Shown: one piece after another, positions 1 to 64,000 of the stretch
Numbering within the stretch: the stretch's first letter is position 1
How the letters are laid out: each line of letters starts with the position of its first letter
Source of the DNA: Amoebophrya sp. A120
Lineage: Eukaryota > Protista > Dinoflagellata
NCBI GenBank assembly: GCA_905178155.1
Contig: CAJINV010000022.1
Location: 310,001-374,000 of the forward strand
Reading direction: 5' to 3'
Length of the DNA: 64,000 nucleotides
Program-made: the position numbers and the translations under genes
Notes under the pieces: model-generated
What the model was told of the DNA's origin: nothing
The model's database searches: none
What the model saw: only the letters and a program-made list of their open reading frames with translations

Positions 1-461
1 AGAGTAGAAGTTGGTGGAGGTGGCAAGGTCACTATTGCTCGTCGTGGTCTGTGGTAATATTCTTGCAAAAATCGCGCGCGTCGTTTGTTGATACAGATAT
101 CGCTTCTCGTCGACTACTTCGGTTTCGATGTTTTGGTAAAACTGCAAAAAATCGCCTTCAATTTTCTTACAAATCTTTTTCGTTTCTCTTCACTACTCGA
201 CGTTGTGAGCAGGAGGTTTATTCTAGACTACTTTGTCAAGATGAGCAGTTTCATCGACTATTAGAAGAAGCAACTACTCAGGTTGATACTACGGAAGATT
301 TTTTGAACGAGATTCTTTAAGTGAGTAAGTATGTGGTGAAGCTACGTCGACCAGCACCTCGTCAGAAAAAGAACGACCGAAAGGCTCGACATCAGGCCGG
401 CTTGGTGTGATGAACACAACATCTTTATACGTGACAAACTAAGCGCAAAAATAAACAAGCC

Positions 462-3400
462 ATGCTCGTGAATAGAGGCTTGGAGCAGTATCCGCCACCA
501 GGAGGACCGGGGTCGACGTCCTATCAACTGCAAATATGCCTGGGTCTGGAAGGATCCAACTTGTGATGCTGTCTTTGGATTCTGATTACAAGACTAATAA
601 TGATCATTAGCGCTATTCTGGGCCTCAGGCCCCCCCTCAGGCCCCCCCTTAGGCCCCCCCTCAGGCCCCCCCTCGACCCCTAAGGCCCCCCCTGAGGCCC
701 CCCCTCAGGCCCCCCATGAGGCCAAAAAAGGCCCCCCCTAAGGCCCCCCCTGAGGCCCCCCCTGGGGCCCCCCCTTTTGCCCAAAGGGGGGGGGTTAGGC
801 CCCCCCTTAGGCCCCCCCTTTTTTTCGTGTTCGCAGACGCCCAGAGCCAAAAAAGGCCCCCCCTAAGGCCCCCCCTGAGGCCCCCCCTAAGGCCCCCCCT
901 GATGCCCAAGGGGGGTGGGTTGGGTCCCCCCCTTAGGCCCCCTCTTTTTTTCGCGAGCGTTCGCAGACGTCTGGCACAGAACATAAAGCCAGGCAGATCA
1001 TCGCCGACCATTTCTTTGACGCAGGCAGCGACCGAACAATCCCGGGCGGCGCCACGCGCTGTCTACCTTGGCTGGTCCGCCGGTTCTCATTCTGATTGCG
1101 GGCGGGGCCGCTTTGGTTTTGGACACAATAAACAAAGTCACGAAGTGAGTCCTTGGCTTTGGCTTCATATTTTGGCTACCGCCCCGGCTTTGTCCTTTGA
1201 TTTTAATTACTGGCGGGGCCGCTTCGGAATGCATGACACGCATGCCCTGTAGCCCTCCTGGACAATGCTATGCGCTGCGCAGTCGAAGGCGCCGGCAAGG
1301 CTCTTCGGAATGCTTTTCGTTTTCTACCGAAAAGCCGAACGGGATACGAGGCCCTTCCTGAGGCCCCTCTAAGACCCCCCCTTTGGCCAGTCCGGAAGGG
1401 CCCTCGCTCCCTCGGGCGTTCTGCCCTGACGGTTTGCTTGCTTTGCTTGGAGGCCCGCTAAGCGAGCCCCGGCGCCGGCAAATGCCCGAGCCTGAGGCCC
1501 CCCGGAAGGCCCCCCCGCTGGAACAGGAGCCCTGAGGCCCCCCGGAGGCCGCCCCGGAGGCCCCCCCCGGCAGAGGCCCCCCCGGAGGCCCCCCCTTTGG
1601 TCAGCCCGGAGGGGCCCTCCTGTCTTCTGCCCTGAAGCTTTGCTTGCTTTGCGTGAAGGCCCGCCGGGCGAGCCCCGGCGCCGGCCAATGCCCGAGCCTG
1701 TGGCCCTATTCATTGACAGCCCTGAGGCATCCCTGCGGCCCCCCCTACGGCCCCCCCCAATGGCCCCCCCTAAGGCCCCCCCTTTGGCCAGCCCGGAAGG
1801 GCCCTCGCTCCCTTGGGCCTTCTGCCCTGAAGTTTTGCTTGCTTTGCTTGAAGGCCTGCCAAGCGAGCCCCGGCGCCGGCACTCACATGCCCGAGCCGGA
1901 GGCCCCCCGCAAAGCCCCCCCGAACAGAAGCCCTGGGCCCCCCCCATGGCCGCCCCGGGGGCCCCCCCCCGAAGGCCCCCCCTGTGGTCAGCCCGGGAGG
2001 GCCCTCGTGTCTTCTGCCCGGAAGCTTTGTGTGCTTTGCGTGAAGGCCCGGCCCGCCAAGCGAGCCCCGGCGCGCGCCGGCAAATGCCCGAGCCTGCGGC
2101 CCTATTGATGACAGCCGTGAGGCCTCCCGCATGGGCCCCCCCCCCAAGGCCCCCCCTGAGGCCCCCCCTTTGGCCCCCCCTTTGGCCCTCGCTCCCTCGG
2201 GCCTTCTGCCCTGAGGCTTTGCTTGCTTTGCTTGAAGGGCTGCCAAGCGAGCCCCGGCGCCGGCACATGCCCGAGCCTGGGGCCCCCCGCAAAGCCCCCC
2301 CGAACAGAAGCCCTGCGGCCCCCCGGAGGCCGCCCCGGAGGCCCCCCCTCGCCCTGCCCAGGCCCCCCCTTTGGCCAGCCCGGAAGGGCCCTCGTGTTTT
2401 CTGCCCTGAAGCTTTGCTTGCTTTGCGGGAAGGCCCGCCAAGCGAGCCCCGGCGCCGGCCAATGCCCGAGCCTGTGGCCCTATTGACAGCCCTGAGGCCC
2501 CCCCTAAGGCCCCCCCTGAGGCCCCCCCTAAGGCCCCCCCTAAGGCCCCCCCTAAGGCCCCCCCTGAGGCCCCCCCTGAGGCCCCCCCTTTGGGCAGCCC
2601 GGCAGGGCCCTCACCCCCTCGGGCCTTCTGCCCTGGTGCTTTGCTCGCTTTGCTTGAAGGCCTGCCAGGCGAGCCCCGGCGCCGCCACATTCCCGAGCCA
2701 GCCCGAGGCCCCCCGCCCGCAAAGCCCCCCCGAGCCGAAGCCTTGAGGCCGCCCCGGAGGCCCCCCCTAAAGCCCCCCCCTTTGGCCAACCCGGAAGGGC
2801 CCTCGTGTCTTCTGCCCTGAAGCTTTGTTCGCTTTGCGTGAAGGCCCGCCAAGCGGGCCCCGGCGCCGGAAAATGCCCGAGCGGGCGGCCCTATTGACAG
2901 CCCGGGGGCCCCGCCAAAGGCCCCCCTAGGGCCCCCCTTGAGGCCCCCCCTTTGGCCAGCCCGGAACCCCTCGCGCCCTCGGGCCTTCTGCCCTGAAGCT
3001 TCCCTCTGCTTGAAGGCCTGCCAAGCGAGCCCCGGCGCCGGCTCAATCATGCTTGAGCCGGAGGCCCCCCGCAAAACCCCCCCGATGGAACAGAAGCCCT
3101 GCGGCCCCCCTGCGGCCGCCCCGAAGGCCCCCCCCCGCCCGGCCGAGGCCCCCCCCTCTGGCCAGCCCGGAAGGGCCCTCCCTGTCTCGCTCCCTCGGGC
3201 CTTCTGCCCTGGAACTTTGCTTGCTTTGCTTGAGGGCCCGCCAAGCGAGCCCCGGCGCCGGCAAACGCCCGAGCCTGAGGCCCTCATGACAGCCCGGAGA
3301 CCCCCCCTAAGGCCCCCCCGAAGGCCCCCCCGGAGGCCCCCCCCGAGGTCCCCCCCGGAGGCCCCCCTAAGGCCCGCCCGGAAGGGCCCTCGCTCACTCG

Positions 3401-6400
3401 GGCCTTCTGCCCTGACGCTTTGCTTGCTTTGCTTGAAGGCCCGCAGAGCGAGCCCCGGCGCCGGCAGATGCCCGGGCCTGAGGCCCCCCGCGAGGCCCGC
3501 CCGAACAGAAGCCCCGGGGGCCCCCCCGACCGAGGCCCCCCCCATTGGCCGGGCCGGGCGGGCCCTCGCTCCCTCTCCCGGGCTTTCTGCCCTGAGCCTT
3601 TGCTTGCTTTGCGTGAAGGCCCGCCAAGCAAGCCCCTGCGCCGGCCAATGCCCGAGCCTGAGGCCCTACCGGCAGCCCTGCGGCCCCCGGGGGGAAGGCC
3701 GCCCCGGAGGCCCCCTCTAAGGCCCCCCCTTTGGCTAGCCCGGAAGGGACCTCGCTCCCCCGGGCCTTCTGCCCTGGAGCTTTGCCTGCTTTGCTTGAAG
3801 GCCCGCCAAGCGAGCCCCGGCGCCGGCTTCTTTTGCGTAGTTGCTGGGCGGAGGGGCGCCAAAAGATATTTCTGCTTTTCTTTTGAGTTGGCACACGGCC
3901 AGAACGAAGCCCAACCACTTCGGCCCGCCCGTCCCTTGCCTTGGTGCGTTTTTACTCGGCCGCCGCCCCTCCATCGCCCGGCCCCCCCCATCGATCGTCA
4001 TCCCGCGGCTGACGCCTTCGATAGATTAGCGCGCGCATGATCGGGCGCAGCAACTGAAGTCCCCACGCCCCGGAGGTGTTCTGGGTGTAGAAATAGGGCC
4101 GGGCCACCACAGTACGAACGCAAAAGCCCGGCGAATGTCTGCACCACGACACTCACTTGCCCCATCGCCGGGGCCGCATGATCAGCGGGGCCGCTTCGCA
4201 GTGTTGTTAGGTAGTTTATCACGCACCGGAGACGGCGCCTCGACTTGCCTGAGCCTTTGGGTCGCCACATTTCCGCTCCGCTTCCGCTGTGCAGGTGTCA
4301 GAAGGCCTGTCGGCTTCTTACTTCAGAGCTGGCAGGCAGCTGCTCTGTGTGTACCCGAGGCGCCTTTCTGCTTTCTGTCTACAGCTGCTGCCCCTACAAC
4401 TTTATGTAGCGCGCGCACTGATCTCCTGTCGCGCTACTCTTCCTGAGCGCTACCCCTGCCCCGCCCTTCCTCCTTCCCAGGAAGCCCAGCCCAACAATCC
4501 TAATGATCATGCTTATGCAAAAAAATCAAGTTCAAGAAAGGGTCGCCCTTCAGGGCGACCCGTTTTCTTGTAAAATTAAAATCTGTATTGCATGACTAGC
4601 AAGAGGAGTCCAGTTTATGCCATGTGGAGAACGGAGAGGGCATTTCCATTTCTCATGCGGAATAGGCATCGGGAAGCCCTTCTGTGACGGTAGGCCATGA
4701 ATTACAGGCGTCATGGGTCATGATGCAGAGTATGCATTACAAACCTGGCAGCCTTCCAGACCCAGACATATTTGCAATGCATACGTCCTCTCCGACCGGC
4801 GCGATGGAACAGACTACGACCATTTCCCCCACCCGGACGGCCGCCTACGGGATTAAACGCGACGTAAAGCGTGTGAACCCGGTTGCGCACGAGCATGTGG
4901 AGGAGATCGAGAAGCTACTGTTAACGGTGTCGAGGGAATTCCCAACGATCGGCTACACGCAGGGAATGCACGAGGTACTGATGTTCAGTTCTTCTGCAAC
5001 TTCCACCAGATGAGAAGATGCTTTTCTTCATCTTTTCTTCCATCGTTGAGATTTTCCATAGTTCTCGTCCCAGGCGGTTGTCCGGACCACTGGAGAGTCA
5101 TGCATTTGATGTTCCATTCAGAGATGTACGTAGATTGGCGTAGTCTTGTCATGCAAAAGAACCTGCTGCATCATTCCCGAACAAAACACAACAAGGTCGC
5201 CGCCGTTCTGGTCTACCGCCATTCTTCCATGCACGCTCTCCCCGGTTTATGTATCAAAAACGTAGTTCTTGTGTTGTGTACGTAGGACAAATAGCATAAA
5301 CTTCGCTCGGAAGTAACTCAACTTCTTATGCTGACCAAGGTACAGAAAAGACAGTTGTCACGCGTGACGGCAATTATGAAAGAATAGTACTGACGAACAA
5401 GATACTTTGCGATGCATAAACCTCCCCCTTGGACGACTTCCGAACGCTGCTGAGTAACTGCGGCGATATATCCTGAGTAAAAACGTACCCACACCAGAGT
5501 TGCAATGCAGATTTGCAAAGACAGGAAGACTTGTAACGCGCATCCCCATGAGAGCCATTTCTAATCGTGTTTTGGAATTTGTGATGCTGTGAACAGGATG
5601 AGCAGGCGCATCTGTGATGCGGCTGCACTTGCTAACCTGCACTACACTGCATAGTGCAACTTGTCATGCGTGACTCACAAAAATCCTAGGTTTGTGTTGC
5701 AAAATCCCCATCTTGACTCTGGTGCGGGTACGTTTTTACTCAGGATACGATATGTGGCGGGACGGCATGCCGAAAATTCACGAGGCGGTGCTGATTGTGA
5801 ATAACCTGCTCCACAAGCACTTACCCAGACTCCACCATCACTGGTTCACGTCCTGTCAGCCAAAGGTGGACACGCTGTCTATGGCGTTCTCAAACGTTAC
5901 ATTTTCAACTGTTACATGAATTTGTGATGCAAGAATGGGAAAAGTGAAAGGGGGAAGGCGGCACCTGTAGCATTACAAATTTCGCACAGATTTAGGTGCG
6001 GTCTAGCCCTTCGCAAATTTGTCATGCGAAGCAGCTTAATCATGAGGATGATGATGGTGCTTTTGCATGACAAATTCATGTAACAGTTGAGAGTGTAACG
6101 CTTGAGAACCCCATACTGTCAATCCTGCCGAACGGGTTGTTTTATGCATAATTGTGAAAGTAGTACTATCGCACTTCTTGCATTACAAAATTGCTCTGCA
6201 TGAAAAAAGAAAATCTGGAGTTCTTTGTCATGCTACTTCACCTTGGGAAGCAGATTTATCATGCAGTACAACTAGTACGAGTGCGATACTTAACTTTTGC
6301 AATGCATACACCAACCCTTTTCGTCCACTGGTTTGGGTTTGACAACGCCTGTCACCACGTGGTGTCCTTTCTCGTGAAGGAGAAGTACCCGGCTTTCCTC

Positions 6401-9400
6401 GCGGTTGTGCTATGAAGGCCTCAGAAGGGAAATCCTCAAAGTGAAAATAGTTTGTAATGCAAAAAAACACTCCAGTTGAAGCGCCACTTCTAGGGGGCGC
6501 ATGACAAATTTCCCGGGCACTCAAAGCATGTCTGTCATGCAGGTTAAGGCAAAGGGGTGCCCTTCTCTCGTGCTAATCAACACTCCAATTCTTAACCCGT
6601 AGGAAGACAATAGCCGGCCTCCATTGCGTCCTCTGCAATACAGTCTTTTTTGCGTCGCATTTCATGCATCACAAATTTGAGGATTTCCATTCTGAGGCTG
6701 TCATATGTGCTAGGCACGTTTGAGTACTTGGCGAACTCCGCCGGGATTTTGGAGCGAGATTTCGAAGAGTCCTATCCAAGAAAAAAACGTTGTTAGTGTA
6801 AATTTGTGATGCGCAACATGCAAGATGATTGCGTCTGTCATGCTTGGCATGCATCGTAGGGTCCATTGAAGGGCATTTTCGCATACTATCTGCGCATGAC
6901 AGGTTTTTGCTGTCATGCCAGACAAATTTGTAATGCTGTTCCTCCAAAAAAGTTACACCTACAATGTTTTTTTCTTGGATAAGTCCATGATTTACTTCAG
7001 TAAGGAGATGCTGATCCGGTTCCAGGTGTCACGTATCCCTTGCAGAATCATCTTCGCTCGCACTGCATCGAAATTTGCAACGGCTAAACTGCACGATATT
7101 GTGAACAAATGCACATGCTCGTCATCATAGTACTTATCCGCATTTACAAATTTCGTGCGCGTGCGCGCGCAGGTGGTTTACTTTTGCAGCAGGATACTCC
7201 GGCAAGAAGACGTGAACAGCTACAACAAGATGCAGAGAGTGTATCACAGGAAAAAGTGTTAACGTCAACGAAACTTGTGATGCAGCAATGCATGATCACT
7301 AAACGAATAAACGTGCCAAATAAATTTGTCATGCATAGCATGCGTATTGGGCTACATTTGTGATGCATGGCTGCAATCTGTGAATAAAACCTTTAAAAAC
7401 GTTAACACTTTTTCTTGGGATAGATTGCTGCAGGAAATCATGGACCTGGCGCGGGGGAAGTACTTGGCGATTGCAAAAGAGGAGTTAAAATACAGTGTGG
7501 AACCCAACCGCGAAATTTCGCCGGCGCCGAGTGTCGCCCAGTACTCGGTGAATTCAAATTCGTTCGGAACAAGAGGAGGTGTAGGTCCTGGAGCCATGGC
7601 AAATGTGATCCCCCTTACGGAGCAAAATTTGTCCCAGCTACCGCTGAAGTCCAGCGTAGACACGACGCAGCCGGCTGCAGGTGCGCAATATGGATTGCAA
7701 ATGTGTCTGGGTCTGGAAACTTGTGATGCTGGGCTGTGAACAGACAATGCCCTGTAATGCACAGCAGAACATAATGAGAAATATGTGCTCGGCTATAGTG
7801 CTGCGCTTTCTGCGTGACAAGCTGCGTTTTCGCATGACAAGGACAAGGGTCTCTTGTTGGACACACATCACAAGTGTTTCTGTCATGCCAGACAAGCATG
7901 ATAAGGATAACCTTGTTGTATCCTTCCAGACCCAGACATATTTGCAGTTGATACGCAAGGAAGTGGCGCTAATCCACGAACCACCGGACCAGGTAGTGTT
8001 CCAGGACCAGGCTCTGCAGTACCATTAGAGCAGTCTTACCTCATCTCTCCCCAGCAACAGCGGGAGCAGCAACGAGAGCGGGACTTGCAGCAGACCCTGC
8101 AGCAACAGCGACAACTGCAGGAACTGCAGCACCGACAAGCCGAGTTGAGTTACCAGCAAAACCGCCAGGTGCAGATTTCCAACGAACGGCCGGAGGAACT
8201 GAGCCCGTTTTTGCAGATCGGCGGAGCCAGGTCGAGTTCCAGCTTTCAGCATATGCACCGCAAATATGTCTGGGTCTGGAAAACTGCAACGTTTGTCATG
8301 CACATTTTTTTTACATGGCCGATGACATGATCCAGGGATCATTATATTTGCAACGCATACAGCAGGATCTACCAGCACGGTTGCCGCAGCAGCCGGCCTC
8401 GAAGGGTGGAATGACAATGCCGGGGACGAGTGTGAACCTAGGTATATTTAAAAAGACGTACCTAATTTAAGTATTTTGATACTTCTGTGGTCAGCTGACA
8501 GTGCATTGCTCACTGCTCGCCTTCCATATTGTCATCAATGCTGCAGCACGACAAGAAAAGCAAAGCAAACTCCTTCAGGTGGAGCTCCACCCCAGCAACA
8601 CCCCCATCCGTCCTCCAACAGCGTCGCTGAGACCGGTAGTGTATGACAATGCACAACTCCCCCTCCCCCTCATTTGTATAGCATGAACGGCAATACAAGC
8701 ATCCGCAAGAATGTCGGTTTTGCATGACAAATTTGCACTGGATTGTAGTGCTCTTTGGGCTTCCAGGATTTGTCATGCAAACAGTGCTACAAGGCAGCAG
8801 CTGGATTTGGGATTTTGCATTACAAAGGAGTGGGAAGGGGGGTTGTGCACTTTCATATAGTGCGAAAGGAAGCTACTTGATCAAACCGAAAAACTCCACG
8901 GCCTCCCGGCCCCAAGCGGACCGGCAGTACTTGGAACAACAGGTTTACGGCACCAGAGGGACGACACCACAGTCCGTACACAACAATAACCCCACAACCT
9001 CTACTCCGAACCGCAATCCGTATGGCGCGTCTAATTCCTACGCCGACGAATTTAGTCAGGAGCAGTTACTGAACCAACGGTCGCCGTCTATCGCAGCGGG
9101 ATATTCCGTTACCAGCAACCCAGGCGTGGGCGTTAATATTTCTGCAACATCAATAAACAATCCGTCACATGGAGGCGCTGGCGGTCCTGCCACACCCTCG
9201 CAGCAGCTGCATCAAATGAACCTCATAAACACTGCCGCAAGCAACAGCCGGAACACCAATAATTATCCGTTTCACGCGGACGATAGGAGATCGGACTACA
9301 ATTTTGATACCAGGACGAACAAATCCGAAAATAACCACCCTGGGTCGCAGATTCAATCGCAATTGGAAACGCAGTTGCAGCGGGTGAGTGACGACAACAA

Positions 9401-11593
9401 TGAGAAGAGCCGGAAGATCGCGGACTTGCAAGAACAACTGGCCCAAATGAGGCAGCAGAAGGAATCCGAAGTCGTGCAGCGGCTCCGGAAGGAGAGCGAA
9501 CTGGCGACGAACGAGAAGGAAACGGCAGACGCGGTGAAAAGTAATGCAGAAATGGCCCGCGTCATTGAGGATCTGAACATGAGGGAGAAGGCACTGAAGC
9601 AAAAAATATCTACTTATCAAACTATAAAAATGTTAGCGGTAACGGAATTTGTGATGCAGTAACGCATCAGAAATAAACGGCCCAAATTTGTATTGCGTAG
9701 CATGTATGGAAAGCAAAATTTGTAATGAGTGACTGCCATCAGGGAAAACCGTTAAGGTTGACACTTTTTTGCTTGATGCTACTATGGAAAAGGACATAGA
9801 GCAACACCACCAGAACATGGCCGCTGTTGCAGAGGGCAGAGCTTTATCGAATGCAAAAATGTCTCGGTCTGGAATAGTGTAACTTGTCACGCTACATGTG
9901 GATCGTGGAAGCATTTGCGTTGCATGATTACCAAAAGAGGCCCGCTTTTGAACAAGTTTAGAGGCAGTTTCTCATGCAGGAGCGGCATGATAGGGATCTC
10001 ACAGAACCTGTCATACCAGGCCGTGCATGGCAGACCGCGTGTGTCATGGAAAACCTGCATGACAAACCTACCAATCTTCCAGTCCCAAACATTTTTGCAT
10101 TTGATAAGTTTCCCAGGCTAAAGGACCGGATATATCGGACTACGCAGGGGAAACGGAGACACTTATGCATTGCAAAAGTATCGTACTCGTATTGCAATCA
10201 TGCATTACAAATCTTTCTCTTAAGGTAAATCAGCATTACAAATTTTATCTCTCATGCTGAGGAAATTTGTAATGCATTTATACGAGTACGATACTTTTTC
10301 CCTGGATAACACTGGAAATGGTACGATACTCAATAAGTGGTTGTTTTCGAATATTGTGAATGTAACAGTAAGTCTTTGAGATTCGGATGATTTCCGGATG
10401 AGAATAAGAATAACTAAAGCGGTACAAGTTGTAATGCAAAAAAGCAAATATTAACGCAGGTGGAGCAATTCCTTCGTGAGTACGACGCCGGCTGCAAGGC
10501 GGACGAAAAAAGCACCGCAAAACTTCTCCCCGACAGGAGAAGTGTCCCGTATGCCATGCAGGTCGTAAAATGGACGACGGAACAGAAGCAATTCCATAGC
10601 AATGGCGTGTATGCATCGCAAAAGTATCGTACTCGTCATGAAAATCGCATAGAATACTAAACACTTGTTTTTTCAAAAGGACAAGCGGAACTTGTAATGC
10701 GGAATCAAGTAAGGAAAAAGCAATCGACATACGAATGCGATACCTTTGCAGACTTGATAGCGTAAGCAGGTTTCACCGGCACCTGCTGAGTTTAGCACAG
10801 GAACGGATTATGGAGCTTTTGCCCTTCGAGGAGCAGGTAGAGGTGCGCACGGTCGAAATCGCGGAAACCAACAGCAAACTGGCCCAAAGCTTTGAGAAAA
10901 TCCGGTTCCTGACGAACAAACTGGAGGAAAAGAAGATGGAATACAGCGGGGCGAGCAACGTCACGACGCTACCGAGGGAAGGTACCAGTAGTTACAACAA
11001 TAGCTGTGTTTCATTTGTGATGCGCTTTTCCGCTTACTGACGAGTTGTGTGATGCAAAAACCGCATATCATGTGCCGTCGGATCAAAAGAACGTGAACGA
11101 GGACTACGACACCAAAAAAAAACAGATGCCGTCCGTCTCACGGAGGAAAATCAGAATCTTCAAAACCGTATAGCGTCCCTACAAGAGGAAAACGCGAGGC
11201 TCGCAGATGTGGAAGTGGAGAACGTGCAGTTACAACAGGAATATGAATTGCAAAAGTATCGCACTCGTATAAATGCATTACAAATTTTCTCAGCATGAGA
11301 TAGAAATGTAATGCGGATTCACCGTAACAAAAAAGATTTGTAATGCATGATTGCAATACGAGTACGATGCTTTTGCACAGGATAAGGAACTCCTCCGGTT
11401 TAAGCCCTACCCCGGGGCGGTTGGCGGGAGCACCACCAGCGCCAGTGGGGCGACCGCGGGTAACTACACGAATAACGCCGCGAACAGCTCCCCCACTACT
11501 TACACCACTTACCACGCCACGCCGTCTGTGGCGTATCACCTCATTACCGGCGGGGGCGGGTCGGTCTACCTGTCGGCGGGCCCGCGGGGGTGA
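462..11593 (+). CDS. TBC (Rab-GAP) domain protein with low-complexity linker and C-terminal coiled coil; 22 exons (16 TIR introns, 5 GT-AG introns)
   Basis: Manual splicing gives an open frame from ATG 462 to TGA 11593. Exons: 462-521, 4789-4974, 5196-5247, 5424-5468, 5753-5879, 6121-6142, 6314-6410, 6711-6772, 6987-7025, 7173-7241, 7428-7688, 7959-8251, 8365-8441, 8579-8641, 8863-9614, 9784-9844, 10112-10163, 10314-10320, 10460-10609, 10765-10981, 11126-11241, 11390-11593. TBC-type motifs: IKRDVKR, PTIGYTQGMHEVAAVL, LLHKHLPRLHHH, GLFTLF, AFLAVVLG, DFEES. Confidence 0.82.
620..945. repeat. ~12-bp C-tract minisatellite GGCCCCCC(C)TAA/TGA/TCA; G-quadruplex-prone on the minus strand
   Basis: Repeated ggccccccctaa/ggcccccctga units. 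The same unit recurs at 2495-2590. Confidence 0.85.
1370..3830. repeat. ~200-bp GC-rich satellite, about 13 units, largely alternating between two subtypes
   Basis: Core CTTCTGCCCTGAAGCTTTGCTTGCTTTGC..GAAGGCC..CCAAGCGAGCCCCGGCGCCGG near 1465, 1672, 1866, 2065, 2250, 2445, 2673, 2856, 3028, 3248, 3451, 3632 and 3812. Subtypes are marked by CTCGCTCCCTCGGG versus CTCGTGTCTT. Confidence 0.9.
4975..5195 (+). other. Canonical GT-AG intron
   Basis: GAG|GTACTG...ACAAG|GTC joins GMHE|VAAVL, the TBC motif. Confidence 0.75.
5248..5418. mobile_element. Degenerate TIR introner (B-like)
   Basis: TATGTATC...GATGCATA. Flanks CGGTT/AACCT are decayed, but removing element+5 nt gives ALPGSPLDDF in frame. Confidence 0.6.
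5469..5747. mobile_element. TIR introner family E
   Basis: TATCCTGAGTAAAAACGTACCC/GGGTACGTTTTTACTCAGGATA; direct repeat CGATA; frame restored (CGDMWR). Confidence 0.9.
5880..6115. mobile_element. TIR introner family F
   Basis: TATGGCGTTCTCAAACGTTACA/TGTAACGCTTGAGAACCCCATA; direct repeat CTGTC. Confidence 0.9.
6143..6308. mobile_element. Degenerate TIR introner family B
   Basis: TATGCATA...TTGCAATGCATA. Flanks TGTTT/CACCA match 0/5, yet removing element+5 nt gives NGLF|TLFVHW. Confidence 0.7.
6411..6705. mobile_element. TIR introner family G
   Basis: TATGAAGGCCTCAGAAGGGAAATCCTCAAA/TTTGAGGATTTCCATTCTGAGGCTGTCATA; direct repeat TGTGC. Confidence 0.9.
6773..6981. mobile_element. TIR introner family H
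   Basis: TATCCAAGAAAAAAA/TTTTTTTCTTGGATA; direct repeat AGTCC. Confidence 0.9.
7026..7172 (+). other. Canonical GT-AG intron with CAGGTG repeated at both junctions
   Basis: CAG|GTG...CAG|GTG; frame continues RFQ|VVYF. Confidence 0.65.
7242..7422. mobile_element. TIR introner family C
   Basis: TATCACAGGAAAAAGTGTTAACG/CGTTAACACTTTTTCTTGGGATA; flanks GAGTG/GATTG. Confidence 0.88.
7689..7953. mobile_element. TIR introner family A
   Basis: TIR core GTCTGGGTCTGGAA/TTCCAGACCCAGAC; direct repeat CGCAA. Confidence 0.9.
8252..8359. mobile_element. Short (108 bp) internally deleted family A introner
   Basis: TATGCACCGCAAATAT/ATATTTGCAACGCATA; direct repeat CAGCA; frame restored. Confidence 0.8.
8442..8578 (+). 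other. Canonical GT-AG intron
   Basis: TAG|GTATA...TCAG|GT; frame maintained. Confidence 0.6.
8642..8857. mobile_element. TIR introner family I
   Basis: TATGACAATGCACAAC/GTTGTGCACTTTCATA; direct repeat TAGTG. Confidence 0.9.
9615..9778. mobile_element. TIR introner family C (divergent)
   Basis: TATCAA...TTGATG; direct repeat CTACT; joins KIST|MEKD. Confidence 0.82.
9845..10106. mobile_element. TIR introner family A
   Basis: Family A TIRs; flanks AGCTT/AGTTT. Confidence 0.87.
10164..10308. mobile_element. TIR introner family B
   Basis: TIR core AAAAGTATCGTACTCGTA/TACGAGTACGATACTTTT; direct repeat ACACT. Confidence 0.9.
10321..10459 (+). other. Canonical GT-AG intron
   Basis: ATG|GTACG...ACGCAG|GTG joins LEM|VEQF. 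Confidence 0.6.
10610..10759. mobile_element. TIR introner family B
   Basis: Family B TIRs; flanks GCGTG/GCGTA. Confidence 0.85.
10982..11125 (+). other. Canonical GT-AG intron
   Basis: GAAG|GTACC...AAACAG|AT joins PRE|DAVRL. Confidence 0.65.
11242..11384. mobile_element. TIR introner family B
   Basis: Family B TIRs; direct repeat AGGAA. Confidence 0.9.
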
Positions 11594-12529
11594 AAAATCT
11601 TGTTGTGCTGGCCCTGGCAAGAGTCTCGCCAATAAGAAATTGAATACTTTTTTCAAACAAATTCAAATGCCTTTTAACGTGACACGACTCACGATGATGT
11701 ATCAGAAATACCTACTTACTTTTTACGCTTGAGTTGTGCCTAAAGAAGCCAGCACGACATGCATGAATTATCATCGCGCAGACAAATGCTTCGCATGCCA
11801 GATCTAGACAATGACAACCATAAGTGCCACTGACGCTTAACCTTTAGGCATAAAATTAAAAATAAATAGAATGCAGGCAATAAAGCCAATCATAGCAATT
11901 TTCGTTTCAACTAATAGCATCACCAGCGCTAGCGCAGAAAAATGTCAAAATAGCAAAGAAAGTATGAACTACTTTACCAATTACGATTCAAACGTTTCCT
12001 TAGAAGCCACGAGGTGGGCAGCAACTCAAGCATCCTCGCGCACGACAGCAGCGGAATTTTATGTACAATTAGCGTGCTGCGATGATTATCCACCGATGTG
12101 CTTGATCTAACACTTCTAACAGATTTTTCAGATTTTTTGATGTACACAATGTTTGTATAGGCACGAAGAAAATAAGTACAGCAGACTACAGCACCATGCG
12201 GCAGTAGACACTGCGAATCTACTTCACTGCTTCTGGCATCGGCGTCGTGCTGGTTCTTCCGAGTAATATGATCTGCTTCTCGACGAAAAGCGTTTATCTT
12301 TTTTTTTCTTTGGGCTGCTCGACAGCGACACCGGTACAGAAGCGCTGGATCAACAAGCCCACGCGGCTCACAGTCACCACGGCCGGAACAAAAATTTACG
12401 TCTGTCGTGCTCCTTCTAAAGTTACCTTTATATACTTCTTCTACCGCTTGCGCATAGATCGTTTTTGGCCAGCACAAACATTACACCTTGTAGGACCGTT
12501 TGGTTCTGTCTCGCTCTTTACACTTCAAA

Positions 12530-15500
12530 ATGGATGCCCCACCAGGCCAAGAACTTCCAGACACTTTGGTGCCCCCAGCACCTCCTGCTCCACCGTCTTC
12601 CCCAGGAGGCTACCGTGGTCTCCTCGGCGTGGGCGCGACCTTGCTAAAAAGGTTGAAATTCCTTGCCAAAGTGAAGGCGCTCCTGCTTTCTAACAAGGAG
12701 ATGATTGCGAACAAAGCAGGATCTTTGGCAGCATTGCCGTTTTTGCAACCGCATCAAGGGCGACAACTTTTGGGAGACCGCTCTAGTAGAACAAGCACTT
12801 GCGAATCAACATCATCTTCTTGTTCTGGAAGCAGCAGTCTCGGAGCGGCGGCTCGCCAGTCCTTGCCCAGACCTCAGACCCCTTGCGATCGACTCCTGCC
12901 CGACTCCGAGGCCGCTCGTGAAACAAAATTGCCAACTTGCTGCACAGCTTCAACGTGCCCACTCTGTGGCGCAGCGTGGTACTACAACTCTTCTGCAGAT
13001 AAAGATCTTGCTGGGGGTAAGTCATCTTGCTCAATGTTGAGCACTACTTCTACACCAGCAGCAGAACAGCCGAACCCCGACGTGCCGCCCTGGGTTTGGG
13101 AGCACATTCACTCAGACTTTTTCCTGCGCTGCCCGCCCAGGGAAAGTGACGAGGAGAGAGGGGATTCTTTCGCCAGTAACTCGCATTCTCTCATCCTGCC
13201 GAGGAAGAGAAGCAACCCGAATCTCGGCAGTGGAGGTTCCGAAAGTACAACTACTAGTCGTGACACAACAACTAGTATCTCCCCTCCTTACGCGAGAGTG
13301 AACCCAAATCCTCCCAGAACCGCCACAGACCCCGATCAGGATGAAGATTTTGACAAACATGTCGCGAGGAAGCTGATCGACTTTCTGAACCACGAGCTAG
13401 CCCTTGACGCGGTTTCGCAGCAAATGAACGACCTAGCTTACGAAACGAAAAAGCAGAGAAACTTGATGACGTGGCTACACGAGCAGATTGACAATGTTTG
13501 GGAAGAGAGGGGATTGGTCTTTCAGAACCTGCGCGAGAACTTCATGCACAGCGGTACTGTTGACCCCGACAGCGAGACGGCGCTGACGGTAAGGATATCT
13601 AAAGGAAAAATCCCCCCTCCCCATACTGAAAAGGTGTATTTTTGGAAATTTGTGATGCTGATTTGTGGTCACAAATCGTGTCTTCTGCAAGAAGGCAAAC
13701 GCAGAAGGCCGCAAGCATTATCCCGGCGGTTTGTAATGCTGCTGGACCTACGTCATGGACTTTTGTCATTCTGAGCGCGTAGGCCAAAACCTCCCCACTC
13801 CGGTTTGATATAGGCCTGCAGTCCTCTACAGCAAGACAAGGCTGATTTGTGTACGCAAATCCAGCAACAGAAATTTCGTTTTGATATGGGGTGGGAGGGA
13901 TTTTTCCCTTTGATACAGGACCGACTTGGCTTTGTCGCGGGACAAGGTGAAGCGGATACAAGCCGGATTGGACCCGTCGTATATCCAGAACGCAATCCGG
14001 AAATTTTTGTTTATCAAAAGGAAAAATCCCCCCTCCCCATATCGAAAACGAAATTTGTGATGCTGGATTTGAGCACATATCAGATTTGCCTTGCTGAAGA
14101 GGACTGCAGGCCCACATCAAGCCTGAGTAGATGTAGAGAGGTTTTGGCCTAGGCGCTTAGCATGAGAAACGTCTGCGCTGTAGGCCAAACAGCATCTGCA
14201 TCACAAACCGCCTGCATAATGCGGCGGAGCCTGTGGAGTTGCCTTCTTGCAAGACAGAGATCATTTGTGGTCGCAAATCAGCATTGCAAATTTTCTGAAG
14301 CGTACCTTTTCGATATGGGGAGGGGGGATTTTTCCCCGGGATATTGTTCCGGGAGAAATTTCTGAAACGGCGGGGAAGTAGTAGTAGCTTCAGAAATAGG
14401 CATCGGATGGTCGACGTCAGCACGGGAGGTGGACGGGGCAGCAGCAGTCGTGCAGCGTCTCTTGATTTGGCGAAATTTAACTCCAACTCTTTCGCCAATC
14501 AGGTCTCTAACAGAAACGACGGTGGCTTGCAATTACTGACAACTTCCAGACTTTTCAAGCAAAACCGAGACAAAGTGCAGGAACGGTTAATCAGAGACCA
14601 ACCGCGGCCCGTCCCGGTTGTTTTGAAAAAGGGAGTTTACCAGTGCGGGCATGATTACGGGTACATGAGTGTATGCAATACAAATTTCCCGTACATGTAC
14701 AAGATGCATCACAAATTTCGCCAATTTGGAGCGTCAAACTTGTCATGCTAAACTAGGATCGAGGCCAAGTTTTGTCATGCAGAGACCGCATGTGTACGTG
14801 TACAGGAAATTTACTGTGGATAGAGCAACGAGCAAGTTTACGAACTGATGTCCTACAAGTACGAGGGTGCCGTCCATTCCGAATTGCGAAGCGCTCCGAA
14901 GAACACCCACCACCAGTGGCTCAGCCCGGTGGTGCATGAGACGGACGTTTTGCCCTACCAGCTGTTTGGATATGGGAGTGCACAACCCCCCTCCCACTCA
15001 TATGTAATGCGAAACACCCAATCCACCTCTTGCTTTCAGGCTCTGTTTGCATGACAAATTTTGGAACCTAAAACAGTACTACAATCTGTGTGCAGATTTG
15101 TCATGCGAAAGGCCCATTTGTCCCGTTTCTTGTGTTGCTACGCATTCACCTCAAATGAGGGGGAGAGGGAGTTGTGCACTTTTATATTGGAAACAAGGCT
15201 CGGAAGTGGATGCTGCTGCGAAAGGATTGGACCTTGGAAGATATTCAAATGCCAGACGCAGATGAAGTTGTAGACGAGAGAATTATAGCGGCGGATGTTG
15301 GTGAACGTGAAGAGGACGCCTTGTTCGCCGGCGAAACTAGGGAAGAAGAGGAAACAGTACACCACGAGACCGGCGCGAAAGTGGATCAGAATCCCGCAGA
15401 TCCTCGTGCTGGGCGAACCAACAGGCATAAAGCCGCCTACCACTTTACCTACCCAATAGCTTTTCGCAACGAAGAGGAACGACAAACAGCTGTGATGCAC

Positions 15501-17119
15501 AACCGAAGGACCACATCAATAAGGCAAAGCCGTGTCACATCAACACCAACATCATCTTCACCAAGCGCCGCAGTGTCAACTCGAGATGATTCGTCCCGTG
15601 GTGGTAGTGCCACCAGTGGCACATCATCAACGACAAACTCAAGTTCAACTTCTAACCTCCGCGAAGATGATTACAGTACAACTCCCGTCGGTGACCACGC
15701 AGAGGAACAGCCAGCAGCGATGTTTGAATCTCTCATGGAGGTTCACGTCGACGCCGGTGGTATTTTCGCCGAGAGTATCAAATGTAAAAACGTCTGGGTC
15801 TGGAAGAGTGCATGTATGTCATGCTGGTCTGGCATGAATCTTAAATCTGTCATGCACGTTGCCCAAGAGCCGCACTTCTCTGTCATGCGGAGACGCAATT
15901 TGTCATGCAGAATAGGCAACACCTACAAGCTCAGAAATTTCTCATGCTGAGCCAGCACTTCTGGCCTCCTCATGCTGCGCCACTCAGCATCACAAGTTTC
16001 CAGACCCAGACACTTTTGCATTTGATAGAGAGACTCGAAAACATGCTGGACCTGCGGGAGCGGTTTTTCGACCGAATGGTCCGGACAAACAACGCAGATC
16101 ACTGGACGCTATGCATTGCAAAAGTTAAAGTATCGTACTAATGGAAAAAATCGCATGACAAATGTCCTCAGCATGAGAGGACACGGAATTTGTAGTGCGG
16201 ATTTGCCTTGAAGACCAGATTTGTAATGCGGAATTGCAATTAGTGCGATCTTTTGCACAGGATAGACGCCCTTTTTTCGCACCTGGAGGATGAGCTTTCC
16301 GTTTGAACACCGACTGTCCTCGTTTTCCAAAAAGCCAGTGGTGGATTTCGATTCGGTAGAGGATTTCGCGAGGGAGAATGGGCTGCTTGTTTATTCCGAA
16401 GGTCCTCGTGAAGGTCGTCGATCATCTTCTCAACAAGACCACCGAAACAAAAATCATGCGGGACAGAATCAGAAACAACAAAGAGCAACTCCAGGCGGAA
16501 CAAGAAAATTTTCACCAGAACAAGAGCAACACCAGCTTCTATCAGACTCGCAAAAGGCCTTCCTCGAGGATAAGATCGACACCACGACCCGCGGGCAGCA
16601 CCACGCCGGGAGTTTAGACTATGCATTGCAAAAGTATCGTACTAGTATAAATCGCATGACAAATTTCCTCGGAATGGAAAATGGAATTTGTCATGCTGAT
16701 TTACCTTGCGAACCAGATTTGTCATGCATATCTGCGATTAGTACGAGTGCGATGCTTTTGCATTTGATACAGACGACAAGGACGTAATCCGGAACGGGAG
16801 AAATATGGAATACTTGGTCGCCGAATCCAAAACCGTCTTCACGATCATCACTTGCCAGGTCCAGAACGAACCGGCGCGGCTCCAGAACCTGGAAAGAGCG
16901 AACTTTTTCCGGTTGGGCGGACAGTTTTTTGAGCGGGAACGGGATGCGGCGGTAGAGAACAACTACTGGGGCTGTGGGTACAATGTTTGCACCCGGATGA
17001 AAAACGACGTGAACGACGGGAGTGTCAAAACGTTGAACCCAAACAATGGTGTGACGAAGCGCAAGTTGGGGCTGGGGCTGAACGGGGGGATGATGGAACA
17101 AGTAGAGGTGGATATTTGA
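12530..17119 (+). CDS. Hypothetical protein, 8 exons separated by 7 TIR introns
   Basis: Open frame MDAPPGQ...EQVEVDI* after removing the elements at 13596, 14012, 14672, 14971, 15776, 16110 and 16620, each plus 5 nt. No domain recognised. Confidence 0.75.
13596..13915 (+). mobile_element. TIR introner family D, orientation 1
   Basis: TATC..AAGGAAAAATCCC..CCCCATA TIR; flanks AAGGA/CAGGA. Confidence 0.88.
14012..14343 (-). mobile_element. TIR introner family D, orientation 2
   Basis: Direct repeat TTGTT. Interior is the reverse complement of the 13596 copy. Confidence 0.88.
14672..14822. mobile_element. TIR introner family J
   Basis: AAATTTCCCGTACATGTACA/TGTACGTGTACAGGAAATTT with TAT..ATA ends; flanks GAGTG/GAGCA. 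Confidence 0.8.
14971..15186. mobile_element. TIR introner family I, opposite orientation to the 8642 copy
   Basis: Direct repeat TTGGA; joins QLFG|NKAR. Confidence 0.9.
15776..16027. mobile_element. TIR introner family A
   Basis: Direct repeat GAGAG. Interior closely matches 39825-40085. Confidence 0.9.
16110..16264. mobile_element. TIR introner family B
   Basis: Family B TIRs; direct repeat GACGC. Confidence 0.88.
16620..16769. mobile_element. TIR introner family B
   Basis: Family B TIRs; flanks TAGAC/CAGAC. Confidence 0.88.
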
Positions 17120-17689
17120 AGACGATCATGAAGATACGGGTTTCTTTGTCTTCTTGTTCTTTGCCTTTCCACTTTATTTTTGTGCGAGAACGAGTAGTTG
17201 GACGCGGGCGTGGGCTGAGGTATTTCGCGTAGAAGATTCTCTGACAACTTCAACTTGCTCATCTATGTCTGTTTCAAATAAACTTTGTCGTGTCAGTGCC
17301 AGCTACTAGGCGATTAGTTTGCTTACTTACTCGCCGGTGGCGAGGTTTTAGTTTTTGGATTTTTCCTGCTGTATGCTGTAACTCATCTTCTCAGACGAAC
17401 CGAAATAGTCCGGCAAAGTCGTTCGCGTGCGTGTGGCTGTCTGATGATTTCACCTGTTGGCGTCATTGTCTGAGAAAGGTACTTTGATGACGGCTGCGGA
17501 CCTTTGACGCAACTTTGGGAATACAGAATCACACTGAAATTAATCTTTTTAGATTACGCCATAATCATGATCGAGGCTCGTTTTATTTATCGTTTGTGTT
17601 CCCGTATTAAGTTCCGTCAAAAGCTTAAGACTCTTCTGTAGCAACATGCCGGGCGTCTTCGTGTCTTTAGCTTTATGGGTTCTCTAACA

Positions 17690-19480
17690 AAAATATATTG
17701 AGTGGCGGCACCGGGGGGAGGAATTCGCGGCCGAATTCACCAAGTGGATCCGCAAAAAGATCGCCAAAACCGGCAAGGTCGGGGATGACTTCACGAATTT
17801 GCCGACGGCGGGGCAGGTGGATCACAAGGCGAAGAGCGGGAAAACGCGCCAGATACTGGGGGGCGGGCCCCAAGCGAATGAGCCCGGAGAGAGCCGGCGG
17901 GCGGTTTTGTTTTCGCAGCAAACTACTGCCGCGCGGCCGGGCTGCTCGGATCGATGTACCGCCGACGGCCTCCGGCTTGGCGGGCGCTTTCACCGCCCTG
18001 CCCCGAAACCGCTGCGAAGGCCGCGGGGCCGCTACCTAGGCATCCGGTAGGCGCCCCGATGGGCCGCGGCCGAGCAAACAGCCCCGCGGCCGGGGGTTCG
18101 GCTAGTCTGTCTGTCCGGCCCGCGCACGCTGCCCCCCGGCCTACAGGGGGCGGCGCCCCATTGCCCCCGCGCCCCGCGGCGCATTGTGTGCTTGCCCCGT
18201 GGACGAAATCCGGGGGGGCCGCCTGGGCGTACGCAGCTGGCGCGCCCCCCCGCCTTTGCGCCTTGCCTGGCTGCCTCGCTCAATTAAAGGCGCGGGCCAC
18301 CGCCTGCAGCCGAGTCGCGAGCGTGGCGCGCGGTGCGTGCCGGCCAAGATCGGCGGAAGCGAAGGGCCTGCGGGGCGGTCGGCGGGCGCGCCCCGGCCGG
18401 CGGGCCTTCGCGCTTGCCTTTGGGGCGCTTGTTGTGCGTGGCCGGAGGGCTGGGCTTTGTGGGCGATTGTAGTACTGCGGCCGTCGAGAGTAATGTCGCC
18501 GATTTTATGGCGATGCATGCCCTCCCGGCTACCTTTAGCGGAGGCGGCGAGCGTCTGCATCGGTTCGCGCGATGTACGACCTAAAGCCGACTAATACCTT
18601 CCCGGAACCTTTCGCCTCGCTTACCCAGGCCGATGCGAATTACCGGACTACGACGGGAGGGCGCACCCTTGCAGACCGCAGCCCCTCCAACAAGATTGCG
18701 GCGCAGTATCCGCAGCGGGCCGCCCTTCCATGAATCGCCCGCGCAGAGCGGGGCCGGGGCGGCTTCCGCCGCGAACTTGCCCCAGTAGAATGGGAGCAAC
18801 TGCAACAAGGCGCGGCGCAAATGGCGGGGCGGTTGATAACCCTCGGCGCCCGGCCTGCGGACTACCAGCGCCCCGCATTGCGGCGCCCCGTGCCGTGTGT
18901 GGCGCTGCCTGTTGGGCCGCTGTGCCTGCCTGTTTCCCGGCAATGGCCCGGGCCGGGCGGGCCGATAAAGCGCGCACGGTGGCGCAGCCCGCCATCGCGT
19001 ATCTGCGTGCGTGGGCGCCCGCCGCTTGGGAGGGTAGGCAGGTTCCTGCCCCCGTAAGCAATCGGCCCACTGCTTAGGCATGCGTGGCCCGTGTCAGGAG
19101 TGCCGACTCCTTCGGCCAGCCTGGCACGCATCATCGAGCCGCCCGGCCGCCCCTCGCTCCCCGTACCTAGCTGGCGCGCGTCGCTTGGCGGGGTAGTGTC
19201 GCCGCAGGGGCAGGCCATGCATGCGCCGATCGATGCTTGGGTGTCTGTGTGTTGTGGCGATTCATTGGCCTGGCCGCGCGCGGCACCCCACCGGCCCGCC
19301 GCGCTTTCATTTTCATGCGTGTGCCAACCTTTGCACACCTGCCAAGTAAGATGCTTGGCCCCTGCTGGGCAAATAGGCTGCTAGCTGACAACGGCTGCCC
19401 GGTTGCCATTGCCCGTGCAGATGCGTCATTATGTCGACCGCTACCGGAAGATGTTCTGTTTGATGCGAATGCATGTTGTG
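17690..19480. other. GC-rich intergenic island, probably a decayed mobile element or pseudogene
   Basis: Abrupt rise in GC content relative to the flanks. No long credible ORF, but a protein-like remnant (YIEWRHRGEEFAAEFTKWIRKKIAK) at its left edge. Confidence 0.4.
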
Positions 19481-19770
19481 GCTTCGCTTTCAGGGTTAAT
19501 TAAAGGGTTTGCTTAGGGCTCCTAGCTTGATTCTCAGTACTTATTTTCTCTCCACCTTCGCGCCCGAATGGCAAGACCGGGAAAGCATTCACCTCCTAAC
19601 TTCCGAAACAAATGGAGATGACGAAGCTGGAGTCCTGAAACAGGTCGAGGCTCAAGTACTTTGAGCTTTTTGTAAATGTGGTCCGCCGACTCTCGTTTCT
19701 CTGTCCTTTAGGAAACTATAACCTTTTTGAAGTACTGAATATTTACGCAAGAAGCACTTCGCGCACAAAG

Positions 19771-21922
19771 ATGAGGCTGCGACAAGCACAAAAGACGGAA
19801 GGTCGTCTTTACTCCCAAGCTCCATTACCCCCGTTTATTCCTGGGTCTCGGAAGATATTTTGCTCTTCTGCAGCGCCCGTCTTTTTTGTTCTCGCGCTTT
19901 CAGCTGCCCTTTTCGATGGCATTCATGATTTCGAAAGCGGGAGCAGGTTCGAGACCGGAAAAAATCGCACCAATGGGATCGCAAAGAACACGCCAAAAAT
20001 TATCTTCACACACGGCATTCAACTGCAACTGCGAAAAAAAAGAACAGGTCGGCGCGGAGGATTATTGCCGCAAGGGTTAGCAAGTTCTTCTCGTGATACT
20101 AGAAGTAAAACGGGAGCGACTATAGGTACGTCCTCTCCTGGCGGAGTTGGTGCATCCTCCTCCTCGTCCTCTTCCTCTTCATCCTCCGGCCTGAATGTCT
20201 ACCCGTACAAGTACAGCTCCGGCCCGGGACCCCCGCCAACTGCGAGGACAAATACGTCTTTATCCCAGAGCGACTTTGTTCAACAGTCGTACCAGTACGG
20301 TGGTTCAAGTAGCAGTAGCAGTTATAGCCCGGCATCAAACCACCTCCAGTCTCAAACGACGCTTAGTGGAGTGGAAACCGAAACCACGCCGAGTAGCAGT
20401 TCAACGTCGAAGGGCAGTTGTGGCACTTCTAGTTCTAGCGCCCAGAAGGATAAGGCTAATATGGATTTTTACCAGGACCACCCTCTATCTTCTAACCCTG
20501 GAGGTTCTCTTCATCTGGATGACCATCGTCGTCAATGTCAACAAGGAGCAAAGAGTCCTCGAAAAAGTCCAGCGGCGGGCCGGATGCCGCTGAGCAACCC
20601 GGTTTTCGTGAATCCGCCCCCGGGCGGTGAAAAGGTTGATCTGAATCTGTCTCGCCGCACTTCATCTTCGCGGGCAGAAGAGGTAGAACGGGCTCCATCG
20701 TCAGTAGTTGACGTTCACCGACCGAGTCCTCGACCCGGCAGTTTATTTCGGCAGTCGCTTTCACAACATTCGAGTCAAGCGGAAAGTTTTTCTCCACAGA
20801 CGCAGGCGGGAAAACTGCCCAACAAGCCTGCGACTGCTAGTAGAACAATAAAGCATCCTTTCGTCGTGTTCTCGAAAGGCCTTCGCTTCATCGCAGTCCA
20901 ACACATTCTGCAGGACAACCCGCGGGCCAGTTGTGAGTTGAAAACTGTTGATGGGTTTGAGGGGAAAATGACACCTTTACTGTACTTGCTGATGATGTAT
21001 CGGAGATACAAGAACGACCTGCTCAGTGAATCTTTTCTGGAGGAAAGCGAAAGCAATGCGGGGAACAGGAAAAATCGTTTTGCAACTACATCATCAGCTT
21101 CGGAACCAGCAGTCCCGCGGTCGTGGTGCTCTCCTTCGGCGAATGGTGTTGCAGCGGGAGATGACCGCAACATGGGTGAGGATGGCCACGGGGCGGCCAA
21201 TAGCAGAGCTCGAGCAGCGGGGAATGCTAATGTTGTCCCCGAAGTTAAAAAAAGGCTTCCTCAGTTGCTTTCAAGGGTTGCGCGTCAGCAGCTGTCGCGC
21301 ATCAGCTGCGTTTTCTCCTGCAACCTGGCATGACCAAGAACCACCTGTCGAAGTGGATGCCACTGGTCGTTCTCGTTGTACCCGTCCGCAGCTAGAACAG
21401 GTTAAAGGGAAGTGCTATTTTCCGAGCCATAACGTGGCTCGGCGTGCTCGTGGTCGTTGTGAAGATGAAGATCCCCAGCAAGATGAACTACATCGCGACC
21501 ACCCGATAATTTTTGGCACTAGCGCGCCATCTGGTGCTGGTCGTGGGCTTTCCGCCGGTGGACTGTCTTCTTCACAGCCTCTTTTCACGCCCATCAGCGA
21601 CGAGTTTACCACTGAAGACGAAGTTCTCGCGATTGCTTCTCTCCTCCTGCAGTACTGCAGCTCGCGGCGCATGCGGATCAGTTCCATTTTCAGTGCGGCG
21701 CCCACTCCGTATTCTGATTCATCATCCGCCCGGGAGCGGGGTGCGAATGTTGGTGAGTTGCTCAGAGTTGTAGGTCCTTCGTCGTCGCCGTCGTCGTCCA
21801 GTGCTAAGGTCGCAGAGAAGTCGTGTTCTCCACGACCGTCTTCCAGCATCAGTCAGGCCGACATGGAGATGGCTTGGCTGAAGACGCTGGTCAATTTGTT
21901 GAACAAAAGTGACCGGTTTGTG
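19771..21922 (+). pseudogene. 5' part of a large Ser-rich gene with degenerate ankyrin-like motifs; frameshift at A7 21247-21253, then interrupted by an insertion
   Basis: ORFs 19678-21333 and 21026-22015 overlap across an A7 run. Motifs GKMTPLLYLL and LAIASLLLQY. The frame ends at a 34-bp segment that recurs at 22189 and 23006. Confidence 0.5.
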
Positions 21923-23005
21923 TATCCAAACCCACGCGCTTCTGGTGTTTTGCATGACAAATTTGGATGGCGACCGATCGGGAGCGTTCTGATCGGGAAT
22001 CTGGATAGAGGGTAGAACTAGAGTCGGCCCTCATAGATTTTAGGCTATCGGGATCCCTTCTGATGGCCCTCATAGATTAGCTATCGGGATCCCTTCTTAG
22101 GCTATCCGTGTCGGGCCTCCATGTCCGTGTCGGGAATTACTGCAATCAGGAACAAATTGTGCTGAAAAATCAGGAAGGTGAATCAGGTGGTCAATTTGTT
22201 GAACAAAAGTGACCGGTTTGTGGAAGACTATGTGACTCCCGAGGCAAACTCCCGACTATTCCCGCCTCGCCGAGCCCCTCGGAGTTAGATTTGGACAGCA
22301 ATTTGAGCAGCGCGCCGAACAGTCGCGAGCAGTCCATGATGTCGGTGTTGAGTGGAGGAGGTGGCTATTACACCTGCATTACCCACTGTCGTGTGGTTTG
22401 CACCAGTGTGCAGCCCGGGCTCTTGCATCGCCGTGTTGAACAACACCGACGTATGTGTAGACCTCGCAGGTTTTCCAGCGGCAACGGCTTGTCCACCAGT
22501 AGCTTCATGATTGATCAAGAGGAAGACCGCTTTCATTTTGCACTCAGAAAACTCTAGCCCTGCTATCGTAGATGTTGTAAGTGGGACGTGGATCTCCTGA
22601 TGAATGTCTTCACGAAGACCTGCTGCTTCGCGTTGATGCACGGGGTACGTCATGATCATGCTACATATACTGTATGCGCTGTCGTGGATCGAGATCAGCA
22701 GCTAGATCATGCTCCTCCCTCGAGGTGGGCACTCAGCACTTCTCACGGATGATTGATGGTGTGCGTCTTCTTGCTCTCACAGCAGCAACATAACAACGTA
22801 CTCGTAGTCAAGAACAAACCTACTTGCTTTTTCGAAAAGCACCGCTACTTCGGCTCTCGTTGTTTCGAAGTAAGACCTCAAGATCTTCATACTCACATCA
22901 AGAATACAAAGAATAACAATATCACGTAAGTAAAATACTAAGTAACATAACAAGTAGAAGCATCATCTCGTCCTACGGCTAGTATATTACCTTAGCACTT
23001 CTCAT
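21923..23005. repeat. Patchwork insertion made of copies of nearby sequence
   Basis: 22116-22187 resembles 29415-29485; 22188-22222 equals 21888-21922; 22236-22380 resembles 25176-25323; 22404-23005 resembles 30310-30917. Confidence 0.85.
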
Positions 23006-23058
23006 TTTGTTGAACAAAAGTGACCGGTTTGTGGAAGAAATTGTGAACAAAGTGAAAT

Positions 23059-26000
23059 GTGAACTTCGAAGTTGAGGCCGCTAATGACATGGACGAAGAC
23101 GATGGCGCGGCGCACCAGGAAGAAGAGGATTGTCGTGAAAAGCAGCAGCGAAGCAGGCAAAACAATGGTGGGGAAGTGGAAATCACACCACGCAGCCCTC
23201 TTCAACACAGCTCTGCTATCTCCTACGCCTGGTCGAGTCCGAAGCTCGCCGCGTTGTTGCTGGCGTATGGAGCGGATTTTATCAGGGTCGTTCAACTTCA
23301 AGCACCCTGCTCCGACGATTTTGCTGCAGTTTCGAAAGACTGCAGCACAGCTGTATCGGGGGAGCAGGAGCAGGACAAGACTTGCGATCATGCGGATCTA
23401 CTTGGAAGAGCAGAGCAGCCTCATTCCGTCACGACAACTGCTGAGCAACCACGTTCCAGCGTGGACGCCCTTCAAATTTTGCGATTCGTGCAGCACCACA
23501 GGACGACTGCAATCGAGTTACTGAATGAGCTGCAGAAGATCTTCACTCCGATTGCCGCATCAGATGGAGCCGAAGATGGAATTAAGAGCCAGCTGGAAAA
23601 CTACAAAACCGAAAAGCAGCAAATTTTAGAAACCAAAAAGCCAGAAAACATTGTCACCCAAGCGATCCTCCTCGGCACGAAAATATTAGCCGTCAACGAG
23701 AGTCAGGACAAGGAATTCCGGAAATCCAGACCATACGAGGGCCGCTTAGTCCCCGACACCCTCTCCTCGGAAATGGCCCGGGTGCGGAGAATGGAAGCAG
23801 CGTCCGATAGAGCGGCGAGGAAGCGGGAGAAGAGTTTGTTTGACGATAGTAGCAGCAGTGAAGAACAAAGTGAGGACTCGGAGCTTGACGAGTTTTCAAA
23901 CTTCTGCAGTGCAATGCCTGCAGTCGTGTCTACTGGAAGAACACTGAGGGACATCAAGGCTAATCGACGGGCTGCCGCTGCGCGGTTCAATCGTGGAAAG
24001 TACTGGTCTCCGGTAGAGGCTGAAGCTGAACCCGATGCGCTGCATCATCAAACCGGCAGTGTTGAAGGAGGACCTTCTGTTGTAAATAACTTGATGGCGT
24101 CGTGCACCACAGGAACTACCGCCGTTGCGCACTACAACTACATCACGTGGGGAGAAGATGAAGACGAAGAAAAATTGAGCAGGAATTACACAAGATATAA
24201 TCGCTCGACCGAGGTCGGTGGCCAAGACCGGCTCTTGGAGGCACCCGCCGCTGCTACACAAGTAGATGCTGATCCACTGCAGGCACCCCCACCACCGGCA
24301 TCGTATCTGAGCAAGATTGGCAAGCGAGGCCGTGCTGCCCAGCACCAGCAGCCACATAGTACCCCTCGCGCACGACCAGTCAGGCTGAACATCATCTCCC
24401 CCTCCACGTGTGGGATGTGTGGCTGTCAGGTGGGCGGATGCGGAGGTGCCAAGCCGGGAGATGACAGCGATCCAACAAGCGGCGCCAATAAAGTTCTTGC
24501 CAAAGACGAGCAGCAAGCCTGTTCCACGGGGAAGAACGAAAACAATAAACACTACTTCATCAATGCGAATTACTTGAACTTTGTGAAGAAAATGCGGGAA
24601 ATGCACGGGGCAAATTGGAAGCCGGTTTTGACAGAACAAGAGGCGCTGCAGCAAGGCTTGCTACACGCGATTCCCGCAGCTGCCGCAGCGAGAATCACCA
24701 CCTATTTCGATCAGGAAGTTGTTGCACACTCACAGCAGGGTGGATTTTCGAACGGGCGGACGTCTGACAGTACCTGTGGTTCCTACCTTGCGTCGGCGTC
24801 GAAAACATCAATCCCGTCTCCGAGCCCGAAAACCATGCAGGTTTTGATTATCCCGCCGCCACCGGAGCAGGTGTTCCAAAGTAGAGAAAATTCTGGCGAG
24901 GAGGCGGAGTGGTCGTCGCCTGGTGTGGAGGTTCAGAAGGACTTTTCACATTTCGGCGACGCATCTTCACATTCAGTCTCTAGTTCAAGACTACACAAAG
25001 ACGGTGAGCTCGAGCAGCAGAAAGCAGAACCATGGTCCTGCAGGCCCACTTCGGGCGACCTGGATTTGTTCGAGGCTGCTCCAACAGCAGCAGATAACTG
25101 CGCGCTGCGGTCTTCTTCACATTTGCAAGTTGATACGACCAGCAGCTACCCCTATGATCTCTACTCCCCGCTCCTCTCCCGAGGCAAACTGCCGACGATT
25201 CCCGCCTCGCCCAGCCCCTCGGAGTTAGATTTGGACAGCAATTCGAGCAGCGCGCCGAACAGTCGTGAGCAGTCCATGATGTCGGTGTTGAGTGGGCGGG
25301 GAGGCGGCTATTACACCTGCATTGATAGTGCCAGAGGTGGTGGTGGCACAACCGAGGCTAGTGGTGTTGCCGGTGCGGCTGAATTATCGCCTTCTGCGTT
25401 GGAAATCGATTTGTTTGAGGAGCCACTCTTCACGCCTCTCGAGGAGGATGCCAGTGCTCGTGCTGCGCAGCAGGGTTGTGTGGAGGAACAAGATGAACTA
25501 CTAGGGTCCTCGACGGTAGATCAACATCAAGTCGAAAGCCGGTCGAACTCGCACGAGAGCACGGTGCCGAGCCTTCCTGACCTTCTCACCAGAACTTCTA
25601 CCAGTCGACAACCTTGCACTCGAGAGGGATCTTCGCCGGAGCAGCAAGAAACTTCCGCTCCAGCAGCCACACAGCCAACGACGAGTGGTCTTCTGCTAGA
25701 AGACAATGACGATTTCTGGACATCAACGACGGCATCCAGCTCCTCGAACACCGCGGCCTCATCTTCCCTCACCGAGCAGCAGAAGCAGGACCTGTTCGCG
25801 AAGCTGACCGGCGCGAACCAGAAAGTCCTCAGCGGTGTGATCAGTACGAACTTGTTCGAAGATATCCAGGAAAAAACACACATACCCATCCACTTTTTGC
25901 ATGACAAACGCCGCAACTCATGCATGTTTTGCATGACAAATTGGATGGGGATGGGTGCGGGTGTTTTTTCCTGGATAGAAGATGACAGCGAGGACGACCA

Positions 26001-26775
26001 GGAGCATGTCTCCGTGTCGAAACAAGCCTCTGCGGCAAGCGTGTACGGGAGCGGAGCTGCACCAGACGAACGGCAGAAAATAAACCAGGGTGGTTCCAGT
26101 GCCGAGATGACTTTGAAGGAACTTATCGAGCGAGAGTACAGCACCGGTCGCACAACTAGTGGTAAAACATCGACCAAGAAACTCCTCGATCCCGCACAGC
26201 TCTGTCCGTCCAACGGCAGCGCAAAAACCGACACAACGTACACCAGCACTGCGATTGGATATCAGACATCGGATTGCAGTGCGTCAGCTATTTCTACTCA
26301 TTCTGTTTCTGCATCACAAGACCCAAGTGGCCGTCGCGAAAAATTTTTGTCCGGTGCTAGTCTGTTCACCGACCATTCTGGCGATGACGACCGCCAGTTG
26401 ATGTTGGGTACTTCGTTCTGCTCCGAAGGGGGCGCGTCAGCGTCGGGAAGTGGTGGAAATTTGTTTTCCTCGGAAGGGAGTCTCGTTGCCGCTGGTGGAA
26501 CAACAGCTGTAGTAACTTCTCCCATGCAGAACAGCAACACAATCTCTGCAAACCAACAGGAGATGCAACAGGAGCAGCAGCAGCTTTGTGATAGCACCTC
26601 TAGTTGCGGACTACTTGATATCCAATCTTCCTCCTGGGCGAGAACCATCACGCCTGCTAGTACGGCTGCAAAGAGTTGTAGTTCCGCGGAGGAGCTACCG
26701 GAATTTTCAGGCGGAACGAGTACTGACGAGGTTGTGAAACAGCAGGAGAAAGAACCAAAGGAGGTTGGGGACTAA
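23059..26775 (+). CDS. Large low-complexity ORF (1238 aa as tracked), probably the 3' part of the disrupted ankyrin-like gene; contains one in-frame TIR intron
   Basis: Long open frame with a non-ATG start. Ankyrin-like KLAALLLAYGAD. Element at 25863-25977. Confidence 0.6.
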   Translation: MNFEVEAANDMDEDDGAAHQEEEDCREKQQRSRQNNGGEVEITPRSPLQHSSAISYAWSSPKLAALLLAYGADFIRVVQLQAPCSDDFAAVSKDCSTAVSGEQEQDKTCDHADLLGRAEQPHSVTTTAEQPRSSVDALQILRFVQHHRTTAIELLNELQKIFTPIAASDGAEDGIKSQLENYKTEKQQILETKKPENIVTQAILLGTKILAVNESQDKEFRKSRPYEGRLVPDTLSSEMARVRRMEAASDRAARKREKSLFDDSSSSEEQSEDSELDEFSNFCSAMPAVVSTGRTLRDIKANRRAAAARFNRGKYWSPVEAEAEPDALHHQTGSVEGGPSVVNNLMASCTTGTTAVAHYNYITWGEDEDEEKLSRNYTRYNRSTEVGGQDRLLEAPAAATQVDADPLQAPPPPASYLSKIGKRGRAAQHQQPHSTPRARPVRLNIISPSTCGMCGCQVGGCGGAKPGDDSDPTSGANKVLAKDEQQACSTGKNENNKHYFINANYLNFVKKMREMHGANWKPVLTEQEALQQGLLHAIPAAAAARITTYFDQEVVAHSQQGGFSNGRTSDSTCGSYLASASKTSIPSPSPKTMQVLIIPPPPEQVFQSRENSGEEAEWSSPGVEVQKDFSHFGDASSHSVSSSRLHKDGELEQQKAEPWSCRPTSGDLDLFEAAPTAADNCALRSSSHLQVDTTSSYPYDLYSPLLSRGKLPTIPASPSPSELDLDSNSSSAPNSREQSMMSVLSGRGGGYYTCIDSARGGGGTTEASGVAGAAELSPSALEIDLFEEPLFTPLEEDASARAAQQGCVEEQDELLGSSTVDQHQVESRSNSHESTVPSLPDLLTRTSTSRQPCTREGSSPEQQETSAPAATQPTTSGLLLEDNDDFWTSTTASSSSNTAASSSLTEQQKQDLFAKLTGANQKVLSGVISTNLFEDIQEKTHIPIHFLHDKRRNSCMFCMTNWMGMGAGVFSWIEDDSEDDQEHVSVSKQASAASVYGSGAAPDERQKINQGGSSAEMTLKELIEREYSTGRTTSGKTSTKKLLDPAQLCPSNGSAKTDTTYTSTAIGYQTSDCSASAISTHSVSASQDPSGRREKFLSGASLFTDHSGDDDRQLMLGTSFCSEGGASASGSGGNLFSSEGSLVAAGGTTAVVTSPMQNSNTISANQQEMQQEQQQLCDSTSSCGLLDIQSSSWARTITPASTAAKSCSSAEELPEFSGGTSTDEVVKQQEKEPKEVGD
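25863..25977. mobile_element. TIR introner family K (H-like ends), hidden in frame
   Basis: TATCCAGGAAAAAACAC/GTGTTTTTTCCTGGATA; direct repeat GAAGA; two GCATGACAAA motifs; 115+5=120 nt with no stop. Confidence 0.88.
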
Positions 26776-27645
26776 ATGGAAATCGATCATGTTGGGCAGA
26801 TCATGCCAGACCCGGAACAACGCCAGCGCCCCCACCATGGGGGCACTCGAATGCTGCCGGGGAAGCTTGGCGCACCGGAATTATCCGAGAGGAAATTCGC
26901 AGGATTGGCCAGTCTGCTACTAAAAGACTTTCCTTTATTCCCGGCGGCCCGAGGCGGTCGCAGTAGAAGCAAGGCGGTTGTTTGCCCTGCGGGTGGGAAT
27001 TCGGCAGAGAGACTGCTCCTGCAGCGACGCAGTGGTGGTGTTTCGCTTCATCGTCGAGAACTACTACAACGAGATGAGCGCGCTTTGCAGCTGCAAGAAA
27101 CTGCTGCATCTTCATCATCTGACTCCAACTACCTCACGAAACAACTACCCAGGAAACGTACGTCGGTCCCAAGCTGTTTCGCATTTCTACACGGGAAAAT
27201 TCGGAAGAAGAACGACACAAGCTGCAATTCTAAGCAAGGCGAAGGTCCTTCTTGTCCGCTTCCTCTCTTCTTGTCCTGCGAGAAACGTGGGATGAAACAG
27301 CCGGTCAGTTGTGACCACGAAAATCAGAAATCTTCTCTTCTCGGCCTCTGTGCTGCAGACGGTGAGGACGCAAGAACTGCTGATGGTGGCACCAAAGCTG
27401 ACGAGTTGTGCGAGCAGATGTTGATGAAATGCAAGGGTGTTCTTGTACAACATCAAGCGCACCATGGGGTGACGCAAGCGCAGTGCCGCTCGCTGCAGTC
27501 TGTCATGCGAGATCTGCTCCACCACGACGATCAAGACCAACTTCAACAAGACCTGCAGATTGCCATGGATCTCATGACAGCGGTGCGCGACGTGCGAACC
27601 TGGTCTGCGGAAAGGCGGCGGGGTGGAGGTGCTGGGAGTGCATGA
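26776..27645 (+). CDS. Hypothetical ORF in frame immediately after the TAA of the previous ORF
   Basis: GAC TAA ATG GAA; 289-aa ORF in the same frame. Confidence 0.45.
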   Translation: MEIDHVGQIMPDPEQRQRPHHGGTRMLPGKLGAPELSERKFAGLASLLLKDFPLFPAARGGRSRSKAVVCPAGGNSAERLLLQRRSGGVSLHRRELLQRDERALQLQETAASSSSDSNYLTKQLPRKRTSVPSCFAFLHGKIRKKNDTSCNSKQGEGPSCPLPLFLSCEKRGMKQPVSCDHENQKSSLLGLCAADGEDARTADGGTKADELCEQMLMKCKGVLVQHQAHHGVTQAQCRSLQSVMRDLLHHDDQDQLQQDLQIAMDLMTAVRDVRTWSAERRRGGGAGSA

Positions 27646-30600
27646 GACAGACGGTCTTGGTGTCTACTGTCGTGTCTGCCTTCTACTTCTTCACGTGATC
27701 ATCTTCCGCAAGACACAGCGCCGCTTCTACTGATTCAAGCAACACAAGTCGCTTGTGGCACGGTACTACTTTGCCTGTAGTGTTCGGCCTTTTACTGTGT
27801 CTTCGTTTCATCTATCAATCACTTTATGAATCAATGTATCATGCGCTACAAAAACAGAATTGCATTGACTCAGGCCAGCCCTTTTCTTCGGGGGAGTACG
27901 AGTTGTATGCAAAGCTTTTCTAGTCTGCCCAAATAAAAATTGATGAAGTTTTGCCGACAAATGTTTGCGCAGAATACCTACCGTTGCAGCTACTCTTGCT
28001 TCGACTTTCGACATCAAAATGAACGTGTCAGTTCCGCGCTGCACGACTTATGATTTCAATTTTTTGCATCAATGGTTTGTCAATTGACAATTTTGAATAA
28101 AGAAATCACTCATCATATGATCTGTTCACAAATAAGTATAGCAAGTTTTCGAACGAAAATCAACATCGCGGCGCAGTTTCATTTCTATTTCGTGTATGAG
28201 TATGAACCTTCACGACTAGAACAAGAATACAGTATGCAATGTAGTTCTTTCTAGAAGTAAGAAATGCAAATCAAATACAAGACCCGCCACTCTGCAGCTC
28301 CTTTGGACGGAACAATTGCATGTTATATTTCCTCTTGCCGGGACATTGTTGCTTCCCGCAAGACTTGTTCCGCAAGCAGACATTCCTTGAAGTTCAATCC
28401 GCATGACCAGAATGATTGAGCGTCAGCATGTTCCAAATCATGAGAAAAATGCATGTAAATTATGGCCGCGAGTGTGATCAGTATCTGTATCAGATGTGAT
28501 CGCCGCGAGATCAATCGTGACCGCTCTACAACTTCCGTGAAATCAGATGTGATCGCCACAAGATCGTCGACAAAGCGGGCGGGAACGGGATCACGATCCT
28601 GTTGCTCGCTGTTGCACCACCTCGGGCTCGGTGACTGGAAAATGATGAAGCAAATAATTCGGTTGCCAAGAAGGTGGTGGTCACCATCTATCATGTTTCG
28701 ACGCGCTCAACACGTCAGTTGTTTGATGTTGATGAAGCCGTTTACTGTTCCATTCGGTCGTGGCTTGTTCCGGATAATTCGGTGAGAAGTAGATCTTCGC
28801 GCAGGTTCATCAGTCGGTGTCGGATCATCCTAATCAATCCAGCTGATCCTCTTCCTCCTGCAATTAGTAGATCCAAGTGTCGCCACAACCGGCACGGTAG
28901 AGGTAATACCATTCCAGGTGTGGAAGTGGAACCAGTCCTCGCCGCAGCAGCGGCAACACCTGGAGAAACGGTTTTGTGGATGCTGATGCATTCAACTCTG
29001 CCAAGGTACTTGTAGTACGGCCCAAGCACGAGTACAGCGCTTCAGGAACTATTCACTTCGGGAGTCACCTCGACGATGTTCATCAGGCCATTATACAGTT
29101 GCAGTGCAGTTGTACTAGTGGTGTCTACGTACATCTTCGCCGCAACTACCTCCTGACACCAGGGGACCAGGAGCTTCTACTCAGAACCAGCCGCACACCA
29201 GGAAAGTACTGACTCAGGAACAGCAGCACACCAGGCGGATTGTAATTGCAGCTGCGAAGGACATCAATCCGCGGTGTGGTCCTCGTAACGCTAAAGTTGT
29301 ACACCCTTGCTGGTCCTCGGCAGGAATACCACACGCCAGGAATACCACACGGAGAAGTGCCTGTAGATCATTCAGGAATGCGTCGGAAGGAAGATTCAGG
29401 AAGTGTCGAGAATCCTCCATGTCCGTGTCGGAAATCACTACAATCAGGAATGAATTGTGCTGAAAAATCAGGAAAGTGAACCAGGAACTACTGCGCATCC
29501 GGCAGATGATCAGGAACTTCGCATTTGTGGTCGACTTCAGGAATCTGTCTCTCGATCAGAAAGTTCTAGTTTTTTGTGTCAGCGAAGATGACGCTGTCAA
29601 GTGTCAGTCTGATTAGCAATGCAGGAACTTCTACAACAAGGACATCTTCAGCCGCATCCTCCTCTGCTCGTGTGAGAGAACTACCCCGCCCGCTTTCAGG
29701 AACTACATGTCTTCCCTTCGAGCTCGAGCCGATCATCTTGATACAGGAAACTTCTGCCAAGCGTGCGCGCACCAGTCGATCAAGCCTAGCAGAGATGCAG
29801 CAATCCTCAGGACCACGTGTGGAACGTGGAAATAACGGAGACAGGTCTTCTACATCTACCGAGCTGCTGCACCGCGATTGTGGATGTGTGCCAATTGTAC
29901 ATCGGTAAAGCATAGTTGTGAACGTGCGCCGCCCGGACGTGCGCAGTGGAGTGACCTGCTCTGGAACGTTGTTTACCTCCGTGGAACGATTCGTATTCGA
30001 CTGTCGGAAGCTCTTCGGTCCTCACATGTTCACGACGTTCTGCGAAAACCGAGCGCTGCGCTCGGTGAGCAGATGAAGGATGTTGTGCGTCGGAGTTATC
30101 AATGTACTGTCTCTGTCAAGTCATGTTGTATGAGCGTCCGAGCCCGTGGGGATGAACGTTTGCAGCAGGAGCGGTTGATCAAATAACATCAAGTTCGTTC
30201 CGCACAGCGACGGAGTCTGTTTTAGTTTATATTCGTCGTCGCGCAAGAACTAGCTGCACTACTCGCAGCCGCAAAACTACCCGAACGACGCGGCCCAAGT
30301 CCGGTGTTGCAGTGTGCAGGAGCTCGAGCTCTTGCATAGACGTGTTGATGAACCACACCGACGTATGTGTAGATCTCGCGTTGCTCCAGCGGCAAGAACA
30401 GCTTGTCCACCAGTAACTTCACGATTGATTCAGAGGAAGATCATGTACTCAGAGGACTCTACTGATGTACTTAGTACAACTAGATGGGGCGTGGATCTCC
30501 TGATGTCTTTACGAAGACCTGCTGCATCGCGTTGACGCACAGGGTACGTCATGAACATGATACGTATGCTGTATACGCTGTCGTGGATCGAGATCAGCAA

Positions 30601-30928
30601 CAAGATCTTCTAGATCATGCTCGTCCTACTTCGAGGGCACTCAGCACTCCTCATGGATGATTGATGTTGTGCTTCACTTTCGTGCTCTCACAGCAATATA
30701 ACCACGTACTCTTAGTCAAGAACAAGAACCCTACTAGCTTTTTCCAAAAGCCCCGCTACTTCGGCTCTTGTCGTTTCGAAGTAAGACCTCAAGCTCACTC
30801 TCACTCTCACACTCACAAGAATACAAAGAGTAACAATATCACGTAAGTAAAGTACTAAGTAACAAGTAGAAGCATCATCTCGTCCTACGGCTAGTATATT
30901 ACCTTAGCACTTCTCATTCACCTCGAAA

Positions 30929-32611
30929 ATGAACGCTCGTCGGTCCTCTGCTGGGTCCTTGTTCTCCGGCGGAACAGCTACGGCTACACTCCTGTTACTG
31001 GGCACGACTACAGTCCTCCTCGGCCACCAGGTGCACGCCGCTACGCCGGTCCATGGAGGTGTAGTTGGCGTTCCTAGTCCGGATGTTGGATCTGAGCATG
31101 ACGGTGACATGCATATTGGCAACTACATGAGTACCACAGGAGTAGACCAGGAGCGCAAAGACGAACAGCATGCGGAGATCAACATGTCGGTCGAGCCTGG
31201 TCGTGAACAAGAGCAAGACAAAGAGCACCATTCTCCTATCGGTGCCAACGTGCTTCGGTCCGCATCGACTGTGATTTCCAATACTATCGGAAACTTGGCA
31301 AACCGCGGACCGAGTGCGGTTTCCAACACCATTGGGAACTTGGCAAACCGCTTTCGCCGCAAGAGGAAGGCGGGAGAAGCTGGGCTAGTTTTCGGTGGAC
31401 CAGATGTCGTTGATGGCCAACAAGAGCAGAAAGTTGCTGAAAATTCTGCATCAGCAACTGGTGAGCCACGCAGCTCCTCGACCACGTCCGCCCCCACCTC
31501 TCCTGACAGAGAGAGCCAGAGCGCGCCTTCCCCTGTCGCAGATCCTGAATATCATCCCCGCGTGGTTGGAGATCTTCTAGATGATGATCTTCCTGATGCT
31601 GATCAGGAGAAGTCGATGATGAAGGACCAGGATGCTGACGTAGTTCTTGACGCTGCCGACGTTGTTCTTCATGCTGGAGACGTTCTTGAGGGGCCACTGG
31701 CCGATCATCGCCCCGATAGTCAAGAAGAAGCTCCCGTTGTAGCAGCAAGAACGCCCACCCATTCGCCGGTCGAAGATGAGCAGATGACCGAACAAACGTC
31801 GCCCCTGGACGACGACGAGGTAGAGCGCAGGGTGAAGCGGCAGCGAACGGACGAGGGCGTTTTCGCTACAACAGCTTCCGCCGCACCTGCTAGCCCTTCG
31901 CCTTCGTCCTCCTCTTCCGCTTCCGGTCCGCCTGCTGCGGCCTTCAGCACGGAAGAGGAGAAAAAGGTGGATGAGGCGGTGCGCATATTGGTTGAGAAGA
32001 ACTTCTCGCCCGCCCAGATTGCTAAGCTCATTGTTCACAAGGCCGTGCTAATGGCTGACAATATTGCCACTGCCAGTGATGTTGAAATTGAAGTAAATAG
32101 TCTAACATCCGCAGCTGCAGGCCCTCACGTGGTCGACGCGGATGTGCCCGTCGTCGAGCATGGTGAACAGCTGCCGGCCACTGAAATTATTCCTGAAGTA
32201 GAACAAGACACGCCGTTGGTGACCACCTCCCCCGCTGGTGAAGTGCAAGACGCTCCTCCCGCAGCGACCCACGGGACCACGACTGAGGAAAGCATGGAAG
32301 TAGAAATGGTGGACCGAGAGGAGCATCAAGAGCCGGCGCATCTGGAACAGGTCGACATGGAGGGAAAACAAAATGCACAAGACCAAGCGACGTTGGAACA
32401 GGCCGAGGTGGTGGAAAAAACTACCGTGCCCGGCACCAGTCTTGTTCCAGATGAGCATCAAGAAGTTGCGGCGGCAGCTAGCTCCGGTTCGACGGGACAA
32501 GTTTCTAGTGAAGAAGTTGAACAACAAACTGGTGGCTCCTTCTTTGCGCCGGTGAGAAGTTCTACGCAGCGGGCGGGAAAGAGGTGGGGACCCTTTTCCT
32601 CCTGGTTCTAG
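30929..32611 (+). CDS. Putative secreted acidic protein with NLS-like motifs, tandem copy 1 (intronless)
   Basis: 560-aa ORF. Hydrophobic N-terminus ending HQVHA-ATPV. Basic clusters RFRRKRK and RRVKRQR. Paralog at 33840. Confidence 0.8.
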   Translation: MNARRSSAGSLFSGGTATATLLLLGTTTVLLGHQVHAATPVHGGVVGVPSPDVGSEHDGDMHIGNYMSTTGVDQERKDEQHAEINMSVEPGREQEQDKEHHSPIGANVLRSASTVISNTIGNLANRGPSAVSNTIGNLANRFRRKRKAGEAGLVFGGPDVVDGQQEQKVAENSASATGEPRSSSTTSAPTSPDRESQSAPSPVADPEYHPRVVGDLLDDDLPDADQEKSMMKDQDADVVLDAADVVLHAGDVLEGPLADHRPDSQEEAPVVAARTPTHSPVEDEQMTEQTSPLDDDEVERRVKRQRTDEGVFATTASAAPASPSPSSSSSASGPPAAAFSTEEEKKVDEAVRILVEKNFSPAQIAKLIVHKAVLMADNIATASDVEIEVNSLTSAAAGPHVVDADVPVVEHGEQLPATEIIPEVEQDTPLVTTSPAGEVQDAPPAATHGTTTEESMEVEMVDREEHQEPAHLEQVDMEGKQNAQDQATLEQAEVVEKTTVPGTSLVPDEHQEVAAAASSGSTGQVSSEEVEQQTGGSFFAPVRSSTQRAGKRWGPFSSWF

Positions 32612-33839
32612 AGAAGAGATGACGGACGAAGGGAAGAAAAAAGAGAAGCACGTCGTGGCCGTGCGCCAAGCGACTTGACTCAATTAGGAGGCCTGGTGGT
32701 CCATGTTGTATGATTGTTCTGTACACATGATAGTACTTACCGAATCCAATACTAGTTAGTAGCACAGCAAGTACCACAACCACCAGAACGCAGTCACTCA
32801 GAAGTGTTGGTGTAGTTGCCGTCATCTTTTGGCGCAGAGATGCTGACATGGTCATAGTACAAAGCTGCTACAGAAGTAAAGTTAGAGAAGTTTACTCACT
32901 CGAGCATACGAGCAGTTTCAAGTGCATAAGGGTTTATGCCTTTCAAGTCTGAAACTGTAACAAGCAAGGTGAATTTATTCCTGTATGATAATTATCATGA
33001 AGATTGTGGTAGGAGCGAGCAAGAAACTATACTTACACCTTCGATGCTCCTTGGTGGAAAATGTGAATGTAAGTATCGAATTGCGATTTTCGTGCTGCAG
33101 AAACGCTGGAAGATGACCTATTTGCTGTTCACTCCTCTTGCAACATGTTCTCCGTGTCAGAGGAAGATCCAGTGACGTCGCGATCTTTCATCGACATCAT
33201 CCAGATCCAAACCCATCCCCTCGCCTTCTTCACCTGTATTTTCGACGTTGTTCGTGATTTGATGTGATCCATTTTTCTTCTTGATGAAGAAATTTGTCAA
33301 CATACCGGTACGATATAATTTTTGCAATGCATAGAAGAAGACATGCTGCAATTCATTGACATCTTCAGAAGACCTGTTGCATCGCGTTGATGCACGGGTT
33401 TGATGTACTTCTACTTGGACGTCGTGCTACTGCTACGTATACTGTATACGTTGCCGTGCGTCGTGGATCGAGATCAATCGACAAGATCTATTTCGTGCGC
33501 TCCCGGCGCCGACCGGGGCGCAGCACAACTCATGGATGATTGATGATGTGCCCCCTCGTCGTAAAATTGTCGCAGTCAACAATAAACCTCTTCTAGACAA
33601 CTACAACTTGCTTTTTCGAAAAGCACCGCTACTTCGGCTCCACTTAATCGTTGTTTCGAAGTAAGACCAAGATCTTCTTGTTCAATCCTCACATTGTTCA
33701 CACTTAAGTATAAGTACATCAACTACAACTACACGCGGCACAAACAATATTTATCTATATATAAGTAGTAAAGTGAGTATCAGTAGAAGCACCATCTGTG
33801 CTAGTTCTAGTATATCTTCATTTCTCATCCGCCTCGAAA

Positions 33840-35501
33840 ATGAACTGTCGTCGGTCCACCTCTGTTGGGTCTTTGTTCTATTCCGGAACCGCCACGGCGA
33901 CACTCCTGTTACTGGGTACAACGACTACTGTCCTCCTCGGCCACCAGGTGCACGCCGCTACGCCGGTCCAAGGAGGTGTTGGCGTTCCTAGTAGTCCGGA
34001 TGTCGATGTTGGTGTTGGATCTGAGCCTGACGCTGACATGCATGTTGGCAACTACATGAGTACCACAGGAGTAGACCAGGAGCGCAGTGAAGAACAAGAG
34101 CATGCGGAGATCACCACGCCGGTCGTTCCTGGTGAACACGAGGAAGACAAAGAGCATCACTCTCATACGGCCAACGTGTTTCGGTCCGCACCGACTGCGT
34201 TTTATTCCAACATCATTGGGAACATGGCAAACCGCGGACCGAGTGCGATTTCCAACACCATCGGAAACTTGGCAAACCGCTTTCGCCGCAAGAGGAAGGC
34301 GGGAGAAGCTGGGCTAATTCATCTCCGTGGAACAGAGGCCAGCACCTCTTCGACGTCGCCCGCCCCCACCTCTCCTGACAGAGAGAGCCAGAGCGCGCCT
34401 TCCCCTGTCGCAGTTCCTGAATATCATCCCACCGTGGTTGGAGATCTTCTAGATGATGATCTTCCTGATGCTGAGGAGGAGAAGTCGATGATGAAGGACC
34501 AGGATGCTGACATAGTTCTTGACGCTGCTGACGTTGTTCTTCGTGCTGGAGACGTTCTTGAGGGACCACTGGCAGATGATCGCCACGATGATCAAGGAGA
34601 AGGTCCTGATGTAGCAGCAAGAACGTCCATCGCCGTCCCAACGCCAGTTGAAAATGAGGAGACCGAAAGAATGTCGCCCCTGGACGACGACGAGTTAGAG
34701 CGCAGGGTGAAGCGGCAGCGAACGGATACGGAGGGTGTTTTCATCGCTACAACAACTTCCGCCGCACCTGCTAGCCCTTCGCCTTCCTCCTCCTCTTCCT
34801 CTTCCTCTTCCGGTCCGCCTACCGCTCATCTTACCACGGAAGAAACGGAAAAGCTGGATGAGGTGGTGCGCATGTTGGTTGAGAAGAACTTCTCGCCCGA
34901 CCAGATTGTGCAGCTCATGGTTCACAGGGCCGTTCTGATGGTTAACAGGGCTGCCACTGCCAGTGATATTGAAGTAAACAGTCCTAGAACATCAGCAGCA
35001 GGCCCTGCTCATGTCCACGCAGAAGATGTGCCCGTCGTCGAGCATGGAGAACATCAGCCGGTCACCGAAATTGTTCCTGAAGTAGAACAAGACACGCCGT
35101 TGGTGACCTCCACCGCTGGTGAAATGCAAGATGCTCCTGCCGCAGCGACCCACGGGACCACGACTGAGGAAAGCATGGAAGTGGAAATGGTGGCGCCGCG
35201 AGAAGAGCATCAAGAGCCGGACCATCTGGAAAAGGTCGGTATGGAGGCACAGCATGCACAAGAGCAGTTGGAGCACCAGTTCGAGTTGGAACAAACTACA
35301 ACCGTGCCCGGCACCAGTCTTGATGTTCCAGATGAACATCAAGAAGTGGCGGCGGCAGCTAGCTCCAGTTCGACGGGACAAGTTTCTAGTGAAGATGGCG
35401 AACAACAACAAACTGGTGGCTCCGTCTTTGCGCCGGTGAGAACTTCTACGCAGCGGGCGGGAAATAAAGTCCGGGGGTTCTTTTCCTGGTTCCAGAAGTA
35501 A
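33840..35501 (+). CDS. Putative secreted acidic protein with NLS-like motifs, tandem copy 2 (intronless)
   Basis: Colinear paralog of 30929-32611 whose indels keep the frame. Upstream and downstream flanks are also duplicated. Confidence 0.8.
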   Translation: MNCRRSTSVGSLFYSGTATATLLLLGTTTTVLLGHQVHAATPVQGGVGVPSSPDVDVGVGSEPDADMHVGNYMSTTGVDQERSEEQEHAEITTPVVPGEHEEDKEHHSHTANVFRSAPTAFYSNIIGNMANRGPSAISNTIGNLANRFRRKRKAGEAGLIHLRGTEASTSSTSPAPTSPDRESQSAPSPVAVPEYHPTVVGDLLDDDLPDAEEEKSMMKDQDADIVLDAADVVLRAGDVLEGPLADDRHDDQGEGPDVAARTSIAVPTPVENEETERMSPLDDDELERRVKRQRTDTEGVFIATTTSAAPASPSPSSSSSSSSSGPPTAHLTTEETEKLDEVVRMLVEKNFSPDQIVQLMVHRAVLMVNRAATASDIEVNSPRTSAAGPAHVHAEDVPVVEHGEHQPVTEIVPEVEQDTPLVTSTAGEMQDAPAAATHGTTTEESMEVEMVAPREEHQEPDHLEKVGMEAQHAQEQLEHQFELEQTTTVPGTSLDVPDEHQEVAAAASSSSTGQVSSEDGEQQQTGGSVFAPVRTSTQRAGNKVRGFFSWFQK

Positions 35502-36637
35502 GCTGGCGCATCGTTCTGCTCTTTGCCAAGGAAAGCTGTCAATGCGCATACAAATTGTACGAGTACTTACCGGAGGTGGGCAGGCAAAGCTAGAAGGGAA
35601 GACGAGGGAAGAAGACAAGAACGCGAGATGAAGCTGCCACGATGAAACGCTACTTGAAATTTTTGGTTAGGAAGTCTGGTGTCCATGTTGTATGATCGTT
35701 CTGTACGCATGATAGTACTTACATACCAAATCCAATACTAGTACCATAAGCAGTACCACCAGAACGCATTTTTCGATGGTGTGGCTACCGTCATCTTATT
35801 TTTGGGGGCCCAGAGATGCTGGTAACGCACTTTTGTGCTGTGAGCAGCAGTTGTGTGGATGAATCAGCAAAACAAAATGTTTGCGATGGCCACAGTTTCA
35901 GACTACAGCAGTATTAAACTAAGAGTAGTTCCAGTTTCACGGGAGCTGCGTACGAGCAAGTTCAAGTGCATAAGTGCATAAGGGTTTATGCCTTTCACAT
36001 CTGAAGAACAGAGTAACCAAATGGTTGTTGTGTATGATATATGATCAGAATCATCTTGGTACTTCCGGCGAGCAGCAGTCTGTAGAAATATCTTCGATGC
36101 ATCTTCTTGATGGTCGTGGACAATGTAATAAATGCTTGCGATTATCATGCCGTAGAATGCAGATAAACTAAATTAAATGCTACGATGTTCATATTTCTGT
36201 TGTTCACCAGCTGGCTCCTGTTGCATGTTCTTCATGCCACAGGAAAATGATCCAATGCCTGTGTCTTTCACTCGCAGAAGGTGGTCTAAGAAGGTCGCAG
36301 AAGTTGAAGTGCAATAGCTTCGGATCGGGACGAGATCTTTGTAAATTCCAACCTACGACCACCACGGTTCGCATCGGATCCGATTGGTGATTCAATTTCG
36401 GCAGTGGTGAAGATGAAGGTGCTCATGCTGCAGTTGTATCGAGTGTCTGCTTCTCATCTCCAACGTCTTGCTTTTTTTTTGTCGAATCCTCACAGTCGGC
36501 GTCAAGGAGCGCGAGGTTCTTGCTCTTGACTGATGTATGAGTATAATCAAATCCTGTTCAATTTGCGCAGGAGGAGTTTCTCACTAGTTGTACATTGCCT
36601 TCCCATGGACCACGACGACACCTAGTGGCCTCTGATA

Positions 36638-39600
36638 ATGTATTCATCTTGTGCTTGTTTGTGTTTCTATGCCTATTCGCTGAAAATTTCAAGTACTTTA
36701 ATATCATGGCCCACCAAACGTTTATTTTGCATTTTCTTTGCCTTGAACTCGAACAAAACATTAAGCCCCAGCATTCGTAGTACCCGAAAAAGATGTTCGG
36801 CAGCTGCCCGCTTCGTAGTTTATTTAGCTGCCACCTGCTTCTTCGTTGTTTGCGCACTTCATCTTCTGCTCCACGTTAACGTTAACCTTGTCAAAGGATC
36901 TTCGAGTGCAGCTGAAGATGTGGTCGTGGATAAAAACGTATCACCGGGACGAGGTCGTGGCAACCTTCAGATCATCGCGAACTATTTTCGCAACCCAGAT
37001 TTGTTCCGTTCCACGGATGCGAATGTGCACGACGAGGTCTTGACGGCGCTGAGTGGTGAGATTTTATTTGCGTCTACTCGATTTTCATCTGTAAAAACAG
37101 GAGCAACGAACAGCACCTCCACTGACCTCCACCACCTTCTGCTTCTCGCCGCTCGATTAGCCGGGGACAGCACGTCGAAAAATCCGAAGTACTACCGGGA
37201 ACTCGACCGCCGGTTTCGGCAGTGGCGACAGAATGAGTTTGCGACGTTTGGGAAATATTGGACATGTGGACCGCTGAACGTCCGACGGAGCGATGAGTTT
37301 TTCGCAAGTGCGATAATTTCTGATGCGAAGACACGAAGTAGAAACGGAGACGAAGTAAAAGCCGCAGGCTCGGCTGGCGCAAGATCAAACAAGAACGATT
37401 CACCAAGAATTTTCCCCGCCTCCAATCTCATCAACCCGCTTCCAGTCGTCTGGTCCGAAGCGGATCTGATCCCCTTCCCCTTTCTCGAGCAGTTTCTGGA
37501 GCTGAAAGAAACGCAGAAGCGGTTCAAACGGGATATTGCGGACGGTGGGGAAAAATTGGAAGAGTTGTTTGCCGCTGTACTGGGCAGGGAGGCTCAGCAC
37601 GCGCAGGACTTGGGAATCGCACAACTAGACGAAGAGTTGTTGGCCACTTCTAGTTTGGAATCTGAATCAGAATCTTCAAGCTTGAATAACGCCGGCCGGC
37701 TGTTTCAGAAACTGCTCGAATCCGTCGTCACAGAGGGCAACGCCATCTCGTCTGTGACGTTGCTGCGGCATGACAAAGACGCAGCACAACTCCTGAACAA
37801 GCAAAACCCCCAAGACCACCGGGTAAACCAAGCCGCCTGTCAAGTAGTGCCCCGGATCTGCACAGAGCTACTCGACCGACCGGAAATCAAGCGCTGCGAC
37901 GAGGCGTCGGCCTCGCTGTTGCGATTTTCATCTTCTGGGGAAGACGACGAGCACCTCCAAGCGCAGACTCAAATAAAAATTTTTGATGCAGACAGGAACG
38001 GATTGCAGCAACAGTCAGAAGCAGACAGCACGACCGAGGCAGTCACTTCCACCGCAAGTACTAGACCACTTCTCCTTTCCCGTCCGGTGCTAACAGTGGT
38101 GGTTCTGTTGCACGCCAAAAACCTCATCGCAAATAACGCGACACTTTCCCTCACCGTTGGTGATGGTACAACTCATCAAGAAGCTGGTCAGGCTGTATCA
38201 CCTCCCAAGAACTCTTTGCCGCTGAAACTCGGAAAGCCGGTCGTTTTTGACAGCACCGTCCCGCACTTCTACAGCATAGAAAAACCAAGTGCCTCAAGAA
38301 GAAGTAGAACAATGGGCACCAAGAAGATGAACAAACCCGCCGCCGCCCTCACCGCAGTCGCCCTTCGCGTCGATCTATCAAATGCAAATGTGTCTGGGTC
38401 TGGAAGGTTGCAACTTGTCATGCTAAATCTGATTCATGCAAAGAGTCTGTGTTGCGTGATTACTTACCAACAGCCGTCCTTTTTTACCAAGCTGAGAGGG
38501 TATTTCTCAGGCAGGATAGGCATGATAGAGATCTCACAGAATTTGTCATGCTAGGTGCTGCATTCCAGACCTCATGAGTCATAGAGCACCTGCATGACAA
38601 ACGTGAGAATCTTCCAGACCCAGACATATGTGCAGTTGATACGATCTTTGCGGACCCTGCGCCGCGTCCGCGGTGAAAAATCGGCTGTACAAGTCAATTA
38701 TGGATAGCAAATATATCTGGGTCTGGAAGAAGACAAACCTGTGATGCGCATTTCAGAACATAGAAAAATCTCTCATGCATAAGTAGCAAAAGCTGCCCAC
38801 TTTCTGTCACCAAAATGGGGGACTTGTCATGCGGATTCGGCATTGCGGAAGCTCCTCGAGACCTGTGATGCTAGAGCTTCCATGCCAGCCCTTCTGTGTC
38901 ATGCAAAAACAGCATGACTCTTCCAGACCCAGACACTTTTACACTTGATATCAATCGGAAATCCTCTTTTCTCGGTTTGCACCGCCACTGCGGCAACTGC
39001 CGGCGTTTTTTCTGAACATGCTGCGGTTGTTGATGGTCAGCAAGCACCGATAATACCTATCAACTGCAAAAATGTCTGGGTCTGGAAGAGTGCCAGACTT
39101 GTCATGCAGGTTTTCCAAGACCCATTAGGTCTGGTATGTAGGAAATAGCACGACAGATTCTGTGAGAGTTCTATCATGCCTATCCTGCATGAGAAACTGC
39201 TTCTCGATTAGGTCAAAAGTGGACAGCTTTTGGCAATCATGCAACACAGATTTTTACATAATTTTAATTCAGGTTTAGCATGACAAGTTGCTTCGTTCCA
39301 GACCCAGACATTTTTGCACTTGATGATACCGACGCTCGAACAAATCCAAGAGGAAGATAGACAAGTAGGACAGCATATCCTGTCGTGCAAAAGTATCGTA
39401 CTCGTATTGCAGTCATGCATTACAAATCCTTTTGTTAAGGTAAATCCGCATTACATTCTCATGCTGAGGAAATTTGTAATGCATTTATACGAGTACGATA
39501 CTTCTGCAGTTCATACAGCACTTAGGCTTGGCGCCAGGGGATGCGAACAGATATCCTTTCGACAAAGCCACTGAGATAAATTTCGACGGAAGTAGAGCCG

Positions 39601-42600
39601 CAGCTGCAGCTCCAACAATTGTCCAGGCTTCAGTATCATCATCATCAGGCCCACCCAAAATCCTAAGTTCCAACCAGTCCCCCTGCGCGCCCTTCCAGGC
39701 CAACCCGCAGCTGGTGGATATCGGCACGGACTGCTATGCGGAACTCTGGCAACAGGCCGGCTGCACCCAGCCCCCACCGGAATACACGAGTTGGCACGCG
39801 GCGCAGTCGTTATCGGGGTTGCAGTACCAAGTGCAAAAATGTCTGGGTCTGGAAGAATGCATGTTTGTCATGCTTGTGTTGCATGACTCTTAAATCTGTC
39901 ATGCACGTTACCCAAGGCCAAGAGCTCCATTTTTCTGTGATGCAGAAACGCAGTTTGACGTCATGCAGAATAGGCAACACCTAGCAGCTCAGAAACTTGT
40001 CATGCTGAGCCAGCACTTGTGGCCTCGTCATGAGACGCCACCCAGCGTCACAAGTTTCCAGACCCAGACATATTTGCAGTTGATATGCAGGAAGACGCGC
40101 GACAGTGGGCAAGTCTAGTCACGGAGAAGCATCGGCTAGGGTGCTATGGGAGAGTGGAAGTGAGTACGGATGACAGAAGTCCGTCGGCTGGAAGTAGAAG
40201 CTCTGTCGGAGGTGAACAAAGAGACTCAGCTTCTAATGCACAACTACCCGCGTCGCCTACAACTGGCAACAAACCCGCGTCAACGCGGATGGAAAAGATC
40301 AAATCCTTGATCCTATCCTGTGCAAAAGTATCGTACTCGTATAAATGCATTACAAATTTCCTCAGCATGAGAAAGAAAATTTGTAATGCTGATTTACCTT
40401 AAGAAGAAGATGCATGAATGCAATTACTACGAGTACGATACTTTTGCACAGGATAGATCCCTATGATCGACAAGTTCCGAGAAAAAATTTTCGCGGACTA
40501 CTTCAAAAACCTCGAGGAAAAGCAGAACCAGCCGAAAGCAGGTTACTTCAACTTGGAGAGAAAACCGAGGTTTTTTGTCGACGACGAAATAGTGGAAGAT
40601 GATGTTGTATCCAGAGCAAATATGTCTGGGTCTGGCAAGAATGGGATTTGTGATGCTAACTGTCGACGATAGAAAAATCTGTATTGCATGAGAAACAAAA
40701 GGTGCTTGAATTTTTGTCACCCGGAGAGGGCATCTCTCATGCAGAATAGGCATTAGCAAGGCTTTACGAGAACTGTGATGCTATCGCATGCATCACAGGC
40801 ATCTTGGGGCATGTACAATTGTGCATGACAAACTCCCCGAATCTTCCAGACCCAGACATACTTGCATTTGATATGTTGGTCAAGAGCAGAAGAGGAAAAA
40901 GAACGTCAACGGCAGGCTGTTCCGAAAAGATCCACCACCTTGGTCGGATTCCTCCGTGTATTACCAGTTGCAGCAGCATCAGATGCAAAATTTCATCAAT
41001 GCGGTTCCTGGGCAAGCTGCTCAAGCTGCAACACAAATTTATCTTCCAATCTCCAGTGAAAATCAGCAATACCTGCAACTACTCCGACAAGAGTCCCCCT
41101 TCGGTCTGGGTAACGAAGCCAACACGAACATCGTCCCCGCGATCCCCCCAAACTACTTCGGCAACGGGCTACCTGCAACCTTTCTCCCCGGCGCCGGGCC
41201 GGAAAAAGCGCCGTTTCTGTTCGGCCGGATCCCGCGGACCTACGGTTTCTTCGGGAACGATGGGAAGGTGCAGAGACAGCAACTCGCGAACAACTTAATG
41301 ATGCTGGAACAGCAGGGAGTCCTCCAGGGCGCGGGCGCTGCGGCTGCGCAGCTCGTGAATCTCTACGCCTTTCAAAAAGACGACGAACACTATTTGGTCC
41401 CGGCGCTGCAAACTGCGTTGTGGCTAACCGAGAGAAAATTGGCGTTGACGCCATGTTTGGAGCTGGAAAAGTGCCCGTTTTTGGATGCGAAGTCCGAACA
41501 ACTAGTCGCGCAGAAATCCGAGGGAACTAGCTTATCTTCCTGCAGCCCGTTCCGTTGTATCCGGACGTACAACTTATCAACTGTAAAAGTGTCTGGGTCT
41601 GGAAGGATCCGAACTTGTGATGCGAGTTGCGGATCATACAAAGATCTGTGTTGCGTGACTGCTGGCAAAAGGTGCTCACTTCTGGCCATGCTGAGAGGGT
41701 ATTTCTCATGCAGAATAGGCATCACGAAGGGGCTGCAGAACCTGTCACGCTAGGCCCCGCATTTCAGACTTGACAGAGCCTGGAAAAAGTGCATGACAAA
41801 TTTCGGAATCTTCCAGACCCGGACATTTTTACAATGCACACAACTACCTGTTGAACAATTGCCGAGTGGTTTTCCAGGGTCTCGGTCAACCCGTGCCCAA
41901 CGTGATTTTAGACGTGTTGGACCAGGTTGACGCTTTCTTAGAAAACCGCAACCCGCCGGAGATGTATCTGGAACTCGCGCCCGCGTTGGAAGATCTTTGG
42001 CGGCAGGTGAGACCGATTCTTGGGTTGACCAGTCCGGCCGCGGTGAGGAATGAAACTTTGTGTGAGCAGGAGGAAATGTTGCTGAGGCACAAGAGTGGGG
42101 CTGGCGCCAAGTCTGCAAAAACTTTATCTGCTAGACCATCGTCTTCAACACCCTCTTCAGCCCCAGTTCTGCCGCTAGTAGGCCTGGAAATCGACAACGA
42201 ATCTGCGATGCTGAGCGCAGGAGGAGCAACTGCTGGTGCACGAACAACACCTGGAGGTACTACTAACTACGAACAGCAAATCATAGATCTCATCACGATC
42301 GCGGTAAAAGACCACGGATACAGGAGGTTGGACGTCAAGCCGGGTATGGAGAAGATTGTCGCGGCGGCGTTTCGAGAAGATAATTTTTATCGCCAACAAG
42401 ATTCAACAAACTATCCAGCGTTAGGAAAGTTCTACAACGCCGTCGACCTGGTTTTTCAATTCACCGGATCCGGGTCCTCTGAGCAATTCCAGAATTTCGA
42501 ACAGAAGCAAATTGCTTGCTTGCTGGTGAACTTTCAAGACTTTGTCCCAGTGGAACAGCTGGCGCAACTACTGCTCTTAACTAACGATAAACAGGAGACC

Positions 42601-45326
42601 GCTGCTGTGCAGCAGCAACAGAACAACAATCTGAAACAGGAGCTGCTAACCGTGTTGTTGCAAGTGTGGCAAGCCGCGGAACAGCTGGTAGACGCGAACA
42701 GGGTGAAGTATTTGGGAATTCAGTATCCCACGGGAATCACGAATAGTGGGGAGTTGGGGAGGAGAATAGTGAAAGAGTTTTTCAACAGCGAATTATTAAA
42801 AACCCAAATCCGACACCAACCGCGAGTGGTCAAAACGGACAGCATATGAACCGCAAAAGTATCCTACTCGTATAAATGCATATACAAAATTCCTCACCAT
42901 GAGAAATAAAATTTGTAATGTGGATTTGCCTTAAGAAAAAGATTTGTAATGCAAGACTGGCAGTTATACGAATGCGATACTTTTGCACAGGATACAGCAC
43001 CAACGGACTTCACGTTTACAGCGATGCACGAGGTGGAGGTGGAGGGACGAGCAGTAGACCACCTTCGGGGCCGCAGGTGGAACAGCTCCTTGGTGACCAC
43101 GTGCAAGCAGGCGTCGAACTCCCTAGAATACAAACCATCGCCTCGAAGTTAACCTCCACGTCCTTGACTTTGCTCAGTCCGGAGTACGATCCGCACGTTG
43201 TAAAAATTTCCCAGTACAACGGACGAACCACGGCTTTCATTCTCCACCGGTGGGCGTTACAGCATGATTTGTCCGTATCCGTTGGGATGGACTTGGCGTT
43301 GAGACAGTTGACCGACAGGATTATTTCTGAAGGACATACTTCTAGTGGTGCTGGTGGTATTGGTGGCCATAATTTTGTCCATGTCGACCTAGTTCCCAGA
43401 ATGCTAACCGCCGACTTAGGCACCACTACAGTTGTTCCTGCTGCAACAGCAGAGGAAGATGTAGCATCAACCACTCCGACAGCAGAAGTTCAAGATCTCT
43501 CGTCAGAATTCGAAGACGAGCAGGGCCGGAGCATCGCCTGCAGCACACCACCGAAGGTAAAAGAGAACATCGACGACGTGGGGGGAAGGTCTGGGTTTGG
43601 AGCTGCTTCTACTAACACCTCTTCTACTCAACAATCTGATCGTACAACTGGGAAAACGCCGATAAATAAACGGAGAAAAACCACAGCAAAGAACAACACA
43701 AATCGCATATCGACCCGGCAGATGATGATGCTGGATAGTTTGTCGACTTTGGTCAGTTCTATCAAATGCAAATATGTTTCGGTCTGGACGCGTCTGAGTT
43801 TGTCATGCTAGATCTGATCGACGCAAAATTCTCTATTGCATGACAAGCAAAAGCCCCCACTTTTGGCTACCCAAAGGCAGCATTTCTGATGCGGAATAAG
43901 CATCGAGGAACCTTTTCAAAACTTCTTGTGATGCTAGAGCACGCATTCCAAACATTCTGGGTCATGCGCAACCTGCATGACAAACCTTGCGGCTTCCAGA
44001 CCCAGACATATTTGCAACGCATAAGTTCCAGTGGAACGCAAATCCGGAACTACGTGCACGGAGCAAGTTCGACGTCAAGCGATACTAGCGATCTCTTGAC
44101 CACAGGTGGCATTGGCAAAGATGAAAACGAAGACCAAAAAACCGATTATGACTTCGACCTATGAACTGCAAAAGTATCGTATTCGTAGTATTGCAATACA
44201 AATTAGCTCAGCATGACAAATGGAATTTCTCATGCTGATTTAGCTTGAAAAAGAAATTTGTCTTGCATGACTGCGATTAGTACGAGTACGATACTTTTGC
44301 ACAGCATACGACCTGTTCCAACTGAAAAAAGCCGCGACGGAGCGCAGCAACGCGGCGAACTATGGAAGTGTCAGGATTGAAATTATCGACAAAGTTAAGT
44401 AACTTGTAATGCATAGAATCGATACCACTTTTCCCCACAGTTTCTAGTCAGTGCATGACAAATTTTGTCCGTACCACAAGCCAGTTTGTCGCGCTGTTTA
44501 GGGCGATGGGGCTCCCCTCTGTCATGCTAATCAGCAGCCCAATGCCCGACCCTTACCAGCACTACAATCTGCCTCCCTCGCGTCCTCTGCAATAGAGGCA
44601 GTCTCTGCGTTGCCTTTTGTGCATGACAAACTATTTCAACTTTGAGGATTGCAATCCTGACGCTTCCATACGAGCGAGGTGGAAATCATCGAGGGCTGTA
44701 AGGAAGTTCCTCCGACTATCGTAAGGAAGAATCGCCCCTCCCCATATTGAAAACGCATCCGTCTGAAAATTTGTGATGCAGATTTGTGGCCACAAATCGC
44801 GTCTGTCTTGCAAGAAAGCAGGTCCAGTCTGTCCGCCACGTTTGCAGGCGATTTGTAATGCTGTAATGCCTAGAGGGCAGCGCAGCCGTCTACCATGCTA
44901 GGCACCTACACCAAGAGGCCCCTACTGAGGCTTGCGATCTGCGTGCAGTCCTCTACTGCAGCACAAATTTGATCTGTGTATCCAAATCTGGCATCAGAAA
45001 TTTCGTTTTGATATGGAGAGGTGGGATTTTTCCGCTTGATACCGACCGGGCCGCAAATGCAGCGATTGGGGATAGAGCAGATGAAAGTGCAGCAGCAGAT
45101 AGACACTAAACCAATCCCGGTCACTCCCTATACGAGGAATGTCGGGAGAGACTGCTGGGCGAAGCTCTGGGTCCATGTGGGTTGCTTGGAAGCGACGGTG
45201 CCAAATTACACGGATTGGCACGCGGAGCAGAGCTACCTGGCGCTGCTGCAGGACGCGGGGAATTGGGCAACGCTGGAGGATGAGACGCATCGGAAGACCT
45301 GTTATGGGAAAGCGATGGGGAGGTAG
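36638..45326 (+). CDS. Membrane-anchored multidomain protein: AspH-like beta-helix region, Cys/Trp domain, aldo-keto-reductase-like domain, second Cys/Trp domain; 14 exons, 13 TIR introns
   Basis: Continuous frame after removing 13 elements (+5 nt each). TM segment FVVYLAATCFFVVCALHLLL. AspH-like LTVGD..GKPVVFDSTVPH..LRVDL. AKR-like GYRRLDV, VWQAAEQLVDANRVKYLGI, TTAFILHRWALQ. Start codon uncertain. Confidence 0.72.
38376..38641. mobile_element. TIR introner family A
   Basis: Family A TIRs; direct repeat CGATC. Confidence 0.9.
38699..38950. mobile_element. TIR introner family A
   Basis: Family A TIRs; direct repeat TCAAT. Confidence 0.9.
39058..39325 (-). mobile_element. TIR introner family A, inverted relative to the 38376 copy
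   Basis: Direct repeat ATACC. Interior TCATGCCTATCCTGCATGAGAAA is the near reverse complement of the 38376 interior. Confidence 0.88.
39376..39515. mobile_element. TIR introner family B
   Basis: Family B TIRs; direct repeat CAGCA. Confidence 0.9.
39825..40085. mobile_element. TIR introner family A
   Basis: Starts TAC; direct repeat TGCAG; joins SGLQ|EDARQW. Confidence 0.9.
40314..40455. mobile_element. TIR introner family B
   Basis: TATCCTGTGCAAAAGTATCGTACTCGTA with an exact inverted copy; direct repeat GATCC. Confidence 0.92.
40608..40873. mobile_element. TIR introner family A
   Basis: Family A TIRs; direct repeat TGTTG. Confidence 0.9.
41575..41840. mobile_element. TIR introner family A
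   Basis: Direct repeat CAACT; right end ACA variant. Confidence 0.88.
42845..42994. mobile_element. TIR introner family B
   Basis: Family B TIRs; direct repeat CAGCA. Confidence 0.9.
43760..44023. mobile_element. TIR introner family A
   Basis: Family A TIRs; direct repeat AGTTC. Confidence 0.9.
44160..44308. mobile_element. TIR introner family B
   Basis: Family B TIRs; direct repeat CGACC. Confidence 0.9.
44361..44670. mobile_element. TIR introner family G
   Basis: TATGGAAGTGTCAGGATTG/CAATCCTGACGCTTCCATA; flanks CGAAC/CGAGC. Confidence 0.88.
44717..45041 (+). mobile_element. TIR introner family D, orientation 1
   Basis: Family D TIRs; direct repeat CCGAC. Confidence 0.88.
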
Positions 45327-45959
45327 AAGTTGACCGTCGTAGGCTCTGGCAGCAGTGGTGAGAGTAATACAACAGTTGTTCCCGCTCTTGCTCTAGTAGT
45401 TTGGTCCTCAACTTTTTCAGAATCTTCTTCTACACGACCGGAGAGGGAGACGATCTTACAAAATTAACAATCTACTGCGCACGCATAATTCTTGATATTA
45501 GTCACACCAGTCTGTAGCGAAATAAAAGCGACATGCTCAAATGAACAATCCGGTCGCTGTTCTTGTTGGTCTAGCGTTTCTAGAGTCAAACGAAGATGAT
45601 GACCACGCTGGTGCTGTCTTTAAACTTGTGAGAGCGATATTTGAAGACGCAGCGTCCCTAGCGGAACAGCTTCAGGTATGAGGAAAAGCGATGCTGTTGC
45701 GTAATGTTTTTGTAGTGCGTGTGCGAGGCTAGGCCACGGTGTTGATCTCTGCATAGATGTTGAGTGAACGTTTTTACGACCACCACGAGCGCAGTTGAGA
45801 TTTATATACTCTGAGTTAGAATCAACTTGACCTTGACGTTATTCATTGCACCTTTACAAGAAGAACCCTAAACCATAAACCCTTTCGTTAGCATAAGTGA
45901 TGGATCACATCGCGTCCGTTTCTGTTGCAGCCGTTTTTTAAATTCAATCTCACAACAAG

Positions 45960-48091
45960 ATGATTCTCGAGCTTGTGGTTTTTCGTTTTCCCCTTCTCCT
46001 CCTCTCGATTTGGACGGGAAGGTGCTTGGCAGCCGCAGCGGCCGACAGTAAGAAGCCCGATGAACATGAAAGCACTACGGCTGCTGGGTCAACAACATCC
46101 TCCAATTCGTGGTGGCCCTTCGAACGGCCGCAGTTCGTGCAAAAGGCGATGGAGCGGTACCCTCATGTTGCCCCGATGCGCAACATCATCGGCAGCGATC
46201 CCGATCCGTTTCAGTGCCCCGGCACCGCGTGGAGGGCCCGGGCCTTTCACGCGAAATGTCGACTGAGCATCACAATCTCTCCGGCCGACTTCTCGGAGGC
46301 CAAGCTCGGAGGGTGCAGGGCGGTTGCGGAGGAGATCCTGAGTCGCGTGCATCCGGCGACTGATCAGGACCGAGCATGGAAGGATCCGCACAACCTCGGC
46401 AAGTACGAGTTTGCAGACGACGAAGCGAAAACGGAATTCATCGGTACCTTCAACGATCCTGCCGACCAGAAGTTGCAGCCCTTGACGGCAAAACCGTGGG
46501 TGATGCGGTTGAAGCGAACGACAAATTTGCACGATAAAACCGGCGGGAGGCTTGCGGATGCCAAGCAGTACACAGACAAGATCAATCTTGTCTTTGTCAG
46601 CCATGGCGTTGGTACGGATTACTGCACAATCTCGGGCTGCTCCGAATCCCAAGTATTTTCCATCCTAGATCAGTCAACGAACTACTGCAACCTGCGAAAT
46701 CTGGTCTGTTACGCATGTTTGCAAAAGTACCGCGAAAGCTCGTAGGGAAGTGATGGTGCTGGTTTTACTGACAGTAAGGCAGAAGGCAACTACAACAATG
46801 AACCTGACATCAGGCTTTGACGTAATTATAAGCAACGAATGATGTATACTAAAATGGAAACGATGCTGTTGATGCGCAAAACTGGCATGCTGCACCTCCT
46901 GTGTAGTTGGGCTACTACGTAAGATTGTATGCAGTACAGAAATTGGAATAATTGAAAAAATACATACGACTACGGTACTTTTTTGAATGATATCTGTGGC
47001 GAAAAGGACAAGTGTCCTTATGTGAAGCATTCCTTCAGCAACATCGATTGGGGATTGGACGAGGAGGGCAAAGAAAGCTGCACGCAACACGATGCGACGA
47101 TGTGCATTTCAGGTAGAACAACCGATGCATAGTGTGATGTGGAAACTCTAATTTAATCGGAGATAGAAGTTTTTTTTTTTCCGGATACCTACAGAAGATC
47201 TTGAGATGAGAAGTCTGAAAAATGTTCGTTTGTGTTATGCTTATGTAAATTGCAAAAAAAATGCATCTTCAGGCAAGTATTTGGAGGAGCTGGAGGGGGA
47301 TCATCATCATTCAAACTCAAAGACGTATCCTGTGCAAAAGTATCGTACTCGTAGGAAAAATTGCAGTCATGCATTACAAATGCAAATCTTTTCCTCAAAG
47401 CAAATCCGCATTACAAATTTTATTTCTCATGCTAAGGAAATAATTTGTAATGCATTTATACGACGAGTGCGATACTTCTGCAATTTATAAGGAGGCCGAC
47501 GCAGCAAGATCACTGGAGGAACAGGTGATAGGGGAGGGCACACACGACGACGACGAGGTGGACCAACACCAAGTTGCGGCGAAGCAGGAAGATGAAAAAG
47601 AAGCCCGCGATGAAGAACCAGCAGGCGATGATCATGATGGAAATACACAACATCAACATGCACCAGCGCCAACCGATGATGGAGACAAGGGAGTAGATCC
47701 GGATCAGGAGCAGGAGGCCCAAGCGGAATCAAAGTCGGAAAGGAAGAGAAGGAAAAAGGCGGAAAAAAAGGCCGCGGCGGGGAAAAGCCAGCACTCGAAG
47801 AGTCGCAGAAGCAAGCACCGAAAGCACAAGAAAGAGAACAAGCAGGATGACAAGCAACAAGGAGAACCCGAGACCACCACCTCTTCCAGTACCCTCGAGC
47901 TGCTTGACGACGGTTCCTCGCACTACATCCCAGATGGAGCCGCCGATGAGGAGGTACAACCACATGAAAACGAGCAAGACCCAACTCCCCTGTCGGACGA
48001 GCCACCAGCAGCCTTCAAGCAAGTGAGGAGCGGGGAGAAAGACGAGGAGGAGGACGGCGGGAAGGACTCGGATTTGGAGTTTCTCGAGTGA
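45960..48091 (+). CDS. Secreted Cys-rich protein with acidic/Lys-rich tail, paralog 1 (2 TIR introns, 1 GT-AG intron)
   Basis: Signal-peptide-like N-terminus. Motifs CPG..HAKC, WKDPHN, YTDK, CSESQVFS.LD.STNYCNLRNLVC. Exons 45960-46709, 46998-47112, 47273-47325, 47495-48091. Confidence 0.78.
46710..46992. mobile_element. Divergent B-like TIR introner
   Basis: TAC..AAAAGTACCG/CGGTACTTTT..ATA; direct repeat TCTGT; joins LVC|GEKDKC. Confidence 0.8.
47113..47272 (+). other. Canonical GT-AG intron with TTCAGG at both junctions
   Basis: TTCAG|GTAG...TTCAG|GC; frame CIS|GKYL. Absent in the paralog. Confidence 0.65.
47326..47489. mobile_element. TIR introner family B
   Basis: Family B TIRs; flanks AGACG/AGGAG; frame restored. 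Confidence 0.85.
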
Positions 48092-48638
48092 GGAACGGCA
48101 TGTGACTCGCAAGCGAAGGGCTTTGCAACTGAATTTGAATTTGTGCTCCACCGGCTTCTGTTGTTATCATGGAGTTTGCTTCGAAAGCGAAACGCACACT
48201 CGTGTTTTTTTCAAATTCAACTTGAAAAAGTAATTACTCCCCGGAGAGATCCCTTTTTTTCGTAATTGATTGTGTTGGCACGAGTGCACCGTGTTCATCT
48301 TCAAGAATTCGTAATAATGCTTGTAGTTAGAAGTGTCTCCCTAGAAGCTTACTGAGCAACGTGCACCACTGGTGTCACGGAAAACACCAAACTATCCTGT
48401 GGTGGAGCTTTTGCTTTTATCCTGGTATTAGAATTCCGCCACACTCACTTCGAAACACAACAAGTTGAGAGACGGAGAGATGAATTATGTATGAGCGCGA
48501 CTTGTTTGAGTTTCTGACTCTGACAGTGATGTTGGTTGCACGCCGTAGTTCGTACTACTATGGGCCTGATGATTCATTTTTAATTTTTTATTGAAGTCAG
48601 TGTGGTCGAGACTGATTTTTCCTCCGAAATTTTTTTAT

Positions 48639-51600
48639 ATGATGTTGAGCTTGGACCATCTCCTTCTGCCTCGACGTATGTCGGCAGCTGTCTCTCCGTC
48701 GGCATCGGCATTTCGATGGAAATGGTGTTGTCGCCAGCTTTTCCTGCTCTCGTTCTTGACAACGAGATTTTGCCATGCGGTTGAGGGAAGCGAGGAGTCC
48801 CCCGAGCCGGTCGGAGAAACCGCGAAGAGCAGCCACGATGCCAATGCCGCCCCCGCGAACCCCCCGTCGACTACCAATATTAAACAGCAACCGAAATCCC
48901 TTTCCCAAAAATTCACCGCAAAACTCAACTACATTACCGAGCGCTACCCCCACGTCGCGCCATTTTCCAGTGCGAAGGAGCAGTGGCTGCGGGGCGATCC
49001 TGCGCCTTTTCGGTGCCCCGGCGTTCCGAAAGCGGCGACGTTCAAAGCGAAGTATTTGTTGGAAAAGCATCGCACTGCTAGGATAAGTTGCAGTTGTCAT
49101 GCATGACAGATCCGCATGCGCATGCTTGCTTGAATCAGAATCCGCATGAGAGACTCCATTTTCCTTTCTTTTTTAGCGTATAAGTTGTCTTGCAACTACT
49201 TTTAAGTACTAGTAGGATGCTTTTCCAATGCATACCAGGCTGCTGCATGCGAAATGTCGGCTGACGATGGACATTGAGGTCGATGGCGAATCAGAGGCAG
49301 AACAGCCTAGCGCAGGCGAGGAAGTATGCATTGCAAAAGAACAAGAAGTATCGTACGTACTAGAAGAAATCGCGTGGCAACATATTTCACGAAGATGACA
49401 ACTGGGGTTTGTCATGCATCGCCAGGTAAGATAGAAGGCGAATCTGTCACGCATGACTGCGATTTTACGAGCGCGATACATTTCCATTTGCAATGCATAG
49501 GAAGAAGGACCTGACAAGAGAAGTGCCGGAGGCAGTAGTTGCGCAAAAGTGGCCCAGGAGATCATCGCGCGGGTACGCGGCGAAAAGAATAAAGAAAAAA
49601 AGAAATGGCAGGATCCGCACAACGGCGGGAAATACGCGGTGGCGGACGAGGAAGTATGAATTGCAAAGCTACGTATCGTGCTTGTAGTCTTACATTTACC
49701 ATTTTTCTTAGCTGCATGACGCATGGATGATGAATTGGGCACGCTGATTTATCTTGGCAAGTAGATTTGTCATTGGCATGGTGCATGATTGTGATTGCAA
49801 CTACGAGCGAGATTTTGCTTTTCCGATGCATAGACACTACCAATTGTGAACGTGTTCGACCTCGGGAGCAAGAGCAAGAAGGTGCTAAAGAAACTGGGAG
49901 CAAAACCCCCACCGACGAAGGACAAACCTTGGATCATACGGGTGCAACGGATGACAAACATGAAAGACCCAGCCGGAGAGCCACTGCCGGCGGAAAAGCA
50001 GTACACGGACAAAGTGAGCCTGGTTCTGGTCGACGGGGGATCATCCCCTGGCAAGTGTAAAGTGTTCGGCTGCTCTATGGAACTGTCAGGATCGAAATCG
50101 GCAAAGTTGAGATGATTTATCATGCATAAAATGGATGCCGGTTGTAACCCAGTTTCCAAGTGACGCGTGACAAATCTGGGTAGAGCCGAAATCCTGTCTG
50201 TCATGCTGTTTGGGTAAGGAAGACGCCATTTTTCATGCTACTTTAGCAGCTCCATTTCTGCCCCTCAACAGGCTTACAATCTGTCTCACTTGCCTACTCT
50301 GCAAGACAGGCACTTTGTGGGTTGTGTTTTATGCGTGACGACCTTTTTCAACTTTGACGATTTCGATCCTGACAGTTCCATATGCTCCGAATCCCAAGTT
50401 TTCTCCATGTTGGACGGGTCGACCAACTACTGCAACCTGCGGAATCTGGTATGCTATTCGATGGTGCAAAAGTTGGAGAGATATCGCATATTTTGCTTGT
50501 GGTTGGATGAAGGTGGAGTAGAACTGCAAGAAGAGCCTAACTTGCAGTGCGCAAGAAGTAGATTTCTTTGCAGATACCAGCGGCACTACGATGTATGCAA
50601 ACACGGTTTTGACCACTACACTCATCGATATCATCAACTTTTGCAAACCGCCTGTATAACTCCGGCGCAGCGGACGGCTGTCCGTTTGTGCACCATTCCT
50701 TCGCGAAGGTCACCTCGAACCCCGACGGTAAGGACCAGCGCTGCACACAACACGATAACGCTATGTGCAACACGGGACCAGCCGCTCTACAACTTCCTAA
50801 GGCACCGGCGGAGGAGGAGGCAGTAGAAGCAAAGGACAGTGGCGGCGAGAAGGCGGAGGAGGATGTAGATGCTAACGCAGACCACGGCGATGTTCAAGAT
50901 GAGCAGGGGCGGGACGGTACAAAAACAGAAGAGAATGCAGATGCAGACGAGCCCCAACCTGAAGTGCAAGATGAACAGGATGAAAAAGTGGACGAAGCGG
51001 AAGCGCCAGGGGCTCCTTCTGGTGAAACAGCTGCAGAAGATGCTGATGAAGCAATGGACTCGGTGGCGAAAGAAGTAGATGCGGGTAAGCCAGAGAAGAA
51101 ATCGTCGAAAAAGGAAAAAGACAAAGCGAAGGACAAGGACAAGGACAAAACGAAAGACAAGGACAACGAAATTAAAGTGAAAGAGAAGGACACAGCGAAA
51201 GACAAGGACAAGGACAACAAAGCGAAAGACAAGGACAAAGACATCAAAGCGAAAGACAAGGATAAATCGAAGGACAGCAGGAAATCTTCAAAATCAAAAA
51301 AGCCGATGTCCTCCAGGACCACTACCATCGAAGGCAAAAAACCTGCGGAAGATGCAGATGCGGGCGCAGACGAGCCCGCGCCTGAAGTGAAAGAACAAAA
51401 GGAGGACGAAGCGCAAGCTGTAGCTGCTTCTGGTGAACAAGGAGCAGAAGATGCTACTGACGCAAAGGACTCGGCGGCGAAAGACGATGTAGGTAACACG
51501 GCGGCGAAAGACGATGTAGGTAACACGGCGGCGAAAGAAGATGCGGGTAAGCCAGAGAAGAAGTCGAAAAAGGACAAGGACAGAGCGAAAGTAGACAAGG

Positions 51601-51911
51601 ACAAGAACGACAAAGAGAAAGACAGTGACATCAAAGCGAAAGACAATGACATCAAAGCGAAAGAGAAGGACAAAGCGAAGGACAGGAAATCTTCAAAGCC
51701 AAAAAAGCCGACGTCCTCCAGCACCCTCGAGGTCTTCGACGACGGGTCCTCCTCGCACTTCTACCCTCCGGAACCAGATGGACTGGCGGATGAGGAAGTG
51801 GAGACGCATGACAACGGGGAAACCTCCGCTCGTCAGCCACCAGAGGCCGTGAGACTAAAGGGAAAAGATCGAGAGGAAGATGGAAACTTGGAATTTCTCG
51901 ATAAGAGGTGA
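48639..51911 (+). CDS. Secreted Cys-rich protein with long Lys/Asp-rich tail, paralog 2 (5 TIR introns)
   Basis: Same motifs as the 45960 gene (ERYPHVAP, CPG, HAKCRL, WQDPHN, KQYTDK, GCSESQVFS, STNYCNLRNLVC, C-terminal LEFL). Exons 48639-49052, 49240-49324, 49505-49654, 49838-50075, 50388-50454, 50664-51911. Confidence 0.78.
49053..49234. mobile_element. B-like TIR introner
   Basis: TTGGAAAAGCATC/GATGCTTTTCCAA with TAT..ATA ends; flanks CGAAG/CCAGG. Confidence 0.8.
49325..49499. mobile_element. B-like TIR introner
   Basis: TATGCATTGCAAA/TTTGCAATGCATA; direct repeat GGAAG. Confidence 0.87.
49655..49832. mobile_element. Degenerate B-like TIR introner
   Basis: TATGAATTG..CGATGCATA; flanks GGAAG/GACAC decayed; removing element+5 nt restores the frame. 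Confidence 0.7.
50076..50382. mobile_element. TIR introner family G; empty site in the paralog
   Basis: TATGGAACTGTCAGGATCGAAATCG with an exact inverted copy; direct repeat TGCTC. Paralog reads GGCTGCTCCGAATCC uninterrupted near 46635. Confidence 0.93.
50455..50658. mobile_element. Old degenerate TIR introner at the same codon position as 46710-46992
   Basis: TGCAAAAGTTG/CAACTTTTGCA; flanks TATGC/ACTCC; joins LVC|GAADGC. Confidence 0.7.
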
Positions 51912-53250
51912 TCATGGGTTCCTTTCACCGTCCTGTCTAGTGAGGCTGACTACTTAAGTTGAGGCTGACCTCCACAACCTAGTTCCATTTCTCGAGCAGC
52001 GCACTCGGTAGGTTCAAAATCCTCACAAGATGCGTACCTTGGATGAAGAGGTACGGTTAGTTTTCTTGAAATCAACGACAACGTCTGAAGAAGTTTAAAA
52101 TTGAATGCGCATAATTGATGCAAAACTCCCTACGAGGAGGGTAAGATTGGGAAACACCTCGCGTTTACTTCTGTTGCAGGTACCTGTAACGAGTTATCAT
52201 GTGGATCAGACAGATTCATCCCGTCAGATACGACGAACATGCACCTAGCTGGTCCTCCAGAGCCACTCCCAGGTATAGATTTAGTCAGATGATGACGCCA
52301 CCAGAGACGGATCTTCTACTAAACTTCTCTTTTGATTTGTTGTGATGGAAGATCAAGATCCTAAGCTCCTTTCGTGAGTCAGCAACGCCTCGCTCCTGGT
52401 CTTGGCGAGGGTGAAAGTACGATCTTCTGCCTTTGTTTCCTTCCCTTTCGCTTTCACGTAGTAGAGGCACAGTACAAGACCTTCTAGACCAATGAGGCGG
52501 ACGAACAGGCGGACTCGCTCTAGTAGCGCGCTGATCCACCGGCACCCTTGGAAAGAAAGAGGAATAGCAGTTTTACCAGAGAAGAGACCTGACTTTATTA
52601 GCTCGCGAACAACTAAAGCACATCGTGTAAACGAAAGAAAGTCGTCTTTTTTATAGAGGAAGATGGAAACTTGGAATTTCTCGATAAGAGGTGATCATGC
52701 TGGGGTGTTTTCATCGTCCTGTTTGGGGCCGTTGACTAAGTTATCTTGGACCACTACTATGTATACTGACTTTATTCCACTTTCATTTCTCGAGCAACGC
52801 ACTTGGTATGTTCAAAATCCTGCGCATAATTATTGAACACCGCGTCTACTTCTGTTGCGGGTGCCTGTACCGAGTTACCATGTGGATCAGGCAGATTCAT
52901 CCTATCAGACACGATGCACCTGCAACTAGGTCGCGGTCGTCCAGAGCCACTACCAGGTCTACATTTAGTCAGATGATGAGGTCGCCACCAGATCTAATTC
53001 TCTTTTGTGCTGATGGAAGATCAAGATCCTAAGCTCCTTACGTGAGTCAGAAACGCCTCGCTCCTGTTCTTGGCGAGGGTGCAAGTACGATCTTCTGGTT
53101 TTGTTTCCTTATCCTTCCCTTTAACGTAGACCTTCTAGACCAACAATGTGGAGGAGCAGGCGGACTAGCTCCAGTGGCGTGTTGATTGATCCATCGGCAC
53201 CCTCAGACAGAAAGGGAAATACCACGTATCGAAGAAGAGACCTGATTTGA
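51872..53250 (+). repeat. Diverged tandem duplication of a gene 3' end and its downstream region
   Basis: AGAGGAAGATGGAAACTTGGAATTTCTCGATAAGAGGTGATCATG at ~51872 and ~52656, followed by colinear similarity. Confidence 0.85.
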
Positions 53251-53443
53251 TTAGCTACTGAACAAGAACAAAAAGAATATGTTATAGGCACGAAACGAAA
53301 GAAAGAAGTTGTCTTTTTTATCCTCGCGTATAACTCATCATTCATGTTGGAGATACGAAAAATGTCAATCTGAACTTCCCTCTCCCTTCGTTCGTTTCTC
53401 ATTGTCAAGATTTTTGAATAACAACATCAACTTGAAAAACAAA

Positions 53444-56398
53444 ATGTCCACCTTGTTAATTACAAATCTGCACGATGATACCCCGCTGACCCTTGGGTCG
53501 CGGGAAAAAACAAGCTCTTCCAAAAGTAAAGTTTCGGCGCTTCCGACGTTCCGAGAGTGTGAAGAAGATGAAGAAGAGGATTTTTTTGAACCGACGCCCG
53601 CCCCTCCGGATTTCGACGGCTTGAAAGCACGCTCTGCCGCCGTTGCCACAGCAGTAGCCGCGAAGGGTGCCAACCCGAGTGACAGATGGCATGTAATTTT
53701 CGTTATCGACACCTCCGGAAGCATGGGCAAAGCAGATATTAAACACGATTCGGATGGCGCGTCTGCGACAAAGAACACAAAAACCAAAACCCGGCTAAGA
53801 GCGGTTCTGGAAGTGCTGGAGGACTTTGCGGAACACCAGCGCGACACGGACAGAGCCGCGTCTGGCGACCTTTACTCCGCCGTTGGCTTCAGTGATGAGA
53901 GTACGGTTTGGTTTCAGAGCGTCAAGTCCGGCGACGAGTTGTGTGATAGTTTGCGGATCGCCCAAAGCAGTGGCCGTGCCCGCGCCCGGAACGGAACCTC
54001 TTACACAAGTGGGCTCTATGGAGCAATGCAGTTACACAAAAGCAGACCGGATCTGAAAAACCGGAAAGTGCGGATTATTTTTTTGTCAGATGGGCGTCCG
54101 CAGACCTGGGATCGGTATGATGCGCAGTGGTACCAGGAAACCTGTGTCCCTTCGTTTCCCAAAGGAGTCCAGCTGCACTGCGTTGGCATCGGGAAAAACA
54201 CCCACGCCTTTGCGTGTCTTCAGCACATGGCCGTTCTAGGTGGCGGCCGATTCTATTTCTCTCAGCTGGCGGCAGCCGATCTTCGCCGGACCTTCACCAC
54301 CATTTCCCGCACCCTCACCTCGACGCGCGAGTCCGGAGGCTCGAGCTCAACCAAAGATTCTTCGGCCAAGCCACGGGCGTTTACTTTTCTACCGCCGCCT
54401 AAGGAAGTCCTACTGTACAATACGAAAATGACGGAACCGAATATGGGCTACCCAGCTGGAAATGTTGATGTTTTTCATTGTTCCCGCGACCAGTACGCTT
54501 TTGACCTCGAGTTTGGTATGGTCCATACGGACCACACCCCGCTAACGTGGCTGCAGCGAGCAACGCTGCCTTTCACAAAAGGGAATATGCGATTTGTTTT
54601 TGCCATGAAGGGAGATGATGATTTCCATGCGAACGAAGGCAATCGGAAGAATTTTGGCAAGTTGCTTGTTGGAAAGGAAACCTTTGCAGCGACTTCAACC
54701 TACGAGACGCAGATGACCTTCGTGCGCAACACCTGCGTCGCTCAGTATTTCGCCAGAGGATTTTGCGATCGTATCGGCGTGCCTGAGTACCTGAGGTTTC
54801 TCCCAGTTTTTCTCTACTCTCGACCACCGCCTGTTTCCTCGAAGAAGAACAAAAAGAAGCAGAAAAATAAGGACCCGACGGATGAGAAGCAAGTGCAGTT
54901 CTTCTGCGGGGAGGAGTATTTGCCCGGCATCTTTGAAAAGGTGACTAACAATGCTGATTACGTCAAGGAGTGTGCAGCTGGCGACGCAAACCGCATTCAT
55001 ACCGAGGCGCTGGAATGCTTCTCGCATTTCACTTACGAGGAGTCCGGTGGGTCTCTCATGGTCACGGATCTGCAGGGCGTTGCGTCGCAAGGAAGAGACT
55101 TGTGCTGGACGTTAACCGACCCGCAAGTCTTATCTCAAGAGCCCGGGCGAGAGCTGTACGGACGCGCCGATCGGGGGCCGCAAGGCATGACGGAGTTCTT
55201 CTCGCGGCACAAGTGTAACGAGATGTGCCGGCGCCTCGACCTGCCGTCCCGCGAAGAGGAATTTCGCACCCTGGCTGCTTCGGGTCTGGCTGTAGTTACA
55301 AAAGCAAAAAATAGGCGCGAGGAGATGGAGCGCAAAATGAACGAAACTGAGGAGTCAGGCAAGCGGGCCACGTTAGCTGCATCTTCAGTATCTTCGTCTG
55401 TCAATGAGCCTTCTCGTCCGAAGAAGAAAACACGAAGCACTTTACCAGGCGAGCGCGAGAATATCCTGAGTTTGATTTTCGGCAAGAAACTCCATCTCTT
55501 TGGGGAATGTGACTGCAGCTTCACTTTGGCGGCCGCAAAGCTGTGCGCGTCGCATGCGAGGAATAGAGGCAATTTTGGCAATGCGAATGCTCTTGGTGAG
55601 ATGAACGACGATGGAACTACACAGCCCATGCTCACAAACGGTTGGGTCGCATCGGATCTGGCTTTTCCAGTCGGCACGGCGTCGTTCGAAGAAAATTCGA
55701 AAATTCTGAAAAATCACTACGGCGTCACAGTCGTGTCCCACAAAAGCGTCGACGCGTCCAAGCCCATCCTCTCAGCCAAGCACCTCCAGTACTCGGTCAA
55801 AGTTGCCGACATTGCCCTCTGGGCAATGCCTTTTTTGGACCGATTTTCCCCCGCGCTCGATTCTCGTGGCGACCAGCAAAAGATGAAGAAGGAGATGCAG
55901 GACAGGATTTTTGGCTTCGTCCGCGCGCAGGGAGACTTTTTCGACCAGGTTGCAGTGGTGCTGCTTTCGAAGCAGCACTTGGACTGGGAATTGAGGAAAG
56001 CGCTAGAGACTGTCGGGCTGAAACAAAAATTATACCCAATTGTGAAGGTGGTGAGCTTACAGCCCTTGTTGGACCATGGCTACCAGCCGCATTTTGGGGA
56101 CAAAAGAGACACTGGTGGAAAAAAAGCGAAGTATCACAAGCTGTGTGAGTGCGTCGTCGTATCGTGGAGTGCGTCGAACCCCAAGAATTGCTGTGAGCAA
56201 GAACACGATGGAGAAGCGGATCACCGTGGTGGCGCAGTCGGTGGAAAGAAGGACCGGTCGATACGAGACGAACAAGATTGTTCACCCGCAGAGGTGAGAA
56301 CAACGAGCTTACCTTGCAAGAAAACTACGTCTGGCATTTCCGATACGAAGCTGGTCCGACGGCGAAAATCTGTTTCGACGGGAGTGGGAAAGAAGTGA
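53444..56398 (+). CDS. vWA domain + alpha-kinase (eEF2K/MHCK type) + BMT5/DUF2431-like methyltransferase-fold domain; intronless
   Basis: MIDAS FVIDTSGSM and IIFLSDG. Alpha-kinase motifs PFTKGNMR, GEEYLPG..K..NN, FSHFTYE.SGGSLMVTDLQG, LTDPQ, FFSRHKCNEMC. C-terminal LFGECDCSFT, VDASK, WAMPF, GYQP. Confidence 0.85.
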   Translation: MSTLLITNLHDDTPLTLGSREKTSSSKSKVSALPTFRECEEDEEEDFFEPTPAPPDFDGLKARSAAVATAVAAKGANPSDRWHVIFVIDTSGSMGKADIKHDSDGASATKNTKTKTRLRAVLEVLEDFAEHQRDTDRAASGDLYSAVGFSDESTVWFQSVKSGDELCDSLRIAQSSGRARARNGTSYTSGLYGAMQLHKSRPDLKNRKVRIIFLSDGRPQTWDRYDAQWYQETCVPSFPKGVQLHCVGIGKNTHAFACLQHMAVLGGGRFYFSQLAAADLRRTFTTISRTLTSTRESGGSSSTKDSSAKPRAFTFLPPPKEVLLYNTKMTEPNMGYPAGNVDVFHCSRDQYAFDLEFGMVHTDHTPLTWLQRATLPFTKGNMRFVFAMKGDDDFHANEGNRKNFGKLLVGKETFAATSTYETQMTFVRNTCVAQYFARGFCDRIGVPEYLRFLPVFLYSRPPPVSSKKNKKKQKNKDPTDEKQVQFFCGEEYLPGIFEKVTNNADYVKECAAGDANRIHTEALECFSHFTYEESGGSLMVTDLQGVASQGRDLCWTLTDPQVLSQEPGRELYGRADRGPQGMTEFFSRHKCNEMCRRLDLPSREEEFRTLAASGLAVVTKAKNRREEMERKMNETEESGKRATLAASSVSSSVNEPSRPKKKTRSTLPGERENILSLIFGKKLHLFGECDCSFTLAAAKLCASHARNRGNFGNANALGEMNDDGTTQPMLTNGWVASDLAFPVGTASFEENSKILKNHYGVTVVSHKSVDASKPILSAKHLQYSVKVADIALWAMPFLDRFSPALDSRGDQQKMKKEMQDRIFGFVRAQGDFFDQVAVVLLSKQHLDWELRKALETVGLKQKLYPIVKVVSLQPLLDHGYQPHFGDKRDTGGKKAKYHKLCECVVVSWSASNPKNCCEQEHDGEADHRGGAVGGKKDRSIRDEQDCSPAEVRTTSLPCKKTTSGISDTKLVRRRKSVSTGVGKK

Positions 56399-57269
56399 CA
56401 AAGGTTAGTACAACACAAAAACGGTTCCACCTGTCATGTGTAAAGCGAAAATAGACAAAGCAAACTCTCGCCTTCTACAGTATCCGAGAAAACGAAATTG
56501 ACTAGTACCGCCTTGGCGTCTCAAATGAAAATATTTTTACAATATCACTATCATGTCGATACGCATCATGTCTGTGACTGTGACTTTCCGCAGCACTTTA
56601 TCACGTTGGTTTATGATTTTTAACTGTACTACTACACAAGCGCATTTCGTTTCCAAATAGGACGGCCAAGAGCTGTAGATGTCCCTCATTCACTTTGGAA
56701 GACGTTTCACGACCTACTCGTCACGCCACCTCATTCAGAACACGCCCTGAACATAAAACCAAAGTTGCTTTTCAACTCTGGCGGTCGATCTTTTGATTCA
56801 AGAGGCTGCCCGACGTGTATCATTTTTTCTTGTACAGAAATACCAACAGGGGGTGTAATGCTCTCCGTACTTCTACTACTTGACGAGGCATGCGCTACAC
56901 CTTGCACTCGCTTGGCAAGTCGTCTTGAGTCGTTTTCCTTACCAGCAGCGGCATTCTTGCGGTGACATTCTTCAGGCCTCGTGTATCGTTTCTTATCGTG
57001 ATTAGTTCCATTTTCCTCTTGGTGGAGAGACAGTTGATTCGAGGAAGCAGTCGCGTCTTTTGTCGCTTTTGTGATGAGCTTCTTGTTCGTAGCTTGTTCG
57101 TGGCCCTCAGAAATATCTTCGTTCGGATTTTCTGCTTCTTTTTTCGCCCTGAGTAGCAGTTACTCGTCCTAGTAATCGGGTGCTATTGGAACAAGAAGTC
57201 ACTGATTTTTGCAACTGATAGTAGATTGCTCAACTATACCCGCTTCGCGGTCCGTCGCTTCACACCAAG

Positions 57270-58949
57270 ATGCCAGAGCAGCCGAGAATTTCCACCTCTC
57301 AAGGTGGAGCAACGAACCTTGGCGAAAATAATAGCGACCTGCACGAAAAAAACCAGAAGGCGGCTGTAGATGGACCAGCTCCTCCTCTCACCTCCACTCT
57401 TGACCACCTTCTCGCAAAACTGGATTATTCCATCCACAACATGCACAGTCTCCACAAGACGATGATGGCCGAGGCATCGAGGGTTTTGGACACTCCGGAC
57501 GGGGAGATCATTGACGTGAGGATGGAAGGACAAGGAACTACAGGGACAGCAACGGGGACCACTGGTGGCGCATCTTCAAACGAGGACGGCGCAGATGCAA
57601 ACAAGTTCGAAGATGTCACCGACGATCTCAATCTGGTGCAGGTCTCCATCGGAAAGGATTGTAATGGAAAGGGCGTTTTGACCCTCGGGAAGCCGAAGAG
57701 TCACCCTGTTGGCGGTGGTGGAAGATCAAGTCGTGCCTCTTCGTCTGCGTCGACAAGTGCAGAGGAACGCTCTGCTGAGTCTTCCGAGGTAGACGAAAGC
57801 AGCATCCCGTTTCTCTCTACGGGCGAGGAGCACGACCAGTTGGCGGCGATTTTGCCCTGGGCATCAGCATCACATCAAGTAGGCGACGAAGCCTCTGACG
57901 CTGTTGCTGTTGAAAATAAAGGCATCAATTCCAATTGCGATGATTCATCTTCTGATCCGGAACAATACGAGGAACTGCAGTATGTAGACGAGAAGGAGCG
58001 CTACGCCGATAGACATCACGACCAGAACCAGATATCTATCGCGAAGAAAGACCGCCTTCTTTTCGACGCCTGCGCGCGGAACATCCTGCTGGAATGCAGA
58101 AAAAGGCAGCTTGTCGTGCGACCATCTCACATATTAGCAGGATGCTTTTCTGGTGAAATGACTACGCAAGAAAATAACTTGAATTGCAGCAGAGCTTCGT
58201 CGTCCTACTCCCCCTCCTCCTCTACCACTGTCAGTTGTAGCACTGCTGCGATAGCCACATCATCTGCCGGCTGCGGTGTTTTCACAGAACGGGAAATCAA
58301 GAAAGGCGAAGTGGTGTTTTCCTATCGCGGTAGAATTCTTTGTCGAAAGTTGCCGGAGATGAAAAACGCTGATGGAGGGCCGAAAGCAACAATTTTCGAC
58401 ACCATCCGACAAGCTCGGGAAAGCTGCATGACAAAGAACATCACAACAAGAGAGAACCACCTGCTCCAGCAACTCGTCTTCAACGAATCGGACCTCGGGC
58501 CGCGCACGGATCGTGCTTTTCGGTACCGAATGCAGCTCGACCGCTATCACGACATGGACGGGGGGACGGGAGGACCAGCACCCTTCGCCGCCTGTCTGGC
58601 GGCGTATTGCAACAGCAGTCGCGGAGTTTCAGTTTGTCATGCAGATACAGAAGAGAAACAAAACCAAATCGAAAACCTCATCCCGGTTTTGGACCACACG
58701 AAGGGATTGAGCAGCAAAGCCGTGCAGTTTGTCGCGAGAAGGGACATTGCTGTTGGGGAGGAATTGTTGTGGGACTATGATTTTCACATGGAGAATAAAA
58801 ATGCTGAAAAAACAGGAGACACGACATCAGAAGTAGTGCAGAATCAAGAAAATGAACCAAAAAACAAGATGAACAATCATGATCCGGTCTATGAGCGGAT
58901 GCTGTTTCATATGAACCGAGGTGAATCGGACAACGCACACGCATTTTAA
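57270..58949 (+). CDS. SET-domain protein (putative lysine methyltransferase); intronless
   Basis: GCGVFTEREIKKGEVVFSYRG, AAYCNSS, FVARRDIAVGEELLWDY. Confidence 0.85.
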   Translation: MPEQPRISTSQGGATNLGENNSDLHEKNQKAAVDGPAPPLTSTLDHLLAKLDYSIHNMHSLHKTMMAEASRVLDTPDGEIIDVRMEGQGTTGTATGTTGGASSNEDGADANKFEDVTDDLNLVQVSIGKDCNGKGVLTLGKPKSHPVGGGGRSSRASSSASTSAEERSAESSEVDESSIPFLSTGEEHDQLAAILPWASASHQVGDEASDAVAVENKGINSNCDDSSSDPEQYEELQYVDEKERYADRHHDQNQISIAKKDRLLFDACARNILLECRKRQLVVRPSHILAGCFSGEMTTQENNLNCSRASSSYSPSSSTTVSCSTAAIATSSAGCGVFTEREIKKGEVVFSYRGRILCRKLPEMKNADGGPKATIFDTIRQARESCMTKNITTRENHLLQQLVFNESDLGPRTDRAFRYRMQLDRYHDMDGGTGGPAPFAACLAAYCNSSRGVSVCHADTEEKQNQIENLIPVLDHTKGLSSKAVQFVARRDIAVGEELLWDYDFHMENKNAEKTGDTTSEVVQNQENEPKNKMNNHDPVYERMLFHMNRGESDNAHAF

Positions 58950-59634
58950 ACATCGAGTGGCCCGGCTGGCTTTATTAGCTTTTTAACGTTACTACACTCA
59001 CACGCGCTTCCTGGTGTTCTTTCCTGGTGTACTGGCGTTTCCGCAAGAGATCATTTTTTGCAACCTTATTCCCTCAGAGCAGATTCAGAGAAGAAGACCA
59101 AGACTCCTCGATCAGGTGGTCCAAGAGCGCGGAAAAAGACACCGCTTGAAGACGGTTCAAGAAGATCGACTCACGTTTTTCTTTTTGCTTTCGGAGATCA
59201 TATGTCGAAAAGGCTGTCTTGTCGAGATCAGCTTAGCATTGTGGATCTGGCTGGAACAGCCGTTTTGGTTTTTGTGGATCGTTTTGATGGCCGTGTTAAG
59301 TTTACTTTTTTGTTTCTGTTCTTTTCGTCCTCCATCTTTCACGATCACGAACTAACGCAATTACTGAAAAAAATACCAAATACAAATCCAACCTAACCAC
59401 CTCCAATTAGTCATATTCTACTTCTTGTTTGCAATTTTCGCAATCGCGAGGACAACTGCAGGCCTCTGCCACTTTCTCATCCGAAAAATACATCTTGTCA
59501 CAGACACATCAGTAACTGCTTGTACTCGCTACAGGGCAACGCCAAACCGAAAATAAAGCTCAATGTTGCTTTCGCACAACACGGCCGAAAACCTTCCCAG
59601 CCCCCAGAAGAAAAGCGCCGCAGCCACGAAAAAC

Positions 59635-62600
59635 ATGGTCGCCATGAATCTCTCCCAGGCGGAAAAAACCGCTCTCGACGAGGTGAAGCATACCTACAAA
59701 TATCACAGGAAAAAGTGTTAACATTTACTAGGGAATTTGTGATGCGGCAATGCATCACAAAACGTGCCCAAATTTGTCATGCATAGCAGGCATACTAGGC
59801 TAATTTTGTGATGCATAGCTGCAATCTGTGAAATAAACCGTAAACGTTAACAGTTTTTCTTGTGATAACAAACAGGACCAGTTGATGGTCGCGGGAGAAC
59901 TTTTGAAGGAAACGTTTGGAAAAAATGAGAAGAAACTCCTCGAAGTGACGGAAAAAGACGAGGAGATCCACGACGTCTCGCAGCGGTTCCAGATGATGCA
60001 AGACGTCCAAAAGACTTTGCAAAAGATCGACGAAGCGCGGGCTAATGACGGAAAGGCCGCTTCGGACGCGGAAAGTGGCAGTCTCATGGATGAGGAAGAA
60101 CTGAAAAAGCAGCAGGAGAAGGCAAACAAAACTTCCTCGAAAGATGCCGACGACGAGTATGGCGTTCTCAAATGTTACATTCTCAACTGTTACAGGAATT
60201 TGTAATGCAAGAACGGCAAAAATGAATGGGGGAAGCTTGTGCCTTTTGCATTACAGATTTGGCGCAGATGTTGATGTACATGCTGTTTAGCCCCTTCGAA
60301 GATTTGTCATGCGAAGGAGCTTAATGGTGGTGATCTTGGTGGCAAGTTTGCATGACAAATCATGTAACAGTTGAGAATGTAACGTTTGAGAGTCCCATAA
60401 CGAGAAAAATCAAGAAGTGGATCCGAAAGCCCCTCTGTGTATCAAGATCACGAATCCGGCCATTTTTGGAGGGGATAAAAATGCTACTTCCAACACGACC
60501 AATTCATCCAACATCGGCAACTGGCAGCTGCTCCGCGAGTACGACGGGATTAAGACCACTATGCGGACCGATGAGTTGTACGAGGACAATAACAACAAAA
60601 CCACCCGGATCTACAGCTTCACCGTCGAAGGGTCGGCCAACATCGAGTTCTTCCCGTTGTTATCCATCCTAAACGAAGCGGATCTGTATGTGAAGTGGAT
60701 TCCGTCGGTGTTGGGTTTAGGGTTAGTCCGTGCCGACATCATCGAACGGAAGAACCGGTGCGATTTTACGTCGCGGATTTTGATCAAGCTCCCCTTCCCG
60801 TTTTCCAACCGCCGCATCACGTTTAACATCCGGGGCTACGACTGCATGACGGAAAAGGATTTGGTGAAACAGGTTTTGGTGCAATTAAGCTCCGCGGAAA
60901 CCGTCTCTGTGGACCAAGACGGTGACGAAAACGATATCGCGAAGGAATACGAGGGATCCAAGCCCGCTGTCCTCGACAAATCCGCGATCGTTCTCACGCC
61001 GGAGGGCAAACACTCCACCTACGCACAGATCCTGGTGATATGGCTCTCTCAAACGTTGCATTCTCAACTGTTACATGCATAATTTTCCATGCAAGAATAG
61101 CAAAAGCACAAGGGGAGACCTTGCGCGGCGGCGCCGGGAACTTGTCACGTGAACAAGATTGATCGTGTGAAGTGTAATACTAGTGATTCTGCATTACAAA
61201 CTCATGCAACAGGAGTTGAGCATGTAACGTTCTTTGAGAAGGCCATAGCTGAACGTCGTCCCGTTGATCGCCTTCGCGCCCCAGTGGCTGGTGAATTTGG
61301 CGTTTAAGAATCTCGCGTTTTTGATTCTGTTGAAAATCCGCTCGGCGAAGGAAGTGACCGCGTCTCCGGTCTACAAAGACCGCCACATGGACCCGAACAA
61401 CGAGTTTTACGATTTCATCAAGATATCAACTGCAGATATGCCTGGGTCTGGATGAGTGCAGATGTTTGTCATGCATCTTCTCAATCACACAAAACAAATG
61501 GTCTGTCATCCACGTAAAAGCATTGATACAGGTTTCATGCTGGCCTCCTGATGCCTGTCCCGCATGACAAATTCCCTACTTGCGTAGCAAGAACTGGGAA
61601 GCTTTTGGCATGTCTATTCAAATATCCGCATGACAAGTTCCAATTGTTCTTCCAGGCCCAGACATATTTGCAATGCATACAAGACCCGTATGCGCGAGTC
61701 CATCCCCTACCAGGAGATCCCTGAGGACGTGGTGTTGCCCGAGGAAAACATCTACGGTTTTTGCCTTGGAAAAGCGGTTGGTGACAAAAAGAAATCCACT
61801 GCTGCCGCCGAGAACGGCTTGGAGTTATTAGAATCGGTCCGGAAACTGGTGGACTCCGTTCGGGTGAAGGTGTCCGACGCGTCGACCACGAATGGGGATA
61901 AGGACAAGGAAAAGGAGCAGAAAAAGAAAGAGGAGAAGAAGAACATATGCACTGCAAAAGTATCGTGTACTAGTATACATCGCATGACAAATTTCCTCAG
62001 CACGACGAGAAATGAAATTTGTAATGCGGATTGAACTTGAAAAAAAAAAAATTGCAATGCGTAAATACGATTAGTACGAGTGCGATGCTTTTGCAATGCA
62101 TAGAACAGTTTGAAGGACACGTTTGTCACGATCAACGAGACCATTTACGACTCCAAGTGGGCGAAGCAGTACCACGCGAACGAGCGTCTATTGTGAGGAA
62201 AAATCCCCCCTCCCTGTATTGAAACGGAAATTTGTCTTGCTGGATTTGTGTACACAAAACAGCTCTGTCTTGCAGAGAGACACTGCAGGCAACGCCTAAG
62301 CCTGTGTAGGTGGGTTTTGATGTAGGTGCTTAGCATAGCAGAGGCCTGCCATGTAGCCGCAGCAGCAGCACAAATCGCCCGCATAGGCCGGCGGATTCTT
62401 TGGATTTGCCCTCTTGCAAGAGAGACAGGATTTGTGGTCACATATCAGCATCGCAAACTTTTAGGAACGTACCTGCTCAATATGGGGAGGGGGGATTTTT
62501 CCTCACAATAGCGTCGGGTGACTGTTTTGAACATCCGGAAGGCGATGAAGGTCCGTCCGGTATCCCGTGTAAAAACGTCCCCACCCCAGAATTTTCATGC

Positions 62601-63074
62601 AATTCTGCATGCCAAAAAAGTTTCTCATGCGGAGCCCTATGAGAAGCCGCGTTCTCCATTCGTGTTTTGGAATTTGTGATGCAAGAATCAGCATGCTACC
62701 CAAGATCTGTGATGCTTCTGAACTAGCTCAACAGGATTACACTACGAGGACCACAAACTTACCATACCAAACAACCAAGGCTGGTTGATTTGTCTAGCAC
62801 AGTTGCCATCTTGACTCTGGTGTGGGGACGCTTTTAATCAGGATATCCGGGCTTGGACTTTTACAAAAACGGGAAAACGGAGGAGGAGCACATGAATGTC
62901 GAATACGGCAAGGTGATCGAATTCGATCTGCAAAAATGCACTGCTACGGTGGAATGGACGACCGAAGCTGGCTGGTTTTCCAAGGCGAAGACGCAGACCT
63001 TCGACTACAAAATCGGCCCGGTCGGGAAGTTCGAGTTGGCCAAGTGGTCCAAACACGAGCGAGATCAGTACTGA
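59635..63074 (+). CDS. START/SRPBCC-like lipid-binding domain protein; 8 exons, 7 TIR introns
   Basis: Frame restored across 7 elements. Motifs WQLLREYDGIKT, NEADLYVKWIP, LPFPFSNR, APQWLVN. Exons 59635-59700, 59873-60157, 60405-61038, 61253-61423, 61685-61945, 62108-62188, 62516-62560, 62851-63074. Confidence 0.8.
59701..59867. mobile_element. TIR introner family C
   Basis: Direct repeat ACAAA; similar to the 7242 copy. Confidence 0.9.
60158..60399. mobile_element. TIR introner family F
   Basis: Direct repeat ACGAG; similar to the 5880 copy. Confidence 0.9.
61039..61247. mobile_element. TIR introner family F
   Basis: Family F TIRs; flanks GGTGA/GCTGA. Confidence 0.85.
61424..61679. mobile_element. 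TIR introner family A
   Basis: Family A TIRs; direct repeat CAAGA. Confidence 0.88.
61946..62102. mobile_element. TIR introner family B
   Basis: Family B TIRs; direct repeat GAACA. Confidence 0.9.
62189..62510 (-). mobile_element. TIR introner family D, orientation 2
   Basis: TATTGTGAGGAAAAATCCCCCCTCCC with an exact inverted copy; direct repeat GCGTC. Confidence 0.92.
62561..62845. mobile_element. TIR introner family E
   Basis: Direct repeat TCCGG; ends similar to the 5469 copy. Confidence 0.88.
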
Positions 63075-64000
63075 TCGATTCTGTCGTACTAGTGGAACGA
63101 CACCTTTCACCATCAGTAGAGGCGAAATTTACACATCGCAGTGCTGTAGCTGAGCGACATAATATCTGACCGCGACAACTTCAACTACGTAGAAGATCTT
63201 CACGAGGTGATGTATATTTATGAGCAGCAGCTGCTGTTAGCTGCTGTTCGTGTAGTTCCTCGACCCTTTGAGCTATTTTTCCTGCTTATTGACTATGTTG
63301 ACATCGAAGTCAAACCTGATGACGAGTTTTACTTGTGTAAAGAAATTGCAAGTGCAAGACGAAAAGATTAAATAGGACTAGTCTAGTACAACTTCTTTGG
63401 TGCATCTGATGATTCAAATCCCAACAGCAAGAGCGAGCCGTTTGGAAAATCACATTTCGAAGAAGAACCGACGATAGAAGGCGAGATAGTCGTCGAACTG
63501 TTGTAGGCCGAAGTAGTACTAGCATCTGGTGCAAGAAGAGGAACCGCTGTTGGTAGTACACAATTTTAGGACACAGAGCGACCGTACTGAGGAGAAGGAC
63601 AAATGATTGATTGCTGCGTATAGACTTGTGCCGCTTGGGCTTGTGGCCTCTCGCTCAGCTAGTTTCAAAAAATTTGCAAAAAAACAAAAAATCGAAAGAG
63701 TCAGAAATCGCGGCGCAGTGCAAGTCGGCTCCACCGTTGGAGCGAGCCGGCACGCTATAGCAGCATACTATGCTTCGGTGTTCGCACGATTCTTAGCAGA
63801 ATTCGTCATTCATATACAGCTTGCAATTCTTGAAATCGTGCTGTCGGGGATATGCTTAGTTGTGGGTCTTCTAAATTATTGGCTCCTCGAAAGAAAAAAG
63901 CCGTCGAGAGGGTCGTTGCAAAATTTTCGTCTGCCTGCAAATCGTGTCTCATAGATACCTCAGAAGTGGTGAGCCGTCGTTACTTATTAGTCACCACACA

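Follow-up and report, generated by a model that had tools for sequence, protein, structure and literature searches.

The 64,000-nucleotide stretch of the Amoebophrya sp. A120 genome analysed here (the window) raises the question of how seven genes can yield proteins when dozens of inverted-repeat elements interrupt them, and where these elements come from. An independent catalogue recovered all 51 elements listed by the first-pass annotation (522–62845), with the same host genes, size range and classes of flanking duplication, and added a decayed 52nd at 5248–5418 (Table 1). All lie in seven + strand genes and measure 108–332 bp, apart from a single one of 4,262 bp. Among the 51, 49 start with TAT and two with TAC, while 48 end with ATA, two with ATG and one with ACA; with the 52nd included, TAT starts number 50 of 52. 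The flanks are identical over 5 bp in 37 of 51 elements, agree at four positions in 7, at three in 3 and at two or fewer in 4, and an exact flanking repeat of 4 bp or of 6–9 bp occurs in 0 of 51. When positions 4800–64000 were searched for TA..TA ends, a 25-nt terminal inverted repeat (TIR) and an exact 5-bp repeat, 29 real hits emerged, against none in any of 10 block dinucleotide shuffles. Like MITEs, the elements are short, TIR-bearing and non-coding; A prevails at positions 11, 12, 13 and 14 (39, 40, 45 and 37 of 52). For 52 elements, the earlier estimate of about 11 families is replaced by 9 multi-copy clusters and 10 singletons if matches must span 50% of the length, or by 12 clusters if any hit counts. 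In 156 loci of the JACKZZ01 assembly we counted 319 elements, 236 with an exact 5-bp repeat and none with a 6-bp one, and 40 of the 52 window elements have near full-length matches in these loci. An end search blind to the last four bases recovered TAT on the 5′ side (201, 200 and 196 of 202) and ATA on the 3′ side, and both orientations occur within genes (34/27, 25/13, 16/19 and 10/7).

The first-pass annotation was right that the phenomenon is known in Amoebophrya, and it has been described from this very genome. Farhat et al. 2021 (PMC7789003) reported 29,850 copies of A120 introners with a TAT start and direct repeats (DRs) of 3–5 nt; in the available text of that paper their inverted repeats (IRs) read TAT + 7 nt + AAA, they form many families and have non-GT-AG junctions with RNA-seq support, and the Fig. 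S19 legend gives an example with a 5-bp repeat. The window elements are these introners, all five membership characters being present in them. What is added here, relative to that available text, is the cut register, the contrast between RNA and DNA contigs, and the empty sites. Whereas the border is variable and the DR 3–5 nt there, we find a uniform 5-bp target-site duplication (TSD) and place the cut between its bases 4 and 5, although the figures of that paper may overlap with this. The 4.26-kb element is not an autonomous copy: it consists of a short introner into which a non-coding segment has nested, and all five ORFs scanned in this segment were without a Pfam match.

Table 1. Introners, host genes and one ordinary intron in the window, with flanking sequences (upstream/downstream copy; 5/5, identical).
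Feature	Position	Strand	Flanks and remarks
Host gene 1, TBC-like N-terminus	462..11593	+	17 elements + four predicted GT-AG introns
Family B (~280 bp) with nested ~4-kb GC-rich non-coding insert	522..4783	+	CGTCC 5/5
Decayed 52nd introner, absent from first list	5248..5418	+	CGGTT/AACCT; needed for gene 1 frame
Family G	5469..5747	+	CGATA 5/5
Family H	5880..6115	+	CTGTC 5/5
Family A, decayed flanks	6143..6308	+	TGTTT/CACCA
Family E	6411..6705	+	TGTGC 5/5
Singleton	6773..6981	+	AGTCC 5/5
Singleton, decayed	7034..7196	+	TCACG/CTCCG
Family F	7242..7422	+	GAGTG/GATTG
Family C	7689..7953	+	CGCAA 5/5
Family B, shortest (108 bp)	8252..8359	+	CAGCA 5/5
Family I	8642..8857	+	TAGTG 5/5
Family F, ATG end	9615..9778	+	CTACT 5/5
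Family B	9845..10106	+	AGCTT/AGTTT
Family A, orientation opposite to 40314	10164..10308	+	ACACT 5/5
Introner, position-5 mismatch	10610..10759	+	GCGTG/GCGTA
Family A	11242..11384	+	AGGAA 5/5
Host gene 2 = annotated A120 protein P0001 (992 aa)	12530..17119	+	7 elements
Family D	13596..13915	+	AAGGA/CAGGA; missing from P0001
Family D	14012..14343	+	TTGTT 5/5
Introner	14672..14822	+	GAGTG/GAGCA; cut 5 excluded by annotated protein
Family I	14971..15186	+	TTGGA 5/5
Family C	15776..16027	+	GAGAG 5/5
Family A	16110..16264	+	GACGC 5/5
Family A	16620..16769	+	TAGAC/CAGAC; empty site in L103; cut 0 excluded by protein
Host gene 3	23056..26775	+	1 element
Singleton	25863..25977	+	GAAGA 5/5; in-frame read-through possible
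Host gene 4, AKR-like part (lead only)	36626..45326	+	1,858-codon frame across 13 elements
Family B	38376..38641	+	CGATC 5/5
Family B	38699..38950	+	TCAAT 5/5
Family B, opposite orientation, ATG end	39058..39325	+	ATACC 5/5
Family A	39376..39515	+	CAGCA 5/5
Family C, TAC start	39825..40085	+	TGCAG 5/5
Family A	40314..40455	+	GATCC 5/5
Family B	40608..40873	+	TGTTG 5/5
Family B, ACA end	41575..41840	+	CAACT 5/5
Family A	42845..42994	+	CAGCA 5/5; 155 nt missing in RNA-like contig (adjacent pieces)
Family B	43760..44023	+	AGTTC 5/5; skipped in RNA-like contig
Family A	44160..44308	+	CGACC 5/5; skipped by length arithmetic
Family E	44361..44670	+	CGAAC/CGAGC; skipped by length arithmetic
Family D	44717..45041	+	CCGAC 5/5; missing from RNA-like contig
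Host gene 5 (paralogue A)	45942..48091	+	2 elements + one GT-AG intron
Old introner, TAC start	46710..46992	+	TCTGT 5/5; RNA-like contig skips, DNA contig whole
Ordinary GT-AG intron GTAGAA...TTCAG	47113..47272	+	Skipped in same RNA-like contig as 46710
Family A	47326..47489	+	AGACG/AGGAG; upstream base 4 kept in RNA contig, cut at least 4
Host gene 6 (paralogue B) = annotated A120 protein P0002 (733 aa)	48639..51911	+	5 elements
Family A	49053..49234	+	CGAAG/CCAGG; GT-AG in cut-4 register; cut at least 4
Family A	49325..49499	+	GGAAG 5/5; skipped by length arithmetic
Decayed introner	49655..49832	+	GGAAG/GACAC; annotated protein permits only cut 3 or 4
Family E	50076..50382	+	TGCTC 5/5; paralogue empty site has single TGCTC
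Decayed introner	50455..50658	+	TATGC/ACTCC; RNA contig retains upstream base 4; junction CT..TC or TA..CC
Host gene 7, START-like	59563..63074	+	612 aa across 7 elements
Family F	59701..59867	+	ACAAA 5/5
Family H	60158..60399	+	ACGAG 5/5
Introner	61039..61247	+	GGTGA/GCTGA; GT-AG reading possible at cut 1
Family B	61424..61679	+	CAAGA 5/5; junction gap-free in 50/51 homologue alignments
Family A	61946..62102	+	GAACA 5/5
Family D	62189..62510	+	GCGTC 5/5; gap-free in 4/4 homologues
Family G	62561..62845	+	TCCGG 5/5; gap-free in 4/4 homologues

Three reciprocal empty sites in the orthologue L103 and one in a paralogue each carry a single target copy (opposite the 16620 element, L103 has one TAGAC), and therefore the 5-bp repeat arises on insertion. 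Together with the TIRs and the lack of coding sequence, this supports the initial proposal of non-autonomous DNA transposons that carry TIRs and duplicate 5 bp of their target; the duplicated bases have a weak palindromic C..G target bias. None of the seven long TA..TA elements in the 64-kb window plus 504 kb of loci is an autonomous coding copy with the same ends. The presumed mobiliser is an integrase-like DDE enzyme, for which a Ginger-like candidate has been published. Such a transposase would act in trans, recognising the shared end TAT(C/G)N6AAAA, perhaps along with a repeated motif inside the element, TTTGTNATGC, and its 5-bp staggered cut would produce the observed duplication. The mobilising enzyme, at first considered unresolved, is not wholly open: Gozashti et al. 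2025 (PMC12130899), in whose work TIR DNA transposons likewise generate introns in A120, describe a family 38 (~808 bp) with TIRs and Copia/Gypsy-like ORFs, which is listed as ‘Ginger; 5-bp TSD, TA/TA termini’ and also said to differ from true Gingers in lacking their termini and TSDs. Compared by description only, family 38 and the window elements have the 5-bp TSD and TA/TA termini in common, whereas the latter are non-coding. The 58 A120 families of that study are mostly superfamily-unassigned; their automated TSD calls range from 2 to 11, and their splice-recruitment labels are mixed. IS3EU/GingerRoot elements (PMC10045372) have TA..TA termini as well, but their TSD is usually 6 bp, a length found in neither the 51 nor the 319 elements, and the early doubt about this assignment was well placed.

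In the available text of Farhat et al. (PMC7789003), no transposase was found in A120 and copy-paste was favoured. Spread through an RNA intermediate, by reverse splicing or retro-integration and without DDE cut-and-paste, would agree with this and with the 0 of 7 long TA..TA elements that are coding. We consider it very unlikely, since the mobile unit (TAT..ATA) differs from the spliced unit (N + element + 4 nt) and A120 TIR elements with integrase-like ORFs have been reported (PMC12130899). Moreover, TIRs, both orientations, a uniform 5-bp TSD, the C..G bias and empty sites are hallmarks of DNA transposons, the origin that we favour.

The exons of genes 2 and 6 match two A120-named annotated proteins with 100% identity and coverage. 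The domain motifs said to be rebuilt by removal fared unequally. A START-like identity is supported for gene 7 (Atlas 0.96, with START on 13–15% of members; the homologue P0007 matches PF01852, E 5e-17). The AKR-like part of gene 4 is a lead only (Atlas 0.81; the three exons scanned gave no match to the Pfam AKR domain), and the TBC label of gene 1 comes from IKRDVKR and GYTQGMHE in the local translation, which we take to be TBC motifs. The first-pass annotation also held that deleting each element plus 5 nt restores the frame in all 51 cases. Frames do open, but each of the three lengths, element plus 2, plus 5 or plus 8 nt, yields the same open frames (~1,858, 1,004 and 614 codons across 13, 7 and 7 elements), so that the frame sets the removed length only modulo 3; in addition, 25863–25977 (120 nt, stop-free) needs no removal, which the remaining 51 of 52 require. 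Genes 1 and 5 additionally need ordinary GT-AG introns.

The +5 length is fixed by gap-free homologue alignments and by RNA-like contigs. Three contigs of run X3, whose RNA label is an automated guess and of whose more than 20,000 pieces 16 were listed, contain four gaps, all fitting removal of element + 5 nt and none fitting +0, +2, +3, +4, +6 or +8. Between 37000 and 51000 these gaps account for 12 out of 20 elements, and one contig lacks an ordinary GT-AG intron too; raw reads on the locus amount to 38 and 3 partial ones. For 11 of the 12 removed elements GT-AG can be read in no register; among all 52, two (49053 and 61039) have such a reading in some register. The DNA contigs of run X1, by comparison, contain five elements whole and cross 22 element–exon borders, at an even depth over elements of ~26–32, and among the 15 joints listed for this one DNA run (1,130 further joints lie beyond the listing) there is no exon–exon join. 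Removal persists where the duplication has decayed to 2/5 (49655 and 50455), and is therefore not guided by the repeat. We conclude that the elements are almost certainly RNA-level introns of transposon origin, and the listed DNA contigs lend no support to IES-like DNA excision, the alternative raised by the first-pass annotation.

Ciliate IESs are TA-bounded, have short TIRs and leave one TA upon excision. The ends of the window elements resemble them, and the DNA evidence comes from one run. Excision from DNA before transcription is nonetheless extremely improbable: the absence from transcribed DNA expected of an IES was not found, the elements being in place in the DNA contigs of that run; the RNA-like contig lacks an ordinary intron as well; and a 5-bp target, not one TA, is left behind.

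Where the RNA is cut within the duplication can be bounded from both sides. RNA contigs retain upstream base 4 at 47326, 49053 and 50455, so the cut is at least 4. That it is at most 4 follows from annotated proteins at two sites, 14672 and 49655, where cut 4 yields a GT start that a motif-loving annotation pipeline could have picked. P0001 is compatible only with uniform cuts 1–4 and P0002 only with cut 4; codon likelihood over 49 imperfect duplications has a narrow peak at cut 4 (−497.9 vs −500.3 for cut 5). We regard a cut fixed between duplication bases 4 and 5 as probable. Alternatively, the intron might start at TAT (cut 5) or the cut might vary by site, as in Farhat et al. (PMC7789003), where the available legend of Fig. 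3 describes the position of splice sites with respect to the hairpin as variable and that of Fig. S23 places IRs 1–5 nt from them. Base 5 is identical in both copies at 47326, 49053 and 50455, so that RNA cannot separate cuts 4 and 5 there. This alternative appears unlikely, because two annotated proteins exclude cut 5, none of the seven informative sites contradicts cut 4, and aligners would create apparent variation inside perfect 5-bp repeats.

With the cut at 4|5, the intron is likely N+TAT...ATA+NNNN, with U+2 and A+3 fixed and G+1 and AG free. In this register the 52 elements begin with GT (14), CT (16), AT (13) or TT (9), and 4 end in AG; as a set they have neither the 5′ GT nor the 3′ AG of U2-type introns. 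T at +2 and A at +3 are present in 52 of 52 and match a normal donor, a qualifier to the earlier claim of precise removal without GT-AG, which the RNA-like contigs otherwise bear out. Several counts speak against the preferred reading. Neither G at +1, which equals its mirror position (85 vs 86 of 243), nor AG at −2/−1 (25 vs 10, p 0.12) has a clear drift to the canonical signal; in 33 duplications with differing copies, AG lies four times in the intronic and four times in the exonic copy. The +5 base tends to C rather than G (5′ C/3′ G 66 vs 47, p 0.09), and 5′ T and 3′ A do not differ significantly in conservation (1 vs 5 deviations of 223). Published junctions of family 2 (9,716 copies) have NT in 69% of the 5′ pairs, yet AN in 68% of the 3′ pairs; in the present set A occupies duplication base 3 in 32%.

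A strong terminal hairpin is predicted for most elements, with a folding z < −2 in 45 of 51 (median −6.7) and a mean pairing probability >0.5 for TIR positions 11–22 in 47 of 51; 46710 (z −0.5) and 50455 (z −0.9) fold weakly yet are removed. According to the available part of PMC7789003, A120 keeps 83 of 89 spliceosomal proteins and U2, U4, U5 and U6, with U1 undetected, and 15% of its canonical introns share the DR/IR layout. We hold spliceosomal chemistry of removal to be fairly probable. The same elements and fixed cut could instead be handled outside the spliceosome, by an endonuclease and a ligase that the hairpin guides, an idea put forward for euglenids, in whose non-conventional introns a TIR hairpin (predicted in our case) joins the ends and borders are likewise non-canonical, with TSD-like repeats. 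The strong predicted hairpins, symmetric ends spliced in both orientations, the free G+1 and AG, and the undetected U1 accord with this, as do the circles, and no lariats, that euglenid TIR introns leave (available part of PMC11282704). We find it somewhat unlikely, given that with the 1-nt/4-nt offset U+2 and A+3 fall on donor positions, that 49053 can be read as GT-AG in this very register, that the layout shared by canonical introns points to a continuum and one machine, and that the two weak folders are removed nonetheless. The euglenid stem, with CAG at +4..6 and CTG at −8..−6, was not found: here +4..6 reads T(C/G)N, and the stem runs from +2 to −5. In the MITE-like introners of Micromonas and Aureococcus and the non-canonical introns of Fritillaria, part of the splice site also comes from the duplicated target, but the former need near-canonical GY-AG and the latter retain AG-A(N) patterns, whereas here only U+2 and A+3 are fixed.

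In the spliceosomal scenario that we prefer, the host gene is transcribed through an element, whichever way this is oriented (as seen for 12 elements), and the TIRs, predicted to pair in the transcript, would draw both ends together. The presumed spliceosome would then cut 1 nt before TAT and 4 nt after ATA, the removed length being observed and the register likely. U+2 and A+3 of the donor would come from the element, G+1 and 3′ AG from the target. The account as a whole, in which TIR mini-transposons with a 5-bp TSD are cut in a fixed register by a relaxed spliceosome that the predicted hairpin guides, seems moderately probable. Chances are about even that splicing proceeds by ruler: the paired TAT...ATA ends would be located and the RNA cut at a distance of 1 nt upstream and 4 nt downstream of them, at any bases, with only U+2 and A+3 needed. 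Since the coding sequence is restored exactly, almost any insertion would be near neutral, which would explain the mass invasion.

The register is a useful addition, as the border left unknown in the available text of Farhat et al. blocked mechanistic tests. If fixed, the layout N|NTAT...ATANNNN| predicts which base the excised RNA begins with and the primers for lariat or circle detection, as well as splicing-blocking mutations (+2 U, +3 A, stem) versus harmless ones (+1, −1, −2). Roughly 30,000 A120 introner junctions could be re-annotated correctly. Pairings of G+1 with G−1 and of the branch A with A−2 are known from yeast P-complex structures; removal, if spliceosomal, works without them. 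If the ruler reading is true, the 5-bp duplication is undone at any site and in any orientation, a transposon superfamily is turned into cost-free introns, and splicing chemistry dispenses with contacts to G+1 and AG that have been regarded as essential.

In the published Table S4, T occupies +2 in each of the nine leading non-canonical pairs of A120, and the nine pairs of strain A25, where the IRs start TTA, all begin TT. Because published junction tables are visibly motif-biased, Table S4 lends weak support; taken with the IR consensus and the layout found here, it hints at a donor rule common to the two strains, with N-TA built from target and element in A120 and TT-A from the element alone in A25.

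The TAT...ATA inverted-repeat elements of the window are the introners of Amoebophrya sp. A120 described by Farhat et al. 2021 (PMC7789003), i.e. they are already known. For each of two window exons a single relative was found; both relatives are 100% identical and carry the name Amoebophrya sp. A120. That report puts non-canonical introns at >60% of A120 introns. It describes introners with inverted repeats of TAT, seven bases and AAA, and with direct repeats of 3-5 nt overlapping the borders; 29,850 such introns are tallied.

An inverted-repeat scan with exact 5-bp flanks, a gapped scan, self-BLAST and sequence reading yielded 51 elements of 108-332 bp, apart from a single long one of 4,262 bp. 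Their duplications are perfect in 37 cases, have one mismatch in seven and two in three, and are decayed in four, so that the independent scans gave the same numbers as the first-pass annotation. An 85-bp candidate lacking a duplication (21923-22007) had been left out before this count, and an additional, decayed element brings the total to 52 (see table). The elements in the window are real. The exact flanking repeat is 5 bp long in 37 of the 51 and never 4 or 6-9 bp; TA..TA matches with exact 5-bp flanks occur 29 times, compared with none in 10 out of 10 shuffles. Both ends share the profile TAT(C/G)N6AAAA, and 24% of the window lies in elements. Retention would break the host gene for 51 of the 52. 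The earlier claim that excision of element+5 restores the frame stands insofar as it opens frames of 1,858, 1,004 and 614 codons across 13, 7 and 7 elements, but this length is not unique, since element+2 and element+8 do the same; other lengths do not.

Window features by coordinate
Feature	Position	Observation
Nested insert in the first introner	588-4570	about 4 kb; GC-rich; degenerate 190-bp and 12-bp tandem repeats; ends ACAAGA..TCTTGT; hairpin GGGTCGCCC-TTCA-GGGCGACCC close to 3' end
Predicted GT-AG introns	4975-5195, 10321-10459, 10982-11125	start GTAC; contain introner motif TTGTNATGC
52nd element, decayed	5248-5418	
Decayed elements with flanks	5243-5423, 6134-6318	flanks mutually complementary (GGTT/AACC; GGGTTG/CAACCC), lengthening the hairpin past the TIR
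GC-rich region	17700-19480	about 63%; four ORFs scanned, no Pfam hit; no match to nested insert
Repeated segment	21888-23046	35 bp in three copies (21888, 22188, 23010); 85-bp TAT..ATA element without duplication after the first
Upstream-like region	22404-23046	similar to regions upstream of two ORFs at 30908 and 33777
Tandem duplicate intronless ORFs	30310-36005	567 and 574 codons; up- and downstream regions duplicated too; no Pfam hit
Solitary introner-like 3' end	33304-33332	..tttttgcaatgcata; not within any modelled gene
Old elements in tandem paralogues A and B	46710-46992, 50455-50658	matching codon position; no mutual BLAST similarity
VWA + alpha-kinase gene, element-free	53288-56398	PF02816, E 9e-32
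SET-domain protein gene, element-free	57225-58949	PF00856, E 5e-9

Contigs were compared over 37000-51000, a stretch with 20 elements, using 16 pieces and 15 joints among the matches listed, of many thousands. In X3, a run taken as RNA by an automated guess, the contigs skip at least 12 elements. Four gaps in three contigs equal element+5 exactly, with no other tried length fitting, and a GT-AG intron is also missing from one of the X3 contigs. As 11 of the 12 skipped elements cannot be read as GT-AG introns in any register, these contigs bear out the earlier claim of removal without GT-AG signals. Contigs of the DNA run X1 contain at least five elements whole and cross at least 22 element borders at a depth of about 26-32; among the matches listed, the ends of other element copies coincide exactly with the called borders. 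From the raw RNA of runs X9 and X10 came 38 and 3 partial reads, all confined to elements; these runs do not cover the locus and speak neither for nor against removal.

A splice junction cannot be placed inside a perfect duplication, whereas mismatched copies can place it. The RNA pieces at 47326, 49053 and 50455 retain upstream base 4. For the annotated 992-aa protein of gene 2, our model agrees at uniform cuts after bases 1-4 but gives a different residue at cut 0 (S/L) and at cut 5 (D/N); the 733-aa protein of gene 6 agrees with cut 4 only, site 49655 permitting 3 or 4. An orthologue and a paralogue identify the upstream copy as the ancestral one, at 16620 and at 50455 respectively. The codon likelihood for 49 imperfect duplications in the JACKZZ01 loci has its maximum at cut 4, by a small margin. 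Taken together, these data indicate an intron in which the element is preceded by the last base of the target and followed by four target bases. It is therefore likely that the cut has a fixed 4|5 register, cut 5 being putatively excluded by the two annotated proteins. This register is likely a new detail that makes the open question of splicing testable; no paper in the literature searched, as far as its text was available (including PMC9860276, PMC11453091, PMC13326754 on tunicates), settles the A120 register or demonstrates lariats.

In the cut-4 register the introns of the 52 elements begin with CT (16), GT (14), AT (13) or TT (9) and end in 15 different pairs, AG accounting for 4/52. Table S4 of PMC7789003 lists T second in 9/9 leading A120 non-canonical pairs. 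We gave this fit little weight, because annotation tables are motif-biased, as seen in the splice annotation of family 2 (69% NT and 68% AN; PMC12130899). At 61039, the homologues of the START-like protein have V in 10/56 and L in 6/56, the closest one having V; the A120 protein itself, sought to separate cut 1 (GT-AG) from cut 4 (AT-TG) there, was not among the matches of the representatives search. A 209-aa protein from another record (P0003, 98%), a prediction starting inside an element, is uninformative on the register. A tendency to G at +1 in imperfect window duplications (7/15 vs 7/37, p 0.08) was not reproduced by the locus elements (6 vs 4 of 11) and was set aside, and bases -1 and +1 show no coupling (p 0.12).

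Elements whose duplication has decayed to 2/5 are still removed correctly, so the cut is independent of the duplication and follows the element ends. Terminal pairing is predicted with z < -2 in 45/51 elements; single folds including flanks gave z -2.5 and 0.2. The 1-nt offset places U at donor +2 and A at +3, and 49053 in the cut-4 register is a plain GT-AG intron. The sole RNA-supported ordinary intron starts with GTA, as do plausible models of four others (several alternatives each). According to PMC7789003, A120 retains most of the spliceosome, with U1 undetectable. On the basis of the donor positions, 49053 and the largely kept machinery, we favour removal by a relaxed U2-type spliceosome; splice-site recognition would be taken over by the element hairpin. 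Three observations count against a spliceosome: no clear selection toward G+1 or AG in window and loci elements, a +5 base leaning to C, and no branch site standing out in the elements. They keep alive the rather unlikely alternative that a separate hairpin-guided nuclease-ligase removes the elements, as PMC11282704 suggests for euglenids. The predicted GT-AG introns starting with GTAC may be old introners turned canonical.

Further elements were gathered by TIR pattern, which favours one family, from 13/64 parts of a collection. The matches comprise 156 loci, all in contigs of assembly JACKZZ01, with 319 elements; an exact 5-bp repeat flanks 236 of these, whereas 6-bp repeats are absent. From the locus statistics, 43 without assignable orientation were excluded. 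The detector recovers 35/52 window elements with two false calls, or 21/52 with none when blind to the terminal four bases. This blind search found TAT..ATA ends in nearly all of 202 elements. A locus orthologous to 16563-16914 lacks the 16620 element and has a single TAGAC; it carries two other elements, both with 5-bp duplications, where the window has one copy. Likewise, the gene 6 paralogue has a single TGCTC where 50076 has two. In the P0003 record (98% identical) a family-B element occupies a site empty in the window, 10940, likely another insertion polymorphism.

Families occur in genes in either orientation, and the weak target bias is palindromic (C at the first base, G at the last). 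Since TTTGTNATGC is common to unrelated families, one trans-acting enzyme is suggested. An internal motif, TGTNATGC/GCATNACA, is found 120 times in 11,034 bp of elements vs 16 times in 48,704 bp outside, and in 46/52 elements. It was rejected as a branch site because its distance from the 3' end is not fixed; for the same reason we read it as a likely, putative transposase site. The mover is likely an integrase-type DDE enzyme. Of the 58 A120 families tabulated by Gozashti et al. 2025 (PMC12130899, supplement file 8), most are entered as TIR DNA of unknown superfamily. Family 38 is listed as Ginger, with 5-bp TSD, TA/TA termini and Copia/Gypsy-like ORFs, but lacks true Ginger termini according to the main text. 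IS3EU/GingerRoot elements have TA..TA ends and usually 6-bp TSDs (PMC10045372). The window elements, and with them the likely mover, resemble IS3EU in their ends but are not classed there, and differ in their 5-bp duplications; 6-bp duplications in 0/51 window and 0/319 locus elements justify the earlier doubt about this superfamily. Two TIR patterns had no match in viral contigs, and an Rfam search gave none.

No coding copy was found among the longer elements of the window and the JACKZZ01 loci; the 4.26-kb element and six longer ones in the loci were rejected as autonomous copies, their arrangements being nested or tandem. In the 4,262-bp element, a GC-rich insert is nested inside a family-B introner. 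This insert, with no Pfam hit and no match among the 156 loci, may be a mobile element of a second kind. Further short introners hold nested non-coding inserts at L021 505-1608 and L029 632-1465, the latter insert terminating in an ATC repeat that resembles a non-LTR retrotransposon tail. The two old elements of paralogues A and B are probably one insertion preceding the gene duplication.

What the first reader, a model, noticed from the sequence alone, without database searches (positions are those of the whole stretch)
5248..6313. Excision geometry (TIR stem plus 5 nt) persists after the direct repeat has decayed
Seen: at 5248, 6143, 49655 and 50455 the two 5-nt flanks share only 0-2 bases, yet element+5 nt still restores the frame. 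Keeping the left copy gives the expected residues at two sites: TBC-like GLF|TLF at 6143 (the right copy gives GSP) and the conserved Cys in LVC|G at 50455 (the right copy gives LDS). At 5248 and 6143 the flanks are instead partly complementary (GGTT/AACC; GGGTTG/CAACCC), extending the stem. Inference: cut sites are measured from the hairpin, 5' at the first T and 3' five nt past ATA, which suggests a staggered, structure-guided cut-and-ligate reaction and argues against RT template-switch artefacts that need repeats. Caveats: frame only fixes the offset modulo 3, and site 49053 weakly favours the right copy.
Basis: partly seen in the sequence, partly recalled or inferred. Interest (0 to 1): 0.85.

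Follow-up and report, generated by a model that had tools for sequence, protein, structure and literature searches.

The report
Hairpin introns cut at fixed offsets
These are the already described transposon-derived hairpin introns of the marine parasite Amoebophrya; transcript assemblies show they are removed even when their flanking repeat has decayed, with cuts that likely sit one base before and four bases after the hairpin, which points to a likely modified spliceosome as the still unknown splicing machine.

Summary
The window is Amoebophrya sp. A120 DNA. The TAT…ATA elements are its published introners (PMC7789003). The flank decay is real: 37 of 52 elements keep a perfect 5-nt repeat, 15 do not. 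Spliced transcript contigs fit removal of element+5 nt; across the stretch holding 5248 and 6143 the predicted and observed lengths are both 492 nt.

Cutting after repeat position 4 is the only register that fits all 5 informative RNA sites and all 3 informative sites of an annotated protein. The mRNA thus takes four bases from the left copy and the fifth from the right. The A25 ortholog reads GLLTLF at 6143, as this predicts, not GLFTLF.

In this register TAT fills intron positions +2 to +4, like the GTAY of the gene's ordinary introns. That favours a relaxed spliceosome over a cut-and-ligate enzyme (inferred).

Limits: junction letters at 5248 and 6143 were not read; a random-register null is rejected only weakly (P about 0.06); stem-extending flanks are not general.

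The parts
462..11593 (+). Host gene: Rab-GAP TBC-domain protein of about 1,000 aa, split by 17 TIR introners and 4 GT-AG introns
   Evidence: Pfam PF00566 on two exons, below the curated cut-off as fragments; open frame; A25 ortholog P0007; spliced contigs in X1 and X3. First exon 462-520 is inferred.
5248..5418 (+). Introner TAT…ATA, flanks CGGTT/AACCT; predicted intron 5247-5422 (TT..CC)
   Evidence: removal length by subtraction from 492 nt; retained bases not read
5469..5747 (+). Introner with perfect repeat CGATA
   Evidence: colinear with ortholog after removal
5880..6115 (+). Introner with perfect repeat CTGTC
6143..6308 (+). Introner, flanks TGTTT/CACCA; predicted intron 6142-6312 (TT..CC); junction codon TTA (Leu)
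   Evidence: Ortholog GLLTLF matches only the 4+1 register; fold z -4.8; retained bases not read in RNA
4975..5195 (+). Ordinary GT-AG intron (starts GTAC)
   Evidence: RNA piece ends 4972; TBC continuity and length
7034..7196 (+). Decayed introner, flanks TCACG/CTCCG
   Evidence: Found from a 168-nt residual in the RNA length
7242..7422 (+). Introner GAGTG/GATTG; RNA keeps left base at position 3
   Evidence: RNA piece starts 7426
10610..10759 (+). Introner GCGTG/GCGTA; RNA keeps RIGHT base at position 5
   Evidence: RNA piece starts 10760 with 0 other letters
13596..13915 (+). Introner AAGGA/CAGGA; RNA keeps left base at position 1
   Evidence: RNA piece ends 13591
14672..14822 (+). Introner GAGTG/GAGCA; exact junction 14670|14827, intron 14671-14826 (GT..GC)
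   Evidence: RNA piece ends 14670 and 139 nt follow before the next shown piece
16620..16769 (+). Introner TAGAC/CAGAC; RNA keeps left base at position 1
   Evidence: Adjacent RNA pieces 16615|16771
49053..49234 (+). Introner CGAAG/CCAGG; in the 4+1 register a GT-AG intron 49052-49238
   Evidence: P0001 reads KAK|LL, registers 4 or 5
49655..49832 (+). Introner GGAAG/GACAC; predicted intron 49654-49836
   Evidence: P0001 reads EE|LPI, registers 3 or 4
50455..50658 (+). Introner TATGC/ACTCC; predicted intron 50454-50662
   Evidence: P0001 reads LVC|GA, registers 4 or 5

Best explanation
These are MITE-like transposon insertions of Amoebophrya A120 that are absent from transcript assemblies and are likely spliced out by a relaxed U2-type spliceosome, which likely cuts one base before the TAT and four bases after the ATA of the terminal hairpin. 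Shown: TIRs with 5-nt target duplications; present in DNA contigs, absent from RNA contigs; removal of element+5 nt whether or not the repeat survives; cut between repeat positions 4 and 5 at 14672, and compatible with it at 7 other sites. Inferred: the register is the same at every element, including 5248 and 6143; TAT is read as +2 to +4 of a GTAY-like donor with +1 free; the hairpin holds the two ends together and sets the 3-prime site by distance instead of by AG, standing in for the U1 that was not found in this organism. Because one repeat's worth of bases is always kept (4 left + 1 right), a new insertion leaves the mRNA unchanged, and the five intronic repeat bases are then free to decay.
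For: Register 4 is the only one fitting 5 of 5 informative RNA sites and 3 of 3 informative P0001 sites, and gives the best score against the A25 ortholog (444 vs 440 for register 5 and 430 for 0). The gene's 4 ordinary introns start GTAC, GTAT, GTAC, GTAC, so N-TAT differs from them only at +1. All 52 left ends keep TA; the two that changed read TAC, while 3 right ends lost part of ATA (small numbers). G at +1 is in 7 of 15 decayed against 7 of 37 intact elements (one-sided p=0.047). 49053 becomes GT-AG. In the published Table S4 all 9 commonest A120 non-canonical motifs start N-T and none starts or ends TA; all 9 for A25, whose repeats start TTA, start TT, which puts T at +2 and A at +3 in both strains (my inference). 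U2, U4, U5, U6 and 83 of 89 spliceosomal proteins were reported in A120, U1 not. Right-copy bases at mismatched positions 1-4 are C in 15 of 27 (7.7 expected, p=0.002), as if that copy changes directionally.
Against: No lariat, branch point or enzyme was tested. If each site were cut at a random register, a common register would still fit with P=0.45 (RNA sites alone) or 0.056 (with P0001). The three sites that directly show a right-copy fifth base all have G on the left, so a GT preference (of the cell, or of the aligner behind P0001) could explain them; the only non-G test is ortholog conservation at 6143. At 5248 the ortholog (ETTPL) is closer to the right-copy reading (PTSPL) than the left (PGSPL), in a poorly conserved loop. 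Only 14 of 52 introns start GT, 4 end AG and 1 has both in this register. Table S4 motifs may be shaped by the read mapper. The source paper calls the sites variable relative to the hairpin.
Confidence: 0.6

Rival explanations
1. Same fixed stagger, but made by a non-spliceosomal endonuclease and ligase that recognise the TAT/ATA stem, as proposed for Euglena nonconventional introns.
For: +1 and the last two intron bases are free, which a normal spliceosome does not tolerate (established knowledge). Euglena nonconventional introns have fixed 3-nt and 5-nt spacers around a paired CAG/CTG, and one was reported to leave as a circle (PMC12501133). U1 was not found.
Against: The register puts T and A at +2 and +3 exactly as in the organism's GT-AG donors, in both strains; old elements drift to G at +1, and one is fully GT-AG. 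The Euglena paper reports that hybrid introns are rare there, whereas 15% of canonical A120 introns carry such repeats.
Confidence: 0.25
2. The length removed is fixed but the cut slides within the repeat, snapping to a GT when one is present; register 4 is typical only of G-containing sites.
For: All three direct position-5 tests are G sites; weak rejection of a random register; ortholog hint at 5248; the paper's 'variable' sites.
Against: Non-G sites 50455 (4 or 5) and 6143 (ortholog, 4) also fit; CT, AT and TT starts are among the nine commonest A120 motifs.
Confidence: 0.12
3. The spliced forms are reverse-transcriptase template switches across a hairpin, or DNA alleles lacking the elements.
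For: Hairpin plus direct repeat is the classic substrate for such artefacts (established knowledge); X1 and X3 are contigs whose RNA status is a guess in the record.
Against: One contig lacks all the elements and also the GT-AG introns; the junction at 14672 lies outside the shared bases; a DNA-type contig spans 4759-5495 with the 5248 element in place; the TBC protein is colinear with its A25 ortholog only after removal.
Confidence: 0.03

Closest known systems
Amoebophrya sp. A120 introner elements (Farhat et al. 2021, PMC7789003)
   Same: Same organism, 8-20 nt inverted repeats starting TAT + 7 nt + AAA, 3-5 nt direct repeats at the borders, repeated, removed from RNA, hairpin model already proposed.
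   Different: The paper leaves the border position unknown or variable (Fig. 3 legend; Fig. S23 legend gives 1-5 nt). In the parts I read it does not state a 1-nt/4-nt register, the likeness to GTAY donors, or persistence after repeat decay.
Euglena nonconventional introns (PMC12501133)
   Same: MITE-like origin, terminal stem, frequent direct repeats, fixed unequal spacers; the register was solved there from non-slidable introns, the same logic as here.
   Different: Motif CAG/CTG with 3-nt and 5-nt spacers, against TAT/ATA with 1 and 4; thought to be non-spliceosomal; unrelated lineage.
Micromonas and Aureococcus introners (as summarised in PMC11282704 and PMC7789003)
   Same: Non-autonomous TIR DNA transposons whose target duplication is split by splicing so that the mRNA is restored.
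   Different: They bring or co-opt canonical GT/GC and AG; here neither end need be canonical.
Fritillaria (tunicate) non-GT-AG introns (PMC13326754 search listing; passage in PMC11282704)
   Same: Precedent for a spliceosome adapted to mass non-canonical, transposon-derived introns.
   Different: Those keep their own terminal motifs and altered U2AF/U1; no terminal hairpin term was found in the paper.

Membership tests
Amoebophrya A120 introner elements | Occurs in A120 genes | tested here: met
   P0001, named Amoebophrya sp. A120, is encoded exactly by 48639-51908 after splicing
Amoebophrya A120 introner elements | Terminal inverted repeat starting TAT, about 7 free bases, then AAA | tested here: met
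   In 58 ends of 29 seed elements (chosen for TAT), positions 11-13 are A in 46, 48 and 52
Amoebophrya A120 introner elements | 3-5 nt direct repeat at the borders | tested here: met
   Perfect in 37 of 52; decayed at 5248 and 6143 themselves, and decay tracks TIR decay (Spearman -0.38, p=0.005)
Amoebophrya A120 introner elements | Repeated in the genome | tested here: met
   Summed contig depth in run X5 is 10^4-10^5 in many element-bearing bins against about 50 in unique bins; the bin holding 5248 is at unique depth
Amoebophrya A120 introner elements | Removed from the transcript | tested here: met
   15 of 15 element ends checked match the RNA pieces shown; 5248 and 6143 by length sum only
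U2-type spliceosomal intron | GT…AG ends | tested here: not met
   1 of 52 in register 4; 14 start GT, 4 end AG
U2-type spliceosomal intron | Donor positions +2 to +4 match the organism's ordinary donors | tested here: met
   TAY in 52 of 52 elements and in 4 of 4 ordinary introns of the gene; elements were sought by TAT, so this rests on the register
U2-type spliceosomal intron | Lariat, branch point, dependence on U2/U6 | not testable with these tools
   Needs lariat reads or inhibition experiments
Euglenid nonconventional intron | Paired CAG/CTG with 3-nt and 5-nt spacers | tested here: not met
   TAT/ATA with 1 and 4
Euglenid nonconventional intron | Terminal stem joining the ends | tested here: met
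   Predicted at 5248 (z -1.4, weak) and 6143 (z -4.8)
Euglenid nonconventional intron | Excision as an end-joined circle | not testable with these tools
   No raw reads of this strain were laid
Non-autonomous TIR DNA transposon (MITE) | Cognate transposase | tested here: inconclusive
   No Pfam hit in 3 long frames inside the 4.26-kb element; whole genome not held

The most novel reading that the evidence does not exclude
Amoebophrya A120 runs a U1-less spliceosome in which a transposon's terminal hairpin replaces recognition of both G+1 and the 3-prime AG: every intron is N-TAT…ATA-NNNN, so any insertion of these elements into an exon is spliced out without a scar from the first day.
Probability: 0.5. 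Interest if true: 0.8.

Novelty: already known. Interest (0 to 1): 0.5.

Why it matters
How Amoebophrya removes tens of thousands of introns without GT-AG ends and apparently without U1 is an open question since 2021, and the direct repeats hid the true cut sites. Decayed repeats expose them. A fixed 1/4 register names the first and last base of every such intron, so lariat sequencing, reporter mutations and a genome-wide recount of existing RNA-seq become simple tests. If it holds, a spliceosome that takes both ends from an RNA hairpin would explain how a transposon can fill exons at little cost. The elements themselves are not new.

Tried and rejected
No whole genome was held, so no genome-wide count of left against right substitutions. 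No listed holder was on record as RNA. Raw RNA run X8 put 145 of 3.3 million records on the stretch, all on repeat bins, so it says nothing about junctions; X2, X4, X6, X7, X9 and X10 were never laid. One search showed only 24 pieces (21,386 hidden) and 15 joints (1,949 hidden), all joints from repeats; the junction letters at 5248, 6143, 7034 and 9845 therefore stay unread. The TBC gene's own annotated protein was not found with two exon queries. A metagenome scan found no relative. P0002-P0006 are short fragments that stop at or near the first intron and were left out of the junction comparison. Earlier-finding look-ups returned nothing. Rejected: complementary flanks as a general compensation for repeat loss; cuts measured from the helix end; right-copy retention at 49053. 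The paralogous elements at 46710 and 50455 align only over about 20 nt of their left ends, so shared origin is unresolved. No snRNA sequence text was in the supplement; its figures (S19-S25) and Fig. 3 logos could not be seen and may show more about the register than their legends.

Full report
Identity. An exon at 49840-50073 matches one protein at 100%, P0001, named Amoebophrya sp. A120, and the window encodes it exactly after splicing five elements. Farhat et al. 2021 (PMC7789003; I read the abstract, sections 10, 11, 12, 16 and 25, passages, and supplement legends and Table S4 as text, not the figures) describe these elements: inverted repeats starting TAT, 3-5 nt direct repeats, more than 60% non-canonical introns, U1 not found, border position unknown. 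The elements are therefore known.

Catalogue. Pair and profile scans gave 52 elements that I could pair by eye; a few unpaired ends were left out. 37 have a perfect 5-nt repeat and 15 do not; mismatches per position are 6, 7, 7, 7, 4. Repeat decay tracks decay of the inverted repeat (Spearman -0.38, p=0.005), so these look like older insertions.

RNA. Runs X1 and X3 (contigs, RNA by guess) hold spliced contigs of two genes in 4000-18000; X5 holds unspliced pieces, one spanning the 5248 element. Only 24 pieces were shown. In X3 record 3 the five gaps between pieces fit element+5 nt once four GT-AG introns are allowed. I chose those four partly by length, so that test is not fully independent; they do give an open frame of 978 codons. 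The gap holding 5248 and 6143 is 492 nt, predicted 492. Whether these contigs are independent of the data behind P0001 is not known.

Register. The tool places joints leftmost; 10 of 10 perfect-repeat ends checked behave so. At the five mismatched sites with a shown end, the registers allowed (number of repeat bases kept from the left copy) are 3-5 at 7242, 0-4 at 10610, 1-5 at 13596, 4 alone at 14672 and 1-5 at 16620. P0001 allows 4-5 at 49053, 3-4 at 49655 and 4-5 at 50455. The A25 ortholog P0007 aligns without a gap across 6143 and reads GLLTLF, which only register 4 gives. Against this: a random register per site would still leave a common one with P=0.45 for the RNA sites and 0.056 with P0001; the three direct tests of position 5 are all G sites; the annotation used aligners that may prefer GT; and at 5248 the ortholog has T where the left copy gives G and the right copy T, in a loop with a 2-residue gap. 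The bases kept at 5248 and 6143 were not read in RNA.

Complementary flanks. GGTT/AACC at 5248 stacks on the stem; at 6143 most of the extra pairing is between coding bases beyond a 3x3 loop. Over all 15 decayed sites there is no excess pairing (37 against 37.8; 11 of 31 mismatched bases pair). One DNA-level template switch that copied the complement of the left flank over right positions 1-4 would explain 5248 in a single step (inference). The longer stem did not move the cuts, judging by frame and length, so the ruler is anchored on TAT/ATA and not on the helix end.

Mechanism. In register 4 the intron is N-TAT…ATA-NNNN. The gene's four ordinary introns start GTAC, GTAT, GTAC, GTAC, so the element supplies +2 to +4 of a normal donor. 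G at +1 is commoner in decayed elements (7 of 15 against 7 of 37, p=0.047), and 49053 is GT-AG. Table S4 lists nine commonest A120 motifs, all starting GT, CT, AT or TT, and nine for A25, all starting TT; A25 repeats start TTA. Both put T at +2 and A at +3. Mapper preferences could shape that table. I judge a relaxed U2-type spliceosome, positioned by the hairpin, the likeliest machine (0.6), ahead of a Euglena-like non-spliceosomal route (0.25), a sliding G-seeking cut (0.12) and artefact (0.03). No catalytic step was tested.

Literature. Seven searches found no paper stating this register; the library lacks most subscription papers, including the journal version of Roy et al. 2023, whose preprint I saw only as a listing. 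Seen: PMC12501133 passages and Discussion; PMC11282704, PMC12130899, PMC12005148 and PMC13326754 passages only.

Verdict. Interest 0.5.

Noticed in passing
window 522-4783: A 4.26-kb introner with a perfect CGTCC repeat; its core (about 606-4503) is a GC-rich tandem-repeat insertion with TTAG…CTAA ends and a duplicated TGATCA. The exon 462-520 joins in frame across it, so it is probably spliced as one intron. No Pfam hit in three long frames.
   Followed up: partly
window 45960-48090 and 48639-51911: Tandem paralogs; both carry an element at the same LVC|G codon boundary (46710, perfect TCTGT; 50455, decayed). One old insertion or two at one site is unresolved.
   Followed up: partly
window 9615, 39058, 39825, 41575, 46710: Five elements keep a perfect repeat but have a changed end (ATG or ACA on the right, TAC on the left); 9615 still fits element+5 removal in RNA.
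   Followed up: partly
15 elements with mismatched flanks: The right copy has C at 15 of 27 mismatched positions 1-4 (7.7 expected), an unexplained directional bias at the intron's 3-prime end.
   Followed up: partly
window 462-11593: The expressed TBC gene with 21 introns was not found in the protein collection by two exon queries, although its A25 ortholog is there; it may be missing from the A120 annotation.
   Followed up: partly
throughout the elements: An internal motif TTGT[C/G/A]ATGC and its reverse complement occurs 106 times in the window, seemingly mostly inside elements; a possible transposase-binding or branch-related signal.
   Followed up: no
window 53288-56398 and 57225-58949: Long uninterrupted frames for a VWA plus alpha-kinase protein and a SET-domain protein.
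   Followed up: no

Follow-up and report, generated by a model that had tools for sequence, protein, structure and literature searches.

Introners of the same family were found in both directions inside + strand genes of Amoebophrya sp. A120, and copies in both orientations were missing from contigs that likely represent spliced RNA. The excised intron likely has the form N-TAT...ATA-NNNN, cut 1 nt before TAT and 4 nt after ATA, in a register that we infer from six junctions to be fixed and transcript-directed. Terminal variants spared U+2, A+3 and A-7, and stem mismatches showed no excess of G-U, which together indicate that a polar signal sits inside a palindrome. Coordinates throughout are those of the window, the whole stretch of 64,000 nt that was analysed.

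Introners of the window

When the window was compared with itself, repeats of 110-330 bp were found by the dozen, with TAT at the 5' end, ATA at the 3' end, terminal inverted repeats (TIRs) and 5-bp direct repeats on both sides. The curated set consisted of 49 elements (10,700 bp in total); three partial elements were kept out of it, one with its start at about 522 and two with their ends at about 4783 and 5418. Perfect 5-mer duplications flanked 36 of the 49. Column counts over 48 and 49 elements gave ends composed of TAT, approximately 7 variable nt and an A run, arranged as inverted repeats. The two ends were mismatched at 107 of 245 comparisons in TIR positions 4-8 and at only 43 of 294 in core positions 9-14. 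Positions 4-8 formed, in all elements, a variable stretch between the conserved triplet and the conserved core.

This end motif agrees with the published description of A120 introners (TAT, approximately 7 variable nt, A run, inverted repeats, direct repeats of 3-5 nt), and the elements are therefore of a known kind; the portions of that paper covered here also share with our set the lack of fixed terminal dinucleotides and lengths of approximately 240 nt (PMC7789003). TAT ends, a direct repeat of 3-5 nt at the exon border and non-canonical removal from RNA, the marks of A120-type introners, were all found, the last of them in runs that are RNA by inference. The elements also had the marks of MITEs, namely short length, terminal repeats, target duplication, dispersed copies and empty orthologous sites. 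No transposase family was detected among 17 sequences scanned, and a search of Rfam gave no match. The GT/GC...AG termini of U2 spliceosomal introns do not describe these elements: GT-AG was possible in 1 of 49, and any of four known pairs (including GA-AG and AT-AC) in 5 of 49 in any compatible register. Drift to GT or AG in older copies was not significant (G+1 in 6 of 13 versus 7 of 36, p = 0.08; AG in 2 versus 2).

Elements were nearly missing from 17000-37000 and 51000-59000, indicating that they cluster by gene. Uninterrupted frames were seen at 53288-56398, with VWA and alpha-kinase domains, and at 57225-58949, with a SET domain. A GC-rich, tandem-like repeat region occupies 600-3900, and a duplicated gene pair, approximately 83-85% identical, lies in 30300-36000.

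Orientation of copies within families

The sequence-only reading of this DNA had claimed that the same families occur in both directions inside + strand genes, which was confirmed for D, I and A and extended to B. Family D is forward at 13596-13915 and 44717-45041 and reversed at 14012-14343 and 62189-62510. Family I is at 8642-8857 on the + strand and opposite at 14971-15186; family A is at 38376-38641 in its majority direction (+) and at 39058-39325 in its minority direction (-), the latter copy ending in ATG. All of these limits had been read exactly. Interiors were aligned after 35 nt had been cut off each end. For the D copies at 13596 and 14012 the identity was 0.74 (score 244) as reverse complements and 0.55 (score 44) in the forward comparison; the corresponding values were 0.70 (118) and 0.53 (8) for family I and 0.75 (198) and 0.48 (-13) for the A copies at 38376 and 39058. 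The best of 135 shuffles was 0.55. Family B was also two-way, with 12 versus 4 copies in the window.

The majority direction of their own family was taken by 34 of 44 window copies (P = 0.017). This bias was not repeated in family A of a relative's genome, where the counts relative to the predicted host strand were 44 to 43, and no orientation bias is therefore claimed. Introners of Polarella and Aureococcus are described, in the part of the source used here, as canonical introns in either orientation (10.1101/2020.10.14.339549); thus, two-way insertion alone does not exclude polar signals.

Removal in both orientations

The frame had been described as restorable, and in three genes excision of each element plus 5 nt opened + strand frames of 1004 codons (12494-17116), 1833 codons (36701-45323) and 614 codons (59557-63071). 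The same genes gave at most 405, 610 and 253 codons, respectively, when the element plus 0, 1, 3, 4, 6 or 7 nt was excised. Excision of the element plus 2 or plus 8 nt likewise preserves the frame, and it was the contigs that settled the choice in favor of element plus 5. Two paralogues had 755 and 510 codons once element plus 5 nt was taken out. The A copies at 38376-38641 and 39058-39325 were covered by the frame test only. At 25863-25977, a lone element of 115 bp is in frame and stop-free inside a frame of 1239 codons, and it could be translatable if retained.

Contigs of four runs (X1-X4) lacked copies of either direction, in line with the earlier claim that introners are removed in both orientations; these runs are one sample, available as contigs only, and their RNA status was inferred. 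In 41400-51000, a joint of element length plus 5 was found for 13 of 13 elements; for 12 it was present in all four runs, and two of the 13 had been recognized solely via their joints. Joint 44711-45042, likewise present in all four runs, bridged the forward D copy at 44717-45041. Every directly read joint skipped element plus 5 nt, so that the message retains a single target copy. One joint of 15, 41723-43994, was seen in X4 only (depth 2.9, one side of 22 nt); it links two family A copies and was rejected as a repeat artefact.

Record 2 of X1, a contig of 3448 nt, corresponds to 12474-17532 minus seven elements, each with 5 nt, and had no mismatch to the window among the matches listed. It contains the + strand host frame at 12494-17116, the first exon of which gave no Pfam match. 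The forward D copy at 13596-13915 (flanks AAGGA/CAGGA, inferred intron 13595-13919) was found absent by length arithmetic, the 90-nt piece between the two D copies being assigned by length with an exact fit. The contig resumed at 14344 behind the reversed D copy at 14012-14343 (flanks TTGTT/TTGTT, inferred intron 14011-14347) and at 15187 behind the I copy at 14971-15186. At the B-like element 14672-14822 (+, majority direction; flanks GAGTG/GAGCA) the piece stopped at 14670, which puts the cut directly after the fourth position of the 5-mer, and the gap of 139 nt was consistent. Record 1 of X1 resumed at 7954, 8858 and 11385, directly behind the reversed A copy at 7689-7953 (-, minority direction), the I copy at 8642-8857 and a B copy; the piece starting at 7954 had 1208 nt ahead of it. 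The gaps of this record fit with three GT-AG introns also out, one pair of which (GTA...CAG) was picked from 8 candidates.

Contigs of this kind would also arise if they were rearranged DNA, with the elements cut out at the DNA level during a life stage that is transcribed, like the internal eliminated sequences of ciliates. Terminal repeats, TA-containing ends and the single target copy left behind are in keeping with such excision, and the kinds of the runs were guessed, with one DNA-like run only. That run, X5, keeps the elements, since its contigs enter them by 26-35 nt from unique exon sequence (one run, among the matches listed) and no graph branch occurs at the boundaries. X1-X4 also skipped the canonical GT-AG intron at 47113-47272 (+; joint 47107-47268, with GT..AG at the cut +5) and had zero depth at intergenic 45573-45893, and on these grounds they were taken as RNA. 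Moreover, a symmetric double-stranded substrate gives no ground for a register directed by the transcript. DNA excision is accordingly regarded as very improbable.

Raw RNA reads were few, 145 from run X9 and 4 from run X10, and uninformative, almost all of them being partial and placed within repeats. At 6608, inside the family F element 6411-6705, 40 X9 reads had a loose end immediately before this position; the loose end resembles a template-switch adapter, which we take to mark the 5' ends of cDNA lying within a copy of family F, and the reads probably come from another locus or strain. The decayed element at 46710-46992, which starts with TAC, was covered by an unspliced X1 contig (46680-47022, depth 10.8, versus 76.4 for the joint), which may represent retention, precursor or DNA.

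Register of the cut

The register can be read only where the two flanking 5-mers differ, and six such junctions were available. Four or five left bases were kept at the F element 44361-44670 (+; CGAAC/CGAGC; joint 44359-44675, 4 of 4 runs), at two B copies in the minority direction, 47326-47489 (-; joint 47324-47494) and 49053-49234 (-; joint 49051-49239), and at the decayed singleton 50455-50658 (no strand assigned; joint 50453-50663; duplication alike at 1 of 5 bases). Three or four were kept at the B copy 49655-49832 (+, majority direction, a weaker assignment with 11 of 15 pairs; GGAAG/GACAC; joint 49652-49836), and four at 14672. Four left bases is the sole value consistent with all six junctions; its upper bound comes from two of them, both B in majority orientation, with 14672 read from the end of a piece. 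The value of 4 was also compatible with each of the seven joints that had perfect 5-mers and were slidable or wider. The reversed B copies at 47326 and 49053 exclude the mirror value of 1, indicating that the register follows the transcript and not the element.

The direct repeat does not serve as the signal, because the duplication of 50455 is so little alike and because at 49053 a better repeat, 15 nt farther downstream, was ignored. Among the joints read directly, five had diverged 5-mers; in these, 11 of 25 flanking positions differed, whereas 0 of 30 bases of the terminal triplets deviated, although this comparison is rough. For 44361 and 16620, the empty site of the relative carries the left 5-mer copy, and the changed base thus lies inside the inferred intron. 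A family B element at 6143-6308 is flanked by 5-mers without a common base (TGTTT/CACCA), and its excision plus 5 nt is in frame. At non-canonical sites of A120, T is second in all 9 predominant ones and the border is called variable; the published data, in the part covered, hint at the present register with four nucleotides upstream and T second (PMC7789003).

Terminal bases, hairpin and internal motif

The sequence-only reading had placed the signal in the symmetric ends and had stated that it is not a polar splice signal. The first part stands; the second does not, since the cut lies 1 nt from one end and 4 nt from the other and the terminal variants follow the transcript. All 14 variants found in terminal triplets (5 in the window, 9 in the relative) were at +4 (5), -6 (2) or -5 (7), and U+2, A+3 and A-7 were invariant across them. 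The five window variants, at +4 (2), -6 (1) and -5 (2), are a partly biased set, as early search patterns fixed the middle base. All nine variants of the relative repeated the window pattern, with a chance of approximately 0.002 under symmetry if the strand calls are right; host strand was predicted for 4 by threshold and for 5 by eye (expectation written first), the calls at L001 and L061 being weak.

With one change permitted at any position, the strand-blind finder picked up 37 of the 49 window elements and no extra one, and in the relative it gave 238 distinct elements at 139 loci, with host strand predicted for 145. On the window the strand predictor was right for 35, left 2 uncalled and was wrong for 0, in a benchmark that overlaps its training set. 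Bases +1, -1 and -2 were unconstrained in both window and relative. Among the canonical introns examined, 4 of 5 begin with GTA and so have the same bases at +2 and +3.

A stem was predicted in 38 of 49 elements, and structure may therefore matter. However, G-U did not exceed A-C among stem mismatches (76 versus 71 in the window, 104 versus 131 in the relative), which gives no support for selection on an RNA hairpin in the transcribed direction, and sense and antisense folding were alike (p = 0.14). The context of A-7 was poor with respect to the U2-pairing motif, U being present at -9 in 20 of 48 window elements and 82 of 145 in the relative.

The same cis code could be read by proteins other than the spliceosome, an endonuclease and ligase or back-splicing to a circle, as has been proposed for Euglena; this is the main alternative to a spliceosome. 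The architectures match, with 3 nt + CAG...CTG + 5 nt in the Euglena account as far as covered and 1 nt + TAT...ATA + 4 nt here (PMC12501133), and the lack of G+1 or AG, the failure to find U1 and the predicted stems all fit. Against this, the expected G-U excess is missing, and the decayed element at 50455 was excised exactly although its terminal pairs were not predicted. The protected U+2 and A+3 are also canonical donor bases. Furthermore, the expected pairing partner of the protected U+2 is the tolerant -5, and that of the protected A-7 is the tolerant +4, so that protection does not track base pairs. We consider excision of the Euglena type unlikely, with an appreciable chance of being correct.

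A motif present on both strands had been offered as another possible signal, and TTTGTNATGC might in this way recruit a splicing factor. In its favor, 74 of its 82 exact copies lie inside 48 elements that cover 16% of the window, and sense copies are somewhat above antisense (91 versus 63). The motif had no copy within 2 mismatches in 50455-50658 and none within 1 mismatch in the elements at 46710 and 49655, and since all three were cut out, it is not required. Of 72 intervals between copies, 24 measured 31-33 bp, a spacing that suits a DNA-binding transposase. Recruitment by TTTGTNATGC is hardly probable. The motif is shared across families; its first copy often lies approximately 31 or 40-43 bp inside an element, counted from one end, and further copies follow every 31-33 bp, and from this placement it is likely a transposase binding site. 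An exact copy was also seen within the canonical intron 10982-11125.

Insertion sites in a related genome and neighboring genes

Empty sites with a single 5-mer were found in the relative at 43760, 44160, 44361, 44717, 14971, 15776, 16110 and 16620. The orthologous genes at loci L065 (empty at 14971) and L069 (empty at 44361 and 44717) have exon identities of approximately 88-95% in their best blocks, share 0 of 8 checked window insertions and carry their own insertions from related families. One insertion of the relative lies approximately 14 nt from the window site at 16620. Judged from these sequence comparisons, introner turnover is rapid and strain-specific.

The only match of exon 60402-61034 was a protein of Amoebophrya sp. 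A25, 53% identical. The last gene, once joined, aligned to the A25 protein with no indel across the reversed D copy at 62189-62510 (-; site gap-free against homologue P0001) and the reversed A copy at 61424, and for the D copy this alignment supports removal. Among the tandem paralogues at 45942-48088 and 48573-51908, the first is empty (one TGCTC, 46636-46640) where the second has the element at 50076. At one common position each paralogue carries an element (46710 and 50455, respectively), and the sequences of these two have ceased to align to any other copy. In the gene at 4200-11590, motifs of the 5' part resemble a TBC (Rab-GAP) domain; two pieces of this gene were scanned with no Pfam match.

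Discussion

The mechanism that we propose begins with a putative TIR transposase that would insert copies in either direction with a 5-bp duplication. Because TAT/ATA is palindromic, either orientation would supply U+2, A+3 and A-7, the inferred signal. A relaxed spliceosome is the reading that we consider somewhat probable: N/UA would act as donor without G+1, A-7 would be the branch point and the 3' cut would be placed by distance with no AG, while the hairpin is predicted merely to assist in bringing the ends together. An A that never varies and keeps the same short spacing to the 3' cut suggests a branch point and a ruler.

G+1 and a terminal AG are normally required in the second splicing step. 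Their absence here, the weak branch context and the failure to find U1 in A120 count against a spliceosome; U2, U4, U5, U6 and most spliceosomal proteins are reported as present in A120 (PMC7789003). A branch point fixed at -8 has been described in Entamoeba invadens (10.1101/2022.06.08.495308), and in Fritillaria transposon-derived non-canonical introns are removed by the organism's own spliceosome (PMC11282704). For the more specific statement, that the spliceosome of Amoebophrya has no need for G+1 or AG and that U+2, A+3, A-7 and a ruler define the intron, we hold the chances to be evenly balanced.

The elements themselves are already known, as are two-way introners with canonical sites in Polarella and Aureococcus. 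In the portions covered, the A120 paper describes the border as variable or unknown; it puts forward a hairpin and gives neither a fixed register nor a protected A-7 (PMC7789003). Its main text uses 'orientation' of genes (4 uses), and 'strand' is absent from the text of the supplement, whose figure images S19-S25 may show more (PMC7789003). The Polarella and Aureococcus introners are likewise terminal-repeat elements that form introns in either orientation (10.1101/2020.10.14.339549; PMC10228655, a review). They differ in that GT, GC or GA and AG are either brought along by the element or recruited, so that only suitable targets can be used, as the covered part of the source has it (10.1101/2020.10.14.339549), whereas in the Amoebophrya window any 5-mer target appears to be tolerated. 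The introns of Fritillaria borealis have in common a transposon origin, non-GT-AG ends and the status of majority class; in the covered parts of these reports they differ in having preferred AG-AC and AG-AT ends, a retained U1 and removal shown to be spliceosomal, which here is a proposal (PMC11282704, PMC13326754).

The closest analogue is the code of the nonconventional introns of Euglena. These probably descend from MITEs too, and they likewise have palindromic triplets, spacers that are fixed but unequal, terminal bases free to vary, junctions that can slide and GT-AG introns alongside (PMC12501133). Their code, thought to be read by machinery other than the spliceosome, differs in its triplets and spacers (CAG...CTG with 3 and 5 nt, versus TAT...ATA with 1 and 4 nt); pairing is required there by experiment, whereas selection on pairing was not seen here, and the purine rule of the Euglena acceptor exon was not evident in our set (PMC12501133, in the part covered). 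In the parts of the open literature that were searched, we met no account of introns removed in both orientations without canonical sites, of a single register set by the direction of the transcript or of three protected bases.

How the non-canonical introns that are the majority in Amoebophrya are removed is an open question in the literature covered, and the register and the three bases make it testable. The register rule would also give unambiguous intron borders for the annotation of such genomes. If the proposed code is true, any insertion, at any 5-mer and in either direction, would be removed scarlessly, which would explain the tens of thousands of introners within a single genome. A relaxed spliceosome would then be an extreme natural loosening of specificity; otherwise, a second lineage would have converged on the Euglena design.
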